Shown: one piece after another, positions 1 through 64,000 of the stretch
Layout of the letters: the number at the start of each line of letters is the position of its first letter
How positions within the stretch are numbered: the first letter of the stretch is position 1
From: Candidatus Woesearchaeota archaeon
GTDB taxonomy: Archaea > Nanobdellota > Nanobdellia > Pacearchaeales > GW2011-AR1
Assembly (NCBI GenBank): GCA_964448605.1
Contig: CAYUZV010000002.1
Location: 39,804-103,803 of the forward strand
Length of the DNA stretch: 64,000 nt
Direction of reading: 5' to 3'
Program-made: the position numbers and the translations under genes
The notes under the pieces: model-generated
Databases searched by the model: none
Told to the model about the DNA's origin: nothing
The model's input: only the letters and a program-made list of their open reading frames with translations

Positions 1-423
1 TCAGGAAAATTTGCTTCTCTTGAATATATTGAAAAAATACAAAAATTGAATCAACCAATAAGAGCTCCTCCTGAAGAAGGTTCTAAAGAGAGTTCTAAAA
101 ATGCAAATGCTTATAATAGTGAGATGGTAAATGCTATAAATAGAAATACTCGAGTTGTTAATCAATTAAGCCAACAAGTTCAAAGTCATCAAATGAGTCA
201 AGGTGCACAAGATGATGAAGGTGAATTAGTGCCTATACAACCTTCTTATCAAAAACAACCTTCTCAAGGAACTAATATTGATGTTGATGTTGGTGGATGG
301 AGAGGTTCTGTTTCTGATAATGAATCTTGTGATGAACCTGCTGGACCTTCTCTTGCACCTCCTGAAGGATTTCCACCTCAAAGAGTTGAACCTAATGAAT
401 TTCCTGCTCAACCAAGAAGGTAA
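1..423 (+). CDS. 3' part of a gene entering from the left edge; Pro/Gln/Ser-rich low-complexity C-terminus
   Basis: Frame 1 is open from base 1 to the TAA at 421-423. No recognisable domain. Confidence 0.35.
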   Translation, partial: SGKFASLEYIEKIQKLNQPIRAPPEEGSKESSKNANAYNSEMVNAINRNTRVVNQLSQQVQSHQMSQGAQDDEGELVPIQPSYQKQPSQGTNIDVDVGGWRGSVSDNESCDEPAGPSLAPPEGFPPQRVEPNEFPAQPRR

Positions 424-510
424 AACGAATTCTTAATTCATTATTTAAAAAATAAAAAAATCACCTCTAATTTCACTTGTGTGAAATTAAAAAAATAAAA
501 AAATAAAAAT

Positions 511-1887
511 TTAATAGTAGCTAGTTTCACTAACTTCTTCTGTTTCTTCAGGTCTTTTAGTTAATAGCACTATAAGGATTATTAATAGAACTACAAAAAT
601 TATAACTAAAACAACAGTCAGGATGAAAACAGTGCTGTTCTGGCCAATAGTTACACCATTGCCAGCACTTTCTTCAACATTAACTGTTAGTTGTTTTGTA
701 GTAACTAATTCTCCATCACTATTAACATTCAAGCTAACTACATGAGTGCCTTCGTCAGCACTTTCAGTTGCTTTAACTTTAACTTTTACAGTTTTGCTGT
801 CTTTTGAAGGAACAACTACAACAGGTTCTAAAACTTCAATTATTAAACCAGTTGATTCTGCAGGTGTTATTGTATAAACAGCTACATCTTCACTTGGATT
901 AACTAAAGTAACCTCGAAAGTTGTTTCTTCTCCAGGAGCAACTGCTTTTGATTCAGCAGAATAAACTCCTGTTGGAGTAGTATCCACAGCAATTCTTTTC
1001 TTAGCCATAACTGCAGTATCTACATTATAAGCTTCAACTTCTAAATTATAGTCACCAGGTGTAATTCCCTTTGGAAGAGTCAAATAGATTCTAACACTTT
1101 TTGTGTCATCCAAATCATCTTCCATGTTGTCGATGCATTCATCATAGCTATCATAGTCATAATAGTAACCACCCTCGCCATCATCAACAACATCAACAAG
1201 ATAATGTATATCACAATATGCTTCCACACTATCTTCTGGGTCTAAGTCACCAATCCACATTTTTCTCTGGATTCCTAACTCTGGTATTGAAGCCTTAACA
1301 TAAACATTTTCCAATCTGTCGTTTCCATTGTTTTCTACAACAACTTCAACTGGAATTGAACTTCCTGCAGTAGTCATAGTTGGTGAATCTATTGATAAAA
1401 CATTAAGGTGGTAAAGTTCTCTCTGAACATTTACAGGCAAAGAACATTCTAATGAATCTTCACCTTTAGCAGTAACTCTAACGAAAAGAAGAATCTCTTC
1501 GTCTAAGTCATCTAAGTCCATAGTTGAAGGCAATTTTAAATTGAAAGATTTTCTGTAAGTATTACCTTCCAGAACATGAAATCTTTCAGTTGAGTCAGAG
1601 ATTTCTGACTTATAACCTTCGATGTAAACTTTTACCTTAACATCATCCATGTCTTCTGTTGCAAGAAATTTTACTTCTACTGGAATTGTTTTTCCAGCTT
1701 CTCCAGCAACAACAACATCAATGATATCATCATCAACCTGAAGCCAGTCAAGAGCATATGAGATTCCGTCAACTTCAACATCTGTCAAACATGCGAAACC
1801 ATTACAACCATATGCACTAACTGTGCTAACTGCAAAAGCTAAAGCAAATAGTGCTAAAAACATACCTAAAATTGCTTTGCTTTTCAT
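511..1887 (-). CDS. surface protein with signal peptide, CARDB/Ig-like beta-rich repeats and C-terminal TM anchor
   Basis: N-terminal MKSKAILGMFLALFALAFAVSTVSA. C-terminal hydrophobic stretch VFILTVVLVIIFVVLLIILIVLL followed by an acidic tail. Confidence 0.6.
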   Translation of the reverse strand: MKSKAILGMFLALFALAFAVSTVSAYGCNGFACLTDVEVDGISYALDWLQVDDDIIDVVVAGEAGKTIPVEVKFLATEDMDDVKVKVYIEGYKSEISDSTERFHVLEGNTYRKSFNLKLPSTMDLDDLDEEILLFVRVTAKGEDSLECSLPVNVQRELYHLNVLSIDSPTMTTAGSSIPVEVVVENNGNDRLENVYVKASIPELGIQRKMWIGDLDPEDSVEAYCDIHYLVDVVDDGEGGYYYDYDSYDECIDNMEDDLDDTKSVRIYLTLPKGITPGDYNLEVEAYNVDTAVMAKKRIAVDTTPTGVYSAESKAVAPGEETTFEVTLVNPSEDVAVYTITPAESTGLIIEVLEPVVVVPSKDSKTVKVKVKATESADEGTHVVSLNVNSDGELVTTKQLTVNVEESAGNGVTIGQNSTVFILTVVLVIIFVVLLIILIVLLTKRPEETEEVSETSYY

Positions 1888-2014
1888 TGTTAAGGTTTTT
1901 AAAATTTAATTATTCATAGAACCTATAAGCCCTTTATAAAGTTTTCTATAGTGTAGTTATTTTAAAGTTACTACAAAATATAAAACTTTAAATAGTATAC
2001 CTGAGTATACTTTT

Positions 2015-2242
2015 ATGGCAGAAATAACAACCATAAAAATTGAAAAGAAGACAAAACAGAGATTAGAGAGGTTAAAAGAGCATCCAAGAGAGACTTATGA
2101 GCAGATTCTTAGGAAAGTTCTTTATATTCTTAATTTGTCGAAGAATAATCCTGAAAAGGCACAGAGAATTTTTAAAAAGATTGATTCTGTTATTAAAAAG
2201 AGAAAGTATACGGAGGTATCTGATGATGAAGAGAGAACCTAA
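2015..2242 (+). CDS. small ribbon-helix-helix-like protein (possible antitoxin)
   Basis: 75 aa. ITTIKIEKKTKQRLERLK looks like an RHH beta-strand plus helix. TATA-like tttaaatag about 25 nt upstream. Confidence 0.4.
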   Translation: MAEITTIKIEKKTKQRLERLKEHPRETYEQILRKVLYILNLSKNNPEKAQRIFKKIDSVIKKRKYTEVSDDEERT

Positions 2243-2579
2243 AACAAGGGGAATAATTTGGAATTATTCTAGTTTTTCAGAAAAAAAAGATTATCCAAAA
2301 ATGGAGTATACTATTCTTTGGATTTATGATATTTTTAAAGGAAGAGTAGAAGAATTTTTCTTTCATGATTTTATTCCTCTTGCAAATAAACCTAATATTT
2401 TGGGAAAGTGTGTTGAGTTTTATGAAAGGAAATTTAAATTTCTTGGTTGGAGAAATATTGAACAAAAAATTGTAAGAATTTCACCTACTAATGAAAGAGA
2501 AGATGATACTTGGAAAATCAGAAAACCTCTTTCTCAGGTAGATAAGGAAATAAATCATTATTTAGAAAATAGGGTTTGA
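2223..2579 (+). CDS. hypothetical protein (start uncertain, alternative ATG at 2301)
   Basis: Overlaps the end of the RHH gene, like a two-gene module. No recognised motif. Confidence 0.3.
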   Translation: MMKREPKTRGIIWNYSSFSEKKDYPKMEYTILWIYDIFKGRVEEFFFHDFIPLANKPNILGKCVEFYERKFKFLGWRNIEQKIVRISPTNEREDDTWKIRKPLSQVDKEINHYLENRV

Positions 2580-2618
2580 TGATTTGAGTTTAACAAAATT
2601 TAAATAGTCTTTTCTCTA

Positions 2619-4403
2619 TTGATAATTATGAAAAGAGGAGTAATGTTGTTAATTGTGCTTTTGATGATGTCTTTTGTTTTAGCAGATGAGAGTTTGTTTT
2701 CAGGTGCTTATGATTGTCTTGAAGATAGATTGGGAGATGATTGTGGAAATAGTCAGAATACTGAACAGATTGCTTTTAGTTTGTTGGCTATGGCTGGAAA
2801 TTCGGGTGTTAGAGGTGATTGTAAATCTGCACTTTTGGATAATGAGAAAGATGACTGCTGGGGAAAAACTGGTTCATCTGGATGCGATTTAAAATCTACT
2901 GCTATTTCAGTTATTGCTCTTAATCATATTGGTTCAAATACTGGAGATAGAATTGACTGGATTTTAGATTCAAAAAAAATTGCAAGTGGTTTGGATTGGT
3001 ATTTGGAGATTGATACAAATAATGAATCAGAGTGCAATATTGAGGTGAATGGTGATGAAGATGATTTTGTGATTAAGGAAGATAAAACAATTGTTGGGAG
3101 TTCGTCTTGTTTGAGTGTTTCTGATGATGGTTATTTTTTGAAGATTAAAAGTAGTTGTTATGATGAGAATTTTACAATTTCGTGTGATTCTGATTTTGTT
3201 AGTGCATTTTTTTATAAACAAGAGGATGGAGATGTTTATCATCTTTCTGGACAGACAAGTGCTTCATCTGCTTATGATAGTATTGAGAGTTCTATAAATT
3301 CTTATTGTTTTACTGATTCTTCTGGTAATTGTGATTATGAAGAAAGTTTGTGGGCTGTTCTTGCTCTTGCTAAGAAAGGCAAGGATATTAAGCCATATCT
3401 TGCTTATTTGTTTGCAGGTGCAGAAAAATCTGTTAATAAAAGATATTTTCCTTCTGCATTTTTGTATATGTTTACAAAAGAGGATGAATATTATCTGGAT
3501 TTAGCTGGGAGTCAGAAAAATGGGAAATATTGGGAAGAGGGTGGTGAAAGGTTTTATGATACTGCTCTTGCTTTGATGGCTCTTGATTCTTCTTCTGAAG
3601 AGTTTCAGAGTTCTCAGAATTATTTGATTTCTATTCAAGATGAATCTGGATGCTGGTCTGGAATTTTAGATACTGCTATGATTGTTTTTGCATTAAATCC
3701 AAGTGATGCTGTTGTTGGAGGTGGTGGGAGTGTTTCGGTTTCAAAATGTCTCGATTTTGGATTTTATTGTATTTCTGCTGAAGATTGTTCAGTGGGAAAT
3801 GTTTTGGATAATTATTTTTGTCCTGGATTAGGAAATGTTTGCTGTAATGTTCAACCTGCAGGAGAGAGTTGCTATGAAAAAGGAGGAATAGAGTGTAGAA
3901 GTGACCAGGAATGCAGTGGTGCAGAAGTTGTTGCATCTGATACAAATTATTGTTGTTTAGATTCCTGTTTAGTTGTTGAGGAAAATGAATGTGAAAACAG
4001 AGGTTATACTTGCAGGTTGGAATGTTTTGATGATGAAGAAGAGAAATCTGGTTATTCTGAATATTGTGATGCTGGAATTTGTTGTTCTGAAAAAGAAGAT
4101 GGAGGAGGTTGGTTTTGGGTTATAGTTTTAATAATATTGATAATTTTGGTTATTCTTGGAATAATTTTTAGAAAAAAATTGCAGGTTTGGTTTTTTAAGT
4201 TCAAGGGAGGTGTTAAATCTAAAAAAGCCCCTGGAAGACCTAAGCATCCTCCGAATGTTATGCCTTTTCAACCTCGCCCAAGTTATCCTGGTGCACCAAG
4301 GCATCCTTCAAGTAGAGTTCCTTCTGGAAGGGCTCGTAGAAATACTCAAAAAGATAAAGAGTTTGATGATGTAATGAAGAAATTGAAGGATATGTCAAAG
4401 TGA
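2619..4403 (+). CDS. secreted membrane-anchored protein: alpha/alpha-toroid (prenyltransferase/terpene-cyclase-like) repeats, three Cys-rich modules, TM, Pro/Arg-rich tail
   Basis: Signal peptide present. Repeats such as DCWGKTGSSGCDLKSTAISVIAL, ESLWAVLALAKKG, YDTALALMAL and GCWSGILDTAMIVFAL. TM WFWVIVLIILIILVILGIIF. Confidence 0.45.
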   Translation: MIIMKRGVMLLIVLLMMSFVLADESLFSGAYDCLEDRLGDDCGNSQNTEQIAFSLLAMAGNSGVRGDCKSALLDNEKDDCWGKTGSSGCDLKSTAISVIALNHIGSNTGDRIDWILDSKKIASGLDWYLEIDTNNESECNIEVNGDEDDFVIKEDKTIVGSSSCLSVSDDGYFLKIKSSCYDENFTISCDSDFVSAFFYKQEDGDVYHLSGQTSASSAYDSIESSINSYCFTDSSGNCDYEESLWAVLALAKKGKDIKPYLAYLFAGAEKSVNKRYFPSAFLYMFTKEDEYYLDLAGSQKNGKYWEEGGERFYDTALALMALDSSSEEFQSSQNYLISIQDESGCWSGILDTAMIVFALNPSDAVVGGGGSVSVSKCLDFGFYCISAEDCSVGNVLDNYFCPGLGNVCCNVQPAGESCYEKGGIECRSDQECSGAEVVASDTNYCCLDSCLVVEENECENRGYTCRLECFDDEEEKSGYSEYCDAGICCSEKEDGGGWFWVIVLIILIILVILGIIFRKKLQVWFFKFKGGVKSKKAPGRPKHPPNVMPFQPRPSYPGAPRHPSSRVPSGRARRNTQKDKEFDDVMKKLKDMSK

Positions 4404-4519
4404 TTTTTAATCATCTAAATATTTTTAAAATAAAATCTTATATTTCTTAATTATACAAATTTATCTAAAAATTAGAATTTTTCAGATACCTTTTTATAGT
4501 TTAATAGATATATTGAATT

Positions 4520-5785
4520 ATGAAAAGAGGTATGATGTTATTGGTTTGTATTTTGTTGTTTCCCTGTGTTTTGGGAATAGAGATTGATTTGTCAAAAGAT
4601 GTTTATTATCCTGGTGAGACTTTGCAGGCAGAAATAAGCGGGAATTTTGTTTCATTAAAATTAGAGGATATTGAGATTTACAAACTGGGAACTCCTCGTC
4701 CAATGCCTGTTATTTCTAATCTTGTTCGGAGAAATGGAATTTATTATTTTTATGCTGTTCTTCCGAATTCAGAAGGGAATTTTACAATTGAAATGAAGAA
4801 TATTAATTATTATGAAAATAAAATGATGGAGGCAGATATAAGCAGGAATTTTCTTGTTGAAAGATATGAAAGCAATGATTCGATTCTTTCTATTGAGCCG
4901 GGTTTTGTTTTGACTGATAGTGATTTTTTTGTGAATGTTAAGAGTCTGAAGGGAGCAAGAGATATTAAAGCTGAATTAATTGGAACAAATGAGACTCGTC
5001 TTTTGACATTGATTCCTTTTTCTGAAAAAAAGTTGAAGTTTTCTGTTTCAGAAATAAATGAAGATACTATTTTGAAGATTGAGGATTATTCTGTTAATAT
5101 TTTTTTGAATAAAAAAGGGAGTTTTGTGGAGGATAAGGATATTATTTTTTATCCTGCTAAGATTAAGGGTTCTGCTGTTGCTGATAAGAATTATTATTTT
5201 GAGGTTATAATGGAATATATTGGGAATGAGAATGTTTTGGTTCAGTTTGAAAAGAGTGAGAATATTGATGTTAGTCCGATTTCTGTTGGTGTTATTCCTA
5301 ATGAAAGGATTTTGTTGAATATTAGTGTTAGTATTCCTAAAAAGATTGAGGGTAATTTTTCAGAGGCTATTTTGGCAGTTTATGAAGATAAAGAGGAAAG
5401 ACTTCCGGTTGTTTTTGAGATTATTGAAGATGAAAGTGATATTAATCTTAATGGGACTTCGGTTAAGGGGGGGCTTGGTTGTTTGTCTCAGGGTGGAGAG
5501 GTTTGTTTAGAAAATGAAAAATGTGTTGGAGATATTACTCCGAGTTTAGAGGGCAGTTGTTGTATTGGAGAGTGTGTAGAGATTAAAGAATCTTATTGGC
5601 AGTATATTATTGGAGGAGTTTTAATTGTTGTTCTTGTTTTAATTATTGGTTTTCTTGTTTGGAGGGCTAAGAAAAAAGGAGGGATGGAATCTCCTAAGGA
5701 TATGTTGAAAAAGAGGACTGAAAAAAGTGAGGAAAAAATGTCTGGAAAATCTCAGGAAGTTAAAGGGAGTTTAGGAAAGGTTTAG
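4520..5785 (+). CDS. surface protein with signal peptide, Cys-rich membrane-proximal module and TM anchor
   Basis: N-terminal MKRGMMLLVCILLFPCVLG. Cys module CLSQGGEVCLENEKCVGDITPSLEGSCCIGEC followed by a TM helix and a basic tail. Confidence 0.5.
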   Translation: MKRGMMLLVCILLFPCVLGIEIDLSKDVYYPGETLQAEISGNFVSLKLEDIEIYKLGTPRPMPVISNLVRRNGIYYFYAVLPNSEGNFTIEMKNINYYENKMMEADISRNFLVERYESNDSILSIEPGFVLTDSDFFVNVKSLKGARDIKAELIGTNETRLLTLIPFSEKKLKFSVSEINEDTILKIEDYSVNIFLNKKGSFVEDKDIIFYPAKIKGSAVADKNYYFEVIMEYIGNENVLVQFEKSENIDVSPISVGVIPNERILLNISVSIPKKIEGNFSEAILAVYEDKEERLPVVFEIIEDESDINLNGTSVKGGLGCLSQGGEVCLENEKCVGDITPSLEGSCCIGECVEIKESYWQYIIGGVLIVVLVLIIGFLVWRAKKKGGMESPKDMLKKRTEKSEEKMSGKSQEVKGSLGKV

Positions 5786-5797
5786 AAATTTCTTCTA

Positions 5798-5989
5798 TCA
5801 ATTCATTGATGAAATCATTTTTTTAACTTCTTCATGTGAAATTTTATTCTCTCTTTTTCTTGCCTCTCTCAGTTCATTAATTGCCCAATCACTTAATTCT
5901 CCTTCTTCAAGTAGTGTGTTTTTAATCAAAGCTACATCCAAACTTAACTTTTCTATTTCATTTCTTAAATCTTTTAATTCTAATTGCAT
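5798..5989 (-). CDS. small coiled-coil protein, possibly addiction-module-component-like
   Basis: 63 aa. SDWAINELREARKRENKISHEEVKKMI resembles antitoxin-type C-termini. Weak call. Confidence 0.3.
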   Translation of the reverse strand: MQLELKDLRNEIEKLSLDVALIKNTLLEEGELSDWAINELREARKRENKISHEEVKKMISSMN

Positions 5990-6023
5990 TTTTAACTAAC
6001 TTATTTAATCTTTAAATAATTTT

Positions 6024-6494
6024 CTACTTATTCATCTCTTTTTCTAATTCTCTGCATCTTTCTTCTGATTCTTTTGCTCGGTTTTCTGCTTCTTTTAATT
6101 TTCCAAGAATATTTTGTCTTTCAATTAAAACACCTTTTGCAATTTCATCATATCTGTGCATTTTTACTGTGACATCTGTTAAAATTGAACTTAATTCAAA
6201 ATTTTTGAAATTGAATTCAGAGGGGCTTAGAATTTCCACATGAGCTGGAAACATGTTTAGGACAATTAATAAAAGAAGGTTTATGTCTTTGACTTCTATT
6301 TCAACTTCTGCAAAAGTTGTAAAAACACCTGTTTTTTGATTGTTTTCTTCAACTTCTTTTGGTTCTCTTATTTTGTTATTTAAAATAGTTACTCCTTCTT
6401 GCTCTCCGAGTTTTTTTATCATTTCTTCTAAGGATTTTATTATGTGTTCTGGTGGTTTTCCTAAGATTTCAAAAGTTAATAGTGATTTTATCAT
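6024..6494 (-). CDS. hypothetical cytoplasmic protein
   Basis: The ATG at 6494 directly follows the stop of the upstream gene at 6491-6493. The longer track ORF would overlap that gene. Confidence 0.4.
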   Translation of the reverse strand: MIKSLLTFEILGKPPEHIIKSLEEMIKKLGEQEGVTILNNKIREPKEVEENNQKTGVFTTFAEVEIEVKDINLLLLIVLNMFPAHVEILSPSEFNFKNFELSSILTDVTVKMHRYDEIAKGVLIERQNILGKLKEAENRAKESEERCRELEKEMNK

Positions 6495-7456
6495 TCTAAT
6501 TTCTCCCAGCTTATTAATAAACTTAAAATTACACAAAAAAGTGCAAATGCAAATATTAAGGATTTATTAATAATCTCTGATTTATTTTCATAGACAATTT
6601 CGCTTTTTATATTTTCTGTTTCTGAATTAGTTGTTTTGGTTTGAGATTTTCCGAGCTTAATGATTTTTTCAGATTCTGGTTTCTGGATTTCCTGAGTTTC
6701 TTCAGGTTTAGATATTTCAGGAATTATTTCTTTTCCATCATCTTCTAATATTTCAATATCATATTCTATTTTTTCATTGTCTATTTCACAGATTAGTAAA
6801 GCATCTCCTTTTACATCAGAGTCATCTTTTTGTATTCTCATTTTTATATCTCGAGTTTCTTTATCAGGACCTGTAAGAAAGTCAGATATTTTGCCAGTTT
6901 TCCATTCTTCCTCCCATTCAAATTCTGATATTTTTTCATTGTCCTTTTCAATCCATATTTCTAAATCATAATCTTTTTCTTTTAGATTTTCAGCTTTAAT
7001 TTCAATTTCAAATTTTTCTCCATTGACTATTTCATCTTCATCCCAGTATAATTCAAATATTTCATCTTCTTCGTATTTTATTGAAATTGATTTTTCAAAC
7101 TGCCATGAGTTTGTTGAATTTCTTAATTTTACAATTATTTTGTTTTCTCCATTGTATTTTTCAGTTATTTTCATCTGAAAGTTTTTGTTATTGGATTCTG
7201 TTAAATTAAATGCTTTTTCCATCCAGTAAGTTGAGGACTGCCATTTATCTTTCCAGAAAACTCTTGCTATGTGTTTTGATTCATTTAAAATATCTATTTT
7301 TACATCATAGATATCTTCTGTAAAATTAATTAGTTCTAAATTTATTTCAAATTCATCCTTGTAAATCACTTCATCAGGTGAATTTATGTTTATTTCCTGT
7401 GCTGTTGCTAAATGCAGGATTAATAAAGTGAAGATTATGATTGTCTCTTTTTTCAT
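6491..7456 (-). CDS. surface protein with signal peptide, acidic repeats and C-terminal TM anchor
   Basis: N-terminal MKKETIIIFTLLILHLATA. C-terminal LIFAFALFCVILSLLISW. Confidence 0.5.
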   Translation of the reverse strand: MKKETIIIFTLLILHLATAQEININSPDEVIYKDEFEINLELINFTEDIYDVKIDILNESKHIARVFWKDKWQSSTYWMEKAFNLTESNNKNFQMKITEKYNGENKIIVKLRNSTNSWQFEKSISIKYEEDEIFELYWDEDEIVNGEKFEIEIKAENLKEKDYDLEIWIEKDNEKISEFEWEEEWKTGKISDFLTGPDKETRDIKMRIQKDDSDVKGDALLICEIDNEKIEYDIEILEDDGKEIIPEISKPEETQEIQKPESEKIIKLGKSQTKTTNSETENIKSEIVYENKSEIINKSLIFAFALFCVILSLLISWEKLE

Positions 7457-7545
7457 ATAGGTGAAATAAAAAAAGGTTTTTAAGGGTTTTTGTTTTCTAT
7501 AATAATTTAGAAATTATTTAATTATTTTTAGATGATTTATCAAAT

Positions 7546-7914
7546 CTAAATAAATTTCCATTCATCATCCATTTGAGATAGAGTTTCCAGGTGTTCTTTA
7601 TCAACTCCTATTCTATAGTCATAACTACTTCCATAAAAATGGGCTTGTTTAGTTTCTGGATAAATTCTTGCTCTTCCCATTCCTCTTACTCTGTATCTCT
7701 CTCCTGTTAGTGATGGGATATTGGGTGTATCAAATCCATCAACTCTTTTGAATATTATCTATTTCAAATTGTCTTAAGATTTCTTCAAGAATATCGCAAT
7801 GATAATCGCCATTTTTTCCAATGACTAAATAAGGTTCAGAATCAATATTTATTTGAACAATTTTTGTTTTTCGGGGATTTTTTCATCAAGCCATTTAACA
7901 TTTTTTATGCTCAT
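7546..7914 (-). pseudogene. disrupted about 122-codon gene (two frameshifts)
   Basis: ATG at 7914. The sense continues across three frames: MSIKNVKWLDEK / NIDSEPYLVIGKNGDYHCDILEEILRQFEIDNIQK / DGFDTPNIPSLTGERYRVRGMGRARIYPE...DDEWKFI*. Both shifts fall in A-runs. Confidence 0.5.
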
Positions 7915-7955
7915 GTTAGTCTAGATTTTAGATATTTTTAAATATTTGTATTTAA

Positions 7956-8351
7956 TCATTTGAAAAACTGGGAGAATCTTTTGCCTTTTTTTCTTGCTGT
8001 TTCAAGATTTATTGTGAGATATTTTCCAGTGTCTTTTAGATATTTGGGTTGAATGAAAAACCATCCGAATCTGTTGAATCTTATTGCTATAACTGGTTTT
8101 AATCCAAAAATATCTGCGAAGATTACAAAATTCTCAATTTGTTTTTTGTCAATATATTTTACTGGTTTTTTTGTTGCTTTGACTTCAATGCAGTATTTTT
8201 TTCCTTTTTTTCCTGCGATTATATCGCAGTCTGCATTTTCCATTGTTCCTGAACCTGCGACTCTAACTGCTCTGAAACAATTATCTATAAAAATCTGATA
8301 TAATTCTCTTTCAACCTTAGAACCTTTTGATTTATTTTTTGGGATTTTCAT
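7956..8351 (-). CDS. hjc: Holliday junction resolvase Hjc
   Basis: 131 aa. GSKVERELYQIF...AVRVAGSG...DIIAGKKGKKYCIEVKATKK matches the archaeal Hjc E/D/ExK nuclease pattern. Confidence 0.8.
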   Translation of the reverse strand: MKIPKNKSKGSKVERELYQIFIDNCFRAVRVAGSGTMENADCDIIAGKKGKKYCIEVKATKKPVKYIDKKQIENFVIFADIFGLKPVIAIRFNRFGWFFIQPKYLKDTGKYLTINLETARKKGKRFSQFFK

Positions 8352-8381
8352 TCACCTTTTTATTTCTTAGGTAAAAATTGT

Positions 8382-8816
8382 TTATAATGTTTTTGTTCTC
8401 TTTATCAAAAATAAACTCCTCACTACTGCAATTAGAAATAAAATTGGGAAAATAATTATTCCTAAAATAAAGAAAAAGGGTTCGTCTCCTGATTGTCCCC
8501 AGAAATCTGGGCCAAAAAAATATATAAATAATCCATATATGAGATTGTGAATAATTATACTTATTAGAATTCCTGAAGAGGATATTCCTGTTAAAAGAAG
8601 GTAGGTTTTTAGTTTTCCTTTTATCTTTAATTTGAAAACAGAATAAATTAGTAAAATTCCTATTGCTGTGAAGGAGAGGGCTATTACTACAATTATTGGA
8701 AAAAGTATTCTTTTGAAATTTCCTTCAATTGGAATGAAAATGAATGAGATTATGATTAGAAATAAAATTAAAAGAATGTAACAAATTGATTTTATTAGGT
8801 TTGTTTTATTTTTCAT
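8382..8816 (-). CDS. polytopic membrane protein
   Basis: Four hydrophobic helices. Overlaps the upstream gene by 11 nt. Confidence 0.5.
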   Translation of the reverse strand: MKNKTNLIKSICYILLILFLIIISFIFIPIEGNFKRILFPIIVVIALSFTAIGILLIYSVFKLKIKGKLKTYLLLTGISSSGILISIIIHNLIYGLFIYFFGPDFWGQSGDEPFFFILGIIIFPILFLIAVVRSLFLIKRTKTL

Positions 8817-9387
8817 TTATTTTTAAGTAGATTAATGCTGAAATTGAACCAATTGTATTGAAAACCAAATCCCATGCATTGTTAAAATAATCACCTACTC
8901 CTCCTTGCGGAAATATTAGGACTGTTAGAAATTCTGCTATTTCATTTAATGAGCCAATTCCAATTGCTGATAAAAATATAAGAAGATAAAAACTTATTTG
9001 AGATTGTTTGAATTTGTCCTTGAAAATGTAGAAAAGAATTAAAGTTGCAAAAAAATAAAAGTAAAAATGTGCGAATTGGTCGAATCTTAGGACTGGTGTT
9101 CCTGCTTCAAATAATGGAATTAGAATTAGTGCATATAATCTATCTCCTGCAATGTTTAAACTTCCTCCAAGCATGTGCATAAGTCCCCAACCACTTGCAC
9201 CTGCTAAAATCCATGTTGGAAAATTGTATTTAAAATGGAATTTTGTTAAAAAAATCAGTAGAGCAATCATTATTGCTATGTAAAATAAAAATTCATAATT
9301 TCCATTTAAAATATAATAAAATGCAAATGCAATTATGTAAAGAATTGTTATCCAGAATATTAGAATCTGGGTTTTTGTAATTTTCAT
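8806..9387 (-). CDS. polytopic membrane protein
   Basis: Five to six hydrophobic segments. No confident family assignment. Confidence 0.5.
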   Translation of the reverse strand: MKITKTQILIFWITILYIIAFAFYYILNGNYEFLFYIAIMIALLIFLTKFHFKYNFPTWILAGASGWGLMHMLGGSLNIAGDRLYALILIPLFEAGTPVLRFDQFAHFYFYFFATLILFYIFKDKFKQSQISFYLLIFLSAIGIGSLNEIAEFLTVLIFPQGGVGDYFNNAWDLVFNTIGSISALIYLKINEK

Positions 9388-9575
9388 TATAAATCCCTCG
9401 CAAAAAGTGTTTTTCTTTGATTTGCTTTTGCTCTTTTTATTCCTTGTTTAATTAGTTCTTCTACTTTTCTTTCTAATTCAAAACCTACTTCTTCTGAAAT
9501 GTTGTTTATTGTGCTACTTTCGTCAAGTGCTTTAACAACCTCTTTTATTTTTGTTTTTACAATTATTCCAGTCAT
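9387..9575 (-). CDS. small histone-fold/DUF1931-like protein (tentative)
   Basis: 62 aa. EELIKQGIKRAKANQRKTLFARDL resembles the C-terminal helix of histone-fold proteins. Confidence 0.35.
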   Translation of the reverse strand: MTGIIVKTKIKEVVKALDESSTINNISEEVGFELERKVEELIKQGIKRAKANQRKTLFARDL

Positions 9576-9821
9576 AATAAAATAAAGTATAAGATATATA
9601 TAAATGTTGTTTTGATGGTTAGGATGTAGATCTTTTGGACATTATCTTTCCCTTTTACATCTAAATTTTGGAAACATTTGCTAAGCAAAATTTTTCTATT
9701 AATTATTATCTGTTAAATATTTTTATTTTTAATGAAATAATTTAAAGAATGATTACAGGCATTTGGGGCAAATAAATTATGAATTAGGATAATTTATAAA
9801 GATTATTTTCTTGTGTGAGGA

Positions 9822-10478
9822 ATGAAAAAAGAATTGATTTTTGTTTTGATTATTGTAGTTTTAGTTTTGTTTACTATTTTTTATATAAATGGTTTTTTTA
9901 GAGGAGATGGATATCCTGTTCATAGAGATATTACAGTGACTTATTTTTGGGTTGGAGAGGGTGCGAGTGAAGATAATTTGTATATTTCAAATAGTGCAAG
10001 TGCTTGGAATGAAAACTGGATTGGAGATTTTGGTGGAATTGATAATCCTGAAAATAGAAATGGTTATATTCCTGCGAATTTTGTTCCTAATGAAAACTCT
10101 TTTTATTTTGCTCTTCCATATAATGATTTAGATAATAATGGAGAAAGGAAAGAGAATGCAAGAAAAGTGTATTGGTTTGATGAAAGAGATTGGACAGAGG
10201 GAGAATCTATGTTGAAAAACAAGTGGATTAGAATTATTAAAGATGGAAGGGAAGCTTATGCTCAATGGGAGGATGTTGGTCCTTTTGGAGAAGATGATGT
10301 GAATTATGTTTTTGGAGATAAATCTCCTAAAAATTTGATTAATGAAAACGTCGGGATTGATGTTTCTCCTGCTGTTAGAGATTATCTGAATCTTGATGGA
10401 ATTGACAAAGTTGACTGGCAGTTTGTGGATTTTGAAGATGTTCCTGAAGGTCCCTGGAAAGAAAGAATAACTTCATAG
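9822..10478 (+). CDS. secreted protein of unknown function
   Basis: N-terminal TM/signal sequence. Conserved-looking core VTYFWVGE...YFALPYND...WIRI..GREAYAQWEDVGPFGEDD. Confidence 0.45.
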   Translation: MKKELIFVLIIVVLVLFTIFYINGFFRGDGYPVHRDITVTYFWVGEGASEDNLYISNSASAWNENWIGDFGGIDNPENRNGYIPANFVPNENSFYFALPYNDLDNNGERKENARKVYWFDERDWTEGESMLKNKWIRIIKDGREAYAQWEDVGPFGEDDVNYVFGDKSPKNLINENVGIDVSPAVRDYLNLDGIDKVDWQFVDFEDVPEGPWKERITS

Positions 10479-10483
10479 ATTTA

Positions 10484-11323
10484 TTAGTAGAAATTTGAAG
10501 GAACTATTAAATCTCTGAAATTTACTACTTTTGCATTTGTTTTTTTAATTTCTGAAAGAAGATTTGTATATTGAGAGTATTTTTCTAAATCTAATTTTTC
10601 ATTTGTGGCAAAATCCTGCGGATGTGTCATTATTATACATTTATTTGTTTTGTTTAGAGATTCTCTGCACTTTTCTATTACTTCTTTGTAATTTCTTAGT
10701 TTATAAGTATCCCAATTGAAAGTTGAAACTGTGAATCCATATTTGGATTTTTCAGAGTTTGCAGATATTATTTTTATATTATTATTGTAAACTGCTCTTT
10801 CTGAATCTTTTGAAAGTTCGTTGCTTGGTGGAACAAAAGTCATGATTTCTGGTTCTATTTTTTTGAGTTCTTTTAGTCCTTTTTTTATTCTTTCATCTGC
10901 AGAGGAGTATAAAAGGAATTTGAATTCATAATCATTGTTTCTATATCCATGCAACATTATTTCTATTTTGCAGTGATTTTTTTTCAAATAATCAAATATT
11001 TTTTTGTCTTCTGAAAGTTTGAATGGAATTACAGCCACAGAAGGTGAGATTCCCATTGAAAGTGCATCATTAATCATTTTAATCTGGAGATTGTTTAGAT
11101 AATATGCCTGAATATCATCAATTCTAAGAATTATGTTTTTTTTACCAGGTAAGTGATATGTTTTAGTGCAAACATAAGGTTGAATTCTTTTTTGTTCAAT
11201 TGCCTCGTTTGAAATTCCATTTACTAAAGATATTAGTCCGATTATTATTGGAATTAAAATTAAGAGAAAAATTAAAATAGGAATTAAATTGTTTTCTGAT
11301 TGAGTTGTTTTTCTCTTTTTCAT
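10484..11323 (-). CDS. polysaccharide deacetylase-like protein (DUF2334-type), N-terminal TM
   Basis: ILRIDDIQ, MLHGYRNNDYEF and FVPPSNELS motifs. Adjacent to the GT2 gene. Confidence 0.5.
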   Translation of the reverse strand: MKKRKTTQSENNLIPILIFLLILIPIIIGLISLVNGISNEAIEQKRIQPYVCTKTYHLPGKKNIILRIDDIQAYYLNNLQIKMINDALSMGISPSVAVIPFKLSEDKKIFDYLKKNHCKIEIMLHGYRNNDYEFKFLLYSSADERIKKGLKELKKIEPEIMTFVPPSNELSKDSERAVYNNNIKIISANSEKSKYGFTVSTFNWDTYKLRNYKEVIEKCRESLNKTNKCIIMTHPQDFATNEKLDLEKYSQYTNLLSEIKKTNAKVVNFRDLIVPSNFY

Positions 11324-11416
11324 TTTATTAGATAAAATATAAATTTTTTCATATTGTAGACTATATGGATTAATAAATTCACGATTAAATTTACACCACC
11401 TGTTGGATATAGCATT

Positions 11417-12451
11417 TTAATATCTGTCTGCTTTATACCAATAGAGATTTTTGTTATTTAAGATTATTTCTTTTGCAAAAGTATATAAGAAAAGTATTTG
11501 TTCTGGAAATGCTAAGAGAATTTGAAATGGAAGATAAAAGAAAAGAGAGTATTTTTTGTATTTTAGAATTCCATATGATGCTGAAAGAGAGGTTACAATT
11601 ATGCTTAAAAGTATGAATATTAGGAAAAATCGGTAGCTGATTAGTATGAGAAATGGTGAGAGGATTATTGCGAGTCCCATGATTAGTCCTTCAAGATAGA
11701 TTAGTGAAAGAATTAGGGCATTGTTTGGTTTTTTCATTATTCTGAAGTTTTTTTTAAGACAATACCATCCTCCAGAATGCCAACGATAGAGTTGTCTAAA
11801 ATAAGAACGAAGATTATTTGGGTCTTGAGTGTAGACAATTGCTTTTTTGTTTAGTATTATTTTTTTATCTGCGATTTTGAATTTATAAGTGAAATCTAAA
11901 TCTTCAGTTACATTGTCGTGGTCGAATTTTATTATTTTTTTAAAGTCATCTGTTTTAAATGCTGAACCACATCCAACTAAAACATATAATGCACCTACAT
12001 AATCTTGTGCTGTTTTGAAAATTGTCTGTCCGATTAGATAGTTAATTTCTCTGACTTTTGTGAGCCAGTTTCCTTTTTTTGATTCTACAAAACCACTTAC
12101 TGCAGTAATATTGTTTGAAGAAAAGGATTTGAGTATTTCTATTGTGAAATTTGGATGGAGGCAGGTGTCTGCATCTGTTGTTATGAATATATCTGTTTTT
12201 ATGTATTTTATTCCGATTTCCTGTGCTTTTGATTTGTTTCCTGTGTTTTTAGGAAGATTTATGATTGTTATTTTGTCTGCATAAGATTCTAGAATTTTAA
12301 CTGTTCTGTCTTTTGAACCATCATTTACAACAATGATTTCCTCAGGTTTTAATTTTTGTTTTAAACAAGATTCTACGCATCTGCTTATGTGTCTTTCTTC
12401 GTTATAAGCTGTTATTAATATTGAAATTGTAGGTTGTTTTTTTGTAATCAT
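11417..12451 (-). CDS. family 2 glycosyltransferase, processive membrane type
   Basis: ISILITAYNEE, VVNDGSKDRT, TDADT and the QxxRW-type motif QLYRWHSGGW, followed by C-terminal TM helices. Confidence 0.8.
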   Translation of the reverse strand: MITKKQPTISILITAYNEERHISRCVESCLKQKLKPEEIIVVNDGSKDRTVKILESYADKITIINLPKNTGNKSKAQEIGIKYIKTDIFITTDADTCLHPNFTIEILKSFSSNNITAVSGFVESKKGNWLTKVREINYLIGQTIFKTAQDYVGALYVLVGCGSAFKTDDFKKIIKFDHDNVTEDLDFTYKFKIADKKIILNKKAIVYTQDPNNLRSYFRQLYRWHSGGWYCLKKNFRIMKKPNNALILSLIYLEGLIMGLAIILSPFLILISYRFFLIFILLSIIVTSLSASYGILKYKKYSLFFYLPFQILLAFPEQILFLYTFAKEIILNNKNLYWYKADRY

Positions 12452-12658
12452 TAATGAAGAGTGTAATTTTCATTTAATAAGTTATATTTTATGAGATGTA
12501 TAGGATTTGGTGGTTTTTTCTTTCCAGCTAATATGGATTTTTTTGTGATTGTAGGGGTCTTTTTTCATTATTTTTTTTAGAAGGCTTTCTTTATAATCCA
12601 CTGGGACTAAAGTGCTACCTTCAAAAGTTATGCCCTGTAAAATCACAAAAGGGTAATA

Positions 12659-12731
12659 TGCCCCCTCCGGGATTCGAACCCGGGTCGCAGCCTCGAAAGG
12701 GCTGAATCCTTGGCCTCTGGACGAAAGGGGC
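12659..12731 (-). tRNA. tRNA-Glu (UUC)
   Basis: Hand-folded cloverleaf: acceptor GCCCCTT/AGGGGGC, anticodon loop CTTTCGA, T arm CCGGG-TTCGAAT-CCCGG. 73 nt, no encoded CCA. Confidence 0.85.
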
Positions 12732-12784
12732 GAATAAGATAAAAATTAAAGAAGAATTTGGTTTTTAAAGTTATTGTTTAAAAT

Positions 12785-13111
12785 TTATAATTTTATTTTT
12801 TCAGCGAAATCACTTACAATAGGGATTTCTTTCTTCTCTCCTGAAAGTGCATAAAGCCAGCTTAGGAACCATGCAATTATTATGATTATATTTATTGCAA
12901 AACTGATTATCCATCCAATTATTGGAATCCATCCGAAAATTCCTGTTATTGCTCCTGCGATTAGTGCAATTATGAAAATAACAAGACTTTGTTTTGCATA
13001 ATACATCACATATTTATCCTCGCGGTTTACTAACAAAGCGATTATAAATCCGATGATACTTAGAAATGTTGCGAGAAATGCAAAAAGTATTTTGTTGTCT
13101 TTTTTTGCCAT
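12785..13111 (-). CDS. small membrane protein (DUF4870-like)
   Basis: 108 aa, three TM helices. Confidence 0.4.
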   Translation of the reverse strand: MAKKDNKILFAFLATFLSIIGFIIALLVNREDKYVMYYAKQSLVIFIIALIAGAITGIFGWIPIIGWIISFAINIIIIIAWFLSWLYALSGEKKEIPIVSDFAEKIKL

Positions 13112-13383
13112 TAGATATTCTCTTGTATTAATTTAATTCCAGTTACTATTCCCCAAATCCATGCTACAAGAATCATAATTGCTCCTATGAAAATCAGTGA
13201 AAGAGGAATTCCTAGAATAAAAAGCGATAATTGCCATATTCCTTTTTTTGTTTTTCTGCCTATTAAACTTCCAAGTCCTGGAATAAATATGTTTAGAATT
13301 AGTGCAAGGATTGCTATTGCGAGATTGTCGTTGGATTTTCTATTACTTTTTCTTTTTTTATAAACTCTGCTCTTTTTAGCCAT
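13111..13383 (-). CDS. small membrane protein
   Basis: 90 aa. Basic N-terminus and two TM helices. Stop and start abut the downstream gene. Confidence 0.4.
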   Translation of the reverse strand: MAKKSRVYKKRKSNRKSNDNLAIAILALILNIFIPGLGSLIGRKTKKGIWQLSLFILGIPLSLIFIGAIMILVAWIWGIVTGIKLIQENI

Positions 13384-13635
13384 ATTTAATTATATATTTC
13401 AGAGTTTATAAATGTTCAGGTATTTTTTGATTCATTTACCTTTAGGACATCTTAGGTGGATAAAACTAGATTTATTTTTTAGAAAATTAAGGAAAGTTTA
13501 TTTTAATTTTATCTTGATGTGTAATATAAAATAATAATTTAGAGATTATTTAATCATTCTTAGATAATTTATCAAATGCAAATAATTAATTTCAATAAGT
13601 ATAGGTTTGCAGAGTGAATTTTGATAATCAGAAAC

Positions 13636-13646
13636 CTTTATAAATA
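13636..13646 (+). promoter_or_regulatory. TATA box candidate for the uS2 gene
   Basis: ctttataaata lies about 20-30 nt upstream of the ATG at 13666, which implies a leaderless transcript. Confidence 0.4.
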
Positions 13647-13665
13647 AATCTTTTGATAGAATTCT

Positions 13666-14466
13666 ATGGTTGAAGAAAAAAATAAAGAAAAAACTGAAGA
13701 AGTGAAATCGAAAGAGAAATCTGTTGAAAATAGTGGAAATTATGAAAAGGGTAGTTTGGATTTGGATGGTGTGAAAAAGGGTTTGGAGTTGTCTGATGAG
13801 GAGATTCAGGAATTGTCTGATAAATTAAGTCAGGAGGAAATTGAAGATGAAATTAAAGATATTGAAAAAGGAGATAGTGATAAAGCTGAGACGCTTATTC
13901 CTCTTGAGAGTTATATTAAATGTGCTGTTCATCTTGGGACTAAGGTTATTACTCCTCATATGAGGAAATATGTTTACAAGAGAAGGGCAGATGGTTTGGC
14001 TGTTATTAATACTTCTTTGATTGATAAAAAACTTAGGGATGCGATTGATTTTCTTTTGAATTATGAACCAAAGGATATTTATCTTGCTTGTAAAAGGGAA
14101 GCAGGTTGGAATTCTGTTGAAAAGTTTTCTGAAGCAACAGGGATAAGAATTTTTACAAAAAAGTATCCTCCTGGAATTACTACTAATTTGGAGCTTGAGG
14201 ATTTTTTTGAAACAGAGCTTACAATTATTTGTGACCCTTGGATTGATAAGAATGCTTTAAATGATACTGCGAAATTAGGAAAGCCGGTTATGTCTTTATG
14301 TGATACAAATAATTTTACTACTAATGTTACAAAAATTATCCCATGCAATAATAAATCTAAAAAATCAATAGGATGTGTTTTGTTTATACTTGCAAGAGCT
14401 TATTGTGAATCTAAAAAAATTCCTTTTGAATATCAGTTAGAAGATTTTACAGGGGTTTTGGAGTGA
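13666..14466 (+). CDS. rps2: 30S ribosomal protein uS2 with acidic N-terminal extension
   Basis: YIKCAVHLGTKVITPHMRKYVYKRRADGLAVINT and the LCDTN motif. Confidence 0.8.
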   Translation: MVEEKNKEKTEEVKSKEKSVENSGNYEKGSLDLDGVKKGLELSDEEIQELSDKLSQEEIEDEIKDIEKGDSDKAETLIPLESYIKCAVHLGTKVITPHMRKYVYKRRADGLAVINTSLIDKKLRDAIDFLLNYEPKDIYLACKREAGWNSVEKFSEATGIRIFTKKYPPGITTNLELEDFFETELTIICDPWIDKNALNDTAKLGKPVMSLCDTNNFTTNVTKIIPCNNKSKKSIGCVLFILARAYCESKKIPFEYQLEDFTGVLE

Positions 14467-14471
14467 TTCTT

Positions 14472-15629
14472 TTAATTTTTTAGAATTTGTATTAATCTAT
14501 TTAATTTGCTTTTTCTTACTTTTCCGTAAATACCTGTTTTTATGAAATCGCATCCAAAACCTATTGCTAAATCTGCGATGGTGTTATCTAGAGTTTCTCC
14601 ACTTCTGTGGGAAATTATTGTTTTTATTTTATTTTTTTTGCATAAGTCAATCACTTGCTTTGTTTCCAATAATGAACCTATTTGATTTGGTTTAATTATG
14701 ATTCCACTTATGCTTTTTGATTTTATTGCTTTTTCTACTCTTTCTAAATTGGTTGTTGTTAAATCATCTCCTGTGATTAATTTTTTTGTTTCTTTAAGCA
14801 GTTGTTTGAATCCTTTGAAATCGTGTTCATTCAGAGGGTCTTCGATGTAAAAAATATTGTAGTTTTTTATTAAACTTGCGAGATAGTCTATTTGTTGATT
14901 TCTTGTCAGGTTTCTTACTGGATTTTTATAGTTGTAATTTTTATTGTAAAAACTGCTTCCTGCTATGTCTAATCCAATGTCTATTTTTATTTTTTTCTTT
15001 TTTAGAATGTTTCTTACTTTGTCCATAATTTCTAAAACTTCTTCGTTGCTTAATTCTGTTTCCCATGCTCCTTCATCATTTCTTTTTTTTGCCTTTAGGA
15101 ATTTTTTTACCAGATTGTATGCTTTTTCATTTATTTTTACTTTTTCTGAAAAAGTTTTTCCAGATGCTATGAATAAAAATTCCTGAAAGTCGGGTTTTTT
15201 ATTTTTTATTCCTTTGCTGTGCAATCCTCCTCCAATTGCATTTCCAATGGGTTTTATGTTTGATTTTTTTCCTCCTAAAAATTTCCATAATTCTTTTTTG
15301 TTTTCTTTTGCAAGGGCTTTTAGAAAATTTGCTTCTAATACAAAAAGAGTGTTTCCTCCTATGTCATTGAATGTTAATCTTTCTATGTATTCTAAATCTT
15401 CAAAACTATCTATTCCTAATGAATTTACTATTTCTAAATTCAAATTGTTTATGTATTTTATGTCGTGTTGAAGTGATTTTTTGTAAATTGGAACTTCGTG
15501 TTTTCCTCTTGATTTTCCAGAGGGTGCAGATGTGATGAATGTTCCTTTTTCTGTTTTTAGAATTATCTGGATTGTTTTTTCATTTCTTGAATTTTTCACC
15601 TCTTTTGCAGATATTTGTTTTATTTCCAT
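14472..15629 (-). CDS. eno: enolase (short, divergent)
   Basis: C-terminal IISHRSGETLDNTIADLAIG matches the enolase signature. N-terminal APSGKSRGKHEV replaces PSGASTG. Confidence 0.75.
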   Translation of the reverse strand: MEIKQISAKEVKNSRNEKTIQIILKTEKGTFITSAPSGKSRGKHEVPIYKKSLQHDIKYINNLNLEIVNSLGIDSFEDLEYIERLTFNDIGGNTLFVLEANFLKALAKENKKELWKFLGGKKSNIKPIGNAIGGGLHSKGIKNKKPDFQEFLFIASGKTFSEKVKINEKAYNLVKKFLKAKKRNDEGAWETELSNEEVLEIMDKVRNILKKKKIKIDIGLDIAGSSFYNKNYNYKNPVRNLTRNQQIDYLASLIKNYNIFYIEDPLNEHDFKGFKQLLKETKKLITGDDLTTTNLERVEKAIKSKSISGIIIKPNQIGSLLETKQVIDLCKKNKIKTIISHRSGETLDNTIADLAIGFGCDFIKTGIYGKVRKSKLNRLIQILKN

Positions 15630-16999
15630 TATTCTAATTCTTTTTTTAAAATTTCGTTAATTATTTTATAATCTGCTCTTTTTTGTGTTTTTGCCATTAT
15701 TTTTCCAATTAAGAAATTTAATGCTTTTTTTTCTCCATTTTTATAGTCAATTACACTTTTATTATTTTCCTTTATAACTTGTTGGATTATTTTTTGAAGT
15801 TCTTTTTTGTCTGAAATTTTTTCAGAGTTTTTTAGTTCTGATTTTGGTGAAAATGATTTTGGTGTGAATTTTCTTAAAATGTCTTTTGCTACTAATGGGG
15901 TTATTTTGTTTTTTCTTAAAAGTTCTAATAATTCTATTACATGTTCGGGATTTATTTCCAGTTCGTCTAATGATTTTTTGTTATAATTGAGGACTGAAAA
16001 TAATTCTACAGTTATCCATGGAAGTGCGAATTGAGGTTCTATTTTTTTGATTACTTTTTCATAAAGTTCTGCTATGTCTATATTTTGTATGAGAATTTTT
16101 GCATTTTCTTTGTCTATTTTGTGTTTTTTTATGATTTTTTCTAATTTTTCCAATGGAGTTTCAGGTATTTGTTTTTCAAGTTCTTGTATTAGTTTTTTAG
16201 TGAATTCCATTGAAGGCAAATCAGGTTCTGGAATAAATCTATAATCCTCTGCATTTTCTTTTAATCTCATTAGTTCTGTTTTTTCAGTTTTTGAATTCCA
16301 TCTTCTTGTTTCTTGTTTAAGGGGTTTTTCTTTTTCATGTCTTGGGATTTCTGATTTTATTGCTTTTGTTATTTCATTTATTGAATTTACATTTTTTATT
16401 TCTGTTCTTGTTGTTCCTTTGATGTTTACATTTACATCTGCTTTTATTCCTGAATCTTTGTTCAGGGCTTTTATGTAAGATAGAGTTAGGATTAATTGTC
16501 TTAGCCATACTTGGACTTCTTCTGCTGATTTGAAGTCAGGTTCTGTTACAATTTCCACTAAGGGTGCTCCTGCTCTGTTATAATCCACTGTGCCTTTTTC
16601 AGGATTCCATGCTGCAGGGTCTTCTTCTAAATGAATTTCTCTTATTCTTATTCCTAAAAATTTTCCATTTTCTGCAAAAGGTATTGAATAACTTCCTGAT
16701 GCTGTTTTTTGATAACCTGAAGGCATATCTGGCCAATTATAATGTTTTCTCTGGAAGATTACTTTTTTTGGGAGGATGTTTGGTTTGCAGTTTAAAATTA
16801 TTCCAATTTGCAATGTTTTATTTATTGCTGATTTATTTGGAAGAAGGGGTTTTGAACCGGGTTGTGCTGTGCAAATAGGACAGATATTTGTATTTGGTTG
16901 AATAACTTTCATGTCGTGGTAATTTTTACATTTACAGAATAATTTTTCTTTTGTATCTATGTAACCATGTATTTCAAGTCCAATTATTCCTTTTTCCAT
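15629..16999 (-). CDS. gatB: aspartyl/glutamyl-tRNA amidotransferase subunit B
   Basis: GLEIHGYIDTKEKLFCKC and HLEEDPAAW motifs. C-terminal YqeY-like tail LNFLIGKIMAKTQKRADYKIINEILKK. Confidence 0.75.
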   Translation of the reverse strand: MEKGIIGLEIHGYIDTKEKLFCKCKNYHDMKVIQPNTNICPICTAQPGSKPLLPNKSAINKTLQIGIILNCKPNILPKKVIFQRKHYNWPDMPSGYQKTASGSYSIPFAENGKFLGIRIREIHLEEDPAAWNPEKGTVDYNRAGAPLVEIVTEPDFKSAEEVQVWLRQLILTLSYIKALNKDSGIKADVNVNIKGTTRTEIKNVNSINEITKAIKSEIPRHEKEKPLKQETRRWNSKTEKTELMRLKENAEDYRFIPEPDLPSMEFTKKLIQELEKQIPETPLEKLEKIIKKHKIDKENAKILIQNIDIAELYEKVIKKIEPQFALPWITVELFSVLNYNKKSLDELEINPEHVIELLELLRKNKITPLVAKDILRKFTPKSFSPKSELKNSEKISDKKELQKIIQQVIKENNKSVIDYKNGEKKALNFLIGKIMAKTQKRADYKIINEILKKELE

Positions 17000-17020
17000 A
17001 TTATTTAATGAAGTTTTGGT

Positions 17021-17788
17021 TTAATAAGGTTTTTGGAGTTTCATTGAATTTCTAATCTTATGTTTTCCTATCTGAGTTCTTATTAAATTAAATAGAATTG
17101 CTCCTTTTTCTATTTTTTTTCCTAATTCATCTGCAATTGCTCTTATATAAGTCCCTGATGAACAGAAGATTGTTATATCTGCTATTTGATGGTTTTCTTG
17201 TTTGTCTTTAAGGAGTTTTTCCCAGTGGTTTAGTATTTCTTTTTGTCTGAAGTCACCTTTTAGATTATTGATTTTTGTTTTTATTTGTTTTAGTATTTTA
17301 TTGTTATTTATTTTATAAATTGAGTTTATTTTTATTTGTAGGATTTTTGCTTGTTTTTTTGGAAGTTCTTTTGGAAGTTGGTTTTTTCTTGCATAGTGAA
17401 AAAGAGGTTTACCTTTGATTTTGTAAGAGGAGTATGGTGGAAGAGTTTGATTGAAATTGCCTTTGAATGATTTTATTGTTTTTTTAATTAGGTTTGTTTC
17501 TATTTCTTTATTTGGATATTTTTTTGGTATTCCTAAAATGTCATAAGTATCTGTTGAAAATCCTAATAGGAACTTTGCTCTGTATTCTTTATTGAGTTTC
17601 ATGTATTGGGTTATTTTTTTGTTTTCTTCTTCTATTAGTAAAATTAATATGCCTTCTGCCATAGGGTCTAATCTTCCGGGATAAGAGATTTTTTTATTTT
17701 GATATTCAGGTTTTTGTTTTTTTAAAGTTTCTATTGTTTGAAGAGGTGTTAAGGATACTGGTTTGTAAATGTTTAGGATTTTTTTCAT
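17021..17788 (-). CDS. truB: tRNA pseudouridine synthase, TruB/Cbf5 family (no PUA domain)
   Basis: GRLDPMAEGILILL catalytic Asp motif and CSSGTYIRAIADELG. Confidence 0.7.
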   Translation of the reverse strand: MKKILNIYKPVSLTPLQTIETLKKQKPEYQNKKISYPGRLDPMAEGILILLIEEENKKITQYMKLNKEYRAKFLLGFSTDTYDILGIPKKYPNKEIETNLIKKTIKSFKGNFNQTLPPYSSYKIKGKPLFHYARKNQLPKELPKKQAKILQIKINSIYKINNNKILKQIKTKINNLKGDFRQKEILNHWEKLLKDKQENHQIADITIFCSSGTYIRAIADELGKKIEKGAILFNLIRTQIGKHKIRNSMKLQKPY

Positions 17789-17842
17789 TTATTTTAAAAG
17801 AAGTGAATATATTTAAGGGTTTATTTATTATTTTTAGAGATA

Positions 17843-18217
17843 TTAGTGGAATTGTCTTTCCAATCTCATCTCTGCTGGAATATCTAATGAAGAATCTATG
17901 GTGTCTTGTAATGCTCTTGCATAATCAAGAGATCTTCTTTCATTATCTGAATTTCCTTCAATTAGTTCCTTCATTCTTGAATTTTTTCCATTGTTGGAAA
18001 TATATGCTTTTGCATATGCATCTCTTTTTGCTTTAGATATAAAAATTTCTCTTTCAGAAAGATTCAGGCAGGACAGACCTGCATATCTTGTTAAAGAATC
18101 AAATGCATGGACAAGTCCTTCAAGATATTGTTGTTTTTCTGCAGATGAGTTCTTTTAATCTTTCTTCATTTCTCTGTAAAAAGTTTCTAATTTTTCCTGA
18201 AGTTCCTCTTGAGTCAT
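17843..18217 (-). pseudogene. 124-codon reading frame with one in-frame TAA at codon 21
   Basis: ATG at 18217 gives MTQEELQEKLETFYREMKKD, then TAA at 18155-18157. The same frame stays open for 103 more codons to the TAA at 17843-17845. Confidence 0.4.
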
Positions 18218-18302
18218 TTTTTTTGTAATGAGAGATTGTTTATAAATTTTTGGATATAGAAAGGTTTAAATAGTTTGGTTACGATTCGTATACGATTAGA
18301 AA

Positions 18303-18473
18303 ATGGCTTCAGATGAGACTACAGTCAAAATTAGCAAATGGTTGATAGACGAAGTTCAGAAGTATATTGAGAAAAGTAATCGCAATAAAACTGATTTTCC
18401 GTCAAAAAGGAACTTTGTTGACAGGGCTGTTATGCAGTTGCTGGAGGAAAGAGGAGTTGATTTAAATAAATAA
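18303..18473 (+). CDS. small ribbon-helix-helix-like protein (56 aa, below the track cutoff)
   Basis: MASDETTVKISKWLIDEVQKYIEK...FVDRAVMQLLEERG. TATA ggtttaaatag about 30 nt upstream. Confidence 0.4.
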   Translation: MASDETTVKISKWLIDEVQKYIEKSNRNKTDFPSKRNFVDRAVMQLLEERGVDLNK

Positions 18474-18484
18474 CAGGAGGTAAA

Positions 18485-18625
18485 ATGAAGGAGATAGAAA
18501 TTGAAAAAGCAAGGCAGTTATTGAATGTGCTTGAAATGAAATCGCCTGATAAGAAGATAGAGAGTCTGATAAAGCTTTTTTTTATTAATGAGCTCAGGGA
18601 TAGAGAAAGAAAAGTTTATTTTTAG
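18485..18625 (+). CDS. 46-aa ORF downstream of the RHH gene
   Basis: aggagg sits 5 nt upstream of the ATG. No known motif. Confidence 0.25.
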   Translation: MKEIEIEKARQLLNVLEMKSPDKKIESLIKLFFINELRDRERKVYF

Positions 18626-19155
18626 AATTTTTTTATTTTTTTAGTTATGTTTCTTATTAATTCTTTTGCGAGTAGGATGTATTTTTTTATTGTTATTATG
18701 TCTAATACATCTGTTTCTAAATTATTTTGAAGAATAACGACTTTGTCTTTTTTTACAAAATCCATTACACTTTTTTGGGATTTTTTGTTTGTTTGGATGA
18801 TTTCTTTTATTTTTTGAACTTGTTCTCTTGTGAGTTCATAGTTTTTTGAGGATTTTTTTTCAAAGATTTCTAAGTAATTGTTATTTGGTGAGGGTTTTAT
18901 TCTTTTGAATAAAATATCATAGTTTAGCATTGCATTCACTGAGTTTATGATTGATTTGTAGATTTCATCAAAAATTTTTAAAAGCAGTCTTTTTTCCTGA
19001 ACAAGTGGATATGTAACATAAGCCATATGGTCAGCAATCTGGATGCTTTTAATTGCATTGTTTATATTTTCCTGATATGTTTCAGGCATTTTAAATATAA
19101 GGAAATGAGGATTAATAAGATTTGTTGTTTTCTTTGAGGAGTTTATGAACATCAT
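18622..19155 (-). CDS. hypothetical protein
   Basis: 177-aa ORF. No motif recognised. Confidence 0.4.
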   Translation of the reverse strand: MMFINSSKKTTNLINPHFLIFKMPETYQENINNAIKSIQIADHMAYVTYPLVQEKRLLLKIFDEIYKSIINSVNAMLNYDILFKRIKPSPNNNYLEIFEKKSSKNYELTREQVQKIKEIIQTNKKSQKSVMDFVKKDKVVILQNNLETDVLDIITIKKYILLAKELIRNITKKIKKF

Positions 19156-19194
19156 AATTACCTCTGTTTATGCTTATTCAGATGTTAAAAAGAA

Positions 19195-19359
19195 TTATTT
19201 CTTTTTTGTCTTTATCTGATTGCTTGCTTTTTTAGCAGCTTTTTTTATTGTCTTTTTAGCAATCTTTTTTTCCTCATTAAGAATCTCTTTTGTCAGGGGA
19301 TCCTTCATAAGCTTCTTAGTTGCTTTCTTAGCTGCTTTTTTAACTTTTTTCGCTTTCAT
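19195..19359 (-). CDS. 54-aa lysine-rich small protein (below the track cutoff)
   Basis: MKAKKVKKAAKKATKKLMKDPLTKEILNEEKKIAKKTIKKAAKKASNQIKTKKK. The ATG overlaps the stop of the upstream gene. Confidence 0.3.
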   Translation of the reverse strand: MKAKKVKKAAKKATKKLMKDPLTKEILNEEKKIAKKTIKKAAKKASNQIKTKKK

Positions 19360-19655
19360 TTTATTTTTTTATATACTAATCCAAAAATAAGAAGCAATGC
19401 ACCTATTCCAAGGTAAAACATCCACAATTTTATTTCTGGAAAATAATCGTTTAACATTAATCCAAATCCATGAGAAAGAATAACTAATGAAGCAGAGATA
19501 AATGCAAAAAATGTAAAATATCTCTTCATTGTTGAACGAATGAAATTTATGTCTCCGATTTTTTTGATTATGTCTTCTGCATTTTCACCAATTGAATCAA
19601 ATAAAGATTCAAGTGCTTTGTCAAAAAAATCTGCAAATTTTATCCTCTTTTTCAT
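19356..19655 (-). CDS. small membrane protein
   Basis: 99 aa with two TM helices in the C-terminal half. Confidence 0.4.
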   Translation of the reverse strand: MKKRIKFADFFDKALESLFDSIGENAEDIIKKIGDINFIRSTMKRYFTFFAFISASLVILSHGFGLMLNDYFPEIKLWMFYLGIGALLLIFGLVYKKIK

Positions 19656-19689
19656 TTTAAACTTAGGTATTTATATTATTTAAATGTTT

Positions 19690-20184
19690 TTAATTATAAT
19701 ATTCTTCTTTGAACATTTTTAGTATTAGTATTGAAAATGAGACAAATAGAGGTCCTACGAAAATTCCTATCATTCCGAAAACATATAATCCAATGAACAT
19801 TCCGATTAGAGTTGTGAGTGGATGGATTCTTGATATTTTGTCGCCGAGATAAGGTCTTATTAAATTATCAATGTTGCTTATAATTATTCCTGCAATAAAA
19901 ATGCCTGTTGCTTTCCAATATTCTCCCATTATAATTAAACCAATTGCGAATGGAATCCAGACAAAAGGTGGGCCGATTACAGGCAAGAAAGAGAGTATTG
20001 CAGTGACAAATCCCCATAAGAATGCTCCTTTTATTCCTAATAAGAAAAAAGTTATTGTTAAAAGTCCACCCTGAATTAGTGCAATTATTCCGCTTACAAA
20101 TACAGTGCTATACGAGACATCTTTTAATTTTTTAATGAGAATTTTTGAATTTTTTTTGTTGAAAGAAGGACAACTAGATTGCAC
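19690..20184 (-). CDS. AI-2E/PerM family transporter, C-terminal half only (N-terminally truncated)
   Basis: ILSFLPVIGPPFVWIPFAIGL...NLIRPYLGDKISRIHPLTTLIGMFIGLYVFGMIGIFVGP is the conserved C-terminal half. The family is normally about 340 aa. Confidence 0.6.
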   Translation of the reverse strand: MQSSCPSFNKKNSKILIKKLKDVSYSTVFVSGIIALIQGGLLTITFFLLGIKGAFLWGFVTAILSFLPVIGPPFVWIPFAIGLIIMGEYWKATGIFIAGIIISNIDNLIRPYLGDKISRIHPLTTLIGMFIGLYVFGMIGIFVGPLFVSFSILILKMFKEEYYN

Positions 20185-21121
20185 TCGTAAGTTTTGTAGA
20201 AATTGTTATAATGATAATTTAAAACTAGTTAATTTTAACCATTGCAAAAATATTCAATGTGTAGAATATATTGAAAATGAGAAAGTTGAAGAGATTAGAG
20301 AAGACTTTCTATTAAATGTTATTTCACCAAAAGAAGAAATATTAAATTCTCGTGGAATTTTGTTGAAAATCGAGAGCAATGAGCCGGTAGACTTGAGTTA
20401 TGGGCTTGGGTCTACCGGTAGGTTTAGACGTTTCGCTAGAAATGTTAAAGAGGTAGAAAAAAGAATTAGTTTAAGAGATGGAGAGAATAACTTAATCATA
20501 AAAAGTGTAGACGAAAGAGGAAAAGTTACAACAAAAGAGATGAATCTTTTTGTTGATTCTAAAAAACCTAGAATAAGAAGTTATACACGAGAAAAATTTA
20601 TTAATGAAAAATTTGAAATCAAGGTTAGAGAAGATAATTTAAAAGAAATAAATCTTTTTATTAATAATAAAAAATTTGATGTTTCTTTAGACAACTGTGA
20701 AGAAGATAGAAGTTATTTTATATGTTCTTTTGATATAGACTTAAAAGAATTTGATGGCGAAGAAATAGAATATTATTTTGAAGTAATTGATATTGCTGGA
20801 AATAAAGACGAGAGTAGAGAACTTAAAGCAAAAGTTGATTTAACTCCTCCACAAATTGAGAATATTAATATTTCTTATGAAGAAAGACGAAGCAGGTATA
20901 ATGTAAAACTTAAAATTGATGAAACCAATTTTGATGAAGTAAATTATATTTATAATTATAGAGATAGAGAACGAGAGAGAAGATTTTGTTCTAGGTTAAG
21001 AGATGGAATTTGTGAACGAACTATTTATGAAAAGTATGAAAATATTAAATTAGAAATCAAAGACGAAGCAGGTAATATTTTAATTAAAGAAATAAACTTG
21101 AAAGGGGGTAGCTCAGAATGA
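20105..21121 (+). CDS. repeat-domain protein, paralogue of 59198..60862 but without a signal peptide (start uncertain)
   Basis: RISLRDGENNLIIKSVDERGKVTTKEMNLFVDSKKPRI resembles RLSFRDGEHNLTIFVKDESGNKVSETINFFVDSKEPRI in the 554-aa protein. Confidence 0.5.
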   Translation: MLYETSFNFLMRIFEFFLLKEGQLDCTRKFCRNCYNDNLKLVNFNHCKNIQCVEYIENEKVEEIREDFLLNVISPKEEILNSRGILLKIESNEPVDLSYGLGSTGRFRRFARNVKEVEKRISLRDGENNLIIKSVDERGKVTTKEMNLFVDSKKPRIRSYTREKFINEKFEIKVREDNLKEINLFINNKKFDVSLDNCEEDRSYFICSFDIDLKEFDGEEIEYYFEVIDIAGNKDESRELKAKVDLTPPQIENINISYEERRSRYNVKLKIDETNFDEVNYIYNYRDRERERRFCSRLRDGICERTIYEKYENIKLEIKDEAGNILIKEINLKGGSSE

Positions 21122-21414
21122 AAAAAATCTTTAGAATATTATTAATAATTTTAGCGATTTTAGTATTGCTCTTTGCTCTATATGGATTTTTCAATTTGAC
21201 GGGAAAAGTTATTCTTGAAGACGAAGAAGGTAATAAAGACGTTAATAGCTTGAATAATGAAGAAGTAGACAGAGATATTAATAATTATGAAATTGTTAAC
21301 AAAACTAATCCGAGTAATTTAGATGAAGGTGAATGTCTTGTCTTAGAAAACGGGCGTAAGTTTTGTATGGTAAAGAAACAAGCTAAAGTAGAAGCAGGGA
21401 AGGTGACCGGGTAA
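21118..21414 (+). CDS. small N-terminally anchored protein
   Basis: One TM helix (IFRILLIILAILVLLFALYGFF). Overlaps the upstream stop by 4 nt. Confidence 0.4.
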   Translation: MKKIFRILLIILAILVLLFALYGFFNLTGKVILEDEEGNKDVNSLNNEEVDRDINNYEIVNKTNPSNLDEGECLVLENGRKFCMVKKQAKVEAGKVTG

Positions 21415-21478
21415 GATATTAATTATTTAGTAGTAACATAACCGAAAGGTTTAAAAAGGCGCAATTACTAAAAATCAC

Positions 21479-22444
21479 ATGGAAAATATACAATTAGAAG
21501 GAAGAACATTAGAACCTCATTATGGTAGAAATGTAGACAAAGCTCCGGCTCTTTTAGAAAGATGGGAAAAAGGCGAAGGCTATATTCCTTCTGAAGCAGA
21601 TATAAGACTTTTAGAAGTTAGAAATTTTAAGAATGCTCCGCAGATAGCTAATAATTATTGGGATAGTTCTACATTATCAGCAACAAAAGGTGAAGCTGTA
21701 AAAGTTATTCTGCCTTATGTAACAACTCAAACAGGAGTTCCACAATTAACAGAAGCAGCTAGATTTGGTTTAGCTTTAATTAATCCAAATGAAACTTTAG
21801 TTCACAATGGAGTAAATTTAGATGTTGATGGTAGATGGGAAAAATTAGATGGGGGGGGTGTTTATACTTTACAAAGAGAAGGATTAGTGCTTAATCAAGA
21901 TTTAACAGAAGAACAAGCAATGCAACATCCTTTACTTTTAACAAAACTAGGACACCCAGATTATGTTGATGGAAAATTCGCTCGTTCTAAAGACGAAGTT
22001 GCGGAAATTATAGGAAAAACTTTTGAATTAGGAAAAAGTGAACATGGTTATGGTACTATGATGGGCCAGTATTTGCCTAACGTTAGCGATAAAGCTATTT
22101 TAAATGCGTGGTTTGCCGACTGGCTTGACTGCGGGTCTCGGTCTTACGCTTGGACTGATCTTGACTATGACGTTGGTCGTTTCGCCTTTTATAGCGTCGG
22201 AGACGCTGAGAAAGGTAACGCCGAAGGCGTTGACGCCGATAAAGCAAGAGTTCAGTTAAGAACATTAGAAGGAATGTTAAAGCCAGAACAAGTTGACCAA
22301 ATTGGAGTTGCTTTAGACGAAAGAGATGAGTTAAGACAAAGACTTTTAACAACAGACCAAATCTATGAAGCAGTTCAATCTTATGTTGGTTCAGCTAATG
22401 AATCAGATGTAAGAAAAATTCTTGATGGTCTTACAAAGAGATAA
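21479..22444 (+). CDS. DGR variable (target) protein
   Basis: Contains the VR at codons 210-239 (AWFADWLDCGSRSYAWTDLDYDVGRFAFYS). GC is locally higher. TATA ggtttaaaaa about 25 nt upstream. Confidence 0.75.
   Translation: MENIQLEGRTLEPHYGRNVDKAPALLERWEKGEGYIPSEADIRLLEVRNFKNAPQIANNYWDSSTLSATKGEAVKVILPYVTTQTGVPQLTEAARFGLALINPNETLVHNGVNLDVDGRWEKLDGGGVYTLQREGLVLNQDLTEEQAMQHPLLLTKLGHPDYVDGKFARSKDEVAEIIGKTFELGKSEHGYGTMMGQYLPNVSDKAILNAWFADWLDCGSRSYAWTDLDYDVGRFAFYSVGDAEKGNAEGVDADKARVQLRTLEGMLKPEQVDQIGVALDERDELRQRLLTTDQIYEAVQSYVGSANESDVRKILDGLTKR
22106..22195 (+). repeat. DGR variable repeat (VR)
   Basis: 75 of 90 nt are identical to 22614-22703. All 15 mismatches lie opposite an A in the other copy. 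Confidence 0.85.
22193..22231 (+). promoter_or_regulatory. two short GC hairpins immediately 3' of VR
   Basis: agcgtc-gga-gacgct (22193-22207) and aacgcc-gaa-ggcgtt (22217-22231). Confidence 0.45.
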
Positions 22445-22613
22445 GTTTTTATAATATTCTCATTTAATTTAATTGTCCTAGCTAACCGTTGTTACGATGT
22501 GAGCTAGGTTATACGCTTATTTACTATGGGAGCCTCGCTCTTATAAAATACAGCCGTGACACCTAGCGTGTGAAATGGCAGTGCCAAAATAAGTAAATAA
22601 GCTAACTTAGTCG

Positions 22614-22703
22614 GCGTGGTTAGCCAACAGGCTTGACAACAGGTCTAGGTCTAACGCTAGGACTAATCTTGACAATGACAATGGTCGTTTCGCCTTTAAT
22701 AAC
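22614..22703 (+). repeat. DGR template repeat (TR)
   Basis: 25 adenines, 15 of them substituted in VR. Reads AAC/AAT/AGG-rich in the VR frame. Ends 5 nt before the RT stop codon. Confidence 0.85.
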
Positions 22704-22708
22704 TGGGC

Positions 22709-24142
22709 TCACAAACTAGGACGTTTTTTATTTTTCTTAAATTTTCTTTTAGACTTGATACTTGCCATAACACAATCAATATCATCATAAGAAATAGTGT
22801 CATCTTTTAATTTCTTTTTAATATCTCTTAATCTTTCTTTGTGGCTGTAAATTTTATTTAAGATTTTGTAAATTTTTTCTCTCGGCAAGACTTCCCATAC
22901 TGATAATTGTTTATGCTCTATTAGATTGATTAAATGACTCCAAACAGTTGATTCTTTAATCCCATATTTTGTGGCAATGTCTTTTACGCTGAGACCTTTT
23001 CTGTAATGAAACAAAGTCTTTTGAACGGAATATTGTAATTCGCTTTCATTAACTTTTTTGATGTAATTGATATACTTTCTTTTGTTGTGAATAAATAATT
23101 TATTGCCGTGAGCAAAGAACCTGTTAAAATTTTTAAGCAAATATCTTCGATATTTGTAAGTGTTTGCATGAGAGCAATAAGCCAACCAACCTTCCAAAGC
23201 TTCTAATGATTTTTGTCTTCCAATAATGCCTTCATCAAATAGGATTCTTAAATGATTAAATTTTCTTCCAAAATTTTTGAGATTGCTTTTTCTAATAAGT
23301 TTATGATAATAAAAAACTCTAAAACCTAAAAAGTTTATTCCACTATCTAATCTTAAAACATTTGATTTGCTAGGGTGCAACTCTATTTTTAATTTTTCTT
23401 TTAGGAAATTGTCTATTTTTATTTTCCATTCATCGAGTTGAGCCTTAGACTCATGCAGAATCACAAAATCATCAACATAACGAATATAATATTTTGCTTT
23501 TAATTTATGCTTTACAAATTGGTCTAATTCATTGAGATATAAATTTGCGAAAAATTGGCTAGTCAAATTTCCTAAGGGCATGGCTTTTGATTTATTGTTG
23601 TAAGAAAGTATTGTTTCTATTAACCAAAGAACTCTTTTGTCGTTGACTTTCTTTTTAATTAGGTTTATAAGAATTTGGTGGTCAACTTCTTCAAAATAAT
23701 GTTTTATATCTGCTTTCAGCACAAAACATTTTCTTGTGTTATTTCGAGAAACTTTTCTTTTGAATTTGTCAAATCGTTCTAATGCTTTTAAAGTTCCTTT
23801 GCCGATTTGGTTTGCATGAGAATCATAAATAAATGTTCTTTCGAACATAGGAGAGATAACATCAATTAGGGCGTGATGAACAACTCTATCCTTAAAGATA
23901 GCTTTGCTTATTTTTCGTGTTTTCGGGTCTCTCAAAGTAAATGTTTTCAAGGAATGAGGTTCATAAGTTTGTTTAATAAGTTCTTCGTGCAATCTTTTGA
24001 GATTCTCTCTAAGATTCTTTTGAAAACGTTTTACATATCTTCTCTTTGACTTGCCTTTCTTGGCGTTTTTGAAAGCAAGGAGTAGATTATCAATACTACA
24101 TATTTTAGTAAAAAGGTCGTCTGATTTTTCTTTTGGTTTCAT
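22709..24142 (-). CDS. DGR-type reverse transcriptase with C-terminal HTH extension
   Basis: PLGNLTSQFFANLYLN (the LGxxxSQ motif typical of DGR RTs) and YIRYVDDFVIL. The C-terminal about 110 aa contains LSVKDIATKYGIKESTVWSHLINL. Confidence 0.85.
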   Translation of the reverse strand: MKPKEKSDDLFTKICSIDNLLLAFKNAKKGKSKRRYVKRFQKNLRENLKRLHEELIKQTYEPHSLKTFTLRDPKTRKISKAIFKDRVVHHALIDVISPMFERTFIYDSHANQIGKGTLKALERFDKFKRKVSRNNTRKCFVLKADIKHYFEEVDHQILINLIKKKVNDKRVLWLIETILSYNNKSKAMPLGNLTSQFFANLYLNELDQFVKHKLKAKYYIRYVDDFVILHESKAQLDEWKIKIDNFLKEKLKIELHPSKSNVLRLDSGINFLGFRVFYYHKLIRKSNLKNFGRKFNHLRILFDEGIIGRQKSLEALEGWLAYCSHANTYKYRRYLLKNFNRFFAHGNKLFIHNKRKYINYIKKVNESELQYSVQKTLFHYRKGLSVKDIATKYGIKESTVWSHLINLIEHKQLSVWEVLPREKIYKILNKIYSHKERLRDIKKKLKDDTISYDDIDCVMASIKSKRKFKKNKKRPSL

Positions 24143-24222
24143 CTCGTTTTATTTTAAGATTATTATTTAATTATTGCGTATGATATGCTAATCTTACTAT
24201 TTATATAAAATTTGCATAGCAA

Positions 24223-24537
24223 ATGCGTATGTCACCAAAAGAAAATATGATTTTATCACAGATAAAAGTTGGAAGACAAAGGCGATTAGTCTTTTGCAAT
24301 GTTGATAGCAAACCACTTTTAGTTTCAGAAATTTACAGAAAGGTGAATAAAGAAATAAAAGATAACAGAGAAGGAAAAGAAATAAGATTAAGTGATGTTA
24401 GTAGAGCATTGCAGGACTTAGTGAAACTCGGCGTAGTAAAATGTCTTAATCCTCGAAAAAGAGTCGGAGACAAGGGAATTTTATATCACCTTACCCAAAA
24501 AGGGGAGATACTCAAAAGTTGTTATAAAACACAGTAA
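24223..24537 (+). CDS. winged-helix transcriptional regulator
   Basis: LLVSEIYRKV...IRLSDVSRALQDLVKLGVVKCLN...GILYHLTQKG. Confidence 0.5.
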   Translation: MRMSPKENMILSQIKVGRQRRLVFCNVDSKPLLVSEIYRKVNKEIKDNREGKEIRLSDVSRALQDLVKLGVVKCLNPRKRVGDKGILYHLTQKGEILKSCYKTQ

Positions 24538-24721
24538 ATTAAGTCATATAAGAGCCGCTAATAAAGAATTTTTATCAAAGTTAAGGTTTTATATAGGTTA
24601 CTTTTTAATGACGTTTTTTGGCTTTTATTCTGAAGAAAATAATCATCAAAATTGTTTATTTTTAGAATTAAGTTAAGTGGCGTAATCCTACAACTAATAT
24701 ATACACATAAGCCAAAAAACC

Positions 24722-25002
24722 AAAGGGACGAAGCTTATAGTCAAAGGGACGAAATTTTTAAAAAATGACTCAAGAGGACGAAAGGGACGAAAGGGACATA
24801 GAACATTGAAGAGGACGAAAGGGACGAAACGGACGGGACATTTAAAAAAGCAAAATCTAAATTATCAACAAATTGAAGGTATATCTATAAATAGATAAGG
24901 AGTTAGTAAATTCCTTGTTAGTATTTGGTCCTTTAGGTGCATCACAACCTTTTGTTGTTTTTTAGAATGTTATTTGGCATGTCCCGTTCGTCCCCTTCGT
25001 CC
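24722..25002. repeat. iteron-like GGACGAA array with inverted arms
   Basis: Six GGACGAA cores on the + strand (24722-24841) and two on the - strand (24979-25002). They flank a 137-nt AT-rich spacer. Confidence 0.6.
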
Positions 25003-25110
25003 TTTTAGATTTTTACAGATATATCTTATCTAAACAATGAGTAAGCTTTATAAGTTGTCAATCTCTTAATTTTTATAATAAGATATTGATTGATATATCT
25101 TAAATCGCGA

Positions 25111-25181
25111 GGGTGATTAGGCTAGTGGCAAACCATCTCGCTTACATCGAGAATTCACCAGTTCGATTCTGGTATCACCCA
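25111..25181 (+). tRNA. tRNA-Val (UAC), copy 1
   Basis: Acceptor GGGTGAT/ATCACCC, anticodon arm TCTCG-CTTACAT-CGAGA, T arm ACCAG-TTCGATT-CTGGT. 71 nt. Confidence 0.8.
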
Positions 25182-25329
25182 TATAACTAAATAAGACTCA
25201 AAATTGATATAACAAAAGTTATTAATAAAAATAGTAGAACTTTGTTATACTTGTTTACACAAAGTATATCCAAAAGGATATACTCTCTAAATGGGAAGAA
25301 AATGCCATTGGACTTAAGAGGCTAAATAA

Positions 25330-25400
25330 GGGCGATTAGGCTAGTGGCAAACCATCTCGCTTACATCGAGAATTCACCAGTTCGATTCTGGTATCGCCCA
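25330..25400 (+). tRNA. tRNA-Val (UAC), copy 2
   Basis: Identical to copy 1 except for the acceptor pair 4:69 (C-G instead of T-A). Confidence 0.8.
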
Positions 25401-25475
25401 TGTTTTATCATAAATAATATGATAATAAATAAACACTAATTTTCGGATATTTCTTAAAAAGTGCACTATAGAAAT

Positions 25476-25485
25476 CTTTAAAAAG
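25476..25485 (+). promoter_or_regulatory. TATA box candidate for the precursor peptide gene
   Basis: ctttaaaaag lies 21-30 nt upstream of the ATG at 25506. Confidence 0.35.
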
Positions 25486-25505
25486 TTGAATAAACACCAA
25501 ATTTT

Positions 25506-25682
25506 ATGGAAACAAATTGTTTAGAAAAAGAAGTTGCAAAAGTAACTCCTCAAAAAACAGCGAACGAAAGAGCATATCTTTCAAGCATCATGCCAGAAGC
25601 TAGACAAGAAGGCTATACTTGTGTTACAGGTTGTAGCGATTGTGTAAGTTGCGATGGTAATGATTACGCACCACGAAAATAA
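25506..25682 (+). CDS. 58-aa Cys-rich candidate RiPP precursor (below the track cutoff)
   Basis: METNCLEKEVAKVTPQKTANERAYLSSIMPEARQEGYTCVTGCSDCVSCDGNDYAPRK. Sits directly upstream of the rSAM/SPASM gene. Confidence 0.55.
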   Translation: METNCLEKEVAKVTPQKTANERAYLSSIMPEARQEGYTCVTGCSDCVSCDGNDYAPRK

Positions 25683-25718
25683 TTCTTTTGTTAGCATTTA
25701 AAGAGTAGTGATGTCTTA

Positions 25719-26819
25719 GTGGAAAAAATGGCAAAAAAACAACTCTTCATCCAATGGGATTCTACAAATGATTGCAATCTAAGATGTAGACATTGTTATC
25801 ATAATAAAGAAGGAAATCAAAATCATTCTCAAGAAAAAAATAATTTAATGAGTTTACTAGAAGTTAAAGATATGGTTGATGATTTAGTTCAAACTTCTGA
25901 TAGATGGGATATGAATCCTCGTTTGCATATTTCTGGAGGCGAGCCTTTGATGAGAAAGGATTTATTTGATATTTTGGAATATACACAACAAAATGGAGTT
26001 ATAACAAAACTCCTTACAAATGGAACTTTAATTACAAGAGAAAAAGCAAAAGAAATAAAATCAAGAGGAGTAAATAGGGTTCAAATATCAATAGATGGGG
26101 ATAAAGAAAGACATAATTTTGTTAGGCAAAGAGAATACGCTTTCGATAAAGCAATGGAAGGCATTTCTAATTGTAGAGATACAAATATTGGGGTTACAAT
26201 TTCTTTTACTGCGATGCAATCAAATAAAGATTATATAGAACAAGCAATAAAAGACTCAATAAATGCAGGTGCAGAAATGTTTGGGATTCAATCTTATGTT
26301 CCAGATTCAAAATTAGGAATAAAAGACCCCGAATTTATTGATTCAAAAGAATTATATGAAATTTATCAGTTTCAAAGAGAATTAGACAAGAGATATGGAG
26401 ATAAAATTAATTTATTGGAAACAGAAGTTTTGTGGAATCTGATGCATTGCGACGATCCCTTGATGCAAGCATCAAGAAAAGAAGGAAAATATTTGGGCGG
26501 TTGTGGTGCAGGATTCTCAGGGGTTTCAGTTCTTTCTAATGGAAGGGTTTATCCCTGTAGAAGGCTTCCAATAGATATAGGGCATATTGGAGAGGGGTTA
26601 GTAAATTTAATAACTGAAAAAGAAATAATGCAAGATTTAAGGGATTTTCAAAAAATTACTAAAAATACTGGTTGTGAATATGTTACACATTGTAAAGGTT
26701 GTAGGGCAATTGCTTATGCAACAACAGGAGATTATATGGCAAAAGACCCAATGTGTTTTAGAAACTTAGTTAAACCAACAGATCTAAAAGATATGTATAT
26801 TGAAAATGCAAAGAGCTAA
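25719..26819 (+). CDS. radical SAM enzyme with SPASM domain (peptide maturase type)
   Basis: CNLRCRHCYH (CxxxCxxC) and a C-terminal Cys cluster GGCGAGFSGVSVLSNGRVYPCRR...CKGCRAIAY...DPMCF. An alternative ATG is at 25728. Confidence 0.85.
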   Translation: MEKMAKKQLFIQWDSTNDCNLRCRHCYHNKEGNQNHSQEKNNLMSLLEVKDMVDDLVQTSDRWDMNPRLHISGGEPLMRKDLFDILEYTQQNGVITKLLTNGTLITREKAKEIKSRGVNRVQISIDGDKERHNFVRQREYAFDKAMEGISNCRDTNIGVTISFTAMQSNKDYIEQAIKDSINAGAEMFGIQSYVPDSKLGIKDPEFIDSKELYEIYQFQRELDKRYGDKINLLETEVLWNLMHCDDPLMQASRKEGKYLGGCGAGFSGVSVLSNGRVYPCRRLPIDIGHIGEGLVNLITEKEIMQDLRDFQKITKNTGCEYVTHCKGCRAIAYATTGDYMAKDPMCFRNLVKPTDLKDMYIENAKS

Positions 26820-27309
26820 ACCTATAATTGTAGAATGTATGAAAAGATTAAATCCTAACTCTGTTTTAGATTTAGGTTGTGGTAAATGTAAATTTTCTAA
26901 GTTGTTTATTGACAGAGGGATAAATGTTACGGCAGTAGATAAAGAAAATACGATTGAATCAAAAGACAATTTAATTTTTGTTCAAAAAGACATTAGAGAT
27001 TTTGAATTTAAAAAAGACTTTGATTTAGTTGTTGGAACTGGAATTTTACACTTTCTTAAAAGAGGTGAGGCTCATCAAATGATAAAAAAGATAAAAGAGA
27101 ATACTATTTCGAATGGGTTTAACTTTTTTATTTGCATGTCAAACGAAGAAAGGTATAATGATGATATTCATTTCTATCCAAATAAAGAGGAGTTAAATAA
27201 ACTATACTCTGACTGGGAGATAATTCAAAATGAGCTTTGCCTTTCGAAGAAACATGGAGAAGGAATGCACCAACACAAAATGATTATCTTTTTAGCAAAA
27301 AAAATCTAA
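26800..27309 (+). CDS. class I SAM-dependent methyltransferase
   Basis: VLDLGCGKCKFS (motif I) and DLVVGTGILHFL. Confidence 0.7.
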   Translation: MKMQRAKPIIVECMKRLNPNSVLDLGCGKCKFSKLFIDRGINVTAVDKENTIESKDNLIFVQKDIRDFEFKKDFDLVVGTGILHFLKRGEAHQMIKKIKENTISNGFNFFICMSNEERYNDDIHFYPNKEELNKLYSDWEIIQNELCLSKKHGEGMHQHKMIIFLAKKI

Positions 27310-27310
27310 G

Positions 27311-28189
27311 ATGCCAACTTTTAGTGAGAGGTCAAAAGTATATCCATTTACAACGGAAAATTTGGCAGGATATATGAAACACCTAAATTTAGAAGATAAA
27401 AAGGTTTTATCTATTACTGGTTCAGGAGATCATATTTTAAATTCTTTTTATTATGGTGCAAATAGTGTGGTTGGATTTGACATTAATTTTCTTGCCTCAT
27501 TATTTGCAGAATTGAAATTTAATGCTATTAGGAAACTAGACTTTGAAGATTTCAAAAAATATTTTTTTGTCGAAAGTAATAAGTCAATGAGTTTTGAAAC
27601 TTACAAAAGAATAAGGGAAGATTTATCTGAATCTTGTTTAAGTTTTTTTGATAATCTCTATGAAGATTATGATTTTAGGGGAGCAGATTTAAGGAAAGGA
27701 AAATTGTTTAATAAAAGATTTGATTATGATAATTTAAGAATTAGAAGCAATCCTTATTTATTATCGGGGCAGAATTTTGAAAAAACAAAATTAAACATCC
27801 AAGATAAAAATATTCATTTAATGAATTGTAATATTAGAGATTTGTCATCCCAATTAGAAGATAATTTTGATGCAGTATTGCTTTCAAACTTAGCAGATTA
27901 TTCTCAACAAATCTATCCTAACAATCCAAATCATTTTAGTTTATTTTGTAACGAGATTCTCCCACCAGTTAAAAATCATTTGAATGAAGGAGGAATCATT
28001 TGCTCAGCTTATGTTTATGATGCAAGAGAAAAAGAGAATTACAAAAACCCTGTAGACAACCCAAACTTTAGAAGGGATATTATGGGGAATCTCGGAATGG
28101 ATTATAACGAAATAATATTCAACTCAATTGTTCCTGAAAAAGAAAATGCCTCAGATTTAGTGATCTTACTAACAAAGAAAAATGGATAA
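27311..28189 (+). CDS. DUF3419/BtaA-like SAM-binding protein
   Basis: VLSITGSGDHILN and GFDINFLASLFAELKFNAIRKLDFEDFKKYF resemble the BtaA-family N-terminal pattern. Confidence 0.5.
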   Translation: MPTFSERSKVYPFTTENLAGYMKHLNLEDKKVLSITGSGDHILNSFYYGANSVVGFDINFLASLFAELKFNAIRKLDFEDFKKYFFVESNKSMSFETYKRIREDLSESCLSFFDNLYEDYDFRGADLRKGKLFNKRFDYDNLRIRSNPYLLSGQNFEKTKLNIQDKNIHLMNCNIRDLSSQLEDNFDAVLLSNLADYSQQIYPNNPNHFSLFCNEILPPVKNHLNEGGIICSAYVYDAREKENYKNPVDNPNFRRDIMGNLGMDYNEIIFNSIVPEKENASDLVILLTKKNG

Positions 28190-28919
28190 TTTTAATAGAA
28201 ACAAATCAAAAGTTGAAAGAATAGGTGGAAGAAAAATAATCTCCAAAGAACACCAAAAACTAATTTTTTTAAAGAGAGAAGAATATTTCTATAATTTTTT
28301 CAGAAACAATCAATTTATTAAAACTCCTGACATTTATTCTATTGAAGGATTGAATATTAAAACATCTTTTGTTGAGGGGGAAGAAAAGAATACTCCTCTT
28401 GCAATAAAAGATTGGGCAAAAATTCATAATTATTTTATTGAACATCCCCTAGAAGAGAATAAGTTATTTATGCAACATGATATAAATCAGGTTTCTAGAT
28501 ATTTATTACAGCATGAAGATATCTCTAATATCCTGGGTAAAAAGATTGAATGTAAACTTAATGAAATAGATTTAAATGCCTCTATGAAAACATTGTTACA
28601 TGGAGATTTAACACCAAAGAATTTTATTTTTTATAATAATGAGAATTATTATTTTGATTTTGAATTAGGAGGCATAGGGCATCCTGCTAGAGATCTAGCT
28701 TCCTTAATTATCTCGAACCTTAGAAAAAAAGAAAAGTTGGTTAATCATTACAAGGATTCTTTTAGTCATGGTTATGGTGGTTTAGAAGAGGACATCGATA
28801 ATTGGACATTTGTCAGAGCATCTCAATTATATTTTATTTTTGATAAAAGAGAAGGTGGTGAAAAACAAAAAAATAAAATTAAGAATAATCTTATAGGAAT
28901 CATAGAAACTCTTGTTTGA
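28182..28919 (+). CDS. aminoglycoside/choline-kinase-family phosphotransferase
   Basis: LLHGDLTPKNFIF (catalytic loop) and DFELGGIGHPARDLA. Confidence 0.65.
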   Translation: MDNFNRNKSKVERIGGRKIISKEHQKLIFLKREEYFYNFFRNNQFIKTPDIYSIEGLNIKTSFVEGEEKNTPLAIKDWAKIHNYFIEHPLEENKLFMQHDINQVSRYLLQHEDISNILGKKIECKLNEIDLNASMKTLLHGDLTPKNFIFYNNENYYFDFELGGIGHPARDLASLIISNLRKKEKLVNHYKDSFSHGYGGLEEDIDNWTFVRASQLYFIFDKREGGEKQKNKIKNNLIGIIETLV

Positions 28920-29050
28920 TTAAAATCTTTTTTTTAAACAAATGAACTCTCAATGGATAAAAGAACCCTAAATGTTTTATTTAATGGATTATTGGATGAA
29001 GTTGATGGAAATTATGGAGAAATCAATTTCGAGAGCTGAATTAAGAAAGT

Positions 29051-29112
29051 ATATCCTTTATGATATAATCTTTTACACCGAGTAGTCCGAAGTTCGATTC
29101 TTCGATGGCCCA
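29051..29112 (+). repeat. tRNA-Val 3'-half-like repeat R1 (left arm type A)
   Basis: atatcctttatgatataatc + TTTACAC-CGAGT-AGTC-CGAAG-TTCGATT-CTTCG-ATGGCCC-A. No 5' half upstream. Confidence 0.75.
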
Positions 29113-29154
29113 TTTGATAGAAATTCTTATATATCTAAATTATTCTAGAGTTAT

Positions 29155-30234
29155 ATGAAAATTTATTTAATTAGGCATGGAGAAAGTATTGGAAATGCAA
29201 AAGGCATTCATCAAGGTCAAAAAAACGACTTTTCATTAAGCGAATCTGGAAAAAGTCAGGCCGAATTATTAAAAAAAAGATTTGAAGATATAAAAATCGA
29301 TGCTGCCTATTCATCTGACCTTAAAAGAGCAAAAGAAACAGCTGAATTTATATCAAAATCTAGAAATATAAAATTAATTATAGATAAACGGTTAAGAGAA
29401 AGAGATTTTGGATTAATTGGAGAACAAAAAGATATTATGTCTTCATGGAAAGATTTTTTACAGTATGAAACAAAAAAAGGAGTAAATCCTAGAGAAGCAC
29501 GACCTATTGATGGAGAAAGTGATAAAGATCATTTTGATAGGGTATATTCTTTTTTTGAAGATTTAAAAAAGAATCATGATGAAAAAGAAACAGTTTTAGT
29601 TGTTGGACACGGAGGAACAAACAAAGTTACCTTCGGAGTTATAGAACATTTTTCAGAGAAAGAAATGTATAAAACACCTCAAGCAAATACATGCGTTAAT
29701 GAGTTAGTCTTTGAAAACAATAAATGGATAGTAAATTCTATCAATAATACAGATCATCTAGAAATAGATGATGAAATAATAGGGATATTTAATAGCGTTA
29801 GAGACGAACCTTTAGATGTCATTAATAATCGATGCTGGGAAAAACATATAAAATTAAAAAAACTTTTTGATGATAAGGGATACAAAACAAAATATAAAAT
29901 TTGTTCTTTTAAATGGTCTGAGCAAAAGTTACCAATAGAAATAAAAGATTTAGTAGATAATGATTTAGACTATCATCTGTACTTGATAGTTAAGATTAAT
30001 GGTCTAAAATTACTAATAGATGCATCAAATGATTTTCAACTCCCTGAATATAATACTTGGAATGGAAAGAATAACTGCAATTTATGTATTTCTCCAGCAG
30101 AGTTTATTGAAGAAAATCTAGAAGAAATTTTAAATAAAAAGATTAAGGAGAAATATTCTAGTAATCAGATTATTTTTTTGAATGAAGTAAACGCTTTTCT
30201 AAAAAAGTTAAGAGAGAAAAGATATAAGAATTAA
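29155..30234 (+). CDS. histidine phosphatase (PGAM-like) fused to an unknown C-terminal domain
   Basis: LIRHGESIGN and VVGHGGTNK motifs in the first about 200 aa. The C-terminal 150 aa are unassigned. Confidence 0.6.
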   Translation: MKIYLIRHGESIGNAKGIHQGQKNDFSLSESGKSQAELLKKRFEDIKIDAAYSSDLKRAKETAEFISKSRNIKLIIDKRLRERDFGLIGEQKDIMSSWKDFLQYETKKGVNPREARPIDGESDKDHFDRVYSFFEDLKKNHDEKETVLVVGHGGTNKVTFGVIEHFSEKEMYKTPQANTCVNELVFENNKWIVNSINNTDHLEIDDEIIGIFNSVRDEPLDVINNRCWEKHIKLKKLFDDKGYKTKYKICSFKWSEQKLPIEIKDLVDNDLDYHLYLIVKINGLKLLIDASNDFQLPEYNTWNGKNNCNLCISPAEFIEENLEEILNKKIKEKYSSNQIIFLNEVNAFLKKLREKRYKN

Positions 30235-30251
30235 TTTTGAGCCGAAATTAT

Positions 30252-30809
30252 TTATGCATCTTTGGGCAAATAAGATCTGATAATTCTTATTACTTCTTCT
30301 GGAGAATTTAACTCTGTATCTATATCTATTCCTTCTGAATGCTGATTTCTCACACAGAACTTATATATTTCTGTTGCAGTTTTCTCATTTCCTGCAGGGA
30401 GAGGCCATTCTCCTATTGCCATCTTTTCCTCTAATGAAAAATTTCTTCTCTCTTCGACTCTTTTAATTAAAATATTTAAAGGAGCAATTAATTTAAAATA
30501 ATGACTTTCTACCCCTACTTTTTTTGTTAGATCTTCAAAAGGTCTAACATATTCATAACTGCCAAATGCCTTGTCAACAATAACTGGATGTCCTGCTGTA
30601 AGATAATTTCTAGTTAAGGATAATGCATTATTTCTTGCTAAATCTAAAAAATAATCATTGGATTTTGCTCCTTTTACAAAATGTTTAATTGAATCTAAAC
30701 TTAAATAAGCGGGATTTCCATTTAATACTTCCCAAAGTTTTTTTGCAGTTGTTGATTTTCCACTTCCAGAAGGACCTGAAATTATCAAACAATAAGGTTT
30801 AACATTCAT
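30252..30809 (-). CDS. P-loop kinase-like ATPase
   Basis: Walker A: IISGPSGSGKSTTAKK. Confidence 0.55.
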   Translation of the reverse strand: MNVKPYCLIISGPSGSGKSTTAKKLWEVLNGNPAYLSLDSIKHFVKGAKSNDYFLDLARNNALSLTRNYLTAGHPVIVDKAFGSYEYVRPFEDLTKKVGVESHYFKLIAPLNILIKRVEERRNFSLEEKMAIGEWPLPAGNEKTATEIYKFCVRNQHSEGIDIDTELNSPEEVIRIIRSYLPKDA

Positions 30810-31560
30810 ATTTACCTCCTAACTTTCTTATTGTTTCTCCAAAAAAGGTTGAGACACATCTTTCTAATTCTCCCAAATCTGCCATAAAATGGAATTCTGG
30901 GGGAAACTCTGATTTTTCAACGACAACATTTGCTTCGCTTAAGATAGTTTTTATCATAGGTGTTTTTACAAATAATCTCTTTATTTCTGGAAATGTTTCC
31001 ATTGAAAAAAAGTTATTTGGAACTACATATGGGACATCAAGATAGACTTCGCCTTCATTTAAATGTTCTAAACAATCATATCTTGTTACATCTAAAACTC
31101 TTAATTTATTATCTATTGTGGCAATCTTACAATTATTTTCAGATAAAGATTTAAAACCAGATAGAACCAATGTTTCAGAATTATGTGAAAGAAGTTTTTT
31201 TAGGTGGCTATCTGAAACTAACTGGTTTCCAAAGAATATTAAAACTTTATCAGATCGACATAACCCTCCTGCTTCATAAAATGCTTGAACAGGCCCTCTT
31301 GGCAAACCCTCATAAATCTGATAATTTTTTATTCCTTGCGTATTATATATCTCCTCAAATTTAGGTTTTAATTTAGGATTATCAATTGCTAAAATGATTC
31401 TTGAGTTTGGAACAACTTTTCTAATTGTATCTGTTAAATAGCCTATTGCAGGTATTCCTAAAATTGGGACAAGAGATTTACATCCACATTTTTGAGTTAT
31501 ATTTTTCATTCTAGAACCCTTACCTCCACAAACAATTATTGAATCTATACTATCTTCCAT
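30799..31560 (-). CDS. nucleotidyltransferase (NTP-transferase fold)
   Basis: IIVCGGKGSRMKN...KSLVPILGIPAIGY N-terminal signature. Confidence 0.6.
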   Translation of the reverse strand: MEDSIDSIIVCGGKGSRMKNITQKCGCKSLVPILGIPAIGYLTDTIRKVVPNSRIILAIDNPKLKPKFEEIYNTQGIKNYQIYEGLPRGPVQAFYEAGGLCRSDKVLIFFGNQLVSDSHLKKLLSHNSETLVLSGFKSLSENNCKIATIDNKLRVLDVTRYDCLEHLNEGEVYLDVPYVVPNNFFSMETFPEIKRLFVKTPMIKTILSEANVVVEKSEFPPEFHFMADLGELERCVSTFFGETIRKLGGKYEC

Positions 31561-31723
31561 ATTTGATTGGAGAAAGGATGTTATAAATAACTTTCTATTA
31601 TTGTAACTATAAAGTTACTAAATTATCTTGTTTGGGTTTAATTAATGAGAATTCTATAAAGAGCATAACATTATTACTAAATATGGTTAAATTTCTCTGC
31701 AAATAATTAACTTGTTACAAATA

Positions 31724-31785
31724 ATATCCTTTATGATATATTTTTTTACACCGAGTAGTCCGAAGTTCGATTCTTCGTGGGACCA
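31724..31785 (+). repeat. tRNA-Val 3'-half-like repeat R2 (left arm type A)
   Basis: Identical to R1 over caccgagtagtccgaagttcgattcttcg. The acceptor strand is TGGGACC-A. Confidence 0.75.
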
Positions 31786-31914
31786 TTTCTAAGAATTTTG
31801 TATAGAAAGTTTTATATAATTTATTAGTTTATTTTTATTGTGAGGTGATGGTACCTCAGAAGCCTTATTCTGAACAACAATAAATTTTAAATAAAATAAA
31901 CATGCAGAAATACC

Positions 31915-32139
31915 ATGGAATATAGTGATATAAGCCAAAGCGACTTTATAGAATCTGCAGCTTACCTTACAGGTGAAGATAACATAACTTATGGTAAAGG
32001 CACTTGTGCTGCACCATGTAAGAGTTGTGGTGGGGGTTGCTATGGTTGTAAAGGAAGTAATACAAGCAAAGGAGCTTCTGCTTCTTTAGAAGGCAGAGAA
32101 TCAAAACTTGCAGAGATGGTTGAAAGCGTACTTGAATAA
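31915..32139 (+). CDS. 74-aa Cys/Gly-rich candidate azoline-type RiPP precursor
   Basis: Core GTCAAPCKSCGGGCYGCKGS. Sits directly upstream of the YcaO gene. Confidence 0.55.
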   Translation: MEYSDISQSDFIESAAYLTGEDNITYGKGTCAAPCKSCGGGCYGCKGSNTSKGASASLEGRESKLAEMVESVLE

Positions 32140-32141
32140 AT

Positions 32142-33361
32142 ATGGATTTAGAAACCACTCTTAGCAAGTTTAAGATACTCGAAGAGAATTCTAGATTAGG
32201 TCTTCTTAGAAGGTCTTTTAATTTCACAGATGAACCAAAATTTTGGATGTATTCTTGTGTTTCTAGTAAAGGAAAATATGAAAGTTCCTCTCTAGATGAG
32301 GATAAGCAATTAGCAAAAGTTAAAGCATTAGGAGAGTATCTTGAGAGATATTGTTTAGATAATCCCCAACAAGATTTTTATTTTGGATCTTTTAATGAAC
32401 TAGAGAGTAGGGCAATTAATCCAATCGATTTTGTTAATTTCCGAGATTCTGATTTAAACTTTAGAAAGCAAGAATATTTAGAGAAGATTAAATCTTCTAG
32501 AATAAAATGGGTTAAAGGTAGGATTGAGCCTGACGGCTCAAAAATATTAATACCTGCCCAGTTAGTCTATGTTGATTATAATTTTGAGAGAGAGCCAATG
32601 ATTCGTCCAAGAGTAAGTACTGGAACTGCAACACACGAGTCTTTTGATGAAACATTTTATTCAGGGATCTTGGAGAATATTGAAAGAGATTCTTATATGC
32701 TTTCTTTTCTTTCAAAAAAACATCTTCCAAAAATAAATTTGAGAGATGGATTCTCTAAGGAATTGGATTATTTCAAGAGATATTTATTAGATTTACATGT
32801 ATTTGAAACAACTACTGAATTAGGTATTCCCAGTTTTATGTGTTTGAATTTGGATAAAACAGGATTAGTCCTGCTGTTTCTGTTGGATTAAAATCAGATT
32901 TAAATCCAAGGAAAGCAATAGTTGGTTCAATAAAGGAGTCACAACAAGTAAGGCAATGGATAAGAAATTTATGGATTCAAAGAAACGGACCAAAAATTTC
33001 AAGACCTGAAGAAATAAAAGAAATTGAAGATAGGGGTTTTTATTGGTATGATTTAGATAGAATTAACGATTTAGATTATTTATTAAATTCTTCTGATATA
33101 AAAGACGTTAGAGAAATTCAGTCTCAAGTTGAAAAAAAGAAAGATTTAGTTACATATTTAAAAAGTAAGGGAATTGATAGTTATTCAGTAGATTTAACTG
33201 CTGAACCCTTTAGAGAAGCAGGTTTTTATGTAGTAAGAGCAATCCAACCACAACTACATCCACTTTTTTTAGATGAGTCATTTCCTTGTTATTGGAGTGA
33301 AAGATTGGAGAAAGAATTAAATGGTCGTGAGGTTAATAAAACGCCTCATCCTTTTATGTAA
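32142..33361 (+). CDS. YcaO-domain cyclodehydratase, interrupted by a -1 frameshift between 32858 and 32888
   Basis: KALGEYLERYCL and STGTATHESFDETFYSGILENIERDSY motifs. The sense continues in another frame (SPAVSVGLKSDLNPRKAIVGSIKESQQ...) to the TAA at 33359-33361. Confidence 0.7.
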
Positions 33362-33362
33362 A

Positions 33363-34097
33363 ATGATAGACGAAATTAGAGAATTTTATGAAAGAACAAA
33401 ATTTAAGGTAGGAGAAGTAATTGAATGGGTAGATGACTATAAACCTCCTATTAATTGGGTTAAGATTTTCTTTAAAACCTATCCAAGAATGAAAAAAGTG
33501 GGTATGGATAGATTTGAAGATGATGGAGAGTTTTCTCGATTATTGAGTGAGAGAGAATCTACGAGGGAGTTTAGCGACTCGCCAATTTCTTTTGAAAAAC
33601 TAAATAAAATACTATTTTATTCTTTTGGTATAAAAAATCCAGATGTTTCATTGGAGAATACAAGAAGATTTTATCCTTCAGCAGGTGCAAGGTATCCTAT
33701 AGAAGCATATTTGCTAAACAATAATGTTGAAGGATTGGATAGGGGATTGTATCATTATAATTGCAAATCTAATGAGCTTGAATCTTTATTAGAAAAAGAT
33801 TTATCTTTAGAATCTTCCCGGATTTTTGGTGAAGCATATAAAGGCAGCCCTAATTTTATTGTTCTAAATGGAGTACTCAGTAGAACAGAGGTTAAATATG
33901 GGATTAATGCTTATAGATTTGCATTAATTGAATCAGGACATATAGGACAGAATATTTCGCTTTTAGCACAAAAAGAAAATGTAGGGTGCTGTGCTTTAGG
34001 GGGTTTTGATAATGATAAATTATCTAATTTGTTGGATATAAATCAAGAGGACGAAATACCTCTTTATGCCTTTTCTTTAGGTAGTTTAAAACAATGA
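33363..34097 (+). CDS. SagB-type (nitroreductase-fold) dehydrogenase
   Basis: RESTREF, YPSAGARYPIEAYLL, GLYHYN and IESGHIGQNISL motifs. Confidence 0.75.
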   Translation: MIDEIREFYERTKFKVGEVIEWVDDYKPPINWVKIFFKTYPRMKKVGMDRFEDDGEFSRLLSERESTREFSDSPISFEKLNKILFYSFGIKNPDVSLENTRRFYPSAGARYPIEAYLLNNNVEGLDRGLYHYNCKSNELESLLEKDLSLESSRIFGEAYKGSPNFIVLNGVLSRTEVKYGINAYRFALIESGHIGQNISLLAQKENVGCCALGGFDNDKLSNLLDINQEDEIPLYAFSLGSLKQ

Positions 34098-34699
34098 TCC
34101 TTAAATTCTTTAATAATTGAGTTCTCTCCAATTTTGTTTACAATTTCCCAAGACCGTTTATAACTGGGGTAGAAAGAACTCATTTCAATTTCCTCGTCTA
34201 GTCTACTTTTATCAAAATGCTCCTTTAATATTTTTTTGTGAATTGAATGGAGGAGTAAATGTATTGCAGTATCAAAATCTTCTTTTTTATATTTATCAAG
34301 AATAAACTCAAAATAATTTCCCATTTCTTTTTCATTTTGTATGAAAAGATTATGAATAATTTCATGCATCATCATATCCACAAATCTTTTAGGAGTTAAG
34401 GAAAAGGTTTCATCTTCTGATTCAAACTGAATAGGAATTGTTAAGGGGTCTGATATTGGCATTATTGAACTTATTTTAATTACATAGACTCGAATTTCTT
34501 CTTTCTTCCATTTTAAACCAGTAATCTCTTCACAAGAGTTTAAAACTTGCTTTTCTTTGTCTCTCCAAATATTTTTAACTTTTTCCAGATAGTGATCAAT
34601 ATGTTTTTGATATTTTTCATAGTCAAAATTTTCTTTCACAGTTGGGTTGTGTATTGTTTGTTCATAAATAAATGACCAAATAAAACTTATTTTTACCAT
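34064..34699 (-). CDS. putative zinc metallopeptidase (HExxH)
   Basis: MMHEIIHNLF motif. Convergent with the YcaO/SagB operon. Confidence 0.4.
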   Translation of the reverse strand: MVKISFIWSFIYEQTIHNPTVKENFDYEKYQKHIDHYLEKVKNIWRDKEKQVLNSCEEITGLKWKKEEIRVYVIKISSIMPISDPLTIPIQFESEDETFSLTPKRFVDMMMHEIIHNLFIQNEKEMGNYFEFILDKYKKEDFDTAIHLLLHSIHKKILKEHFDKSRLDEEIEMSSFYPSYKRSWEIVNKIGENSIIKEFKDHCFKLPKEKA

Positions 34700-34780
34700 A
34701 ATAAAACATATATTTTGGCATTTAATAAATTAACTCCCTCCCTCAAAGATTATTTCAGCTTCTTTCTTAAAAAGAAAGAA

Positions 34781-34917
34781 GCAAAAGTTCTATCTCAAAA
34801 TGTTACTAAAGGGATAATAATGTTTACACCGAGCAAAAGCATTTTTAGTAAAAAGAATTAAATAAGAAAATGCTTTTGGGAGCAGAGGATTCGGAAGTTC
34901 GATCCTTCCTAGGCCCA
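34781..34917 (+). repeat. tRNA-Val 3'-half-like repeat R3 (left arm type B, hairpin insertion)
   Basis: aaaagttctatctcaaaatgttactaaagggataataatg + TTTACACCGAG + hairpin caaaagcatttt..aaaatgcttttg + GGAAG-TTCGATC-CTTCC-TAGGCCC-A. Confidence 0.7.
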
Positions 34918-34940
34918 TATTAAATATATAGTCCAAAACT

Positions 34941-34995
34941 CTGTATAAATTAAATAATACATTTTGCTATCCACTTTTGGAAGTAATTTGATAAA
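34941..34995 (+). repeat. S repeat copy 1
   Basis: ctgtataaattaaataatacattttgctatccacttttggaagtaatttgataa. Recurs at 37332 and 41053. Confidence 0.7.
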
Positions 34996-35212
34996 TTTCA
35001 ACCAAAAATTAATTAAATTCTATTAACTTATTTTAATTATGGGTTTCTCTGTAAAACTTGTAACCCAGAGAGTTTCAATGAGGTGAGGACTCATTGTCAT
35101 ATCTAAAGTAACTCTTCGGAGAATTCGGGTCGTCAGGAGGGTGAGCCTCAATTATTTAACTAAAAATCATGGTATAGAAAGTTTTAAATACTATTGTTAT
35201 TATTATAACAAT

Positions 35213-35770
35213 ATGGTTAATAATATAACAACATTGTCAATTTTAGAACCATTACTCTTTAAACAAGAATGGACACATTTAGCTGAGATTTCAAGGGAAC
35301 TAAAAATCCCTCATCCAACATTAAGAATTTATTTAAATGAATTTGAAAAACGAGGAATAGCTGTAAAACATAACAAAGGAAGATTAACTTTATACAAACT
35401 GAATTATTCTAACCCATTAATTATGGATTATATTACTCTAATTGAGAAAAATAGATTAATTAACAAGAGTTCTAAGGAAGTTTTATTAAAAGAGATAGTA
35501 TCTCTTTTGCATAATTTAGATAATCCCTCCCTAATATTTGGTTCTGCTTCTATTAGTCTAAAAACTGCTAATGATGTGGATTTAATTATTATCGGCAACC
35601 TTGATAAATCAAAATTTAGAGATTTTGAAAAAAAACATGACATAAAGTTTCATTTGATTAACTTGAAAAGATTAGAAGAAATAAGCCCAACCCTAAAGGA
35701 AGAAATAAAAAAGAAACATTTAATAGTTCAAGATTCTGAAAGAGTAATAAAATGGATGCTAACAAATTAA
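35213..35770 (+). CDS. wHTH + minimal nucleotidyltransferase (MNT-type antitoxin)
   Basis: LIFGSASISLKTANDVDLIIIG (GSx..DxD). N-terminal HLAEISRELKIPHPTLRIYLNEFEKRG. TATA gttttaaata upstream of the ATG at 35213. Confidence 0.55.
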   Translation: MVNNITTLSILEPLLFKQEWTHLAEISRELKIPHPTLRIYLNEFEKRGIAVKHNKGRLTLYKLNYSNPLIMDYITLIEKNRLINKSSKEVLLKEIVSLLHNLDNPSLIFGSASISLKTANDVDLIIIGNLDKSKFRDFEKKHDIKFHLINLKRLEEISPTLKEEIKKKHLIVQDSERVIKWMLTN

Positions 35771-36228
35771 GATGGTGCTGTAAGCAATCTGCTGGCCTAA
35801 AGATAGACAAACCCAATGAAAATCTTGCTAAAGAATATCTGCAAAGTGCAGATGAAACATTGTCTATTTTACAAGATATTAAAGGCAAGTCTAATATGTG
35901 GCTCGCTACAACAAAATACTATTCTGAATATTTTTCTATTTATGCTTTACTTCAAAAGATTGGGATTAAATGTGAAATTCACGATTGCACGATAGAATTT
36001 GCTAAGCTATTAGAAGAAATGAAAATAATTCCAGAAGGTTATTCAAAGAAACTTGAAGATGACAAGGATTTAAGAATAGATAACCAATATTATCTTAAAA
36101 ATAAGCCTGTTGATATAAATATTCGTGAAATAAGCGAGTTTATTCTTACAATAAAAAATAAAGTTAACTCTATAACCTTGGGTGAAGTGAACAATATAAG
36201 GGATGAGATTAAGAAACTTATTATCTAA
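35752..36228 (+). CDS. HEPN-domain protein (toxin partner of MNT)
   Basis: Helical AKEYLQSADETL...YYSEYFSIYALLQKIGIKCEIH pattern. Overlaps the MNT gene by 19 nt. Confidence 0.5.
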   Translation: MDANKLRWCCKQSAGLKIDKPNENLAKEYLQSADETLSILQDIKGKSNMWLATTKYYSEYFSIYALLQKIGIKCEIHDCTIEFAKLLEEMKIIPEGYSKKLEDDKDLRIDNQYYLKNKPVDINIREISEFILTIKNKVNSITLGEVNNIRDEIKKLII

Positions 36229-36244
36229 GATTTTGCAAGAAATA

Positions 36245-36306
36245 ATATCCTTTAGGATATAATCTTTTACACCGAGATGGCGGAGGTTCGATTCTTCGAG
36301 GGCCCA
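36245..36306 (+). repeat. tRNA-Val 3'-half-like repeat R4 (left arm type A)
   Basis: atatcctttaggatat (perfect palindrome) + aatcTTTTACACCGAG..GGAGG-TTCGATT-CTTCG-AGGGCCC-A. Confidence 0.7.
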
Positions 36307-36353
36307 TATTTTAAAATAATTAACTTTTTACATGATAGTCAAATTAAACTATT

Positions 36354-37331
36354 ATGTTGATAAAAGATAATGTTTATGGTGATGAAGAAATAAATGAGGC
36401 GGTATTGATAGAGTTAATCAATTCTGAAGCATTACAAAGATTAAAGGGTGTGTCTCAACAGGGATTGCCTCAAGATTATTATCATAGAATTGTATTCTCA
36501 AGATTTGACCATTCAATAGGGGCTTTAATTTTATTAAGAAGATTGGGTGCTGATATTGAAGAGCAAATTGCAGGACTTTTGCACGATATTTCTCATACAG
36601 CTTTTTCTCATATAGTTGATTGGGTTTTAGGAGACCCCACCAAAGAGGATTACCAAGATAATAACCATATTAATATTTTTGAAAGTTCTAATATCCCAAA
36701 AATTTTAGAAAAATATGGTTTTGATTATAGAAAAATTGCAGATATAGAATCATATCTTCTTTTAGAAAAACCTGCTCCAAGTTTATGTGTAGATAGGTTT
36801 GATTACACTATTAGAGAACTTAAGGATTTAGGAGAAAATGAAATAGTGAATTTATGTGTTAATAATCTAATGAATATTGATGACCAAATGGTATTTAAAA
36901 CAAAGGAATCTGCTGAAATGTTTGCTAACGCTTATTTAAAATTACAAAAAGAACATTGGGCAGGAAATGAAGCAAGAGCAAGGTATTCTATTTTAGCAGA
37001 TGCTTTAAAGATGGCTATTGATGGAAATCTAATCACAGAAGAAGACCTAATGAAAACTGACCAATTTATTATGAATATCTTAGAAAATAGCAATCACTAT
37101 CAAATTTTAGAGAAAGTAAATATGCTAAAGAATGGATTTAAGATAGAAGAATCCGATGAAGGAATAGAATTAAAGAAGAAGTTTAGGTATATTGATCCAG
37201 AGGTTTTAGTTGGAGAAACAATATCAAATTTAACAGAGCATTCACTTGATTATAAAAATTTATTAGAAAAAGAAAAGACTAATAAAGACTCTTTTGTTAA
37301 AATTAGTATAAGTAAATTAGGCCAAAACTAG
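36354..37331 (+). CDS. HD-domain phosphohydrolase
   Basis: FSRFDHSIGALIL...AGLLHDISHTAFSH (H..HD..H pattern). Confidence 0.7.
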   Translation: MLIKDNVYGDEEINEAVLIELINSEALQRLKGVSQQGLPQDYYHRIVFSRFDHSIGALILLRRLGADIEEQIAGLLHDISHTAFSHIVDWVLGDPTKEDYQDNNHINIFESSNIPKILEKYGFDYRKIADIESYLLLEKPAPSLCVDRFDYTIRELKDLGENEIVNLCVNNLMNIDDQMVFKTKESAEMFANAYLKLQKEHWAGNEARARYSILADALKMAIDGNLITEEDLMKTDQFIMNILENSNHYQILEKVNMLKNGFKIEESDEGIELKKKFRYIDPEVLVGETISNLTEHSLDYKNLLEKEKTNKDSFVKISISKLGQN

Positions 37332-37385
37332 GTATAAACTCAATAATACATTTTGCTATCCACTTTTGGAAGTAATATGATATAT
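37332..37385 (+). repeat. S repeat copy 2
   Basis: gtataaactcaataatacattttgctatccacttttggaagtaatatgata. Confidence 0.65.
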
Positions 37386-37427
37386 TAGTTTACAAAACTA
37401 TAAAAACTTCTTTCTAATTATTATTTT

Positions 37428-37760
37428 ATGACAAAAAATTATGCTGAAGAACTAAAAGAATTAATCAATAAATATAAGGAAGAAGGTTTTGAATGGGGAA
37501 AGCCAATTGATTATCTTGAGTTTAGAAACGGGTGTTCCAAAGAAGAGATGGAAAAAGAGATTCTTGATTATTCCAATGTTGAATTTGTTGAAAAACAAAG
37601 AGAACAAGGAGAAACAAGATATAAATTATATTTTGTATATAGTTCAAAAACAGGAAGAGTTTATGTATTAAAGTTCACAGAAAAAATAAGAATAATTACA
37701 GTTTATCCGATAGGGAGACAGACCTTAAAAAATTACAAAGGAAAGTTTAAAAAATCATAA
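37428..37760 (+). CDS. hypothetical protein (possible DUF4258-like partner of the next gene)
   Basis: 110 aa. C-terminal IRIITVYP. Weak call. Confidence 0.35.
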   Translation: MTKNYAEELKELINKYKEEGFEWGKPIDYLEFRNGCSKEEMEKEILDYSNVEFVEKQREQGETRYKLYFVYSSKTGRVYVLKFTEKIRIITVYPIGRQTLKNYKGKFKKS

Positions 37761-37827
37761 ATGATTTTTAGGACTTCCTGAATTCACATTCAGAAAGTTT
37801 AAAAAAGTCTAAAAACTTATAATAATC

Positions 37828-38184
37828 ATGGCAATAAAAATACATTATAGTGAAGAAGACGATGTTTTTACTATTTACGATAATGAACATCAACCTTTAG
37901 AAACAATAGAATTTTCAGAATTTTTAAATATAGATATTGATAGAAACAAAAGAATTGTAGGATTAGAGATATTTTATGCCAGCGAGTTCTTTTCTGCATT
38001 GAATAAATTAATCACTAAGACATTATTGGAGTCTATTAATAATGTATCTATAGAATGTAATAATTATAGGAATAATTGGTTTATGGTTCTAGTCTTTAAA
38101 AATAAGGGGGATGAAATAAGGGTCCAATTACCTCCATTAAGAAAGTCAGATTATACTAGTCCACTTATCGCTAGTTGTGAATAA
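37828..38184 (+). CDS. DUF2283-like protein
   Basis: IHYSEEDDVFTIY...IDIDRNKRIVGLEIFYASEF matches the DUF2283 pattern. Confidence 0.5.
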   Translation: MAIKIHYSEEDDVFTIYDNEHQPLETIEFSEFLNIDIDRNKRIVGLEIFYASEFFSALNKLITKTLLESINNVSIECNNYRNNWFMVLVFKNKGDEIRVQLPPLRKSDYTSPLIASCE

Positions 38185-38192
38185 CAACATAT

Positions 38193-38331
38193 AGAACAAA
38201 AGTTCTATCTCAAAATGTTACTAAAAGGATAATACTGTTTACACCGAGCAAAAGCATTTTTAGTAAATATTATAAATAAGAAGATGCTTTTGGGAGCAGA
38301 GGATTCAGCAGTTCGATTCTTCGATGGCCCA
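38193..38331 (+). repeat. tRNA-Val 3'-half-like repeat R5 (left arm type B, hairpin insertion)
   Basis: agaacaaaagttctatctcaaaatgttactaaaaggataatactg + TTTACACCGAG + hairpin + ..TTCGATT-CTTCG-ATGGCCC-A. Confidence 0.7.
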
Positions 38332-38379
38332 TATTTTTGAAAAAGAAAGATTTTTAAATAACCTATTTATTGATTTAAA

Positions 38380-38667
38380 ATGGCAGAACAACAAATTTAT
38401 TCTGGAAGATTGCTTGAAAATCCTTCAGGAGTGTATACTAGGTGTGAACTTCTTGTTGGACAAGTAGAACTAACTTTAAAATTTCCAAGTGATGCTTTAA
38501 GACATCATAAACTATTACAATATGATTGTTTTAATTTTTCTGGAGATTATGATAATCAAAGTATAACTCCTGAACATATAACACCTACAGAAAGAGTTTC
38601 AGATTTATTAAAAGAAATAGAGGATTGGGACCCTAGTGAAATGGAAAGGGTAACAAAAGGATTGTAA
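38380..38667 (+). CDS. hypothetical protein
   Basis: 95-aa ORF. TATA tttttaaata upstream. Confidence 0.35.
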   Translation: MAEQQIYSGRLLENPSGVYTRCELLVGQVELTLKFPSDALRHHKLLQYDCFNFSGDYDNQSITPEHITPTERVSDLLKEIEDWDPSEMERVTKGL

Positions 38668-38720
38668 CAAAACATATATCAAAATGGCTATCAAAAAACC
38701 AATTTTTATAGTCTATTGGT

Positions 38721-39284
38721 TTATAGCTTACAGTCCTCAATAAATTTTTTGGAAATATAAAAAGTTCTTGAAGCTATTTTTTTAAGATGATGAGAAATAG
38801 ATTTTCTGTTTCCAATTGCAACATAAATGACTTTCTTACTAAAACCTATTGCAGATTTTACAGCTCCAGAAAAATCTCCATCATTAGAGATTAAATATGC
38901 TTCATCATAAATTCCTTTTTGAGCATCTAAAGCTAAATCCAATGCTAAATTAACATCACTTGCCTTTTCGATATAATAAATCTCTCCATCTTTTTTCCTT
39001 TTTTCAAGTCTTCCGAAAATGATATTAAACTTTTTTATTTTTCTTAATTTTTCAAGAAAACTCTGTTGTTCTGCATACATTTTAGGATTACTAAATTGTT
39101 CAATTGGAGCAATATAATAATTAATCCTTACTAGTTCATTATCTTCAATTAGTTTTTTACATAATTTCTCTATATCAATCTTACAATTAAAAGTCTTTTT
39201 AATAGAAAAATAAAAATTGCTTCCATCAATATAAATTGCTCTTTTGATCTTTTTAGAATTATTTTTCATGGTAAGGGATAGCAT
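38721..39284 (-). CDS. NYN/LabA-like nuclease-domain protein
   Basis: AIYIDGSNFYF and LISNDGDFSGAVK motifs. Confidence 0.6.
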   Translation of the reverse strand: MLSLTMKNNSKKIKRAIYIDGSNFYFSIKKTFNCKIDIEKLCKKLIEDNELVRINYYIAPIEQFSNPKMYAEQQSFLEKLRKIKKFNIIFGRLEKRKKDGEIYYIEKASDVNLALDLALDAQKGIYDEAYLISNDGDFSGAVKSAIGFSKKVIYVAIGNRKSISHHLKKIASRTFYISKKFIEDCKL

Positions 39285-39354
39285 AGGATCCGGTTAAAGA
39301 TCCTATGGGATTTATTAATATATTTAAGGATAAATCATTTATATAACTTTCTAT

Positions 39355-39439
39355 GGAACAAAAGTTCTATCCAAAATGTTACTAAAAGGATAATATTATT
39401 TACACCAATATGGCGAAGGTCCTATTGTGTGCAGGGTCA
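39355..39439 (+). repeat. degenerate tRNA-half-like repeat R6 (left arm type B)
   Basis: ggaacaaaagttctatccaaaatgttactaaaaggataatattatttacaccaat..gcagggtca. The T arm has decayed. Confidence 0.55.
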
Positions 39440-39490
39440 TATAAACTAAAGGATACAAATTAATATAAACACGTCCCAACAAATATTTTT

Positions 39491-39826
39491 ATGGGATTAG
39501 AATTTGACTTGTCTGAAATAACCGAAATTGAAGAAATAAGAGAATTAAAAAATGAATTGGCTCCTAGAAATCAGTGCAGAAGTTATGTTCAAAAAAAAGG
39601 TGGTAAAGCAGAACTTCTTGAAAAAGAGGAGTTTGATACTCATTATAAAGGTGGAGATTTTATGGAAGGTCCATATAGAGAAACTTTTGGTGATGGATAT
39701 GGAGAGCCCTATAATCCAAATAGACAAGCATTTGGAAAATTAAAAAAAGGAAATATTGTTTATTGTGAGTTATCTGAGGGTAACCAAGAGAAGACTAAGA
39801 TGTTATTAGAAAAAACAACTCGTTAA
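39491..39826 (+). CDS. hypothetical protein
   Basis: 111-aa ORF. Confidence 0.35.
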   Translation: MGLEFDLSEITEIEEIRELKNELAPRNQCRSYVQKKGGKAELLEKEEFDTHYKGGDFMEGPYRETFGDGYGEPYNPNRQAFGKLKKGNIVYCELSEGNQEKTKMLLEKTTR

Positions 39827-39850
39827 AAAATTAACTTTTAGGTCAATTAG

Positions 39851-39891
39851 TTTACACCGAGTAGTTCGAAGTTCGATTCTTCGAGGGTCCA
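39851..39891 (+). repeat. tRNA-Val 3'-half-like repeat R7 (no conserved left arm)
   Basis: TTTACAC-CGAGT-AGTT-CGAAG-TTCGATT-CTTCG-AGGGTCC-A. Confidence 0.7.
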
Positions 39892-39941
39892 TATAATTTA
39901 TAAATCTTAAAAATATTAATTGTTTGTAAAAAAGAGGAAAG

Positions 39942-40211
39942 ATGAAAAATCATTTTGATATAAAAAAGAGATTGATAAGCCATAAAAAGCTGGCTCAGGA
40001 AAGAACTATTTTAGCTAATGAAAGAAATACTTTAGCATATATTAGAACGGGTTTTGGAGCTCTTGTTTTAGGACTTGCTTTAATCAAATTATTTGAAGAA
40101 CATATCAAATATGTTTATGCTGGTTATGGTGTTGCTGCACTCGGAATAATTTTTATTATTTTAGGACTTGTTTATTATCCAATAAGAAAGAAAAATATTT
40201 TGAAATATTGA
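39942..40211 (+). CDS. DUF202/YidH-like small membrane protein
   Basis: ERTILANERNTLAYIRTGFG followed by two TM helices. Confidence 0.55.
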   Translation: MKNHFDIKKRLISHKKLAQERTILANERNTLAYIRTGFGALVLGLALIKLFEEHIKYVYAGYGVAALGIIFIILGLVYYPIRKKNILKY

Positions 40212-40258
40212 TTTATTCCTCATAGGATTATTTATTTAATATTCAATAAAAAGAAAAA

Positions 40259-40945
40259 ATGAAAACAAAAATCATAGCAACAATCGGACCGAAATCCATG
40301 TCCTTGCAGATTATAAAACAAATGAAATCAAACGGGTTAGACATAGCCAGGATAAACACAAAATGGGGAAACGAAAAACAATGGAATACTATGATAAAAA
40401 ATCTTCAAAAATTAAAAATAGAAATTATGATTGATATAAAAAATTTAGATGTGATTAATTGGATAAACACTAAAAAAATAGATTATCTTGCAGTTTCATA
40501 TGCTCAAAATACAAGACAAATTAAAAATATAAAAGATTTAATTAAAGATAAAAAAATCAAGACTATCTCTAAAATCGAAACTGAGAAGGGTTTGGAAAAT
40601 ATCAATGAACTAATAAAGATTAGTGATGGTATTATGATTGCAAGAGGTGATTTATCAAGAAATATCTCTTTTGAAAAGGTTCCTTATTATAAAAAATTAA
40701 TTGTTGATAAATGCAATTCAAAAAGGAAATTTGTAATTGTTGCTACAGAAATGATGCTTTCAATGGTCAAATCAAAAATTCCAACTAATGCTGAAGTGGA
40801 TGATGTTTTTAGCTCGGTTGTTGATGGGGGAAATGCTTTAATGCTTTCAGAAGAAACAGCAATTGGAAAATATCCTGTTTTATCTATTAAAACTATGAAA
40901 AAAATAATAATTTATGCTGAGAAATATTTAGAAAAGAGAATATAG
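40259..40945 (+). CDS. pyruvate-kinase barrel-domain protein (228 aa; appears to lack the B and C domains)
   Basis: TKIIATIGPKS, IARGDLS, ATEMMLSMV and PTNAEVDDVFSSVVDGGNALMLSEETAIGKYPV. Confidence 0.6.
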   Translation: MKTKIIATIGPKSMSLQIIKQMKSNGLDIARINTKWGNEKQWNTMIKNLQKLKIEIMIDIKNLDVINWINTKKIDYLAVSYAQNTRQIKNIKDLIKDKKIKTISKIETEKGLENINELIKISDGIMIARGDLSRNISFEKVPYYKKLIVDKCNSKRKFVIVATEMMLSMVKSKIPTNAEVDDVFSSVVDGGNALMLSEETAIGKYPVLSIKTMKKIIIYAEKYLEKRI

Positions 40946-41026
40946 AAAAAAGGTTCTATCTCGAAATGTTACTAAAAGGATAATAATTTTTAAACTGGGT
41001 GTCTGAAGTTCAATTCTCTCTGTTCT
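40944..41026 (+). repeat. degenerate tRNA-half-like repeat R8 (left arm type B)
   Basis: gaaaaaaggttctatctcgaaatgttactaaaaggataataatttttaaactgggtgtctgaagttcaattctctctgttcta. Confidence 0.5.
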
Positions 41027-41052
41027 ATATTAAATCAAGAGGTTAAAACTTA

Positions 41053-41105
41053 GTGTAAATTAAATAATACATTTTGTTATCTAATTTTGGAAGTAATTTG
41101 ATAAG
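41053..41105 (+). repeat. S repeat copy 3
   Basis: gtgtaaattaaataatacattttgttatctaattttggaagtaatttgataa. Confidence 0.65.
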
Positions 41106-41139
41106 ATTCTAAAACCAAAACATTTAAATAAAAGGTAAG

Positions 41140-41421
41140 ATGTATCTTACGATGGTAAATATTAATTTAACTAGAATAAGTTCAAAAGGGCAGATTGTTA
41201 TACCTATTGATATGAGAAATGATTTTAAAGAGGGTGAAGAGCTTCTAATTGTAAAAGATGAAGATAGAATCATTTTAAAAAAATCTTCAAAAATATCTGA
41301 ACAAATGAGAGAAGATTTAGAATTTGCAAAAAGAACTGATGAGGCTTTGAAAAGAATTGAATCTGGAAGCGGAACCAAGATGAATTTTGATGATTTCTTA
41401 AATGAAATGAAAAAATGGTAG
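41140..41421 (+). CDS. AbrB/SpoVT-type antitoxin
   Basis: TRISSKGQIVIPIDMRNDFKEGEELLIVKDEDRIILKK. Confidence 0.6.
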   Translation: MYLTMVNINLTRISSKGQIVIPIDMRNDFKEGEELLIVKDEDRIILKKSSKISEQMREDLEFAKRTDEALKRIESGSGTKMNFDDFLNEMKKW

Positions 41422-41500
41422 AGTTAATTTTTGAAGAAAGATTCAAAAGAATTTTTTCTAAAATTAAAGACTCGACATTAAAAGAAAAAATTATATTACA
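41415..41500 (+). pseudogene. 5' remnant of a RelE/ParE-like toxin gene cut off by repeat R9
   Basis: The ATG overlaps the antitoxin stop (atggtag). MVELIFEERFKRIFSKIKDSTLKEKII then runs straight into TACACCGAG. Confidence 0.4.
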
Positions 41501-41588
41501 CCGAGCAAAAGTATTTTCAGTTAAAGTATTAAAACAAGAAAATGCTTTTGGGAGCAGAGCATTCCGGGTTCGATTCCTTATGTGCCTA
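41495..41588 (+). repeat. tRNA-half-like repeat R9 (no left arm, hairpin insertion)
   Basis: attacaccgag + caaaagtatttt..aaaatgcttttg + ggagcagagcattccgggttcgattccttatgtgccta. Confidence 0.6.
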
Positions 41589-41834
41589 TTATCCATAAAC
41601 TTTTTCTCTTGTATCTATATCAAATACAATCCAGATATTATTTCTTAACTCTAACAAAACCCTGTATCCTCCAATTCTTAATCTAAAACAGCTTTTGTAG
41701 CCCTGTAATTTTTTTATATCAACTCTTTTTTCTTCTTGTAAATCTTTTAATTTTGAATTAATTAAATTTCTCATATTAAAAGGTAATTTAAAATATTTCT
41801 TTTTTACTTTTGAAGAGAACTCAATCTTTTTCAT
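41589..41834 (-). CDS. RelE/ParE-family toxin
   Basis: KLQGYKSCFRLRIGGYRVLLEL..NIWIVFDIDTREKVY. Confidence 0.6.
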   Translation of the reverse strand: MKKIEFSSKVKKKYFKLPFNMRNLINSKLKDLQEEKRVDIKKLQGYKSCFRLRIGGYRVLLELRNNIWIVFDIDTREKVYG

Positions 41835-41879
41835 CTGAAAACATACCTCTTATGTTGAAAATGCATAAAAATTAATTTA

Positions 41880-42113
41880 TTAATTTTTTTCATGCTCCTT
41901 TAAAATTTCTTCAAAAGAAATTGTTTCTCCTTTTTTAAACTCATCTAAAGCTTCTCTCCTTAAACTTTCACTTTCATTAGACAAAGGAAGAAAAGGTTCT
42001 ATAAAATGCCAAATAACATCATCATAAGAATCTAACAAAAGCTGTTCTTTTAGTTTTGTCATTGCAAGGTGAGTTTCATCCTTTATTCTAAGTTGCATAC
42101 TATTTGAATACAT
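41880..42113 (-). CDS. putative antitoxin of the RelE-like gene
   Basis: 77 aa, directly upstream of the toxin gene on the same strand. Confidence 0.4.
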   Translation of the reverse strand: MYSNSMQLRIKDETHLAMTKLKEQLLLDSYDDVIWHFIEPFLPLSNESESLRREALDEFKKGETISFEEILKEHEKN

Positions 42114-42140
42114 TTAGTATTTATATATCTTTCGGTTTTA

Positions 42141-42185
42141 AAGTGCTATCTCGAAATTGTTACTAAAAAGATAATAATGTTTGCA
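42141..42185 (+). repeat. left-arm-only copy R10 (type B arm, no tRNA-like part)
   Basis: aaagtgctatctcgaaattgttactaaaaagataataatgtttgc. The last copy of the array. Confidence 0.55.
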
Positions 42186-42217
42186 AAAATATAAAAACTT
42201 CTTTTTATTGTTTATTT

Positions 42218-42769
42218 ATGGAAAAAGATTATTTCATTATTGTAATCATTGCAATAGCTGGGATTTTTGTTTTGTTTTTAATTGGTGTTTTGAATTTTTA
42301 TCCAGTTGAAAGAGTTGTTCAGATTGATGCTGATAATATTAATGATGCTGTTGATTTGGCTAGACAAAGAGTTGTTAATTCACATTCTTATAATTTGTAT
42401 GAAGGTGAAAATCCTGAGTTGATTCAAAATTCTTCGAGAGATTGTGAAATGTGCTGGATTATTGTTTATCAGTACGGGGTTAATGAGGGGAAAGCTCCTT
42501 TGAATGTTGAATCTGTTGAAATGAGGTTTGATTTTGAATCTGGAAGAATAGTTAATACTACTTATTCTGAAATTTTAAGGGATTCTAAAATATATTGCAT
42601 GCCTGAACAGAGAAATGCTGATGTTTGTATAGAAATTTATGAACCTGTTTGTGGTTATTTTAGTGAAGAATCCGGATGTGAAGATTCTTCTTGTAGAAAG
42701 GAATATTCTAATTCTTGTTTTGCATGCAATGATGAAAGAGTTATTTATTATGAAAAAGGAATGTGTTAA
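42218..42769 (+). CDS. N-terminally anchored protein with C-terminal Kazal-like domain
   Basis: CIEIYEPVCGYFSE...YSNSCFACNDERVIYYEKGMC resembles the Kazal C..PVCG..Y.N.C..C pattern. Confidence 0.45.
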   Translation: MEKDYFIIVIIAIAGIFVLFLIGVLNFYPVERVVQIDADNINDAVDLARQRVVNSHSYNLYEGENPELIQNSSRDCEMCWIIVYQYGVNEGKAPLNVESVEMRFDFESGRIVNTTYSEILRDSKIYCMPEQRNADVCIEIYEPVCGYFSEESGCEDSSCRKEYSNSCFACNDERVIYYEKGMC

Positions 42770-42806
42770 TAATGTAATATATTTTTAGTTTATAAAGGGT
42801 AGTCAA

Positions 42807-43175
42807 TCAATTCTTAACAAATCCAACATTATCTCTGTTCTCAAATTCTTTATCTCCTGTAAGAAATTTTATACCTAGTTCTTTTGCCATAAAATAAGAT
42901 ATGCAATCAGTCATTGACATTCTTTTTTCTTTGTTTTCAAATCTAAATATCATTGCCTTTCTGATTGCTTCGGGACTTGTGTGAACAATGAACTTAGTAA
43001 ATCTTTCAAGATATTTTCCAGGACTTGGATAGTTATCTCTTTTTAAAACATAACAAAGTTCAGCAAAGATAAAGTTGTTTATGATTATTTTTTTGTTAAG
43101 GTAATTTTTATAATTTTCATTGCCTCTGGTTATTTCAATCAGCGTATAATTATACAGAAAGGTTTCTTCAGACAT
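42807..43175 (-). CDS. PIN-domain (VapC-like) toxin
   Basis: C-terminal KFLTGDKEF motif. Overlaps the small upstream gene by 8 nt. Confidence 0.55.
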   Translation of the reverse strand: MSEETFLYNYTLIEITRGNENYKNYLNKKIIINNFIFAELCYVLKRDNYPSPGKYLERFTKFIVHTSPEAIRKAMIFRFENKEKRMSMTDCISYFMAKELGIKFLTGDKEFENRDNVGFVKN

Positions 43176-43362
43176 TTTCTAATTCATTGTCGACTTCTTT
43201 TAATAATTTGTCTGTTGGTTTGCTGAATTCTTGAGTTCCAAAGATTTCTTCTAAAATGTTATTGTCTTGTTTTTTGAATAATAGAACTACATCTTCTCCT
43301 TCTTTTGTTTGTTCCTGTTCAATCACTTTTTGAGGTATAACTACTCTAATGAATTTCTCCAT
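43168..43362 (-). CDS. putative VapB-like antitoxin
   Basis: 64 aa, translationally coupled to the PIN gene. Confidence 0.4.
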   Translation of the reverse strand: MEKFIRVVIPQKVIEQEQTKEGEDVVLLFKKQDNNILEEIFGTQEFSKPTDKLLKEVDNELENV

Positions 43363-43586
43363 CTTCTAAGTTTTGTTTTAAGTTGTATCATGTTATAATT
43401 ATACAATATAATTATTTAATGTTGTTATGAGAAAATGTTTCTGGTGTTTTGATATCACTAAAACCTTTGGTTTTGAACCTGCACATAAATGTGCAGGTTT
43501 GCATTGGTTTTGGTGAGTCAGAAATCTTAATTTCTGAAGAGACTGACTGCACACTAAAGTGTGCAGTTTGTTTTTGCTCTGAATAA

Positions 43587-43928
43587 CTAACTCAAATTAA
43601 TCAAAGCCTCAGTTAAATCGCCATTTGCCTGTTCTAATGCTTCTTTGGCTTTTTCTTCTGAAATTCCGTTTTTTTCAATGATTGTTTGAATATCTTCATT
43701 TGTTTTGTCTTCTTCTGGTTCTTTTTCTGATTCTTCTTCTGAAATCTCTCCTGAAATTTGGAAGTTTTCCTGTCCTTGCATTTTGATTTTCACAACAGAG
43801 GGTTCTGAAATTATTATATTTTTTTCAGGTGTTTCAATAATTACTTTTTGAGCATCAATCTCTTCCTGAGCAATGCCCATCTGTTTCATCATTGCCTGCA
43901 TCTTTTTAGGATTTAGTCCACTGAACAT
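43587..43928 (-). CDS. nac: nascent polypeptide-associated complex protein (NAC + UBA)
   Basis: NPKKMQAMMKQMGI... and C-terminal EEKAKEALEQANGDLTEALINL. Confidence 0.8.
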   Translation of the reverse strand: MFSGLNPKKMQAMMKQMGIAQEEIDAQKVIIETPEKNIIISEPSVVKIKMQGQENFQISGEISEEESEKEPEEDKTNEDIQTIIEKNGISEEKAKEALEQANGDLTEALINLS

Positions 43929-43962
43929 CTTGAATATGTAAATGAGAAAGGATTTTTAAATG

Positions 43963-44373
43963 TTATTGCAATAGAGATCTTAAGTAATCTTCTCTTGATT
44001 CATCTGAAGGTCTGTCTTTAAATAATAATTCTAATAAATAATCTTCTTTTGAAGAAAATGTTTCAAAAAGATAGTCGTAGGATCTTTTTTTGATTGCTTG
44101 TGATGTTTCTTTGTTTCCAGGAACTAGTGCGAGTTTTTTTCCCTTTATCTTAAGATATTTTATTCCGAATAATTTGAGTTGAGGAATTAATCTTAAAGGA
44201 GAAATATCAGGCAATACTAAACAATAATTGCAGGGATTATCTTTCAAATAGTCATCTAATGCTTGTTTAAATGTTATTGTGTAGTTGGAGTTTGCTTGTT
44301 CTGGCTGGTTAAAGGTTATTATTCTATATTCCTTATTTTTTAGTTCTTCAACTGTTGCAAATTCTTCAAGCAT
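43963..44373 (-). CDS. hypothetical protein
   Basis: 136-aa ORF. Confidence 0.4.
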   Translation of the reverse strand: MLEEFATVEELKNKEYRIITFNQPEQANSNYTITFKQALDDYLKDNPCNYCLVLPDISPLRLIPQLKLFGIKYLKIKGKKLALVPGNKETSQAIKKRSYDYLFETFSSKEDYLLELLFKDRPSDESREDYLRSLLQ

Positions 44374-44416
44374 AGTATTTATTGAATTCAGAGTTAAAAA
44401 GTATTATTGTGTTTGA

Positions 44417-44581
44417 TTATGCTATTGGAAAGAAAATTTTCATTATTGCTACAAATGCTATTATAAGAATTATGAATAGGACGACTTGTGCAGGGCTAAA
44501 CATAAAACGGCTTTTATATTCTTCATTATACCTCATTAATCCTCCGAAACTTGAAGGCATATGAATTCCTTGATTTGCCAT
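44417..44581 (-). CDS. preprotein translocase Sec61-beta/SecG (54 aa, below the track cutoff)
   Basis: MANQGIHMPSSFGGLMRYNEEYKSRFMFSPAQVVLFIILIIAFVAIMKIFFPIA. Shows the GL.RY..E motif plus a tail-anchor TM helix. Confidence 0.6.
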   Translation of the reverse strand: MANQGIHMPSSFGGLMRYNEEYKSRFMFSPAQVVLFIILIIAFVAIMKIFFPIA

Positions 44582-44874
44582 ATTAATTAGAGAAAGAGGG
44601 TGTTTTTAAATGTTCTGATAGATTTAAATGTGCGACCACTAAACATATGTTGTAAGTTGAATTATTTTATTTACACATAAATTTTAGGAGCTTCGCTAAC
44701 CTGAATTTATTTTTTATTAATATCTGGTAAAAATTAAGAGATATGTAAGTAAGATAAGTATTGCAGGTGTGCACTTTTCTAATAGTGAGGCAGGTCTTAT
44801 TAATTTGCACTCCTATGACTTATGCCTGTAAGTTCTGTATGATAGATTTAAAAAATCAATTTGTTTATTTAATT

Positions 44875-45861
44875 ATGGTTAAAAAAGAGGTTGTTGGAAA
44901 AGGTGAGCAAAAGAAAGATTCGACTGGGTTGGTTTTGGCTTTGATTTTTTTGTTTTTGTTGTTTGTTGTTCTGGTTTTTCTTGTTTATTTACTTTATTTG
45001 AATCTTCCTGGAGAAAGTGTTAAGGGACTTGTTATGATAAAAGGACAGGATTTGACAGGTAAGAATTATTCTGCAAGACAGTTTTATCCAAATATGAAAT
45101 TTAATCATAATAATATTTCTTATTCTATTGATATTAATTGTAAGGAAAGTAAGAAGGATAATGTTTTTGATGCATTTCATATTGTTGAAAGCAGGACTCC
45201 TTTGAGTTTTTATGAAGATTCAATAAATCCTGATATTGAAATTTCATGTTCAGAGATTAATCTTGATATTGATGAATCTCACTTTATTGCTGGAGAGGGT
45301 GGTGCAAAAGAGATTGTTCAGACAGGAAGATATAATATTATTAATGAAGGGATTATTTTGCTTTATAATTCGGATAATTCTAAAATTGATAAATGTGATT
45401 ATCCTCATGTAGAGTTGCATGAGCTTATGCATGTTTTTGGATTTAATCATACTGAAAATAAGGGCAGTTTAATGTATCCTTATTTAGAGTCCTGTGAACA
45501 GATTCTTGATGAAAGTATTGTTGGGGAATTGAATATTCTATATTCTCAAGAGAATTTGCCTGATTTTTATTTTAAGAATTTAAGTGCAGTTAGGGAAGGA
45601 AGAAGACTTGATTTTAATCTTACAATTAAAAATTCAGGTGTTGTTGCATCAAGCACAACTCTTAGTATTTTTGAAAGAGACAAACTTGTTAAAACTATTG
45701 ATTTAGAGGAGATTGGATTTGGTGCAGGAATAACACTTGATATTAAAAATCTCAATCTTCTCTACAGAAATTCAGAAGAAATTAAATTTGTTATAGATAG
45801 TGATAATAAAATAAAAGAAATCAATAAGAAAAATAATGTTGCAATTATAAACTTTAAATAA
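44875..45861 (+). CDS. membrane-anchored metzincin-type zinc protease with C-terminal CARDB-like domain
   Basis: HELMHVFGFNHTENKGSLMYPY (HExxHxxGxxH plus Met-turn). ATG at 44875 followed by a TM helix. Confidence 0.65.
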   Translation: MVKKEVVGKGEQKKDSTGLVLALIFLFLLFVVLVFLVYLLYLNLPGESVKGLVMIKGQDLTGKNYSARQFYPNMKFNHNNISYSIDINCKESKKDNVFDAFHIVESRTPLSFYEDSINPDIEISCSEINLDIDESHFIAGEGGAKEIVQTGRYNIINEGIILLYNSDNSKIDKCDYPHVELHELMHVFGFNHTENKGSLMYPYLESCEQILDESIVGELNILYSQENLPDFYFKNLSAVREGRRLDFNLTIKNSGVVASSTTLSIFERDKLVKTIDLEEIGFGAGITLDIKNLNLLYRNSEEIKFVIDSDNKIKEINKKNNVAIINFK

Positions 45862-45893
45862 TTAATCTAAAGAAGCAAATAAAAAAATAAAAA

Positions 45894-46178
45894 TTATTCT
45901 TCTTCAGACTCTTCTTCAGGTTCTTCATCTGAGTCTATGTCTTCAGATTCTGATGAATCTTCAGATTCTTCACCTGAATCCGTACTTCCAGATTCTTCTT
46001 CAGAACCTTCTGATTCTTCACCTGAATCCATTTCTTCAGATTCTGATGAATCTTCTGAACTCATTTCTTCTGATCCAGATTCTTCACCTGAATCCGTACT
46101 TCCAGATTCTTCTTCAGGTTCTTCAGAACCTTCTTCTGAAGTTTCTTCAGTTGTTTCCATTTCTTCTTCCATTTTCAA
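45894..46178 (-). CDS. extremely acidic Ser/Glu/Asp/Gly repeat protein
   Basis: 94 aa, almost only E/S/D/G, with the repeat GSEEESGSTDSGEES. Opposite-strand frames are open only because of the repeat. Confidence 0.4.
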   Translation of the reverse strand: MKMEEEMETTEETSEEGSEEPEEESGSTDSGEESGSEEMSSEDSSESEEMDSGEESEGSEEESGSTDSGEESEDSSESEDIDSDEEPEEESEEE

Positions 46179-46430
46179 ACATACCTAATTTAATTAAAAT
46201 AGAATAAGTTTTTTAGTTTTTAAATCTTTGGAGTGTTATTTTACTCTGTTGGAGTGATAGAAAAGGGCTTAGTAAATGCTTTTACCTAAAATATTTATAT
46301 TAATCTCTGCTAATGTTCCGGGTTTTAAGATGTCTTGGAGAAATTTTGGTATAACTATAACTGCTTGTTTTCCGTGTTTTGCAATTTTCTTTGTTATTGT
46401 GATTTTATTTTGCATTTTTAGAATTCTTGG

Positions 46431-46931
46431 TTATCTTGGGTTTTTCGGGATTTGTTCTGGATTATGAGAATCTTGGAATGAATCATAATAACTATCATCC
46501 AAGTCATATCCGTAATCTTCTAAATCTAATTCTCTTAATGCATAAATTTCATTATTTGGGATATCATAACCTAATCCATCATCTTGCCATATGTCAGGAG
46601 TTTCTATTCTAGGAGAATCATTCAAGATTTTCTCTAATTCCCTATAAAGTTCATCATCCTCATGTTCTGCCTGAGATTCTAAATCTTCATCTCTTTTAGA
46701 TTCATAATAATTTTCTGCTTCTGCAATGTAATCTTGAATAAAGGGTTTATTATCCTCTATATCAGGTTTTCTTTCAGGTTCATAGTCCCAATTTTCAAGG
46801 GCTTCATCTATTTTTCTTTGATGTTCTTCTGCTTTTGAATATGCATCTGAATAATATCCTGGGTCAAACTCTAAGTCTGAACCTTTATATTCTTCATCAT
46901 CTTCTTCTGGGAAATCTGTATTGTATGTCAT
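46431..46931 (-). CDS. acidic Tyr/Asp/Glu-rich protein
   Basis: 166-aa ORF. No domain recognised. Confidence 0.4.
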   Translation of the reverse strand: MTYNTDFPEEDDEEYKGSDLEFDPGYYSDAYSKAEEHQRKIDEALENWDYEPERKPDIEDNKPFIQDYIAEAENYYESKRDEDLESQAEHEDDELYRELEKILNDSPRIETPDIWQDDGLGYDIPNNEIYALRELDLEDYGYDLDDSYYDSFQDSHNPEQIPKNPR

Positions 46932-47021
46932 TTTTTTGTTTTATTACATATTTTATACATAAGTGCTGTAAAAAGGGTTTATAAATCTTTCTATTTGTTG
47001 TCATTTTAAAGTTAGAACAAA

Positions 47022-47882
47022 TTAGGATATTATTGTTTGGTTTAGGTTTTCAGATGCAATCATATTGACTGCTTCTTTTATGTAATTGCTTTCTAAAGCG
47101 AATCCTAAACTTTCACCTACTAATTTGAAATTGTTTATTCCAATTGCCTGTCCTTTTGAATTAATTAAGGGGCCTCCTGAATTTCCAGGATTCAATGCCG
47201 CATCTGTCTGTATGTAGGCAGGTATTTGATTTGCTCCTTTTCTGTTAACTCCTGAAATTATTCCTTCTGAAACTGAAAAAGATAAACCTAAAGGATTTCC
47301 AATTGCAATTACTTTTTCACCTACTTTTATTTCATTAGAATTTCCTAATTCTAAATGGGGTAAGGTTCCATCTATTTTTAGTAATGCTAAATCAAGCAAG
47401 GAATTGTATCCTATGAATTCCATATCTTTTGCTTCTCTTTCAGAGGTTATTGCAGTTGCATATCTTGCTCCTGCAAGAACATGTGCATTTGTTATTACAT
47501 AACCTTTTGGTGAAATTATAAAACCAGTTCCTTGTGCAAGGTCTGTCTGAATACTTACAATTGATTTAACTGCTAAATTAATAATGCCTGAAAAATCAGA
47601 ACCTGATTCTGCTTTAATGTAATTTATTTCTTCTGAAAAATCACTTTCGATTTCAATTAGATTATTTGATAATTCTTTTATTTTACTATTTATTTCAGCA
47701 TTATTTAATTCTATTTTTTTATTTAATTGATATTCTGTTGAATTTATTTGTCCTGGTATTTGGGTTAGTTTGAAACCTATTAGGAAAATCAACATTGTCT
47801 GAATTATTAGTAAAAGAAGTATTATAATTATCCAAGTTGTTAATGCTTTGCTGGGTCCTCTTTTTATTGGTTTTTTCACCAT
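47022..47882 (-). CDS. trypsin-like serine protease (S1C/HtrA-like, no PDZ), N-terminal TM
   Basis: GTGFIISPKGYVITNAHV, DLALLKI and NPGNSGGPLIN catalytic-triad contexts. Confidence 0.75.
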   Translation of the reverse strand: MVKKPIKRGPSKALTTWIIIILLLLIIQTMLIFLIGFKLTQIPGQINSTEYQLNKKIELNNAEINSKIKELSNNLIEIESDFSEEINYIKAESGSDFSGIINLAVKSIVSIQTDLAQGTGFIISPKGYVITNAHVLAGARYATAITSEREAKDMEFIGYNSLLDLALLKIDGTLPHLELGNSNEIKVGEKVIAIGNPLGLSFSVSEGIISGVNRKGANQIPAYIQTDAALNPGNSGGPLINSKGQAIGINNFKLVGESLGFALESNYIKEAVNMIASENLNQTIIS

Positions 47883-48361
47883 TATATATTTTAGAAAATA
47901 GATTATTTAAATTTTAGGTTAGGATATTTTTTCTTCTCTCTTGAAATCACCATTTAATAAAATAGGTTTGTCTTTTATTTCATATTCTATCTCGCTGTCT
48001 GATAAATCTATTTCTGTATTTAAAAATTCATCAGGTGCAGATTTTTCATTAATTGGAGTTATTTTTCTGAATTTCATTTTAGAACTCTCTGTATTTGATT
48101 GTTTTTATAAGGTAAAGGAGATATATAAGTTTTTTGGTGATTTTGCTGTGTGGACTCCTGAGACCTATTTTAAGAAGGATGAAACTTTTTTTAGAAAATT
48201 AAGGAAAACAAGTTTAACTCTAATTTTTCTTGATATTGGTAATATGTAAGGGATAATTCATAGATTGTTCATGTATGTTGGATAATTTATCAAATGTAAA
48301 TAAAGTAATTTAAAGTAAGATATGTCCTTGCTTCTACACAGTAATTTTGGATTGTGGATAA

Positions 48362-48370
48362 ATTTAAATA
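48362..48370 (+). promoter_or_regulatory. TATA box candidate for tRNA-Asn
   Basis: atttaaata lies 24-32 nt upstream of the tRNA 5' end. Confidence 0.4.
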
Positions 48371-48393
48371 CCAATTAATTTTTGAAATATTAA

Positions 48394-48466
48394 GTCTCGG
48401 TAGCTCAGTTGGTAGAGCGCACGGCTGTTAACCGTGATGTCGGAGGTTCGAGTCCTTCCCGAGACG
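48394..48466 (+). tRNA. tRNA-Asn (GUU)
   Basis: Acceptor GTCTCGG/CCGAGAC, anticodon arm CACGG-CTGTTAA-CCGTG, T arm GGAGG-TTCGAGT-CCTTC. Confidence 0.9.
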
Positions 48467-48590
48467 TTTAATCTTCTAAATATTTTTGAGAATTTTTAAT
48501 TGTTGTATAAATTAATTTAGTTCTTATTCGGGAGTATAGTAATTGATTGGTTAAATTGTCTTCTGGAAATTCATGTCATGAACAATTGCC

Positions 48591-49070
48591 TCAATGTTTT
48601 TCTATTGTGTTTGAGTTTCCATTTTTCAATACCATTCTCCATTTTTTAGAAGTTTTCTTTTTATTAAACCAGTTTTTGTTGAATTTTTTGAAGGTTATTT
48701 TAAAATTATTTCCATTAGAAGGGTCTGCTAAAATTAAATGAGTTTTTGTATATCCTTTTATAACTGAATAATGTCCTCTTTGGGATTGAGGGTTTATATA
48801 ATTTACAAGGACAGGGATTTTTTTGTCTATGAATTTTTTTATTTCATTTATTGAAGAATTGTTTTTTGCACTAACTCTGAAATTATTTTTTCTTGCTGTT
48901 TGAATGAGGATTTTGTGGCTTGTTCCTCTTCCTTTTACTGGATTGCATTGTTTTATTATTTTTTGAATTGGAATTTTTTTTCCATAATATTGAAAAATCA
49001 TTTTAAGAGAAACTGGTCCACAAGCTGAACTTCCTTTTTTTTGTGAGTAATGTTTTAGATTTATTACCAT
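48591..49070 (-). CDS. papain-like cysteine peptidase (C39-like)
   Basis: HYSQKKGSSACGPVSLKMIFQYYG (Cys context) and RGHYSVIKGY (His context). Confidence 0.5.
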   Translation of the reverse strand: MVINLKHYSQKKGSSACGPVSLKMIFQYYGKKIPIQKIIKQCNPVKGRGTSHKILIQTARKNNFRVSAKNNSSINEIKKFIDKKIPVLVNYINPQSQRGHYSVIKGYTKTHLILADPSNGNNFKITFKKFNKNWFNKKKTSKKWRMVLKNGNSNTIEKH

Positions 49071-49231
49071 TTTGGAATATAATCTTCACCTTCTATTCTA
49101 TTAGGTATAATTGAAACTACATTTATAGAATCTCCGTCAAAGTCCCTCACAGTTGTTCTTTTTATTCTGAATTCTGGTTGGTAGGGTTTTTCTTCTTGTT
49201 CTTGTGAGTAATTATTTCTTGGTGCTATCAT
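49064..49231 (-). CDS. 55-aa ORF between the ATP-grasp and peptidase genes (below the track cutoff)
   Basis: MIAPRNNYSQEQEEKPYQPEFRIKRTTVRDFDGDSINVVSIIPNRIEGEDYIPKW. Its stop overlaps the next ATG (atggtaa). Confidence 0.35.
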   Translation of the reverse strand: MIAPRNNYSQEQEEKPYQPEFRIKRTTVRDFDGDSINVVSIIPNRIEGEDYIPKW

Positions 49232-49232
49232 T

Positions 49233-50276
49233 TTAAACTGCTATTGCCTCCATTAAACATTTATTTTGAATATCTGCTTTAATTTGTTCTGCTATTTCTG
49301 ATGCTATTCCGTTATCTCCATAATTTCCTCTTGACAAATCAACTCCCACTAAACATCCAGGACTTACTGCATTAATCTCTCCTAAATAAGTTTGAGGAAA
49401 TTCCTCATCTCCTGAATAAAAGACATCTATTCCAGCCCAATAAACTTCTTTTTTACTTAAAAGAGGGTTTATTGAATCCACAATTCTCCAATCATCTTCT
49501 GTTAATTCTGTTTTTTGAAGAGAACCTCCTTGTTTTACATTGCATCTAAATTCACCTATGTCTGGAACTCTCATTACTGCACCATAAGGTTCTCCATTTA
49601 TTACATGAATTCTTTTATCTCCATAAATTCCTGGAATGTTTTCCTGTAAAATTGCTGGCTTAGTTTTATTTTCAGTTAATCTGTTACATAATGAAACTAA
49701 ATCTTCAAAATTTTGTTCATTTAAGTTTATTCTTTCTATTCCGTTTCCACCAAAACCATTAGCTGGTTTGTAGATTAATTTTTCATCTCCTTCTTTTATT
49801 CTTAAATACATAAATTCTGCAAGTCTTTCTGAATCTGAATCTGCAATTGTTGCTGGCAAAATTCCCGGATTTTCTCTTGCAATATCTTCAAGATAATTTT
49901 TGTTTCCAAAATATTTTTGAGATTCAGGTGAATTTATAAATAATCTTCTTCCATTATTGTATTTTTCTAATTCATCTAAAAAGTCTTTTCTTATTGGAGG
50001 GTCAAATCTCACTAAAACTATGTCTGCTTGTTCAGCTAAATTTGGATTAGGTGTTGTTGATAGTGCAATTTTAAAATAAGAATCTAATGCCATTATTCCT
50101 GCCAGATATCTTGTAGAATCTCCTTCTCTATCTAATCCTTCTTCATCAATATAGATAAGAACTTTTGCTCTGTTCTCTAAATCAGAATATGAATCTCCAA
50201 ATATCTCCTTGCTTCTTTCAGGAACAATTCCAATTGCTCCTCTTCCATTTTTTATTCTATAATTTCCGTTTGTCAT
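49233..50276 (-). CDS. ATP-grasp ligase (GshB/RimK-like)
   Basis: KPANGFGGNGI, DKRIHVINGEPYGAVMRVP..GEFRCNVKQGGS and GIDVF...YLGEINAVSPG. Confidence 0.7.
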   Translation of the reverse strand: MTNGNYRIKNGRGAIGIVPERSKEIFGDSYSDLENRAKVLIYIDEEGLDREGDSTRYLAGIMALDSYFKIALSTTPNPNLAEQADIVLVRFDPPIRKDFLDELEKYNNGRRLFINSPESQKYFGNKNYLEDIARENPGILPATIADSDSERLAEFMYLRIKEGDEKLIYKPANGFGGNGIERINLNEQNFEDLVSLCNRLTENKTKPAILQENIPGIYGDKRIHVINGEPYGAVMRVPDIGEFRCNVKQGGSLQKTELTEDDWRIVDSINPLLSKKEVYWAGIDVFYSGDEEFPQTYLGEINAVSPGCLVGVDLSRGNYGDNGIASEIAEQIKADIQNKCLMEAIAV

Positions 50277-50388
50277 TCTAATGTTTTACCTCTTAGTAAC
50301 AACATGTAAAAAAACTATTTAAAATATCTTAAGTGTTTTTTTGTAAAAAGGGAAAGATTTATAAATAAATAAAACTTTTTTACAAAAA

Positions 50389-50535
50389 ATGAAAACAAAG
50401 ATTAAGAAATTAAAATTTCAGACTTTTGTTTTCAATAAAATTAAAGAAAATGAAAACAAAAATTAAGAAATTAAAATTTCAGACTTTTGTTTTCAATAAA
50501 ATTAAAGAAAATGAAAACAAAAATTAAGAAATTAT
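50389..50535 (+). repeat. 61-nt tandem repeat (2.4 copies) duplicating the start of the downstream regulator gene
   Basis: Units start at 50389, 50450 and 50511. Each carries ATGAAAACAAAAATTAAGAAATTA and the inverted pair tgaaaacaaaa/ttttgttttca. Confidence 0.8.
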
Positions 50536-51464
50536 TATTTGAGTATTCTGAAAATTCTCGGATAACAACTAAAGAATTGGGTAAAAAAATTGGAGCCAGT
50601 CAGCAGTCTGCATTTTATCTTTTGAATACTTTTAGGAAAAAGAAGATTATTAGTCCTGCTGTTCTTGTTGATGCTATTAAGTTAGGTTATACTAATGTGA
50701 TTGTTGGTTTTAATTTTTTAAAGAATGATTCTTATACAAGAAAAGAGATTGTTGATGAATTGAAAAAAGTTGATTCTATAATTGCAATAGAAGAGGGTAA
50801 AGAGGGTATTGATTTGATTGTTGAGTATTCGTGTTTGAATTTGTCTGCTTTTAATAAGATTCATTCAGAGATAATTTATAAGTTTTTTAAAAAGTTAAGA
50901 ACTACTTTTGTTTTTCCAATAATAGTTATAAGAGAGTATTCTCGCAGATATCTTACAAAAAAATATTGCAATAGGGATGTGATTCTTTCAGGTGATAGGG
51001 AGTTGAAAGAACTTAATGAAAATGAATTAAAGGTTCTTGATGAACTTGTTGATTTTCCTGAAAAAAAAATTATTGATATTTCTGATTCTCTGAAAATGAA
51101 TGTTAAGTCTGTTATTAAAATTAAGAAATCTCTTGAAAAAAAGTTTATTATAAAGGGCTATGGTGCTGTTTTTAATCATTTGAAATTGAGTGTGAATCGG
51201 CAGATGATTTTTCTTAGGTTTTCAGGTGAAGGGGGTGTGAAGGATATTGATAAATTTAATGATTATGCTAAAAATAACAAAAATATTGTTAAATTTGTTA
51301 AACTTATTGGAGAGTATCAGGTTTTGGTTTTTGTTGAGAGTTTGAAAGAAATTGAGATAATCAAGGATATAAGGACTAGTTTTCCAATAGAAAGTTATCT
51401 TATAATTAAAAGTGATAAGATGCACAAGAAAAGGTATCTTCCAAAACAAACATATTTAAAGTAG
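50511..51464 (+). CDS. Lrp/AsnC-type regulator with two tandem HTH + ligand-domain modules
   Basis: LLFEYSENSRITTKELGKKIGASQQSAFYLLNTFRKKKII, and a second module LKVLDELVDFPEKKIIDISDSLKMNVKSVIKIKKSLEKKFII. Confidence 0.55.
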   Translation: MKTKIKKLLFEYSENSRITTKELGKKIGASQQSAFYLLNTFRKKKIISPAVLVDAIKLGYTNVIVGFNFLKNDSYTRKEIVDELKKVDSIIAIEEGKEGIDLIVEYSCLNLSAFNKIHSEIIYKFFKKLRTTFVFPIIVIREYSRRYLTKKYCNRDVILSGDRELKELNENELKVLDELVDFPEKKIIDISDSLKMNVKSVIKIKKSLEKKFIIKGYGAVFNHLKLSVNRQMIFLRFSGEGGVKDIDKFNDYAKNNKNIVKFVKLIGEYQVLVFVESLKEIEIIKDIRTSFPIESYLIIKSDKMHKKRYLPKQTYLK

Positions 51465-51498
51465 TTTAAATAGTTTAATAAGTAAAAAGGAGAAGAAA

Positions 51499-52830
51499 AT
51501 GAAAATTTATGCAGTAGGTGGTTATAATGAAGTGGGTAAGAATATGACTGCTGTGGATTTGGGTGATGATGTGATTTTGTTTGATTGTGGGTTTTTTTTG
51601 CCCCCTATTGTTGAACTTGAAGAAACAGAAAAAGCTTATAGTGAAAAAAAACTTCGTTCAATAAAAGCTGTTCCGAATGATATTTTGCTGGATAAACTTG
51701 GATTAAGGTCTAAAGTTCGGGCAATAATCCCGAGTCATGCTCATCTTGACCATATTGGTGCTATTCCATTTCTTGCTTACAGATATAATGCTGATGTTAT
51801 TGGAACTCCTTATACTATTGAAGTTTTGAAAACTCTTTTGAAGGATGAAAAAATTCAGCTTAAAAATAATTTGAGAACAATACAACCAAATTCATTTTGT
51901 TATGTTCAGGGAAAGAATCGGAAGTATAAAGTTGATTTTATTAATATAACTCATTCAACTCTGCAGACTTCGCTTGTAGCATTGCATACTCCTGAAGGGA
52001 TTGTTCTTTATGCTAATGATTTTAAACTTGATGATAATCCTATTTTGGGTAAAAAACCGAATTATGAGAAAATGAAAGAGATTGCTAAAGAGGGTGTTAA
52101 GGTTTTAATTGTTGATTCTCTTTATTCAGGTGATGAGAGGAAAACTGCGAGTGAGAAGGTTGCAAGGACACTTTTAGAAGAAGTTTTATTGACTACTGAA
52201 AATAGTAATAATGGTTTGATTGTGACTACATTTTCTTCGCATATTGCAAGATTAAAGTCTATTGTGGAGTTTGGTAAAATGCTTGACAGGAAAGTTGTTT
52301 TTTTAGGAAGGAGTTTGAATAAATATGTTTCTGCTGCTTCAAAGGTTGATTTGTGTCCTTTTAGAAAAGATATTGAGATTGGGAGTTACAGAAAGCAGTT
52401 AGAGAGAAAGTTGAATAATGTTGCTCAGAAAAAAACAAAGTATATGGTTGTTTGCACGGGACATCAGGGTGAACCAGGTAGTATTTTGGATAGATTGGCT
52501 CGGAATAAACTGCCTTTTAAAATTCAGAAAAATGACCATGTTGTTTTTTCTTCATCAGTTATTCCTGCTCCTACCAATATTGAAAATAGAGAAGTTTTAG
52601 ATAATAAGTTGAAAAAAATAGGTGCGAGGATTTTTAATAATATTCATGTTAGTGGGCATGCTGGTCGTGAGGATTTGAGGGATTTTGTGAATATGCTTAA
52701 TCCAGAACATATTATTCCAGCTCATGGTTCGCATGATAAAATTGAACCAATGATGGAACTTGCTCGTGAATTAGGTTACAAACCTAAAAATCTTCATTTA
52801 TTAAATGATGGTGGAAAAGTGGATTTGTAA
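51499..52830 (+). CDS. rnj: archaeal RNase J (metallo-beta-lactamase/beta-CASP)
   Basis: IIPSHAHLDHIGAIPFL and C-terminal HVSGHAGREDL...IIPAHGS. Confidence 0.8.
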   Translation: MKIYAVGGYNEVGKNMTAVDLGDDVILFDCGFFLPPIVELEETEKAYSEKKLRSIKAVPNDILLDKLGLRSKVRAIIPSHAHLDHIGAIPFLAYRYNADVIGTPYTIEVLKTLLKDEKIQLKNNLRTIQPNSFCYVQGKNRKYKVDFINITHSTLQTSLVALHTPEGIVLYANDFKLDDNPILGKKPNYEKMKEIAKEGVKVLIVDSLYSGDERKTASEKVARTLLEEVLLTTENSNNGLIVTTFSSHIARLKSIVEFGKMLDRKVVFLGRSLNKYVSAASKVDLCPFRKDIEIGSYRKQLERKLNNVAQKKTKYMVVCTGHQGEPGSILDRLARNKLPFKIQKNDHVVFSSSVIPAPTNIENREVLDNKLKKIGARIFNNIHVSGHAGREDLRDFVNMLNPEHIIPAHGSHDKIEPMMELARELGYKPKNLHLLNDGGKVDL

Positions 52831-52831
52831 G

Positions 52832-53005
52832 ATGGTTGAAAAAAATATTTTGAAGAGAGTATTTAATTGGGTGTTGAATATCTTGTTATTTTTACTATTA
52901 GTTTTAGGGATATATTTATTTTATAATAGAATTTTTGAAAGTTGGATTATTCTTGGTTTTGGTTTTCAGGAAATTAAAAAATTATTAGAAGATAAAAAAT
53001 GGTAA
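52832..53005 (+). CDS. small membrane protein
   Basis: 57 aa, one or two TM helices. Confidence 0.3.
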   Translation: MVEKNILKRVFNWVLNILLFLLLVLGIYLFYNRIFESWIILGFGFQEIKKLLEDKKW

Positions 53006-53772
53006 AAGAAGAGATTGTGACATCTTTGAAAAATGCTGTTGAACATGGAGAGAGTTTGCAGGTTGCTGTTCAGACTTTGATTAATTCAGGTTATGATGCT
53101 AATGAGGTTCAGGATGCATCTAAATATGTTAGTGGTGGTGTTATTGGACAGGTTGAAGCAAGTGATGAAGAGCAGTTGATAATGCCTGAAGAAAAGGGAT
53201 TTTTTTCTAAATTATTTGGTCGGAAAAAGAAAGAGAGTGTGGGAGGACCTCCTCCTGAAGTTCCTGTTCCAAGTAATGTTGAGGTTCAGAAAAATTCGGC
53301 TTCAGGGCAGAAGGTTGGAGGACAACAAGGACAATCAATGGAAAATGCTATGAATAATCAAAATTCTCAAATGCCTAAAGGAGCAGGAGGTGGTGAAGGT
53401 GTTATAGGGCAGTTGGGTGGTTCTGGTGGTGTTGGTGGGCAAGGTGGTGGTGTTCAGGGTGGTGCTGGTTTAGGTGGTGGGCAAGGTGGTGGTGGTGTTG
53501 GTGGGCAAGGTGGTGGTGTTCAGAGTGGTGCTGGTTTAGGTGGTGGGCAAGGTGGTGGTGGTGTTCAGGGTAATTTTAAAGGTGGAAAAGTTCCTCCAAA
53601 TTTAGGAGGTGGTTTTCCAGCAAAACCTCTTAATAAAATTGAAGTGAGTGGGAAAGAAAAAAAATCTTATTTTAAGGAAATAATTTTGCTTATTATACTA
53701 ATTTTGTTAGTTGGTGTTTTAATTTTCAGTATATTTTTTAGAGAAAGTATTCTTGGATTTTTTAGTGGTTGA
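52999..53772 (+). CDS. Gly-rich repeat protein with C-terminal TM anchor
   Basis: The 22-aa unit GGVGGQGGGVQGGAGLGGGQGG is tandemly repeated (nt 53425-53570). C-terminal IILLIILILLVGVLIFSIFF. Confidence 0.5.
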   Translation: MVKEEIVTSLKNAVEHGESLQVAVQTLINSGYDANEVQDASKYVSGGVIGQVEASDEEQLIMPEEKGFFSKLFGRKKKESVGGPPPEVPVPSNVEVQKNSASGQKVGGQQGQSMENAMNNQNSQMPKGAGGGEGVIGQLGGSGGVGGQGGGVQGGAGLGGGQGGGGVGGQGGGVQSGAGLGGGQGGGGVQGNFKGGKVPPNLGGGFPAKPLNKIEVSGKEKKSYFKEIILLIILILLVGVLIFSIFFRESILGFFSG

Positions 53773-53824
53773 AGTTTGTTTGAGAAGGGCATAGATTTAA
53801 GTAGAGTTGAGAATCTTTTTGAAT

Positions 53825-54382
53825 ATGGTAGAAATATATTCACCTGCAGAGGATTCGTGGTTAATACAAGATTGTTTGAAAGAATGGTTGAAGGGTAGAG
53901 ATGAAAATATTAGGATTTTGGATATGGGTTCGGGTTCTGGTATTTTGGGTCATAGTTGTATTGAAATGGGATTTGAGAATGTTTTATGTGTTGATATTTC
54001 TAAGGATGTTGTTTCTGAATTGAAAAAGAAGAGTTTGAATGCTATTCAAAGTGATTTATTTTCTAATGTTAGGAGTAAATTTGATTTGATTGTTTTTAAT
54101 TCTCCTTATTTGCCCTTGGATAAAAGGGAGCCCTTAGGTAGTCAGAGGAATACTACTGGAGGTGTTAAAGGTTGTGAAGTGATTGTTAGATTTTTGAGGG
54201 GGGTTGGGGATTTTTTGAGTGATAAAGGCAGGGTTTTGTTGTTGTTTTCTTCTTTGAGTTGTCCTGAAGTGATACTTGGAGAGTGTAAGAAATTGGGTTT
54301 TGATTTTATAAGAAAAGGTTTTAAAAAAGTGGATTTTGAGTTATTAGAGGTTTATGAGGTTTGGAAAAATAAGAGATGCTAA
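53825..54382 (+). CDS. N5-glutamine methyltransferase (Mtq2/PrmC-like)
   Basis: IYSPAEDSWL, ILDMGSGSGILG and VFNSPYLP (NPPY-type) motifs. Confidence 0.7.
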   Translation: MVEIYSPAEDSWLIQDCLKEWLKGRDENIRILDMGSGSGILGHSCIEMGFENVLCVDISKDVVSELKKKSLNAIQSDLFSNVRSKFDLIVFNSPYLPLDKREPLGSQRNTTGGVKGCEVIVRFLRGVGDFLSDKGRVLLLFSSLSCPEVILGECKKLGFDFIRKGFKKVDFELLEVYEVWKNKRC

Positions 54383-54400
54383 AAGAGTTATTGCTACTTG

Positions 54401-56455
54401 TTAATTGAAATCTACCTGACTAACTCCTCCGTCTTTTTTTATTTTAATTATATTATCAACAAAACTTTCTATTTTGGGTTCATGGCTTACTAAAATTAAT
54501 TGAGATATGTTTAATTGGTTTAGAATATCTCTCATTTTGTCTAATTGTTGTGTTGAGAATCCGTCTGTTGGTTCATCAAGAATGATTATATTTGATGTTC
54601 TTAAGTTACTTAAAATTGAATTTATAACTTGGTTTAAGGATAATCTGTATGCAAGTGCTATTGCAGTTCTTTCTCCACCACTTAGGAATGCATAATCTAA
54701 TTCATAATCCTGTTGCATAATTATTGGTGAAAAATCATCATCAAGTGTTGCTGTTAGAGAATCTGATACAAGTGTTGAAAACCATGTTGAGAATAATCTT
54801 GAAAATTCTTCTTTTAATGTTATCATTATTTGTTTTTCTGTGAATAGTATCAAATTTAAAAAATCATTGGAAATCCAGTATTCAAGTGCTCTTAAAAGTT
54901 CTATGTTTTTTTGAAGTTTTTCTTTTTCTTTTATTTGTTTGTCTAATTCAAGAATTTGTTGTTCTGTGAATTGAATTTCCTTGTTTATTTCTGCTTTTTT
55001 AATTAATAATTCATTTTCAGTTGTTTTTGCTTTTTTTAATTCTTCATCCTTTTCTCTAAAAATCTCATCATATTTTTCATATTCTTTTATTGAAATTTCT
55101 GTTTTTTTAATTAATTCATCAAAATGTTCTAAATCTTTTTTTAGTGAAGCTATTTGATTTTCAATTTGCTGTTTTTGTTCTTTTTTGTCTTTTAATGAAT
55201 CAATTTTTAGTTTTATGAGTTCTAATTCTGATTTTCTTTTTTTGAATTCTTCTTTTTGTTTTTTTGTTTCTTCAATTTTTTGAATTAATTCGTTTCTTTT
55301 TTCAGTTAATTTTGTTAGAGTGTTGAATATTTGTTTTTCTTCACTGTCTGCATTTGAAAAAATATTGTTTTTGTATTCTTCTGTTACTTGTTGAAGGCAG
55401 GTAGGACATTCTCTTAAATTTGAAATTTTGTTTTTTAAATCCTGTATTTCGGATTTTTTTGAATTTAAAGAGTTTATTCTGCTTATTATGTCTAAATATT
55501 CTTTTTGTATTTCATTTTCTTTTTGTTCCTGAAAGTTTATTCTTTGGTCTAATGAATCGTATTCTTCTTTGTTGAAAGTTATGTTTTCGTTTTGTTTTAT
55601 TTGTTCCTGGATATTTTTTAATGAATTCTGATTAAATATTATTTGTCTTGATTTTTCGTTTTTCATTAGTTCTGATTTTTCTTTTTCAGTTTCTATTTTC
55701 TTTTTTTCATTTATTTTTTCCTGTATTGCATTAAGAAGGTTTTCTTTTTCCTGTCTATTTTTAGTTGCATTTTCTGAATCTGTGTTTATTTTTATTTGAT
55801 TTTGTTTTAGAGTTTGAAAGAAGGTTTGTTTTTCTATTAAATTTTCTTTAGTTTTATCTAATTCAGAGATGAGTGTTTGATTTATTCTTATTTTTTCTCT
55901 TAATTTTGAAGCTAAAATTGAGGAATTTTCCTGTATTCGTTTGTATTTGTCAATTCCGAAAACATGTCTTAATGTGTTTAATCTTATGTCTCTTGATTCC
56001 TGGATTATTTGTTTCATTTCTTCTTGAGGTGTGTAAACTGTGAATTTGTATAAAAGGTTGGTTTTTTTAGAGAATTCTTTTGGATAGTTTAACAATTCAA
56101 GAATTTTGTTTTTTACCTCTGTTATGCTTGCTTCGTATTTTTCATTATCAATTGTTATTGATGCATAATCTTGTCCTATTGATTTTCCTTTTTTCTTTAG
56201 AGTTCTTTCTATTGTGATTTCTTTATTTTCTATTTCAAAATTTAATGTAACACTTGCTTCTTCTTCTCCATTTTTTAAAAGTGCAGTTGCTTTTTGAGAG
56301 GGTTGGAGTCCGAATAATGCAAATTCTATTGCTAAAAGAATTGTGGTTTTTCCAGAACCAATATCACCTGAAAGAAGTGTAGAACCTTTTGGGAATGTGA
56401 TTTTTTGTTCTTTATAACTTCTTAGGTTTTTAATATGAATTTTTTTTAAAAGCAT
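54401..56455 (-). CDS. rad50: DNA double-strand break repair ATPase Rad50
   Basis: Walker A GDIGSGKTT, long coiled coil with zinc hook CPTC, signature LSGGERTAIALA, Walker B IIILDEPT. Confidence 0.85.
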   Translation of the reverse strand: MLLKKIHIKNLRSYKEQKITFPKGSTLLSGDIGSGKTTILLAIEFALFGLQPSQKATALLKNGEEEASVTLNFEIENKEITIERTLKKKGKSIGQDYASITIDNEKYEASITEVKNKILELLNYPKEFSKKTNLLYKFTVYTPQEEMKQIIQESRDIRLNTLRHVFGIDKYKRIQENSSILASKLREKIRINQTLISELDKTKENLIEKQTFFQTLKQNQIKINTDSENATKNRQEKENLLNAIQEKINEKKKIETEKEKSELMKNEKSRQIIFNQNSLKNIQEQIKQNENITFNKEEYDSLDQRINFQEQKENEIQKEYLDIISRINSLNSKKSEIQDLKNKISNLRECPTCLQQVTEEYKNNIFSNADSEEKQIFNTLTKLTEKRNELIQKIEETKKQKEEFKKRKSELELIKLKIDSLKDKKEQKQQIENQIASLKKDLEHFDELIKKTEISIKEYEKYDEIFREKDEELKKAKTTENELLIKKAEINKEIQFTEQQILELDKQIKEKEKLQKNIELLRALEYWISNDFLNLILFTEKQIMITLKEEFSRLFSTWFSTLVSDSLTATLDDDFSPIIMQQDYELDYAFLSGGERTAIALAYRLSLNQVINSILSNLRTSNIIILDEPTDGFSTQQLDKMRDILNQLNISQLILVSHEPKIESFVDNIIKIKKDGGVSQVDFN

Positions 56456-56571
56456 TTTTTATTTATTAAAAGGATTTTATAAAGATGATTGTGGTTAAGT
56501 TTATAATGTGTTCTTTCCTTGGATATTTATGAAAAAGAGTATGTTGAATAGTCTTATCATAAACACTTCAG

Positions 56572-56850
56572 TTGATTAATTTTGATACAGATCCTGATGC
56601 AAGAGCTTGGGGATGTTCTTTTATGGAGGAATTTTTGAATTCTAGTTATTCAAGAAATATTTTTAGAAATCAGGATGAGGTATTGAGAACAGCTGAAGAA
56701 GCTGATTTTTTAGGATATCTTTTAGATAAGGGAGCATATCATCTTATTGATAAAATTTTTGTTTATGAATATTCTTCAAGAGTTCGTTTATTAAGATTTT
56801 ATAATAGAGTTATTGCTCCGAGGCATAGTGTTCCTAAGATAAATTTTTAA
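56572..56850 (+). CDS. hypothetical ORF between rad50 and mre11 (non-ATG start in the track)
   Basis: 92-codon ORF on the opposite strand. No motif. Confidence 0.25.
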   Translation: MINFDTDPDARAWGCSFMEEFLNSSYSRNIFRNQDEVLRTAEEADFLGYLLDKGAYHLIDKIFVYEYSSRVRLLRFYNRVIAPRHSVPKINF

Positions 56851-58034
56851 AACTCAATTCCTAAAACCTTTCCTAATTCGCCAAATAATCTTTGTTCAAA
56901 TATTGTTGATTTTTCACCTTCTTGTTTTTCTATATTCAGAGATTGGATAAGTGGAAAAATATATTTGTTAAAATCAGATTCGTTGTTTGCTTCGTATTTT
57001 TTTATTAAAACTTCTTCGATTTTTTCAGATTCTTTGCTGTCTAATTGAATTTCCATTTCTTGTTTTTCTTGTTCAAGTTTTGAGGTGTTTTTTAGAAATG
57101 AGTATGCTTGTTTGTTTTTCAGATAATCTTCTATTTCCTGGAATTTTATGTCAGAGGTTTTTCCTTGTTTTAGTTTTCCTTTTATTTTTAGTAAAACTAT
57201 TTTGTCTTTTAGCTCTCTTGATTCTAGTTCTTTTAGAATTGTTTGAGTTCCGATTAAGCTGTTTTCAATTTCTAATTCTATTAATTCTGTTTGTTTTATT
57301 GGAATTTCTTTTTTTGTGCATTTTGTATATCCATTTACATCAACTATGTAAAAACTTCCGTGTTTTAATTCCTCCAGTTCTTTGAAGTTGTTTGGGAAAG
57401 TAGGGCCTCCGTAAATCATTGGTTTTTCATTTAATTGTTTTTCAAAGTTTATGTGAATATGTCCTAAGGCATAATAATCTGCTTTTGGCACTTCGTTTAA
57501 TGATATTGTTTCTATTGGAAGATTTTTCATTTCTTCTATTTCTGATATTGTTGTGTGGAGCATGAGGATTCTGAATTTGCTTTCATAGGGTTCGGTTATT
57601 TTTATTTTTTTTAAATCAGGTATTTCAAGTCCTGATTTTTTTCCTGGATAACCATAAATGAGACAAGATTCGTGAGGTATTGGTTTTAGAATTATTTCTT
57701 CTTCTGTTTCTTCAAATTTTGTTATTTCGCAGAATCCTGCTTTTTCCAGAACTTCTAAAAAAGTTTTTCCTGAAACTGAATAATCGTGAGAACCTGCTAT
57801 TACATAGGATTTTATTCCTGAATCTTTTAATTTTTTGAATTCTGCAAATGTTTCTTTTAGAATTTCTATTGGAGGAAATGCTGAATCAAATAAATCTCCT
57901 GTAAATAAGATGAAATCTGTTTTTTCTTCTATGCAGATGTCTATTGCTTTTGAGAAAGATTCTAAGTTTAGTTTTTGGAGTTCTGGTTGTCTCCATGCTC
58001 CTAAATGGGAATCTGCAATATGTGCGAATTTCAT
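56847..58034 (-). CDS. mre11: DNA double-strand break repair nuclease Mre11
   Basis: MKFAHIADSHLG, GDLFD, AGSHD and LGHIH phosphoesterase motifs. Confidence 0.85.
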   Translation of the reverse strand: MKFAHIADSHLGAWRQPELQKLNLESFSKAIDICIEEKTDFILFTGDLFDSAFPPIEILKETFAEFKKLKDSGIKSYVIAGSHDYSVSGKTFLEVLEKAGFCEITKFEETEEEIILKPIPHESCLIYGYPGKKSGLEIPDLKKIKITEPYESKFRILMLHTTISEIEEMKNLPIETISLNEVPKADYYALGHIHINFEKQLNEKPMIYGGPTFPNNFKELEELKHGSFYIVDVNGYTKCTKKEIPIKQTELIELEIENSLIGTQTILKELESRELKDKIVLLKIKGKLKQGKTSDIKFQEIEDYLKNKQAYSFLKNTSKLEQEKQEMEIQLDSKESEKIEEVLIKKYEANNESDFNKYIFPLIQSLNIEKQEGEKSTIFEQRLFGELGKVLGIEF

Positions 58035-58241
58035 TTATATCTAAATATAGAATATTTATAAGAATAATTGTTATAGGATATGTTATTCCATATCTTCATC
58101 AATCATTTCTTCGGGAAGTTCATCTGAATCCATTTAAATCACCTAAAATTATATAGATTCTGAGGTTTTAAAAGGTTTCTGTGGTGAAATTAATGGTGAT
58201 TGTATTGCGAATATTTATATTTATTGAGTTTATTTTTGGTA

Positions 58242-58433
58242 ATGGATAAAGGATTTATTATGGAAATTTCTACAAGTATGATTGCTTTTACAGGTTTCTT
58301 GGCAGGGTTGTTTACTTCACTTTATTATTTTATTCAGATAAGGAATGTTAATTTTGTTGAAGGGCTTTTGTTTGCAGTAATATATTTAAATATTAATTTC
58401 CTATTTTTATATATCAAGAAAGGGGGCATATAA
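58242..58433 (+). CDS. small membrane protein
   Basis: 63 aa, two TM helices. Followed by the hairpin ggttccc-ttcg-ggaac at about 58436-58452. Confidence 0.3.
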   Translation: MDKGFIMEISTSMIAFTGFLAGLFTSLYYFIQIRNVNFVEGLLFAVIYLNINFLFLYIKKGGI

Positions 58434-58576
58434 ACAGGTTCCCTTCGGGAACTTCTAGAATTTATATGCCTTATGAAAAGGTGGTTAAAATGAAATTTGT
58501 TTAGGATGATTTATATGTTTTGGTTTTATTCTATAGTATAGGTAATCTATTTAAACCTGGTTTTGTTTGTTAGATT

Positions 58577-58855
58577 ATGAAAGCTTTGAAACCATCGCAT
58601 AGAGAGAATAAAAGGTATCTTTTGATAAAGGGCAGTGATGCTAATAAGAATGCTGTTGAGGAGATTATTTTGGAGTTTTTGGGTGTTATCGGTTATGCTG
58701 ATGTTTGTCCTAATGTTATTTCTTCAGGTAGTGGGAAGTTGGTTTTGAGCATTAATAGGAAAATGATTGATAAAGTCAGAGCTTGTTTTTTTATGAGTGG
58801 CAGGGATTTGAGGGTTGAGAGAGTTAGTGGGAGTGTAAAGGGTGTTCAGAGTTGA
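58577..58855 (+). CDS. RNase P protein component Pop5/Rpp14-like
   Basis: LKPSHRENKRYLLIKG ... RVSGSVKG fits the Pop5 pattern. Shorter than typical. Confidence 0.55.
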   Translation: MKALKPSHRENKRYLLIKGSDANKNAVEEIILEFLGVIGYADVCPNVISSGSGKLVLSINRKMIDKVRACFFMSGRDLRVERVSGSVKGVQS

Positions 58856-58938
58856 GGGGGTGTGTATAACCTACAGACATATGTCTAGTGGTCGCACATA
58901 GTGATGTTAAAAAAATAATTTTTGTTGGGAAGTTAAAA

Positions 58939-59175
58939 TCACCTTCTAAAATGATGCTTTTCTAAATAATCAGTTAGAGATTCATTTTTGCATTGATGAT
59001 GTCCGCAGTCATTCGCACATGTTTCTTGTAAATCTGATAATGAAATTCCATGGCTTTGGAGCATTCCAATTCTATAATCATGTATGCAAACTGTTCTAAG
59101 AAGTTCTCTTTGTTCTAAATAAGATGAATTTCTGAATCCATCTCTATTAGTTGGTTTTTTTGCTTCTGTAATCAT
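58939..59175 (-). CDS. hypothetical protein
   Basis: 78-aa ORF, His/Cys-containing C-terminal half. Confidence 0.3.
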   Translation of the reverse strand: MITEAKKPTNRDGFRNSSYLEQRELLRTVCIHDYRIGMLQSHGISLSDLQETCANDCGHHQCKNESLTDYLEKHHFRR

Positions 59176-59197
59176 TTCTTTTTTAAGTATTTATATT

Positions 59198-60862
59198 TTA
59201 AATATCTACTTCAAAATTTGTTCCTATTGAGTTTCCTGCTTCGTCATTTATCTGTATATCAATTGAATGATTTCCGTTTCTGAATCTTAATCTTTTTTCG
59301 CATTTGTTTTCATCTAATCTATTGCATAATCTTCTCCATCTTGGTCTTCTGTCATTTCTGTCAATATAATAAGCACTTTCAAAATTTTCTTCTTTTATTT
59401 CAAGAGAAACATAAACATTCCTATCTTCTTTTTCCCAAAATGTATCTGGATTTAATAATTCTGGAGGAGTTGTGTCAACATCTAAGATGACTGGTTTGCT
59501 TTCTGCTTTGTTTCCTACTAAATCAGTTAATTCAAACCAGTATTTTATTTCTGTATATCCTGTTAAATCAACATTGGTATTGCATGAAAATCCTCTTCTG
59601 CCTTCAAGACATTCACTTAAATTAAGGGTTTTTTGTTCTGTTTTTGACTGGTTTTTATAGTATAAAATTAATTCAACTGGATTTTCTTCTCTGAATTCTA
59701 CTTCAAATATTCCTGATGCAAAACCTCTTTTAGGTTCTGTTTTTGAGATTCTTGGTTCTTTTGAGTCAACAAAAAAGTTGATGGTTTCTGAAACTTTGTT
59801 TCCTGACTCATCTTTTACAAAAATAGTCAGATTATGCTCTCCGTCTCTGAAAGATAATCTTTCAGTACATTTGTTTCCTTCCATTCGTCTGCAAATGCTT
59901 CTTTCTCTTGCTCTTGAATCTAATGTGTCAATGTATGTTATTTCATCTAATCTTGATTCATTTATTTCTATATCTAAGTAAACATATCTATCGTCAAATG
60001 AATAATTTAAGTAAATTATTTCTGGTAGAGATATATCTACGAAAAATTCTTCTTTTTTTGTTTCGTCTTTGCTTCCTGCCATATCTATTAATTCAAACCA
60101 GAATTCAATATTTTGATTGCTGTAAGGTGTAATTACTTTTAAATATTCATCAAATGTTATTTGCTCTTCGCAAATTTGTCTTCCTCTTTCTTCTACACAA
60201 TTACTTAAATTAAAAGGCAATACCTGATAACCTGTTAAAGAATTTCCAAAATGGAGGAGTAATGCTGCAGGATTTTCTTCTTTAAATTCTACAATGTATT
60301 TTCCCTGATAATCTGTTTCTGCTTTTGAGATTCTTGGTTCTTTTGAATCTACATAAAATTGTACTTTTTTTTCAACCGAATTTGAATTTCTGTCTCTCAT
60401 TTTTATTGTTATGTCATTTAATCCATCTCTAAAACTTATATATCTTGAAAATGATTCTGTTAATGAAGATAGTCTTTTCCATCTTCCTCTTCCGTTTATG
60501 TTGTCTATGTAAGTTAAAGAAAAAGGTTCTTCAGATTCAAGGTCAAATAAAACTTTTCTTGAATTATATATTTCGTCTTGTATTGGAGAATTGATTGTTA
60601 CATTTGGAGGTTCTTGGTCTATTGAGGAGTTGTTTCCTAAAATTTTGCATCCTTCTATATCTCTGCATTTGTAAGGTGCAGTTGGATAATAGTTGTCTGT
60701 AACACATATCTGACATATATCGTGGTAACAGGTTTTTAAGGGATTCTCTTCATCAGGTATTGATTGTCCGTAAGTTAGACATAATCTTTGATAAGCAGAT
60801 ACGAAACTTAGGGTTATTGTTAAAATTAATACTAAACTTAAGATGATTTTTGTGTTTTTCAT
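59198..60862 (-). CDS. secreted protein with three internal repeats of an about 170-aa module
   Basis: Signal peptide present. The block ..FRDG.N.ITI...D..GN......F.VDSKEPRISK.. recurs. Cys-rich N-terminus. Confidence 0.6.
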   Translation of the reverse strand: MKNTKIILSLVLILTITLSFVSAYQRLCLTYGQSIPDEENPLKTCYHDICQICVTDNYYPTAPYKCRDIEGCKILGNNSSIDQEPPNVTINSPIQDEIYNSRKVLFDLESEEPFSLTYIDNINGRGRWKRLSSLTESFSRYISFRDGLNDITIKMRDRNSNSVEKKVQFYVDSKEPRISKAETDYQGKYIVEFKEENPAALLLHFGNSLTGYQVLPFNLSNCVEERGRQICEEQITFDEYLKVITPYSNQNIEFWFELIDMAGSKDETKKEEFFVDISLPEIIYLNYSFDDRYVYLDIEINESRLDEITYIDTLDSRARERSICRRMEGNKCTERLSFRDGEHNLTIFVKDESGNKVSETINFFVDSKEPRISKTEPKRGFASGIFEVEFREENPVELILYYKNQSKTEQKTLNLSECLEGRRGFSCNTNVDLTGYTEIKYWFELTDLVGNKAESKPVILDVDTTPPELLNPDTFWEKEDRNVYVSLEIKEENFESAYYIDRNDRRPRWRRLCNRLDENKCEKRLRFRNGNHSIDIQINDEAGNSIGTNFEVDI

Positions 60863-60977
60863 TTTCTTTTTTATTTTGTCTATTCCTTTATTTAAAAGGA
60901 TTTGTGTGATTTATCTCAATCATCTCCTTTTTTTAAAAAAGGGGAAGCTAAATTAAAAAAATAAAAGAAATAAAAAT

Positions 60978-62117
60978 TTAAATTGCTTCTCCCCAGAAGT
61001 AAATACTTCCTGTGTCAAAATCTCCGTTACATGGCTCTGGCAAATCAAGTCTAAATGTTATAGACATTTCAGCGCCTGGTGCTAGTGTGTTTGCAACATA
61101 GTAAGGTCCTTGTTTCTGTGCCTGAAGTATTTCAGCATTTTCATAGAATGGATTTGGATCATTAAAACCAATACCATATTCTATATTACAATAACCTTCT
61201 GCATCGCAATTTCTGTTTCCATTAACAGCATCTTCCTCTAAATCTTTTGATGTTGAGTAAGCACCGTTTGTAGCAAAGTATCTGAAATTGCTCAATGCAA
61301 GTTGATTTGTAGTAGGGCACATTGCTCCACTGCTTGCTGAGTCGTAGAAGTCTGTTCCTGATATAAACATATCAAGCATAACTCCTGAACCTTGGTCAGC
61401 ATCATTTCCAACTAACATTGTGTCTGAATAAGAACTTGTTCCAGGTCTTACATCTTCAAACCACATGTCTCCATCAATACTTAATGCAACAAATGGGTTG
61501 AAATACCAGTATTCGTTCTCATCCATTGTTCCAGAATAGCCGTCGTAATCCATTGCCTCAACAGTTACCCAGTACTCTCCCCACATACTATCTGCTGTTT
61601 CAACAGTTAAAGTACATTCGTAGTACTGCATAGTGTCTTTGTTAAATTTGTGCAATTTTTCTTCAAGAATTCTTGCATTACATGAATCTGGAATTCTTGG
61701 TGCACATCCTTTTTCGTCGCAAATTTCGTCAACATCTCTTACAAAATAAGGACTTGTTTCCTGACAATTAACTTCTATTTCATTACCTATTCCCTGAATA
61801 TCACCAACTGTTGCAAAAACATCTTCAATTTTTTCTTTTCCATTCTTATCCATTACAAGAACATTCCATTGAATTTGTTCACCTTCGAAAGCATAATTGT
61901 TTATTCTTTCGATTAATTCAGTTCCATCTGGTGATACTCTTCCAGGTTCTGTTGCATCATCAAGCACTATCCTATTATCACACATCCAAACTATTGGTTC
62001 AAAATCTTCTGTGATAATGTCTGGAGTAACACCTGTTCCGACACTTACACCCAAAATCATAGGCATAACTGAAACAACTAACATAGCCATAGCCAATAAG
62101 CTAAATAGCTTTTTCAT
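60978..62117 (-). CDS. secreted/surface protein
   Basis: MKKLFSLLAMAMLVVSVMPMILG signal sequence from the ATG at 62117. Acidic and Cys-containing. Confidence 0.5.
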   Translation of the reverse strand: MKKLFSLLAMAMLVVSVMPMILGVSVGTGVTPDIITEDFEPIVWMCDNRIVLDDATEPGRVSPDGTELIERINNYAFEGEQIQWNVLVMDKNGKEKIEDVFATVGDIQGIGNEIEVNCQETSPYFVRDVDEICDEKGCAPRIPDSCNARILEEKLHKFNKDTMQYYECTLTVETADSMWGEYWVTVEAMDYDGYSGTMDENEYWYFNPFVALSIDGDMWFEDVRPGTSSYSDTMLVGNDADQGSGVMLDMFISGTDFYDSASSGAMCPTTNQLALSNFRYFATNGAYSTSKDLEEDAVNGNRNCDAEGYCNIEYGIGFNDPNPFYENAEILQAQKQGPYYVANTLAPGAEMSITFRLDLPEPCNGDFDTGSIYFWGEAI

Positions 62118-62389
62118 TTTATATTTATTTTTATAACCTCCTTTCAGTAATTTTAAATTTGAGAATTTTTCTATTGTTTGACTCTTTTTTGATTCACTCA
62201 TAAGTTACATTCGTCAAAAAATCTTTATAAAGAATTTCGGGATGAGAAATATATTTCCCAATTTCCCGAATATAAATGTATATTTTGCTAAGTATAGAAG
62301 TTTTACTTACTTAAAATTGATGAAAAGTTTTTAGAAAAAGTATTAATACTTCAAAAGGTTTATAAGTAGAAATATTTAGGTAAAAATAT

Positions 62390-62473
62390 GCGAGGGTTCC
62401 CGAGTGGTCAAAGGGGCAGGACTTAAGATCCTGTGACTTAGTGTCTTCGGGGGTTCGAATCCTCCCCCTCGCA
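62390..62473 (+). tRNA. tRNA-Leu (UAA)
   Basis: Acceptor GCGAGGG/CCCTCGC, anticodon arm CAGGA-CTTAAGA-TCCTG, long variable arm, T arm GGGGG-TTCGAAT-CCTCC. Confidence 0.9.
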
Positions 62474-62542
62474 TTTTGATATTGATGGTTTTAAATTATC
62501 TGGTTCCAAAAACTATTTAATAGGTTAGTGATTTATTTATTT

Positions 62543-63178
62543 ATGAATAAAAATTCCAACCTTAGCAAGCAGGGCATTTTTAAGTTCCAACTGAAACTGC
62601 CTCGCCACCTTAGAAACAACATCCCTAATATTAGATTCAGTTGGAACAATAAAAAAGGGCAGGTTTATCTTTTGGCAGCGATTATAATTTCAATTGCAGT
62701 TATTGGTTTGGGTTCGAGGGGAAATTGGATTTCTGTGAAACCTTCGCCAAAGGTGATTTATGATTTGGAAGAGGATTTGAAAAAAGAGAGTTATGAAATT
62801 GTTGATTATGGTATTTATAATGGGCAGGATGTTGATTTGCTTATTGAGAATTTTATTGATTCAGAGTTTGCTCCTTATTTTTTGAGAAAGACGGATGATT
62901 CCAATATTGTTTTTGTTTATGGTGATAAGAATAATCTGAAAGCTATGAAATATCAGAGTGCGATTAGTGGTGAGATAAATGCGAAGATTGGGGCGAATGT
63001 TAATTGGCAGAATTTTGGAACATTTTCAGAGGAGATTGATGTTGTTTTGCATGGTGATGAAATTGTTGTTAGTGTTTTGGATAGGGATTATTTTTTTAAT
63101 TTGAGAGATAATGAAATGTTTTATTTTATAATTGTTCAGAAGAGGGATGGAGAGATTCATGTTGAGATTAATGATTAG
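62543..63178 (+). CDS. possible archaeal type IV pilin-like protein (class III signal peptide)
   Basis: NNKKGQVYLLAAIIISIAVIGLG: a basic stretch, then Gly, then a hydrophobic helix. Tentative. Confidence 0.35.
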   Translation: MNKNSNLSKQGIFKFQLKLPRHLRNNIPNIRFSWNNKKGQVYLLAAIIISIAVIGLGSRGNWISVKPSPKVIYDLEEDLKKESYEIVDYGIYNGQDVDLLIENFIDSEFAPYFLRKTDDSNIVFVYGDKNNLKAMKYQSAISGEINAKIGANVNWQNFGTFSEEIDVVLHGDEIVVSVLDRDYFFNLRDNEMFYFIIVQKRDGEIHVEIND

Positions 63179-63211
63179 ATTTATAAATGCTTTTTGAATA
63201 ATGATTTATAT

Positions 63212-63286
63212 GCCTCGTTAGCTCAGTCTGGTTAGAGCACCGGCCTTTTAAGCCGGGTGTCGCAGGTTCAAATCCTGTACGGGGCA
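63212..63286 (+). tRNA. tRNA-Lys (UUU)
   Basis: Acceptor GCCTCGT/ACGGGGC, anticodon arm CCGGC-CTTTTAA-GCCGG, T arm GCAGG-TTCAAAT-CCTGT. Confidence 0.9.
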
Positions 63287-63434
63287 TAATATTATAATAA
63301 TTTTTATTAATGACAGATGATTGATTTTATTATGATATCTCTGAAAATGGTTTGTTATATGGAAAGTTGTGATTGATTATTTTCAATCTTGAACCCACCA
63401 AACATTTTATAAACTCTTTTTTGGTTTAAGATAT

Positions 63435-64000
63435 ATGAAAAAAGTGATGATTATGTTTTTAATTTTTGGAATGGTTTTTATGGTTTCTGGTATTCCTAAT
63501 CCTGCTCCGATTTATTGTGAGAATATGGGTTATACATATAATGATACTGATTGTATTTTTGATGATGGTTCATTTTGTGAGTTATGGAGTTTTTATAATG
63601 GAGATTGTGGAAGTGATAAAGTTGATGAATTGGATTGTCTTGAAAAGGGTGAGGGAATGTCTCCTGGTTATGAATGTTGTGAAGGACTTGTGAGTAAGAA
63701 TCCTAAGACACTTGTGATAGATGGTGTTTGTGATCAGATTGCTGGAAGTTTTGGAATATGTATTGCTTGTGGTGATGGGGTTTGTGAAGAGGAGTATGAG
63801 AATATTTGTAATTGTCCAGAGGATTGTTCTGAATCAGAAGATGGTGATTCTGAAGTATCTGGTCAAAAAAAAGAGGATGGAAGTGAGGATAATGGGATTG
63901 GTCAAACAATCCGAAACAGAGTTCATTCAGGAGTTTACACAAATGAAAATGGGGAGCAAATTAGAGTGAGTGAGATGGCTCAAAATAGATTTAAATTGGA
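63435..64000 (+). CDS. secreted DUF333-like + Cys-rich protein, runs off the right edge (not in the ORF track)
   Basis: MKKVMIMFLIFGMVFMVSGIPNPAPIYCENMGYTYNDTDCIFDDGSFCELWSFYNGDCG then CxxC-rich modules. The frame is open to base 64000. Confidence 0.55.
   Translation, partial: MKKVMIMFLIFGMVFMVSGIPNPAPIYCENMGYTYNDTDCIFDDGSFCELWSFYNGDCGSDKVDELDCLEKGEGMSPGYECCEGLVSKNPKTLVIDGVCDQIAGSFGICIACGDGVCEEEYENICNCPEDCSESEDGDSEVSGQKKEDGSEDNGIGQTIRNRVHSGVYTNENGEQIRVSEMAQNRFKL

Follow-up and report, generated by a model that had tools for sequence, protein, structure and literature searches.

RT-16 RNA Adjoining the Template Repeat of a Predicted Archaeal Diversity-Generating Retroelement

Organization of the Locus

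The window, the whole 64-kb stretch of DNA that was analysed, holds a compact cassette made up of a target gene with a variable repeat (VR), an intergenic template repeat (TR) and the gene for a reverse transcriptase (RT), the coordinates of which are collected in Table 1. The RT gene is convergent with the target gene and its stop codon lies 5 nt beyond the end of TR, an arrangement already reported in the initial annotation. The 170 nt from the target gene to TR were overlooked there; they are a known structured RNA motif, RT-16 (Rfam RF03019), which is taken here as the key to the odd layout of the cassette.

Table 1. Coordinates of the genes, repeats and RNA elements of the cassette.
Feature	Position	Strand	Basis or remark
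Target gene, 321 aa	21479..22444	+	ORF; AlphaFold model, Foldseek
VR	22106..22195	+	Residues 210-239; 75/90 identical to TR, mismatches 15/15 at TR adenines
GC hairpin 1, AGCGTC GGA GACGCT	22193..22207	+	Directly after VR
GC hairpin 2, AACGCC GAA GGCGTT	22217..22231	+	Sequence; found in related locus L012 too
TATA-box-like element TTTTATAATATT	22447..22458	+	Predicted archaeal promoter of TR RNA
C helix 5' strand GTCCTAG	22475..22481	+	Predicted RNA 5' end; perfect complement of 22716-22722
RT-16 RNA motif (Rfam RF03019)	22477..22610	+	71.8 bits
T helix 5' strand GAGCTAGGTTAT	22501..22512	+	Predicted pairing with 22699-22710, 11/12; putative analogue of primer strand
2-nt linker, A22513 C22514	22513-22514	+	Directly after T helix 5' strand
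P2 helix 5' strand GCTTATTTAC	22515..22524	+	Rfam consensus, model R1, MFE fold
P2 helix 3' strand GTAAATAAGC	22593..22602	+	Ends 11 nt before TR; candidate analogue of stop duplex
TR	22614..22703	+	Intergenic; repeat comparison
T helix 3' strand ATAACTGGGCTC	22699..22710	+	Last 5 nt of TR plus spacer
RT, 477 aa	22709..24142	-	Pfam, PDB, PHROG matches
C helix 3' strand CTAGGAC	22716..22722	+	Within last RT codons (other strand)
T-run TTTTTTATTTTT	22724..22735	+	Predicted archaeal terminator of TR RNA
HTH_40 domain, RT C-terminal	22766-23029	-	RT residues 372-459; Pfam
RVT_1 domain	23315-23923	-	RT residues 74-276; Pfam

Repeat Pair and Adenine Signature

TR and VR, separated by an offset of 508, were returned as the longest direct repeat of the repeat search, and no second VR-like copy of TR was found on either strand of the 64-kb window. 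All the mismatches between them fell on the 25 adenines of TR, with zero differences at non-adenine positions; the chance of 15 mismatches being confined to 25 of 90 positions is 7e-11. TR is non-coding, whereas VR lies in frame inside the target gene (translation AWFADWLDCGSRSYAWTDLDYDVGRFAFYS), and the differences alter 13 codons, resulting in 12 amino acid changes. Codon positions 1-2 accommodate 24 of the 25 TR adenines, eight of the codons in TR are AAC or AAT, and no codon can yield a stop by an A-to-N change. The two repeats share the IMH-like, A-free and GC-rich end GGTCGTTTCGCCTTT, and the A22702-to-G difference was found to be fixed and to recur over related loci. Two GC hairpins follow VR only and not TR; in related loci the hairpins after VR have different but compensated stems (GCGCC-GGA-GGCGC, GACGCC-GAA-GGCGTC and CCGGC-GAA-GCCGG). 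The initial annotation had described the 75/90 match with its adenine restriction, the 13 diversified codons in frame, the richness of TR in AAC/AAT codons, the two hairpins and a VR placed about 80 codons before the C-terminus; the recount was exact, the ORF translation and the sequence agreed with the rest, and VR was found to end at residue 239 of 321, 82 codons short.

Among 81 loci, namely 80 related ones and the window, 53 show the same adenine-type relation of TR to VR. Homologues of the target differ preferentially at TR-A codons, which is indirect evidence for diversification. In a 90%-identical homologue (P0122), differences were present at 6 of 17 TR-A codons, compared with 1 of 13 other VR codons and 9% elsewhere, and more distant homologues differed at 13-15 of the 17 TR-A codons. 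A second, independent assembly from Logan (SRR7048218) codes for an identical target protein and hence carries the same VR.

Reverse Transcriptase and Accessory Genes

The motifs LGNLTSQ and YVDDF, previously noted as of the type found in diversity-generating retroelements (DGRs), are both present in the RT ORF, which is intact. Motif 4 of the form [LIV]GxxxSQ is diagnostic of the DGR clade. The closest solved relative was the DGR RT of a Bordetella phage (bRT; 8UB7, 141 bits), while group II intron and 'retron-type' RTs gave no more than 69 bits; similarly, the phage RT family phrog_1423 scored 381 bits and the defence-RT models 171 bits or less. The best NCBIfam match was a group II intron RT/maturase (TIGR04416) at 151 bits, below its cutoff of 300, and the retron RT models reached 58 bits against a threshold of 235. 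Judged by these comparisons, the RT belongs to the DGR clade, as the initial annotation had proposed. Its homologues number in the thousands, the closest ones being 60-78% identical, all of these with RVT_1 and HTH_40 and from DPANN MAGs, and homologues of the RT and the target were found in Pacearchaeota, Woesearchaeota and Nanoarchaeota MAGs, which bears out the suggested DPANN affinity. In many of the related loci the RT gene is frameshifted, and poly-G and (GA)n tracts occur in related RT genes.

According to Wu et al. (2018, PMC5758913), 74% of DGRs have Avd, so that the gene is no strict hallmark of such elements. At this locus, no Avd-like or other accessory gene was detected by Pfam among ten ORFs around the cassette, even with E values up to 0.1-1, and no cassette-specific small neighbour gene was conserved over the 81 loci in an all-against-all clustering of ORFs, in line with the failure to recognise an Avd-like gene at first annotation. 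The recurrent neighbours in those loci look like housekeeping genes by sequence (ribosomal proteins, SecY, AspRS, IscU and a PIN-like protein). The cassette is therefore without an accessory gene at the locus, and a divergent Avd may be encoded elsewhere in the genome.

Target Protein

Searches of the target sequence gave nothing in Pfam, PHROGs or PDB (phmmer), and no Pfam family, including FGE-sulfatase, appeared at E 0.1; only the fold comparison gave an identification. In the AlphaFold model (pLDDT 89), residues 1-240 are predicted to form a C-type-lectin-fold variable domain and residues 251-320 an added helical domain. The only significant PDB match obtained with Foldseek was 5IOO, a C-type-lectin variable protein from Nanoarchaeota (E 6e-8, probability 1.0, TM(target) 0.67), to which the target is only 14% identical. 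The 110 homologues are all unnamed DPANN proteins. The model identifies the target as a CLec-fold variable protein of a DGR, with VR at the end of the predicted lectin domain, so that the structure prediction proposed earlier as a check returned a C-type-lectin fold. Adenine bias, RT family, predicted target fold and VR hairpins all agree with the DGR reading first given to these genes, and the locus, as read from its sequence, is a diversity-generating retroelement.

RT-16 RNA and Its Transcript

The RF03019 match adjoining the RT gene covers the full model, with a score above the gathering score of 50 (Table 1), and the Rfam scan retrieved neither group II intron RNA nor retron RNA. In the Rfam-scanned loci, the end of RT-16 was located 1-3 nt 5' of TR in 18 of 19 cases. 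A model built from the Rfam RT-16 matches (model R1) found the motif in 65 of the 80 related loci and in the window. RT-16 lies on the strand of TR whatever the orientation of the RT, in three different gene layouts, and an adenine-biased TR was present within 150 nt downstream of it in 56 of 63 testable loci. When TATA-like starts were sought in the 55 nt upstream of RT-16 in about 64 loci, 48 were found 27-30 nt before the start of the RT-16 model, and T-runs follow the 3' box in most related loci. The TATA-like box and the T-run are predicted to frame a TR RNA of approximately 250 nt, both ends of which we infer from sequence. Neither a description of an RNA upstream of TR nor a mention of the 'RT-16 motif' was found in the literature searched.

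Long-Range Helices Between RT-16 and the End of TR

Two helices are predicted to join RT-16 to the far side of TR. The first, the T helix, was examined in an alignment of 54 loci whose anchors were chosen independently of the helix, at the point where TR/VR homology stops; the alignment retains a few misanchored rows, which makes it conservative. In this set, 77.4% of the cells pair, compared with 62.4% after shuffling (0/500) and 26-47% in slid controls, and the covariation score was 0.532 against 0.272 for shuffled data (0/500). Double (compensatory) changes were recorded in 12 of 14 pairs, there are 49 distinct helix sequences, and none of 20000 permutations attained the observed pairing. 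Column pair 13-26 was UA in 34 loci, CG in 19 and UG in 1, and unpaired in none. A22511 and A22513 were invariant in the 54 loci. A C·A mismatch interrupts the helix in loci L010 and L012. Anchoring the TR end by the first or last AAT motif failed, hence the use of the homology end instead, and an unanchored search for the longest helix was too noisy in AT-rich DNA (own 7.8, cross 6.2 and shuffled 5.6).

For the second, the C helix, the mean own-locus pairing was 5.43, compared with 2.88 for mismatched locus pairs, and the observed sum was reached in 0 of 20000 permutations, with about 38 distinct sequences. Its support is this permutation test rather than a formal pair count, since the 3' strand has no structure-independent anchor, and the anchored search missed the helix in 16 of 63 loci, partly from anchoring errors. 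The unconstrained MFE fold of 22472-22723 contains C, T and P2 (z = -5.0).

BLAST-detected TR/VR homology stops -4 to +3 nt from the first T-helix pair in approximately 50 of 56 loci. In the subgroup of the window, the adenine just 5' of the T helix varies between loci and the paired adenine never does, and in the short-RT subgroup two adenines beside the helix are always GG in VR. The alignments demonstrate the two predicted helices and their covariation, and they show that the edge of the helix falls where TR/VR homology stops. Of the Rfam consensus, P2 and the inner stems were reproduced, while its outer P1 hairpin competes with both helices: the 5' strands of C and T can pair together as P1, with comparable pair counts. 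The C/T conformer is one of two possible folds, and the support specific to it lies only in the pairs outside P1 (GU:AC and J:TR-end).

Comparison with Known Systems

The BPP-1 DGR of Bordetella phage (mtd-avd-TR-brt, with an RNA consisting of TR plus spacer, Rfam RT-10) shares with the present locus the adenine-specific transfer from TR to VR, the RT clade, a target of C-type-lectin fold whose lectin domain ends with VR, and a GC inverted repeat that follows VR. Its cryo-EM structures contain a template:primer duplex, a 2-nt linker and a stop duplex (bioRxiv 10.1101/2023.10.23.563531). The predicted RNA described here is alike in that one strand is base-paired to the 3' end of TR and leads, after 2 nt, into a duplex with its other half just upstream of TR. 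However, the structured RNA is 3' of TR in BPP-1 and 5' of TR here, and the BPP-1 stop duplex pairs sequences flanking TR, whereas the stop-like P2 is local to RT-16. The terminal C helix, the HTH_40 domain of the RT and an apparent archaeal promoter of its own for the RNA are additional in the present locus, where the convergent RT gene overlaps the RNA at its 3' end and is not accompanied by an Avd gene. The BPP-1 bRT needs Avd in vitro; an Avd-free mechanism is assumed here solely because no such gene was detected.

The DGRs of DPANN and Nanoarchaeota resemble the locus in host group, in their small cassettes and in targets without sequence-recognisable domains yet with a C-type-lectin fold, and the RT family abounds in MAGs of Pacearchaeota, Woesearchaeota and Nanoarchaeota; the added C-terminal helical domain distinguishes the target from 5IOO. 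Archaeal DGRs are among the members of clade 5 (Roux et al. 2021, PMC8144416). In a CPR set, 90% had TR-(avd)-RT (Wu et al. 2018, PMC5758913), in contrast with the lack of any avd found here or in the 80 related loci. As a DGR, the element is a new but ordinary representative of the known DPANN/archaeal group, and it is the RNA part that is new.

The function of RT-16 was left open by its discoverers, as retron or DGR, with only RT-10 tied to DGRs (Weinberg et al. 2017, PMC5737381). Compared with RF03019 as published, RT-16 is here the 5' part of the predicted TR transcript, and two long-range helices, which extend to the far side of TR, compete with the outer P1 hairpin of the consensus. These helices could not be seen in the original work, which analysed intergenic regions.

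The retron ncRNA (msr-msd, with a1/a2 repeats) has the same order of structured RNA 5' and template 3', a helix between a 5' strand and the stretch just 3' of the template, and a conserved purine that ends the 5' strand. Retrons prime from a 2'-OH, on the conserved purine at the 3' end of that strand. Nevertheless, the RT of the present locus is assigned to the DGR clade, the template has a homologous, adenine-diversified gene copy, and there was no sign of msDNA or of an effector gene at the locus; the likeness is limited to RNA topology.

Proposed Mechanism and Alternatives

The locus is probably a chromosomal DGR of DPANN type (Pacearchaeota/Woesearchaeota-like) that is free of accessory genes and in which the RT-16 RNA, placed 5' of TR, is the counterpart of the spacer RNA of BPP-1. 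Such an element would consist of three parts: the target gene with VR; an ncRNA unit of approximately 250 nt on the same strand, with the order TATA box, RT-16 motif, TR, short spacer and T-run; and the convergent RT gene with HTH_40. The RT would copy the TR RNA with misincorporation opposite adenines, and the cDNA would replace VR, the GC hairpins presumably marking the 3' edge of VR. In the RNA, the RT-16 strand 22501-22512 would pair with the last 5 nt of TR and the spacer to form the T helix, the P2 duplex would begin 2 nt later, with its other strand just upstream of TR, and the C helix (22475-22481 with 22716-22722) would close the whole molecule.

The upstream pairing of RT-16 suggests a rearranged version, free of accessory proteins, of the known priming mechanism. 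It is about an even chance that DGRs of the RT-16 type use a circularly permuted DGR RNA, in which the primer strand and the stop duplex are 5' of TR and cis-priming takes place from the 2'-OH of an internal adenosine without Avd. Either A22511 or A22513, both invariant and situated where the T-helix strand ends 3', would prime the cDNA through its 2'-OH, and synthesis would start at A22698 and end at P2; the priming and stop steps are modelled on BPP-1 (primer strand, 2 nt and stop duplex) and on the msr-msd RNAs of retrons. What we infer is priming from RT-16 and the nucleotide used for it, as well as independence of Avd and present activity of the element.

The mechanism of DGRs is known almost wholly from one phage system, which depends on Avd and on a spacer RNA that lies downstream of the template, and DPANN and CPR organisms hold very many DGRs. 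If RT-16 is a priming or positioning element, an orphan structured RNA would gain a function. A permuted RNA would build the same template:primer/stop geometry, would explain why the RT gene may stand in any orientation, and would give a retron-like order, with structured primer RNA followed by the template and the ends closed by a helix, tying DGR priming to a retron-like architecture. The result would be a minimal, Avd-free DGR of two components (RT and RNA of about 250 nt), testable in vitro and attractive for the engineering of targeted mutagenesis.

It is also conceivable, but rather unlikely, that the DGR is functional and RT-16 merely its leader, acting in stability, processing, RT docking or as a switch between P1 and C/T, with the cDNA primed in some other way, for example by nicking at the VR hairpins (target-primed) or from the 3' end of the RNA itself. 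The strands of C and T are able to form local hairpins, such as the P1 hairpin drawn in the Rfam consensus, the priming chemistry of RT-16 is proposed by analogy, and the fixed AA-to-GG change beside the helix in the short-RT subgroup is unlike simple random mutagenic copying from there. On the other hand, the T-helix pairs outside P1 covary cleanly, as in column pair 13-26, the edge of the helix is the end of TR/VR homology in most loci, and the strand, 2-nt linker and P2 duplex match the primer/stop geometry of BPP-1. In addition, TR is followed by only about 30 nt, all taken up by the T and C helices, which leaves no space for a primer strand downstream.

An inactive relic, in which a DGR formerly diversified the gene but the cassette has ceased to work and left VR frozen in its present variant, is improbable. 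The single consensus VR is unable to reveal ongoing diversification, the VR of the SRR7048218 assembly is the same, and many related loci have frameshifted RT genes, features that a relic would accommodate. Against this, the RT ORF of the window is intact with its catalytic motifs kept, TR and VR do not differ off the adenines, and all the RNA elements, like the VR hairpins and the promoter-like box, are undamaged and agree with the family consensus.

A repeat arisen by chance or duplication beside an RT of retron, group II intron or defence type has next to no probability, in spite of the sub-cutoff NCBIfam match and of the label 'retron-type reverse transcriptase' given to some homologues in some sources, and is refuted, as far as sequence analysis reaches, by the adenine bias and its recurrence among the related loci, by the lack of group II intron and retron RNA in the Rfam scan and by the scores of the RT, to which bRT is by far the closest solved enzyme and phrog_1423 closer than any defence-RT model.

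Identification of the Cassette

The cassette had been identified in the initial annotation as a diversity-generating retroelement (DGR), and this identification is right: it is borne out by the adenine-only mismatches, by a reverse transcriptase (RT) similar to bRT, the enzyme of Bordetella phage BPP-1, and by a target protein with a 5IOO-like fold. When the template and variable repeats (TR and VR), which form the longest direct repeat of the region in a repeat search, were recomputed, 75 of 90 positions were identical and all 15 mismatches fell on TR adenines (P = 7e-11 for all 15 landing on the TR's 25 adenines by chance). VR was confirmed to lie in frame in the target gene, with 13 codons changed, and the AAC/AAT richness claimed for TR amounted to 8 codons. 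Almost all TR adenines (24 of 25) occupy codon positions 1-2, and in a codon check of TR no stop codon was reachable from any codon via A-to-N changes. The convergent 477-aa ORF with its two RT motifs, the 5 nt between TR end and its stop codon and the two GC hairpins after VR were all present as annotated. No second VR was found in the window.

Features of the DGR cassette and its predicted RNA
Feature	Position	Strand	Details
VR	22106-22195	+	90 nt, in frame inside ORF 21479-22444 (321 aa)
GC hairpins, two	directly after VR	+	found in sequence
TATA-like box	22447-22458	+	TTTTATAATATT; after target stop codon
C helix, 5' strand	22475-22481	+	GTCCTAG; first bases of predicted RNA
RT-16 RNA (RF03019)	22477-22610		directly 5' of TR; Rfam 71.8 bits, gathering score 50
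T helix, 5' strand	22501-22512	+	GAGCTAGGTTAT; just 3' of P1 hairpin loop
TR	22614-22703	+	90 nt, 25 A
T helix, 3' strand	22699-22710	+	ATAACTGGGCTC; last 5 nt of TR plus spacer
C helix, 3' box	22716-22722	+	CTAGGAC; conserved box after TR, T-run next
RT	22709-24142	-	477 aa; LGNLTSQ, YVDDF
RVT_1 domain of RT	residues 74-276		Pfam
HTH_40 domain of RT	residues 372-459		Pfam; C-terminal

The best solved relative of the RT in the PDB sequence comparison was a 328-aa 'Reverse transcriptase' (8UB7, nine entries; 141 bits), which we take to be bRT of the BPP-1 cryo-EM study, whereas solved group II intron and 'retron-type' RTs reached at most 69 bits. The phage RT family phrog_1423 was matched with 381 bits and defence-system RT models with at most 171 bits; the top NCBIfam model, a group II intron RT, scored 151 bits, far under its cutoff of 300. 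The best 120 homologues listed were 55-78% identical to the window RT (the top 90 at least 60%) and all carried RVT_1 and HTH_40, with Pacearchaeota, Nanoarchaeota or 'archaeon' MAGs as the named sources among those listed.

The target gave no match by sequence in Pfam, PHROG or PDB. Its AlphaFold model, built with 54 homologues (pLDDT 89, pTM 0.73), had a sole significant structural match in the PDB, 5IOO (E 6e-8, probability 1.0), entitled 'Accommodation of massive sequence variation in Nanoarchaeota by the C-type lectin fold'. VR, placed by the initial annotation about 80 codons before the C-terminus and measured here at 82, closes the lectin domain nonetheless, because an extra helical domain (residues 251-320 in the model; missing in some homologues) is appended. 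Where target homologues differ, the changes cluster at codons that TR adenines template; in P0122, a homologue 90% identical to the target, 6 of 17 such codons were changed, compared with 1 of 13 other VR codons and 9% elsewhere, and in remoter homologues mostly 13-15 of 17 were changed. The window DGR adds one member to the known DPANN group, with a target fold already known. What is new here is that the orphan RT-16 motif can be assigned, from sequence, to the TR transcript and that its pairing with the TR end is supported by covariation.

RT-16 RNA and Its Link to the Template Repeat

The motifs RT-1 to RT-19 were presented merely as lying near RT genes, and RT-10 alone was tied to a DGR, being the spacer that separates TR from brt in BPP-1 (Weinberg et al. 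2017, PMC5737381); the wording 'RT-16 motif' was not found in the literature searched. For comparison, 80 GTDB-genome loci encoding relatives of the window RT were collected; of the resulting 81 loci, window included, 53 had a detectable adenine-biased TR/VR pair. Three layouts were found: target, TR and convergent RT (12 cases, including the window); target, TR and RT on one strand (the majority, including all short RTs of ~340 aa without HTH_40); and RT, target and TR on one strand (L003 and L011). RT-16 lies on the TR strand in all three. With the Rfam model its end fell 1-3 nt upstream of TR in 18 of 19 loci; a model built from the Rfam matches detected it in 65 of the 80 loci and the window, and an adenine-biased TR followed within 150 nt in 56 of 63 testable loci. 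RT-16 therefore belongs to the TR and not to the RT gene. A weak sub-threshold match to RT-11 (19 bits, 22461-22583) was also seen, this motif having the core AUAAAAU-CAGCC...UGAA-GGCAGUG in common with RT-16; several motifs of the Weinberg et al. 'RT' series may belong to a related group of DGR leader RNAs.

Long-Range Helices and Predicted Transcript Limits

Two helices, C and T, link the RT-16 side to the end of TR and the region 3' of it. Across loci, the C-helix box co-varies with the 5'-most bases of the RNA, in ~38 distinct versions (for example GTCCTG/CAGGAC, GTCTTAG/CTAAGAC, GTCTTGGTATTG/TGATACCAAGAC, GTACTAGCATAC/GTATGTTAGTAC and CCCTAGAATC/GATTCTAGGG), with a pairing score of 5.43 within the own locus against 2.88 for mismatched loci, the observed sum being reached by 0 of 20000 permutations. 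The T helix occurs in 49 distinct versions (0 of 20000 permutations), among them AAACTAGGGCTA/TAGCCCTAGTTT, GGAGATGGACTA/TAGTTTATCTCC, TGTCAAGGCCA/TGGCCTTGACA and GAGGTTAGGCCA/TGGTCTAATCTC in relatives. Its count was anchored on invariant A22511 for the 5' strand and on the AAT nearest the end of TR/VR homology for the 3' strand, both chosen independently of the helix. Paired cells amounted to 77.4%, against 62.4% in shuffles (0 of 500), with covariation scores of 0.532 and 0.272, respectively (0 of 500), and to 26-47% when partners were slid by 1-3 columns. Changes on both sides were found in 12 of 14 pairs, the cleanest being those outside the Rfam P1 hairpin (column pair 13-26: UA 34, CG 19, UG 1, unpaired 0).

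An unconstrained fold of 22472-22723 (-84.1 kcal/mol, z = -5.0) contained C, a small hairpin, T, P2 and the stems inside RT-16. Alternatively, the C and T 5' strands can be joined to one another, as in outer P1 of the Rfam consensus structure, and so can their two post-TR strands, with similar pair counts; two mutually exclusive conformers, outer P1 or the C and T helices, are possible.

In a count over ~64 loci, 48 TATA-like motifs began 27-30 nt upstream of the start of the RT-16 model, as would be expected of an archaeal promoter that fires at the C-helix strand. With the T-run after the C-helix box downstream of TR, the TR RNA is predicted to extend from ~22475 to ~22730, its last 20 nt overlapping the final RT codons on the opposite strand. 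An autonomous RNA unit with these predicted limits would explain why the RT gene tolerates any orientation.

Comparison with BPP-1 and Retron RNAs

In the BPP-1 cryo-EM structure, the primer strand Sp47-56 is paired with the TR 3' end, with the priming A56 beside the first template base; 2 nt on, Sp59-70 and the sequence just upstream of TR form a 'stop' duplex, and cDNA synthesis stops just short of it (bioRxiv 10.1101/2023.10.23.563531). The search of other DGRs in that study was confined to 40 nt before and 100 nt after TR, in Avd-containing DGRs plus five archaeal genomes (bioRxiv 10.1101/2023.10.23.563531). The window RNA shows this order locally: the T-helix strand pairing with the TR end, 2 nt (A22513, C22514), and the P2 strand 22515-22524, which pairs with 22593-22602, ending 11 nt before TR. 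The primer-like strand, however, lies 5' of TR in the window and 3' of TR in BPP-1.

A22511, A22513 and the AAT of the TR end were invariant in 54 loci, and TR/VR homology (BLAST) ended -4 to +3 nt from the first T-helix pair in ~50 of 56. Among loci of the subgroup to which the window belongs, A22698, which lies immediately outside the T helix, varies (T, C, G or A), and the paired A22699 is unchanged throughout; A22702-to-G is a fixed TR/VR difference at the start of the VR hairpin. Given the BPP-1-like order, the invariant adenosines and the homology end at the T-helix edge, an adenosine that ends the T-helix strand would act as the cis-primer, A22698 would be the first template base and cDNA synthesis would halt at P2. 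Like retron msr-msd, the window RNA consists of a structured RNA followed by a template and closed by a helix. Taken with the covarying pairing, the RT-16 assignment suggests that the DGR priming RNA occurs here in a permuted form that works without Avd.

In the short-RT subgroup, VR invariably has GG where TR has its two invariant adenines directly 5' of the T helix, a fixed and not random difference (L019, L022, L024, L025, L029, L033, L035, L041, L062, L069 and L072).

Accessory Genes and Genomic Setting

The initial annotation had recognised no gene for an Avd-like accessory protein, and Pfam likewise revealed none in the ORFs surrounding the cassette. When all ORFs of the 80 related loci and the window were clustered, recurrence was limited to the RT, three target families and, judging by sequence, housekeeping-like neighbours. 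A replacement of the missing Avd by HTH_40 in nucleic-acid binding is speculation, since short RTs without HTH_40 share the same RNA. GatB, enolase, TruB, RNase J, an archaeal-type Rad50, six tRNAs and a GC content of ~29% place the cassette in the chromosome of a DPANN-like archaeon.

Just past the cassette lie two tRNA-Val(TAC) genes (25111-25181 and 25330-25400; 97% identical, 219 nt apart). A GGGACGAA(A) repeat cluster (24722-24838), with an inverted copy ~150 nt off (24974-24998) across an AT-rich stretch, adjoins a 104-aa winged-helix-like ORF (24223-24537) and could represent iterons or an origin-like element. At 25506-28189, a 58-aa Cys-rich ORF (..CVTGCSDCVSCDG..) precedes genes for a radical SAM/SPASM enzyme, a TehB-type methyltransferase and a DUF3419 protein, a gene set that is RiPP-like by sequence and lies in a DPANN genome. 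ORF 19690-20184 (-), whose match to the AI-2E transporter family is confined to the C-terminal half of the profile (171-323 of 327), overlaps the start of ORF 20105-21121 and may be a truncated gene or have a mis-set start.

Simple-Sequence Tracts in Related RT Genes

A simple-sequence tract absent from the window's own RT was found in 33 of 73 related RT genes (loci L002-L079; e.g., L062:4540-4580, L065:4520-4590 and L067:1190-1275), 20-90 nt before the motif 4 codons and always in the same loop. The tracts were poly-G (6-12), poly-C (11-12), (GA)n or (AG)n (5-13 repeats) and (CT)n or (TC)n (9-14 repeats). As assembled, 10 were in frame, close to the 1-in-3 share expected from random tract length, and 23 were frameshifted, splitting the RT into two ORFs. 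The pattern looks like slipped-strand phase variation toggling the DGR enzyme on and off. Homopolymer assembly errors could add to the frameshifts; the long (GA)n tracts, found at a single site in many MAGs, are not artefacts.

Follow-up and report, generated by a model that had tools for sequence, protein, structure and literature searches.

In a DPANN archaeon assigned to Candidatus Woesearchaeota (assembly GCA_964448605.1), short accessory-gene cassettes are stacked over 17 kb downstream of the tRNA-Val genes, with leftover 3' pieces of tRNA-Val between them. The window analyzed comprises 64,000 nt of contig CAYUZV010000002.1 (positions 39,804–103,803, forward strand); it was compared with a set of related loci totaling 821 kb and 1,550 ORFs, in which L-numbers designate individual contigs or sources. 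The locus is probably a chromosomal integration hotspot of a Pacearchaeota/Woesearchaeota-like DPANN archaeon, and we favor serial accretion as the likelier origin of the array, non-autonomous cassettes being added one by one by a recombinase whose gene lies elsewhere. Direct observations comprise the anatomy of the array and its spread across genomes, cassettes that are shared but differently flanked, an insertion caught in one contig and the lack of a linked recombinase.

Organization of the array

The array opens with two intact tRNA-Val(UAC) genes, 97% identical and differing in one compensated acceptor-stem pair. Orphan tRNA-Val 3' pieces follow on the same strand, each beginning exactly at TTTACAC, the anticodon loop; before most of them stands a conserved "arm" of one of a few types (Table 1). 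All ten plus-strand repeats reported in a first-pass annotation of the sequence were recovered at their positions. Its expectation that only 25111–25181 and 25330–25400 would score as full tRNAs also held for tRNA-Val(UAC): ARAGORN and Rfam found no other such gene, and the fragments missed even E = 5 against the tRNA model. Additional boundaries were recognized at 25206–25286, at three places with arm D, and at 38664–38697 (truncated arm). Of two copies described as lacking an arm, 41495 indeed has none, but 39851 is preceded by arm C, which matches the arms of three Woesearchaeota contigs at 87.5% identity.

Table 1 Boundaries and cargo blocks of the array in window coordinates
Feature	Position	Strand	Evidence and remarks
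Intact tRNA-Val(UAC) no. 1, array head	25111–25181	+	ARAGORN; Rfam RF00005, 60.1 bits
Arm-like sequence ending in core TTTACAC (25254–25260), then no tRNA half	25206–25260	+	
Hairpin A, left end of type-A element, AAAGTATATCC-AAAA-GGATATACTCT	25261–25286	+	Repeat family D15
Intact tRNA-Val(UAC) no. 2, inside type-A element	25330–25400	+	ARAGORN, Rfam; repeat family D8
Cargo 1: RiPP-type operon	25506–28919	+	Pfam
Hairpin A right end (29046–29071), core + tRNA-Val 3' half (29072–29112; ATGGCCC)	29046–29112	+	48.7 bits
Cargo 2: histidine phosphatase (+), zeta/AAA_33 kinase (-), nucleotidyl transferase (-)	29155–31560		Pfam
GTTACAA, hairpin A, core + 3' half (31745–31785; TGGGACC)	31714–31785	+	49.7 bits
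Cargo 3: 74-aa ORF, YcaO, nitroreductase, 211-aa ORF (- strand)	31915–34699		Pfam
Arm B, TTTACACCGAG (34823–34833), 45-nt insert (34834–34878; 12-bp inverted ends), half remainder to 34917 (TAGGCCC)	34781–34917	+	Repeat families D4–D6 cover the boundary
Arm D remnant without core, "empty" unit	34917–34999	+	Repeat family D3; resembles L082, L014, L032 arms
Cargo 4: ORFs of 209 and 158 aa	35141–36228	+	
TTTGCAA, hairpin A, core + 3' half (36266–36306; AGGGCCC)	36232–36306	+	3'-half profile; hybrid T stem GGAGG/CTTCG
Cargo 5: HD-domain protein	36354–37331	+	Pfam
Arm D + core TTTACAA (37389–37395), without half	37306–37395	+	Repeat families D3, D10, D16; joins promoter-like left end AAACTATAAAAACTTC directly
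Cargo 6: BrnT-like + DUF2283 pair	37428–38184	+	Pfam
Arm B, TTTACACCGAG (38238–38248), 44-nt insert (38249–38292), half remainder (ATGGCCC)	38185–38331	+	Hybrid T stem AGCAG/CTTCG; arm 94% identical to L052 arm
Cargo 7: 95-aa ORF (+), truncated arm (38664–38697), NYN gene (38721–39284, -)	38380–39354		
Arm B, core, degenerate half (...GTGCAGGGTCA)	39355–39439	+	L008: same NYN/arm B/degenerate-half block
Cargo 8: 111-aa ORF	39491–39826	+	
Arm C, core + 3' half (39851–39891; AGGGTCC)	39812–39891	+	44.3 bits; 88–90% to L001, L004, L005
Cargo 9: 89-aa DUF202 protein + 228-aa pyruvate-kinase barrel fragment	39942–40945	+	Pfam
Arm B, degenerate core TTTAAAC + half, then arm D (41027–41109)	40944–41109	+	
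Cargo 10: 93-aa ORF	41140–41421	+	
Core ATTACACCGAG, 45-nt insert (41506–41550), degenerate half, without arm	41495–41590	+	Repeat family D6
Cargo 11: two small ORFs, probably a toxin-antitoxin pair	41589–42113	-	
Arm B, core-like TTTGCAA (42180–42186), promoter-like left end; distal end of array	42141–42217	+	D4, D10, D16; left end same as that at 37396

A profile of tRNA-Val 3' halves matched at 29072, 31745, 36266 and 39851 (E 1e-11 to 1e-13), 38299 (5e-7) and 34885 (2e-4). Arm B gave 5 matches (0.00 expected) and a T-loop-plus-acceptor pattern 6 (0.01 expected), all on the plus strand. In view of these E-values, the excess over expectation and the uniform strand, the repeats are not due to chance. 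In the profile search, half scores down the array (48.7, 49.7, 20.7, 46.0, 29.2, not detected, 44.3, not detected, 8.4, none) tend to drop with distance from the tRNA head, which fits newer insertions nearer the head. The copies at 39355, 40944 and 41495 are degenerate, that at 42141 is an arm only, and in those at 34781, 38193 and 41495 the half is interrupted immediately behind CCGAG by an insert of 44–45 nt, which has 12-bp inverted ends. Units measure 0.4–3.8 kb; many are "empty", consisting of an arm and a half alone. The cassettes are found in either orientation and come with promoter-like sequences of their own.

The second tRNA gene lies in a type-A element (25261–29071), which, like those of L056 and L115, starts and ends with the same 26-nt hairpin and lies between two copies of TTTACAC; left ends follow TTTACAC in these two contigs as well. 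The arm-core-left-end junction at 25206–25260 has a counterpart in L056 (81% identity, window 25214–25294). Hairpins show uncompensated changes, so that their role is putative. The near-identical palindromic ends with a spacer inverted between left and right (AAAA vs TTTA), the placement of type-A elements between two TTTACAC and the "solo" hairpins between core-like repeats at 31714 and 36232 would suit non-autonomous transposons (mobile insertion cassettes or miniature derivatives) with a transposase encoded elsewhere. The enzyme might be of the DDE type with a 7-bp target duplication, or an IS200/IS605-like single-strand enzyme, which would recognize the hairpins and insert next to TTAC; TTAC, which the core contains, is the known IS608 target. 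However, neither the window nor the surroundings of the fragments showed a transposase, whatever the family, arms B, C and D have no matching left-end copies, and duplication of tRNA 3' blocks is characteristic of the att sites of recombinases rather than of transposition, so that we rate both variants together as very unlikely.

Halves and arms in related genomes

The related loci contained 38 full-length orphan 3' halves in 28 Woesearchaeota/Pacearchaeota-like sources, and two orphan 5' halves (L111 and L065). All orphan pieces share the left limit TTTACAC, and a few arm types recur in different genomes with constant spacing to the core. The window and L052 share arm B at 94% identity, and for arm C the window matches L001 at 87.5%, while identity between the host tRNA-Val genes is only 66–67% (66% for the two hosts of arm B); the conservation of arm B over tRNA divergence is a horizontal signal. 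An insertion was caught in L111, where a tRNA-Val is interrupted at TTTACAC by a 1.23-kb element (1,230 nt) with its own intron-containing tRNA-Val. The joined halves yield a valid tRNA, as does the element's tRNA-Val after intron removal. Circular or excised forms were not found, nor was there a population with an exact pair of empty and occupied sites.

The first-pass annotation was right that the window fragments are not copies of the resident tRNA-Val: the one at 31745 has a single mismatch to the 3' half of a genuine tRNA-Val gene in a different Woesearchaeota MAG (L003), and the host-type 3' end CTGGTATCRCCCA occurs in no window fragment. Hence, no recorded insertion displaced the 3' end of the present head tRNAs. 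To judge from their sequence, the repeats are att-type relics of site-specific insertion into tRNA-Val; the proposed stack of attR scars thus stands as regards tRNA-Val-derived att relics, but not as simple scars of this host's tRNA.

T stems pair at 5/5 positions in all 99 full tRNAs, whereas 12 of the 38 orphan halves contain mismatches. The hybrids in L041, L076 and L082 combine a host-type 3' side (CTGGT and an ATCGCCC-like acceptor) with a non-matching 5' T-stem strand. The same is indicated by a half in L159 truncated at the T loop and by short duplications that extend as far as the tRNA 3' end, beginning in the T loop in L057 and in the T-stem 3' strand in L095. Breakpoints fall in the anticodon loop, in the T loop or at the tRNA 3' end, and tRNA-Val is probably a target of more than one recombination system. 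Crossovers at several positions could also arise by homologous recombination between diverged repeats.

Nanoarchaeum, a related archaeon, has split tRNA genes, and intron-containing tRNA-Val genes are present in L111, L090 and L114. The pieces could therefore be conceived as functional, either as parts of split, permuted or intron-containing tRNA-Val genes or as tRNA-like processing signals punctuating transcripts. We consider this extremely improbable, given that the window has no matching 5' half (two orphan 5' halves in 821 kb) and already possesses two intact tRNA-Val(UAC) genes, that the complement of arm B, the arm type searched, is absent from both window strands, and that several copies contain inserts or are truncated. 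Split or intron-containing tRNA genes were rejected, as far as the data show, on account of the missing 5' halves, the broken T stems and the failure of the fragments in the tRNA covariance model; nor are the fragments ordinary full tRNA genes with introns.

Cargo and its occurrence in other genomes

Pfam verified most cargo assignments (radical SAM/SPASM, YcaO and nitroreductase, histidine phosphatase, zeta-like kinase, HD, DUF2283, NYN and pyruvate-kinase fragment), but not that of HEPN/MNT to 35141–36228. The cargo 1 operon comprises a precursor-like 58-aa ORF and genes for radical SAM/SPASM, two methyltransferases and an APH-like kinase (Pfam). A Logan contig of the same sample series begins 80 nt before the phosphatase gene of cargo 2, at the end of the preceding tRNA half.

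Five cargo blocks recur in other contigs at 74–91% DNA identity. Their right edges lie 0–4 nt from an arm (36236 vs 36240, 39351 vs 39355, 42141 vs 42141), and homology stops no more than about 5 nt away from an arm, or about 10 nt away from the 3' end of a tRNA; the blocks act as exchangeable modules, with homology to other genomes ending at the repeats. Cargo 4 shares 82% DNA identity with L042 over 1063 nt, followed there too by hairpin A and a half, and has protein relatives in the L056 array. Cargo 11 is 81% identical to L004 and 91% to L031, the latter homology stopping at 42141, the exact start of the last arm. Relatives of the NYN block (gene matches of 78–84% in L008, L082, L094 and L154) start about 10 nt past a full or orphan tRNA-Val 3' end. 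Those of the 95-aa and 93-aa genes are located about 80–210 nt downstream of a tRNA-Val 3' end, past short tRNA-derived remnants: 192 nt from a full tRNA-Val and past a short duplicated tRNA 3' end in L095 (95-aa gene, 80%), and about 80–115 nt from tRNA-Val and past a partial half in L103 and L108 (93-aa gene). Linkage is inconsistent: the NYN gene is accompanied in two genomes by both its arm and the half downstream, the 35.2–36.2 kb cargo keeps its arm, not its half, and the 41.9–42.1 kb cargo has a different arm in L031.

Such inconsistent linkage, together with several crossover positions within a 42-nt block, mosaic T and acceptor stems and arrays without a linked recombinase, would also fit a process in which tRNA-Val segments and arms served as short homology anchors by which general recombination swaps or inserts relatives' DNA without a dedicated enzyme. 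We think this quite unlikely, since it leaves unexplained the exact TTTACAC start of every orphan piece, the specific arms abutting the core at a fixed distance, the 7-nt direct repeats and terminal hairpins of type-A elements, and the precise split in L111; moreover, for general recombination, 7–45 nt is a short stretch of homology between diverged alleles.

Search for a recombinase

Consistent with the first-pass annotation, no recombinase was detected in the 64-kb window (Pfam and NCBIfam on about 60 ORFs; phmmer). Pfam searches of 105 and then 93 ORFs from fragment-bearing sources revealed no recurrent recombinase family near fragments, and phmmer searches of the 1,550 ORFs (821 kb) with lambda Int, SSV1 Int and XerD returned one unlinked Xer-like match.

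Partial tRNA repeats adjoining a tRNA gene are a classic signature of integrase-mediated insertion (PMC9897764; PMC8371274). The fragments might accordingly be attR scars of conventional integrase-carrying plasmids or viruses that entered at tRNA-Val and later lost the integrase and most genes, with no cassette movement today; the decay of distal copies and the first orphan half of L052, which is identical to the host tRNA 3' half like a classical attL/attR pair, agree with this. Such an origin nevertheless appears unlikely, as no integrase or integrase fragment is left in any fragment-bearing source, the units are so small and often "empty", arms are better conserved between genomes than host tRNAs, the same cargo stands behind different halves and arms in different genomes, and the window scars do not match the host tRNA.

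Proposed mechanism and comparison with integrons

In the serial accretion that we favor, small non-autonomous elements of one to five genes would have inserted site-specifically into tRNA-Val(UAC)-derived sites. Each boundary would be an att-type junction of three pieces: an arm, representing the element's right end (at least four sequence types, 26–85 nt each), the core TTTACAC from the tRNA-Val anticodon loop, and the tRNA-Val remainder down to its 3' end. Elements would circulate among species, each endowed with a complete tRNA-Val gene or with the 3' block of one; because they would bring their own tRNA-Val sequence, orphan halves would match neither one another nor the resident tRNAs. New elements may enter any existing core, in a functional tRNA or in an orphan arm-plus-half site, and since insertion into an orphan site would cost the cell nothing, the array could grow. 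As the recombinase is neither in nor beside the cassettes, it would have to act in trans, candidates being a host enzyme such as XerA or the integrase or transposase of an autonomous element elsewhere. Because the recombinase search gave none, we infer the enzymatic step, and likewise that the recombination is still active.

The resemblance to an integron noted in the first-pass annotation holds for exchangeable modules whose homology to other genomes breaks at the repeats, and not for an integron in the strict sense. The array would work alike, and differs in having neither IntI nor the attC architecture, and in cassettes that possess their own promoter-like sequences and occur in both orientations.

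Genomic setting and head of the array

The window has a G+C content of about 29% and encodes archaeal markers, namely an archaeal-type Rad50, GatB, a NAC-domain protein and ribosomal protein S2, besides an S-layer protein that resembles the PACE-CTERM kind. The closest named relatives of the NYN protein encoded in the array are from MAGs of Candidatus Pacearchaeota, Woesearchaeota and Nanoarchaeota. Since housekeeping genes occur on both flanks, the array region is chromosomal; short sibling contigs with exact-protein matches show the same arrangement. ARAGORN and Rfam identified two complete tRNA-Val(UAC) genes at the head, and no further tRNA-model match was obtained with Rfam between 24.5 and 43.5 kb, even at E=5, in agreement with the first-pass annotation, which had expected just these two to be complete.

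The region in front of the tRNA genes contains a group-II-intron-like reverse transcriptase gene, an RT-16 RNA motif and an ORF for a small winged-helix protein. The second unit of the tRNA-Val array of locus L057 encodes a reverse transcriptase 75% identical to that of the window, with the same winged-helix neighbour; more distant copies are located 4-5 kb from tRNA-Val in L080 and L124. Between the winged-helix ORF and the first tRNA-Val gene there are GACGAAAGGGAC-like units, which look like iterons or protein-binding repeats and might derive from a plasmid-like module that has integrated. Two paralogous secreted or Ig-like (Big_13) proteins, 32-35% identical, are encoded 38 kb apart on opposite strands.

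Coordinates of features in the window and in related loci (L handles)
Feature	Coordinates	Strand	Remarks
tRNA-Val(UAC) no. 1	25111-25181		
tRNA-Val(UAC) no. 2	25330-25400		
Big_13 paralogues	20105-21121; 59198-60862		
RT-16 RNA motif (Rfam)	22477-22610	+	71.8 bits
Reverse transcriptase	22709-24142	-	
Winged-helix ORF	24223-24537		weak Replic_Relax match
GACGAAAGGGAC-like units	24763-24834		at least seven units
GACGAAAGGGAC-like unit, inverted copy	24985-25010		
Complete type-A element	25261-29071		
Insert copies in halves	34834-34878; 38249-38292; 41506-41550		perfect 12-bp inverted ends CAAAAGCATTTT...AAAATGCTTTTG
Additional boundaries	25206-25286; 34917-34999; 37306-37395; 38664-38697; 41027-41109		
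Locally G+C-rich stretch	35030-35150		in front of cargo 4; L023 81% over 70 nt
Shared with L042	35176-36236		82%; stops 4 nt before hairpin A, which comes next in L042 too
Shared with L095	38387-38648		80%
Shared NYN block	38729-39351		78-84% (L008, L082, L094), 84% (L154); stops 4 nt before arm B
Shared with L103, L108	41118-41234		74%
Shared with L004, L031	41588-42141		81% (L004), 91% (L031); L031 match stops exactly at start of last arm
Intron-bearing tRNA-Val genes or pseudogenes	L111 3290-3370	-	
	L090 7633-7727	-	
	L114 ~1760-1839	+	
Duplicated tRNA 3' end	L095 2810-2925		directly 3' of full tRNA-Val
Gene of ~600-aa protein	L001 5655-7451		
LAGLIDADG ORFs	L017 1552-2589; L040 6642-7652		also in L092, L094, L103, L108, L113

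Orphan tRNA-Val halves as boundaries of the array

All ten repeats proposed in the first-pass annotation were found again, on the plus strand, but its list of boundaries was incomplete, as five more are present, and the copy at 39851, described as armless, does have an arm, of type C. With a profile built from 108 distinct tRNA-Val 3' halves, four copies of the window reached 44-50 bits and another two 21-29 bits; scores tend to drop with distance from the array head, the distal copies being degenerate. Against shuffled controls, arm B was matched five times (0.00 expected) and the T-loop-plus-acceptor pattern six times (0.01 expected). At least eight orphan 3' parts lie on the strand of the tRNA and are direct repeats of its 3' part. 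In line with the first-pass annotation, they are not copies of the resident genes, a second copy of CTGGTATCRCCCA being absent from the window, unlike in locus L052, whose orphan repeat is identical or nearly so to the 3' part of the resident tRNA. The core-like motifs flanking hairpin A, the 26-nt palindromic end of type-A elements, are likewise direct and not inverted repeats. AT-rich, TATA-like sequences occur 3' of the halves, and the cargo is encoded on both strands.

Three of the window copies contain a 44-45-nt insert at an identical position, just after CCGAG and before GGAGCAGAG, and this insert goes together with the left part of the half. It may represent a miniature element or what remains of a non-canonical intron. 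The G+C-rich stretch in front of cargo 4 (35141-36228) was considered as a structured RNA and discarded (fold z-score -0.24; Rfam without match).

The halves share with the split or intron-containing tRNA genes of DPANN archaea and Nanoarchaeota that tRNA genes are in pieces, but those of the array are partnerless and decaying. A profile of the tRNA-Val 5' part detected no orphan 5' half in the window and just two true ones, in L111 and L065, in 821 kb. Among the matches listed, T stems are perfect in 99 of 99 full tRNAs and imperfect in 12 of 38 orphan halves. The 5' partner with complementary trailer that characterizes split tRNAs was not found in the window, where the complementarity search covered arm B; this arm, the sole one searched in this way, has no reverse-complement copy there. 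Lacking 5' partners, having broken T stems and failing the covariance model, the halves are not split, permuted or intron-containing tRNA genes, and the objection anticipated in the first-pass annotation, that they might be ordinary full genes with introns, falls with the same findings. Their 3' ends stop at the discriminator base and lack CCA, so their source is genes rather than mature tRNA; this also excludes their origin as cDNA produced from mature tRNA by the neighbouring reverse transcriptase. The halves are integration by-products, not functional gene halves.

Occurrence in relatives and shared cassettes

The narrower half pattern, TTTACACCGAG-N9-GTTCGATTCTTCG, served to scan species-representative genomes, and the general one, TTTACACCGAG-N9-GTTCGATTC, to scan metagenome contigs; together, the two scans yielded at least 125 loci. 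Among the matches listed, 99 of 133 are ordinary full tRNA-Val genes from many organisms, and the remainder are orphan 3' parts preceded by an arm. The profile, with at least 60 nt of upstream sequence required, identified at least 38 full-length orphan halves in at least 28 sources. All four arms recur outside the window: arm A in L008, L042, L056, L076 and L115, arm B in L052, L041, L023 and L074, arm C in L001, L004, L005, L047 and L081 (more diverged in L091 and L115), and arm D in L014, L032 and L082. Between genomes, arms are 94% and 87.5% identical, as compared to 66-67% for the host tRNA-Val genes, a likeness that points to horizontal spread or strong constraint. Fragment 31745 differs by one base from the true tRNA-Val 3' half of a Woesearchaeota MAG (L003), indicating that the fragments are pieces of genuine tRNA-Val alleles of other lineages.

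Comparison of the array with all collected loci by blastn revealed a number of shared cassettes (see table). In accordance with the expectation that blocks break at the repeats, the right edges of the matches to L042, of the NYN block and to L031 lie 0-4 nt from an arm. The NYN block of L008, L082 and L094 begins about 10 nt past a tRNA-Val 3' end, that of a full tRNA in one case and of two different orphan halves in the others; another small cargo gene immediately follows full tRNAs in L018 and L097, and in L022 comes after an orphan half. The gene shared with L095 is found there 192 nt downstream of a full tRNA-Val, past a short duplicated tRNA 3' end. In L154 and L159, the NYN gene is far from tRNA-Val, still flanked by pieces of a decayed half and an arm. 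The linkage of cargo, arm and half is not uniform: arm B and the following degenerate half accompany the NYN gene in both the window and L008, the cargo at 35-36 kb has kept hairpin A without the half, and the last cargo is joined to a different arm in L031.

Contigs L161-L164 (about 6.3-8.2 kb, and beyond 11.3 kb) represent one population from several metagenomes with two NYN paralogues and differ in gene-level presence and absence; no tRNA-Val pieces were detected at these sites. None of the collected loci is a circular contig. Loci L013 and L111 were considered as an empty and an occupied site, but although their shared neighbouring gene is 96.7% identical, the tRNA region is rearranged and the comparison is not clean.

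Breakpoints in the anticodon loop, the T loop and at the 3' end

An insertion is seen in L111, where a tRNA-Val is interrupted exactly after TTTACAC by 1,230 nt and the joined halves form a valid tRNA-Val. The inserted element carries a membrane protease-like gene and a tRNA-Val of its own, which has a 33-nt intron between TTTACA and CCGAG. Intron-bearing tRNA-Val genes or pseudogenes occur in L090 and L114 as well; the introns of the three loci are 29-33 nt long, lie exactly at this position and all end with ACTAAAAG, a motif also present inside arm B. An intron at this position destroys the insertion target. This touches on the idea that introns protect tRNA genes from integration, as the intron of the tRNA-Val in the L111 element is situated exactly at the insertion target.

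In the window (25254) as well as in L056, L115 and L074, TTTACAC is joined to AAAGT, followed by a hairpin. The complete type-A element of the window comprises hairpin A (central AAAA), tRNA-Val no. 2, a radical-SAM operon and hairpin A (central TTTA), with TTTACAC on both sides; the elements of L056 and L115 have the same ends but different cargo. A further junction, of arm-TTTACA with AAACTATAAAAACTTC, is found at 37396, where it opens the toxin-antitoxin cassette, and once more at 42187, behind the last arm.

Other breakpoints lie further to the right. Hybrid halves of L041, L076 and L082 combine a non-matching 5' T-stem strand (AGGAG or GAAGG) with CTGGT and an ATCGCCC-like acceptor, the latter two being the allele of the lineage to which the window belongs; mixed, too, are L052, L097 and the window copies 36266 and 38299. 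In the three window copies with the insert, the stretch through the insert and GGGAGCAGAG(G/C)ATTC is conserved, preceded by arm B in two of the three, and the T arm and acceptor to its right differ. Short duplicates extend to the 3' end from the T loop in L057 and from the 3' strand of the T stem in L095, and the half of L159 is cut at the T loop. Hybrids, short duplicates and the L159 half point to the T loop or the 3' end as the place of exchange. Because three kinds of breakpoint were seen, it is likely that more than a single system acts, or that the repeats recombine homologously to some extent.

In L095, the 14-nt 3'-end duplicate CTGGTATCGCCCAT flanks about 100 nt that include an inverted, degenerate T arm.

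Search for a recombinase and a partner element

As stated in the first-pass annotation, no recombinase is recognizable in the 64 kb: the roughly 60 ORFs of the window gave no such match with Pfam or NCBIfam, including any of the IntI or Phage_integrase type, nor did phmmer with three tyrosine-recombinase seeds. No integrase was found near the orphan halves of the 28 sources covered, either, other tRNA-Val loci having been named as the place to look for them. When 1,550 stop-to-stop ORFs were searched with phmmer using lambda Int, SSV1 Int and E. coli XerD as seeds, the sole match was in L039, to a Xer-like gene situated 3 kb away from a tRNA-Val that has no orphan halves. Within 4 kb of the fragments, a Pfam search of 105 larger and 93 smaller ORFs found no recurrent recombinase, transposase or excisionase family among the 25 commonest families listed, a selection that could conceal single occurrences; the families found were those of toxin-antitoxin pairs and accessory enzymes instead.

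Among the matches listed, viral contigs, the genome scan and the metagenome scan contained no autonomous partner element. Viral contigs searched with arms A, B and C and with the narrow and general half patterns provided no viral or plasmid partner, the matches being just phage tRNA-Val genes or chance matches in coding sequences.

Several candidate enzymes were dismissed. A nucleotidyltransferase-domain protein of about 600 amino acids, which also has a weak HD-like match, is encoded next to tRNA-Val as a conserved neighbour in at least 56 DPANN loci, either divergently upstream, or downstream with a gap of 135 nt to 3 kb; in JABIDS010000023, cassettes lie between the tRNA and its gene. As an enzyme of the array head it was rejected, since it adjoins tRNA-Val with or without arrays and is absent from the window; we treat it as host synteny. 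An ORF of about 320 codons for a LAGLIDADG homing-endonuclease-like protein ends at or just before the tRNA-Val 5' end in seven loci, preceded in L017 and L040 by a 21-25-nt stub of the tRNA-Val 5' end. Missing from the window and from most arrays, it does not qualify as the nuclease, and appears to be an insertion of a different kind, that of a homing endonuclease, at this tRNA. Finally, possible hidden recombinases were sought among ORFs without assigned function. PDB sequences named no function for window ORFs 21479, 6491 and 60978, and neither did PHROGs for window ORFs 21479, 34064, 35141, 35752 and 42218 and for ORFs of L022 and L073; what few matches PHROGs gave were weak and led to families without a known function.

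A possible mode of array formation and its implications

The array is most simply explained by small non-autonomous elements that accumulated one after another at tRNA-Val-derived sites, with recombination provided in trans. Elements would carry foreign tRNA-Val blocks or whole genes, as does that of L111 and the type-A element of the window, which would explain the variety of acceptor stems. As no half of the window has the resident 3' end, the recorded insertions left the 3' ends of the head tRNAs in place; insertion may have occurred into orphan sites, where it would be harmless, or the head tRNAs may be the latest arrivals.

Taken together, the data allow a more far-reaching reading, which we regard as possible rather than probable: a dedicated gene-capture platform at tRNA-Val in DPANN archaea of the Woesearchaeota/Pacearchaeota type, an archaeal counterpart of the integron with an unlinked enzyme. 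Cassettes ending with an arm and a tRNA-Val-derived site would be excised, exchanged across species and re-inserted, the tRNA half taking the place of attC. The gene of the recombinase would lie outside the array, and the enzyme could be the housekeeping XerA. Element-borne tRNA-Val genes, some of them with a protective intron exactly at the target, would take over from the host gene or leave it intact.

DPANN archaea have tiny genomes with few recognizable mobile elements, and the route by which they acquire and exchange accessory genes is at issue. The window and at least 27 similar loci from unrelated samples represent a recurrent, sequence-defined route, with cassettes behind tRNA-Val that contain toxin-antitoxin pairs and nucleases as well as operons for peptide modification and genes for small enzymes of metabolism. 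Provided that the cassettes have remained mobile and their enzyme works in trans, this would be a second kind of cassette capture beside integrons; arm, TTTACAC and half would constitute a concrete biochemical substrate, and the loci a natural setting in which to test the long-standing view that introns of tRNAs guard genes against integration. If the array is a scar field only, it is still a precise marker of a flexible genome region, and a warning for tRNA annotation.

Comparison with known systems

Full-text literature searches retrieved no description of integrase-less tRNA-Val cassette arrays in DPANN archaea. The array works like an integron or a field of cis-mobilisable elements, yet it has the defining features neither of integrons and tycheposons nor of classical integrase-bearing islands.

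In Streptococcus, accretion of integrative elements involves cis-mobilisable elements (CIMEs) without integrases. In the tycheposon islands of Prochlorococcus, stacked elements are separated by partial tRNAs (bioRxiv 10.1101/2020.12.28.424599). Like these islands, the array lies directly 3' of a tRNA gene, has partial tRNA copies between units, degenerate copies deeper in and adaptive or defensive cargo, and newer arrivals displace older ones from the tRNA. As in CIME-like or satellite-like non-autonomous elements, att sites without recombination genes flank the units in the window and in relatives. The host, however, is archaeal, the units are far smaller (0.4-3.8 kb), and the halves originate from many foreign tRNA-Val alleles, not from the host's. 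The tyrosine recombinases and replication genes of tycheposons and integrative elements, and the fragmented integrases that persist in their islands, were not seen in the fragment-bearing loci; specifically, Pfam detected no tyrosine recombinase with a replication or packaging module, the tycheposon hallmark, among the window ORFs or among the commonest families listed for ORFs near the fragments.

Integrons with IntI and attC have been reported in Archaea (PMC9668308). The resemblance to integrons proposed in the first-pass annotation holds for the layout and the richness in toxin-antitoxin modules: the array is one-directional, its short cassettes, mostly of one to three genes, are rich in accessory functions, lack recombinases and are common to several genomes, and each is followed by a recombination-site-like element. 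It does not extend to IntI, attC or cassettes of a single orientation with a common promoter. IntI is absent from the head, which is a tRNA gene instead of attI with the Pc promoter. Whereas attC is an imperfect inverted repeat recognized as a folded single strand, the array has a tRNA-Val 3' part and an arm; integron cassettes are mostly promoterless and in one orientation, those of the array have promoter-like sequences of their own and both orientations.

That integration leaves partial tRNA copies behind is well established for both Archaea and Bacteria (PMC9897764; PMC8371274). As with the archaeal tRNA-targeting integrases of the SSV, pTN3, pT26-2, PYG1 and SNJ2 types, the block extends from inside the tRNA to its 3' end, the anticodon loop and stem offer a natural 7-bp overlap with inverted flanks, and partial copies are left; DPANN hosts are unmentioned in the review of these enzymes (PMC8371274). 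Their elements, however, measure 9-23 kb and encode the integrase, which in SSV types is split on integration, whereas neither an intact nor a split integrase was found here. Of the features of classical islands and proviruses, the window has the direct repeat of the 3' part, but no integrase gene and no repeat nearly identical to the resident tRNA.

Of the features of IS200/IS605-type elements, a hairpin and TTAC are present, left-end hairpins occurring in type A only; no TnpA or TnpB family appeared among the 25 commonest Pfam families listed for ORFs near the fragments. Hairpin A shares GGATATAATC with one dif arm of Pyrococcus abyssi (PMC2958812), a single 10-nt match noticed post hoc, but its half-sites face the opposite way from those of dif, and no usual 11-6-11 dif-like site abuts the core at the junctions. 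The ends have no known cognate insertion sequence. The array resembles IMEX elements and the pdif modules of Acinetobacter plasmids, both of them recombinase-less and moved by the Xer enzymes of the host, and mobile insertion cassettes (MICs) in that small modules, often toxin-antitoxin pairs, are bounded by short protein-binding sites, and the enzymes of those systems are encoded elsewhere, as proposed for the tRNA-Val cassettes.

Follow-up and report, generated by a model that had tools for sequence, protein, structure and literature searches.

A candidate ribosomal peptide maturation cassette of DPANN archaea built on a Cys-rich precursor and a radical SAM/SPASM enzyme

We analysed a gene cluster in a 64,000-nucleotide stretch of archaeal DNA, hereafter called the window. 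Five tightly packed ORFs on one strand were confirmed where the initial annotation had placed them (Table 1). The gap between the peptide stop codon and the start of the radical SAM (rSAM) gene, described there as about 40 nt, is 36–45 nt depending on the rSAM start codon, and the identities proposed for the four larger products (rSAM/SPASM, class I methyltransferase, DUF3419 and APH) were all matched in Pfam.

Table 1. Genes of the cluster, with positions in the window.
Feature	Position	Strand	Basis and remarks
Putative precursor peptide gene	25506..25682	+	ORF list; 58 aa, class A
rSAM/SPASM enzyme, putative peptide maturase	25719..26819	+	Pfam, NCBIfam, AF2
TehB-like class I SAM methyltransferase	26800..27309	+	Pfam, NCBIfam
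DUF3419/BtaA-like SAM-dependent transferase	27311..28189	+	PF11899, AF2
APH/EcKL-type small kinase	28182..28919	+	PF01636

The true start of the rSAM enzyme is probably ATG 25728, giving a protein of 363 aa, since its homologues begin with MAKKQ or MTKKQ, and that of the methyltransferase is likely ATG 26806. Because the methyltransferase start overlaps the rSAM stop codon, translational coupling of the two genes is suggested. The DUF3419 and kinase genes likewise overlap, by 8 nt.

The C-terminus of the 58-aa peptide reads GYTCVTGCSDCVSCDGNDYAPRK. This segment had been credited with five Cys; it contains four (C39, C43, C46 and C49, spanning 11 residues), and the fifth Cys of the peptide, C5, lies in the leader. 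The leader comprises residues 1–36 and includes the motif E21-R-A-Y-L25-S-S-I-M-P-E (25566–25598), and the core is Y37-T-C39-V-T-G-C43-S-D-C46-V-S-C49-D-G-N-D (25614–25664). Cys density alone was not significant, as six ORFs of the window have at least four Cys within 13 aa, compared with a mean of 1.5 and a maximum of 4 in 50 shuffles. The feature was judged real because of its conservation and of purifying selection, not because of Cys density; specifically, pN values of 0.04–0.15 against pS values of 0.63–0.82 indicate strong purifying selection on the peptide gene, and the ORF was therefore taken as coding. The identical peptide sequence also occurs on a public NCBI contig of 135,961 bp.

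Of the profile searches, one gave 63 clusters and another 43 representatives. Apart from one marginal 405-aa match, only proteins of 49–103 aa with the same leader/core layout were retrieved, and the peptides make up a single family with no fewer than 43 clusters. Its members show the conserved leader motif E-[KR]-x-[FL]-L-x-S-[MI], then a spacer of variable length, and then class-specific Cys-rich cores that share the pattern Y-x-C-x2/3-C-x2-C. Residues E21, L25 and Y37, together with the C-x2-C-x2-C triad (C43, C46 and C49), are invariant or nearly so across the family. Inside each peptide class the core is nearly invariant; between classes the inter-Cys residues differ, and a common thioether acceptor is not evident.

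We then compared the surroundings of related enzymes. The initial annotation had named absence of the small ORF beside homologues of the rSAM enzyme as a point that would speak against its reading; a Cys-rich ORF lies directly upstream in 14 of 14 fetched loci, that is, beside every close homologue examined. Twelve of these loci were reached through rSAM homologues (49–76% identity, including two near-duplicates) and two through peptides, leaving 13 distinct loci after near-duplicates. As an outgroup control, we used loci with distant rSAM relatives (27–34% identity, AhbD/NirJ-like), collected by pattern scans with the rSAM alignment over genome and metagenome contigs; a small Cys-rich ORF was found in 0 of about 155 such loci among the matches listed. 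The same scans added four close loci, again among the matches listed. As is typical of RiPP systems, the putative precursor gene is thus both co-located and co-conserved with its presumed modifying enzyme. For 28 of the 63 peptide clusters, moreover, the longest contig has the same size as that of a listed rSAM homologue. The cassette was found only in DPANN archaea, in records named Pacearchaeota, Woesearchaeota and Nanoarchaeota, where the rSAM family counts at least 120 sequence clusters at a 90% identity threshold. It is not accompanied by an exporter or immunity gene, and neither a leader peptidase nor a transporter was found in the cluster of the window.

The rSAM enzyme carries the CNLRCRHCYH motif reported initially, and its C19-x3-C23-x2-C26 cysteines, invariant in 21 homologues, place it in the radical SAM superfamily together with a PF04055 (Radical_SAM) score of 86.8 bits against a cut-off of 29.5. 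A SPASM domain (PF13186, 26.4 bits against a cut-off of 21.5) covers residues 262–328. Six C-terminal Cys are invariant and are spaced C262-x17-C280 (with G-x4-C), C319-x5-C325-x2-C328 and C346; compared with the canonical seven-Cys SPASM motif CX9-15GX4C...CX2CX5CX3C...C, six of seven are present and the CX2C element lacks its first Cys, an arrangement that would be compatible with open coordination sites. The enzyme has no N-terminal RRE (PqqD-like) domain: its rSAM motif begins at residue 19, and CteB and SkfB align to it only from their residues 104 and 115, respectively. A PqqD-like gene was also not found in the cluster, by either the ORF list or Pfam. The AF2 model (pLDDT 89) superposes on rSAM structures, with SkfB, SuiB, anSME and PqqE as fold matches (TM-scores of 0.62–0.70) and BlsE as a further neighbour; these searches confirm the fold and do not discriminate between chemistries.

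The best full-length NCBIfam matches of the enzyme are AhbD (188 bits), NirJ2 (184 bits) and ACGX (177.7 bits), and public (JGI) records name several of its DPANN homologues "AdoMet-dependent heme synthase". The substrates of AhbD and NirJ are tetrapyrroles rather than peptides. On these grounds the rSAM protein could be a heme or tetrapyrrole enzyme of the AhbD/NirJ type, whose domain layout and size it shares, and the small ORF its neighbour by coincidence. However, its scores are far under the curated cut-offs of 500 for AhbD (TIGR04545) and NirJ2 (TIGR04055), and its 27–34% identity to AhbD-like relatives is separated by a clear gap from the 49–91% seen inside the DPANN clade. Furthermore, siroheme/heme pathway genes (Ahb, Nir) were not found near any examined locus, and the peptide gene that is conserved in the DPANN loci is absent from the AhbD-like loci among the matches listed. 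We therefore consider a heme enzyme with a chance neighbour highly improbable. The ACGX system (TIGR04340), whose family is partly archaeal and whose predicted substrate is a small repeat peptide containing Cys, is similar in having an rSAM/SPASM enzyme of comparable length (~341 aa) without an RRE that matches over its full length. It differs in that the score is under the cut-off of 400 and that the peptides found here have their own leader motif; ACGX repeats are absent from the peptides adjacent to the rSAM homologues, and an ACGX-type peptide lay beside the rSAM in 0 of the ~155 outgroup loci, among the matches listed. Literature searches found no paper tying AhbD-like SPASM enzymes to RiPPs and nothing relevant on "ACGX".

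The affinity to enzymes with non-peptide substrates also bears on the small protein itself, which could be a mini-ferredoxin or an Fe-S/metal carrier serving the rSAM enzyme, while the latter and the methyltransferase act on some other substrate. rSAM enzymes require an electron donor, and the C-x2-C-x2-C triad (C-x4-C-P in class D) resembles both the ferredoxin-type pattern CxxCxxCxxxCP and metal(loid)-binding motifs. However, the number of Cys varies from 2 to 8 across the family, with the core duplicated in one member and only three or even two Cys retained in four others (P0235, P0239, P0244 and P0247). In addition, the N-terminal half consists of a short conserved amphipathic motif and a variable spacer, which is leader-like and unlike a folded ferredoxin, and the cassette contains no conserved gene for an alternative substrate. 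A carrier role in place of a substrate role thus appears quite unlikely.

Among known peptide systems, the layout is similar to those of CteA–CteB, freyrasin PapA–PapB (ranthipeptides/SCIFF) and the sactipeptide-type SkfA–SkfB, in which the gene directly upstream of an rSAM/SPASM enzyme encodes a short precursor whose C-terminal core is rich in Cys. As in SCIFF, the core is strongly conserved across the lineage without obvious export or immunity genes. By sequence, SkfB (4e-23) and CteB (1e-22) are the best of the solved relatives, ahead of MoaA, PqqE and anSME. On the other hand, the maturase models were not reached, with 89.8 bits against 340 for PapB (NF047865), 80.9 against 500 for CcpM (TIGR04068) and 72 for SkfB, far under its cut-off. 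Unlike ranthipeptides and SkfA–SkfB, moreover, the present system has no RRE, lacks one of the seven SPASM Cys, shows no recurring Cys-Xn-Asp/Thr acceptor in its Y-x-C-x2/3-C-x2-C core, couples its rSAM enzyme to a TehB-like methyltransferase and resides in an archaeal (DPANN) host. The initial comparison with sactipeptide and ranthipeptide pairs hence holds as an analogy, whereas membership of either class is not supported by the HMM scores or by the domain content. Mycofactocin (MftA–MftC) and PQQ (PqqA–PqqE) are also similar in that a small precursor with a core conserved across many species, and with a conserved Tyr near the modified site, lies beside an rSAM/SPASM enzyme (MftC and PqqE score 87 and 80 bits, respectively, in NCBIfam). 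Those systems, however, have a PqqD/MftB RRE chaperone and redox-enzyme partners, neither of which occurs here, and the core here is Cys-based.

All three additional tailoring enzymes of the initial annotation are present, but they are not equivalent. The methyltransferase is, by gene conservation, the core partner of the rSAM enzyme, as in 11 of the 13 distinct loci its gene either overlaps that of the rSAM enzyme or comes immediately after it. The protein has the motif VLDLGCGKC and matches TehB (PF03848, 67.2 bits against a cut-off of 20.4) as well as Methyltransf_25; since it does not reach the NCBIfam TehB equivalog cut-offs (74–78 bits against 218–303), we call it TehB-like rather than TehB. 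The other two are accessories that, in the loci compared, co-occur only with the peptide class of the window (class A). The DUF3419 match (PF11899, 60.2 bits against 28.2) covers profile positions 8–119 of 385 only, namely the N-terminal third, and the AF2 model (pLDDT 93) has a class I SAM-methyltransferase-type fold, which again does not separate one candidate chemistry from another. Only 21 homologues were found, nearly all on class A contigs, and the gene is present in loci L001 and L085; in the literature searched, no paper connected DUF3419 with radical SAM. The kinase (APH, PF01636, 33.8 bits against 23.2) carries the catalytic loop HGDLTPKN and a DFE motif and weakly matches Bud32, CotS and LxmK in NCBIfam. 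It is conserved in L001, L005 and L085, with its order relative to DUF3419 swapped in L001.

Taken together, the best explanation as a whole is a ribosomal peptide maturation cassette of DPANN archaea with the maturation scheme given below, to which we assign a probability of roughly 0.7. The rSAM enzyme and the methyltransferase most likely modify the Cys-rich peptide, and the cassette most likely marks a previously uncharacterised family of modified peptides. The central proposal of the initial annotation, a RiPP-like operon pairing a Cys-rich precursor with an rSAM/SPASM maturase, is borne out by the conservation of the pair, the leader and the class-specific core. In the proposed scheme, the rSAM/SPASM enzyme would recognise the leader directly, as we infer from the lack of an RRE domain, and would modify the Cys triad by radical chemistry. 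The reaction we would guess most likely is intramolecular thioether (S–C) cross-linking as in CteB, PapB and SkfB, perhaps with one auxiliary cluster whose open site binds a substrate Cys. The TehB-like enzyme would then add a methyl group to the peptide, with a thiol left free or a carboxylate as plausible sites. In class A only, the BtaA-like transferase and the APH-like kinase would decorate it further, possibly by aminocarboxypropyl or methyl transfer and by phosphorylation of Ser, Thr or Tyr. By analogy with the known systems, thioether cross-linking plus methylation is our leading guess for the chemistry. Counting against this explanation, the enzyme scores nearer to AhbD, NirJ2 and ACGX (178–188 bits) than to PapB, CcpM and SkfB (72–90 bits), and an RRE domain or separate PqqD-like gene, the seventh SPASM Cys and, in the cluster of the window, a leader peptidase or transporter are missing, with no shared thioether acceptor evident.

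Maturation of the peptide without thioethers is possible, though we would bet against it. The nearly invariant Tyr two residues ahead of the first core Cys may indicate another reaction, for instance one that forms an aromatic cross-link or a cyclophane at Y-x-C, and formylglycine formation (anSME-like), epimerisation or oxidative decarboxylation (MftC/AhbD-like) would be further options, with the Cys mainly binding a metal or metalloid in the product. Consistent with such reactions, no acceptor residue between the Cys is conserved across classes, and SuiB, anSME, PqqE and BlsE are fold neighbours with TM-scores similar to that of SkfB. Members of the TehB family transfer methyl groups to Te/Se oxyanions and similar nucleophiles, so that a TehB-like partner recalls chalcogen or thiol methylation. 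However, the two top solved sequence relatives, SkfB and CteB, are thioether formers, and pairs of Cys-rich cores with SPASM enzymes have mostly proved to be thioether peptides (sactipeptides, ranthipeptides).

Each class has a nearly invariant core, and the cassette comes without an exporter or immunity gene. We therefore favour a conserved product with a physiological function, be it cofactor-like, metal-binding or signalling, over a bacteriocin that evolves fast. A bolder proposal, which we regard as rather unlikely in this full form, is a lineage-wide conserved peptide-derived factor, not an antibiotic, that would serve the physiology of genome-reduced DPANN archaea in their symbiotic way of life, for example a redox cofactor or a metal/metalloid-binding thiol triad. 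Such a factor would be built on the Y-x-C-x2-C-x2-C core by the AhbD-like, RRE-less rSAM enzyme and its coupled TehB-like methyltransferase.

The genomes of DPANN archaea are among the smallest of any cells, and these organisms rely on hosts. Since the cassette is kept in at least 120 rSAM clusters of this group with a core almost invariant per class, it is probably important to DPANN biology, and host interaction, metal handling, redox chemistry and signalling are candidate roles of its product. As a SPASM protein without an RRE, the enzyme stands nearer to those of heme pathways than to the peptide maturases known so far; its characterisation would correct the "heme synthase" annotations and could reveal a new mode of leader recognition or new chemistry. 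For this, the compact three-gene core (peptide, rSAM and methyltransferase) is open to heterologous expression. Contrary to the initial expectation that a reduced-genome archaeon would not harbour secondary-metabolite clusters, RiPP clusters have already been predicted in DPANN archaea by bulk genome mining (PMC12144867), and according to the same study no archaeal rSAM-modified peptide has been characterised.

Three genes downstream, encoding a His_Phos_1 protein (29155–30234), a zeta-toxin-like kinase (30252–30809) and a nucleotidyltransferase (30799–31560), were rejected as cluster members, as they have no counterpart in other class A loci. Homology between an HExxH protein of class C and the window ORF at 34064–34699 was also rejected (nothing by BLAST; 11% probability by hhalign); the HExxH motifs of the two align in hhalign, which we treat as a lead only. 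A frameshifted YcaO/SagB cluster and a diversity-generating retroelement lie near the cassette. The 74-aa peptide associated with YcaO was rejected as a homologue of the rSAM peptides (hhalign probability of 26% over 16 columns), and, with no claim of homology, we note that it shares T-C-x3-C-x2-C spacing with them.

Five tightly packed ORFs were found on the plus strand at positions 25506-28919 of the window (see the table), in agreement with the operon of peptide, rSAM/SPASM enzyme, methyltransferase, DUF3419 protein and APH-family kinase proposed in the initial annotation, and the Pfam assignments of all four enzyme ORFs were above the gathering score. The real start of the rSAM is likely ATG 25728, because its homologues start with MAKKQ or MTKKQ. 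The peptide had been described as having five Cys in 13 residues; the C-terminal run is Cys-rich, but it holds four (C39, C43, C46 and C49), and the fifth, C5, is located in the leader. Note that at least four Cys per 13 aa occurred in six window ORFs (shuffles: mean 1.5, maximum 4), and Cys density by itself is weak evidence.

Precursor and enzyme are co-conserved. The window rSAM has at least 120 homologue clusters (sequences grouped at 90% identity) at 48-91% identity, and those with names are labelled Pacearchaeota, Nanoarchaeota or "archaeon", together with two GTDB representative genomes named Woesearchaeota. Gene neighbourhoods were fetched through homologues of 49-76% identity (L001, L002/L003, L004, L005, L006, L085, L086/L166, L165, L167 and L168), and every one of them had a small Cys-rich ORF 10-50 nt 5' of the rSAM gene on the same strand, whereas no equivalent peptide was present upstream of the rSAM in about 155 control loci among the matches listed, where the rSAM was 27-34% identical. 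The pairing of small ORF and rSAM suggested earlier was thus borne out. These controls, which came from the same scans as some of the close loci, encode AhbD/NirJ-like enzymes in records named as methanogens, Archaeoglobi, sulfate reducers, Firmicutes and others. In the reverse test, starting from the related peptides P0140 and P0172, an rSAM/SPASM gene followed by a TehB-like methyltransferase gene was found downstream of both. In addition, for 28 of 63 peptide clusters the longest contig was equal in size to that of a listed rSAM homologue. For the stretch of the peptide gene that is conserved among four class A loci, pS was 0.63-0.82 versus a pN of 0.04-0.15, indicating that the ORF encodes a protein and is subject to purifying selection.

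The search for homologous precursors, which the initial annotation had advised, yielded one family, with 63 clusters from a word-seeded profile search and 43 representatives from an HMM search run exhaustively against 1.84 billion representatives. All hits were 49-103 aa long, except for a marginal 405-aa protein. In the alignments, a variable N-terminus is followed by the leader motif E-[KR]-x-[FL]-L-x-[ST]-[MI], whose Glu and Leu are invariant, a spacer of 5-40 residues, and a core with a near-invariant Tyr, Y-x-C-x2/3-C-x2-C. Cores sort into classes with hardly any internal variation: A, as in the window, EGYTCV[TS]GC[SQT][DN]CVSC[DG]GNDY; B, CY[DE]C[DN]SCNSCGSGDCNSCC[ES]..DD; C, KYGCDPCDACGP[DS][AS]CxxCxxC...NPF; C', YHCDPCDACGPDAC.SDDGCFLD; D, YDCGTCTGCLLDPCPNCAH; and E, YSCRLCAPCDNGK in two copies. 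A conserved leader joined to class-specific cores is, as read from these alignments, the architecture of a RiPP precursor. A few family members retain only two or three Cys, which counts against the unlikely alternative that the peptide is a mini-ferredoxin or metal carrier. Each core is strongly conserved and transporter and immunity genes are absent, which we interpret as favouring a physiological product over a rapidly evolving toxin.

The rSAM shares with 21 homologues the CX3CX2C motif at C19, C23 and C26, and six C-terminal Cys are invariant in them (C262-x17-C280, C319-x5-C325-x2-C328 and C346), one Cys fewer than in the canonical SPASM motif. In CteB and SkfB the alignment with it begins only at residue 104 and residue 115, respectively, and the window enzyme begins directly with the rSAM core, indicating that it has no RRE domain; a PqqD-like gene is not present either. 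The view that it is a thioether-type maturase stood in part. Its best sequence matches among solved structures were the thioether-forming maturases SkfB (4e-23) and CteB (1e-22), but the nearest NCBIfam models were AhbD (188 bits), NirJ2 (184) and the uncharacterised ACGX-system rSAM (178), followed by GeoRSP (111), SbtM (106), ScmE (104), WgkB (101), PapB (90), MftC (87) and CcpM (81), with the enzyme far below the curated cut-off of each of these ten. Neither AhbD nor NirJ was among the solved-structure matches, presumably because there is no structure of either to compete. An AF2 model (pLDDT 89.4) superposed on SkfB, BlsE, SuiB, anSME and PqqE with TM-scores of 0.62-0.70, which confirms the predicted rSAM fold and does not tell the chemistry. 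A true AhbD function, which is very unlikely, would fit the top NCBIfam score and the public name of several homologues, "AdoMet-dependent heme synthase". However, the clade is sharply apart (at least 48% identity inside, at most 34% to all else among the matches listed) and no heme or siroheme genes were beside the rSAM in the loci examined, so that this name is probably wrong.

We infer that the rSAM would bind the leader without an RRE and modify the Cys triad, the leading guess being thioether cross-linking with the substrate Cys at an open auxiliary-cluster site, as in CteB. A simple ranthipeptide reading meets difficulties, since none of the residues between the Cys is conserved across classes as an acceptor, the conserved Tyr is not accounted for, and the enzyme is nearer to AhbD/NirJ-type proteins; the rSAM could instead perform non-thioether chemistry. 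After the rSAM step, the methyltransferase would methylate the peptide, and in class A only, the BtaA-like enzyme and the kinase may attach further groups.

The TehB-like methyltransferase gene overlaps or lies directly 3' of the rSAM gene in 11 of 13 distinct loci, being absent only from the class D locus (L086/L166) and L167, and it is part of the conserved core; its translational coupling with the rSAM is likely. Among the loci fetched, DUF3419 and the APH-like kinase were found solely with class A peptides, both being present in the window, L001 (order swapped) and L085, while in L005 the kinase is followed by the contig end. This DUF3419 subfamily has 21 members in 5.8 billion clusters, almost all on class A contigs, and a class I SAM-dependent transferase fold is seen in its AF2 model (pLDDT 93). 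The window kinase keeps the HGDLTPKN catalytic loop and the DFE motif. In place of DUF3419 and the kinase, class C and C' loci have a conserved gene directly 3' of the methyltransferase or rSAM gene; its product, about 210-225 aa long and with a GHELxH (HExxH) motif, had no Pfam, NCBIfam or PDB match and is a candidate for the leader peptidase. A very weak co-linear similarity links it to a window ORF that has its own HExxH and adjoins the SagB gene. The two more distant DUF3419 relatives are part of different cassettes, in L169 and L171; both cassettes combine a pair of rSAM genes with an ATP-grasp enzyme and a CoaE-like kinase domain, and that of L169 alone also includes a methyltransferase. 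They suggest a biosynthetic module of rSAM, kinase and DUF3419 that recurs. L169, at any rate, is richer in GC and is non-DPANN by appearance.

The pairing of an rSAM/SPASM enzyme and a Cys-rich precursor is, as a general kind of system, well known. A bulk genome-mining study had previously predicted rSAM-type RiPP clusters in DPANN genomes; it tallied 221 Nanoarchaeota clusters over all types, and archaea have no characterised rSAM RiPP (PMC12144867). No curated model matched the cassette's enzyme or peptide. The cassette is set apart by an AhbD-like enzyme lacking an RRE, the Y-x-CxxCxxC signature, the TehB-like partner, and the BtaA-like and kinase accessories of class A.

Features of the cassette, its surroundings and related loci
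Feature	Locus	Position	Strand	Remarks
Precursor peptide, 58 aa	window	25506-25682	+	METNCLEKEVAKVTPQKTANERAYLSSIMPEARQEGYTCVTGCSDCVSCDGNDYAPRK
rSAM, 366 aa	window	from GTG 25719	+	Pfam Radical_SAM plus SPASM
Methyltransferase, 169 aa	window	26800-27309	+	Pfam TehB/Methyltransf_25; overlaps rSAM stop codon
DUF3419, 292 aa	window	27311-28189	+	Pfam DUF3419
Kinase, 245 aa	window	28182-28919	+	Pfam APH
DGR target gene	window	21479-22444	+	variable repeat 22106-22193
DGR template repeat	window	22614-22701		84% identical to variable repeat; all mismatches at template adenines
DGR reverse transcriptase	window	22709-24142	-	LGNLTSQ and YVDD motifs; C-terminal HTH_40 domain
GGGACGAAA-type repeats	window	24720-25030		hairpin arms 24802-24845 / 24970-25013
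tRNA-Val(TAC), two copies	window	25111-25181; 25330-25400	+	219 nt apart
His_Phos_1	window	29155-30234		
Zeta-toxin/AAA_33-type P-loop kinase	window	30252-30809	-	overlaps nucleotidyltransferase gene
Nucleotidyltransferase	window	30799-31560		
Cys-rich ORF, 74 aa	window	31915-32139	+	contains ...GKGTCAAPCKSCGGGCYGCKGS...
YcaO/SagD cyclodehydratase	window	32142-32891	+	directly 3' of 74-aa ORF
SagB-type dehydrogenase	window	33321-34097	+	
ORF with own HExxH	window	34064-34699	-	adjoins SagB gene
HExxH protein, class C / C'	L004; L167; L172	7583-8254; 3891-4574; 6793-7413		
Distant DUF3419 cassettes	L169; L171	3551-8688; 2049-6906		
RtcB and archease	L002; L168	8709-13086; 6840-10206		

The cassette seems to be set in a variable island. 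Upstream of it lie a complete diversity-generating retroelement (DGR, 21479-24142) and, immediately 5' of the peptide gene, two tRNA-Val(TAC) copies that are 97% identical (2 mismatches over 73 aligned bases) and may mark an integration or duplication event at a tRNA. The repeats at 24720-25030 form a long imperfect hairpin (RNA fold z-score -4.66; no Rfam match). The His_Phos_1 gene and the next two minus-strand genes, the zeta-toxin-like kinase and the nucleotidyltransferase located between the two peptide clusters, were rejected as system members because the other class A loci lack equivalents of them. The second RiPP-type cluster (31915-34097, plus strand), 3 kb 3' of the cassette, has a TOMM/LAP-like order of 74-aa peptide, YcaO and SagB. 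The YcaO frame breaks near 32870 and a second frame carries on to about 33330, which points to a frameshift, a pseudogene or an assembly error. The T-C-x3-C-x2-C spacing is common to the 74-aa peptide and the class A core, but hhalign gives their homology a probability of only 26%. RtcB and archease genes are near the cassette in two unrelated loci, the L168 RtcB having an intein, and this proximity is probably coincidental.
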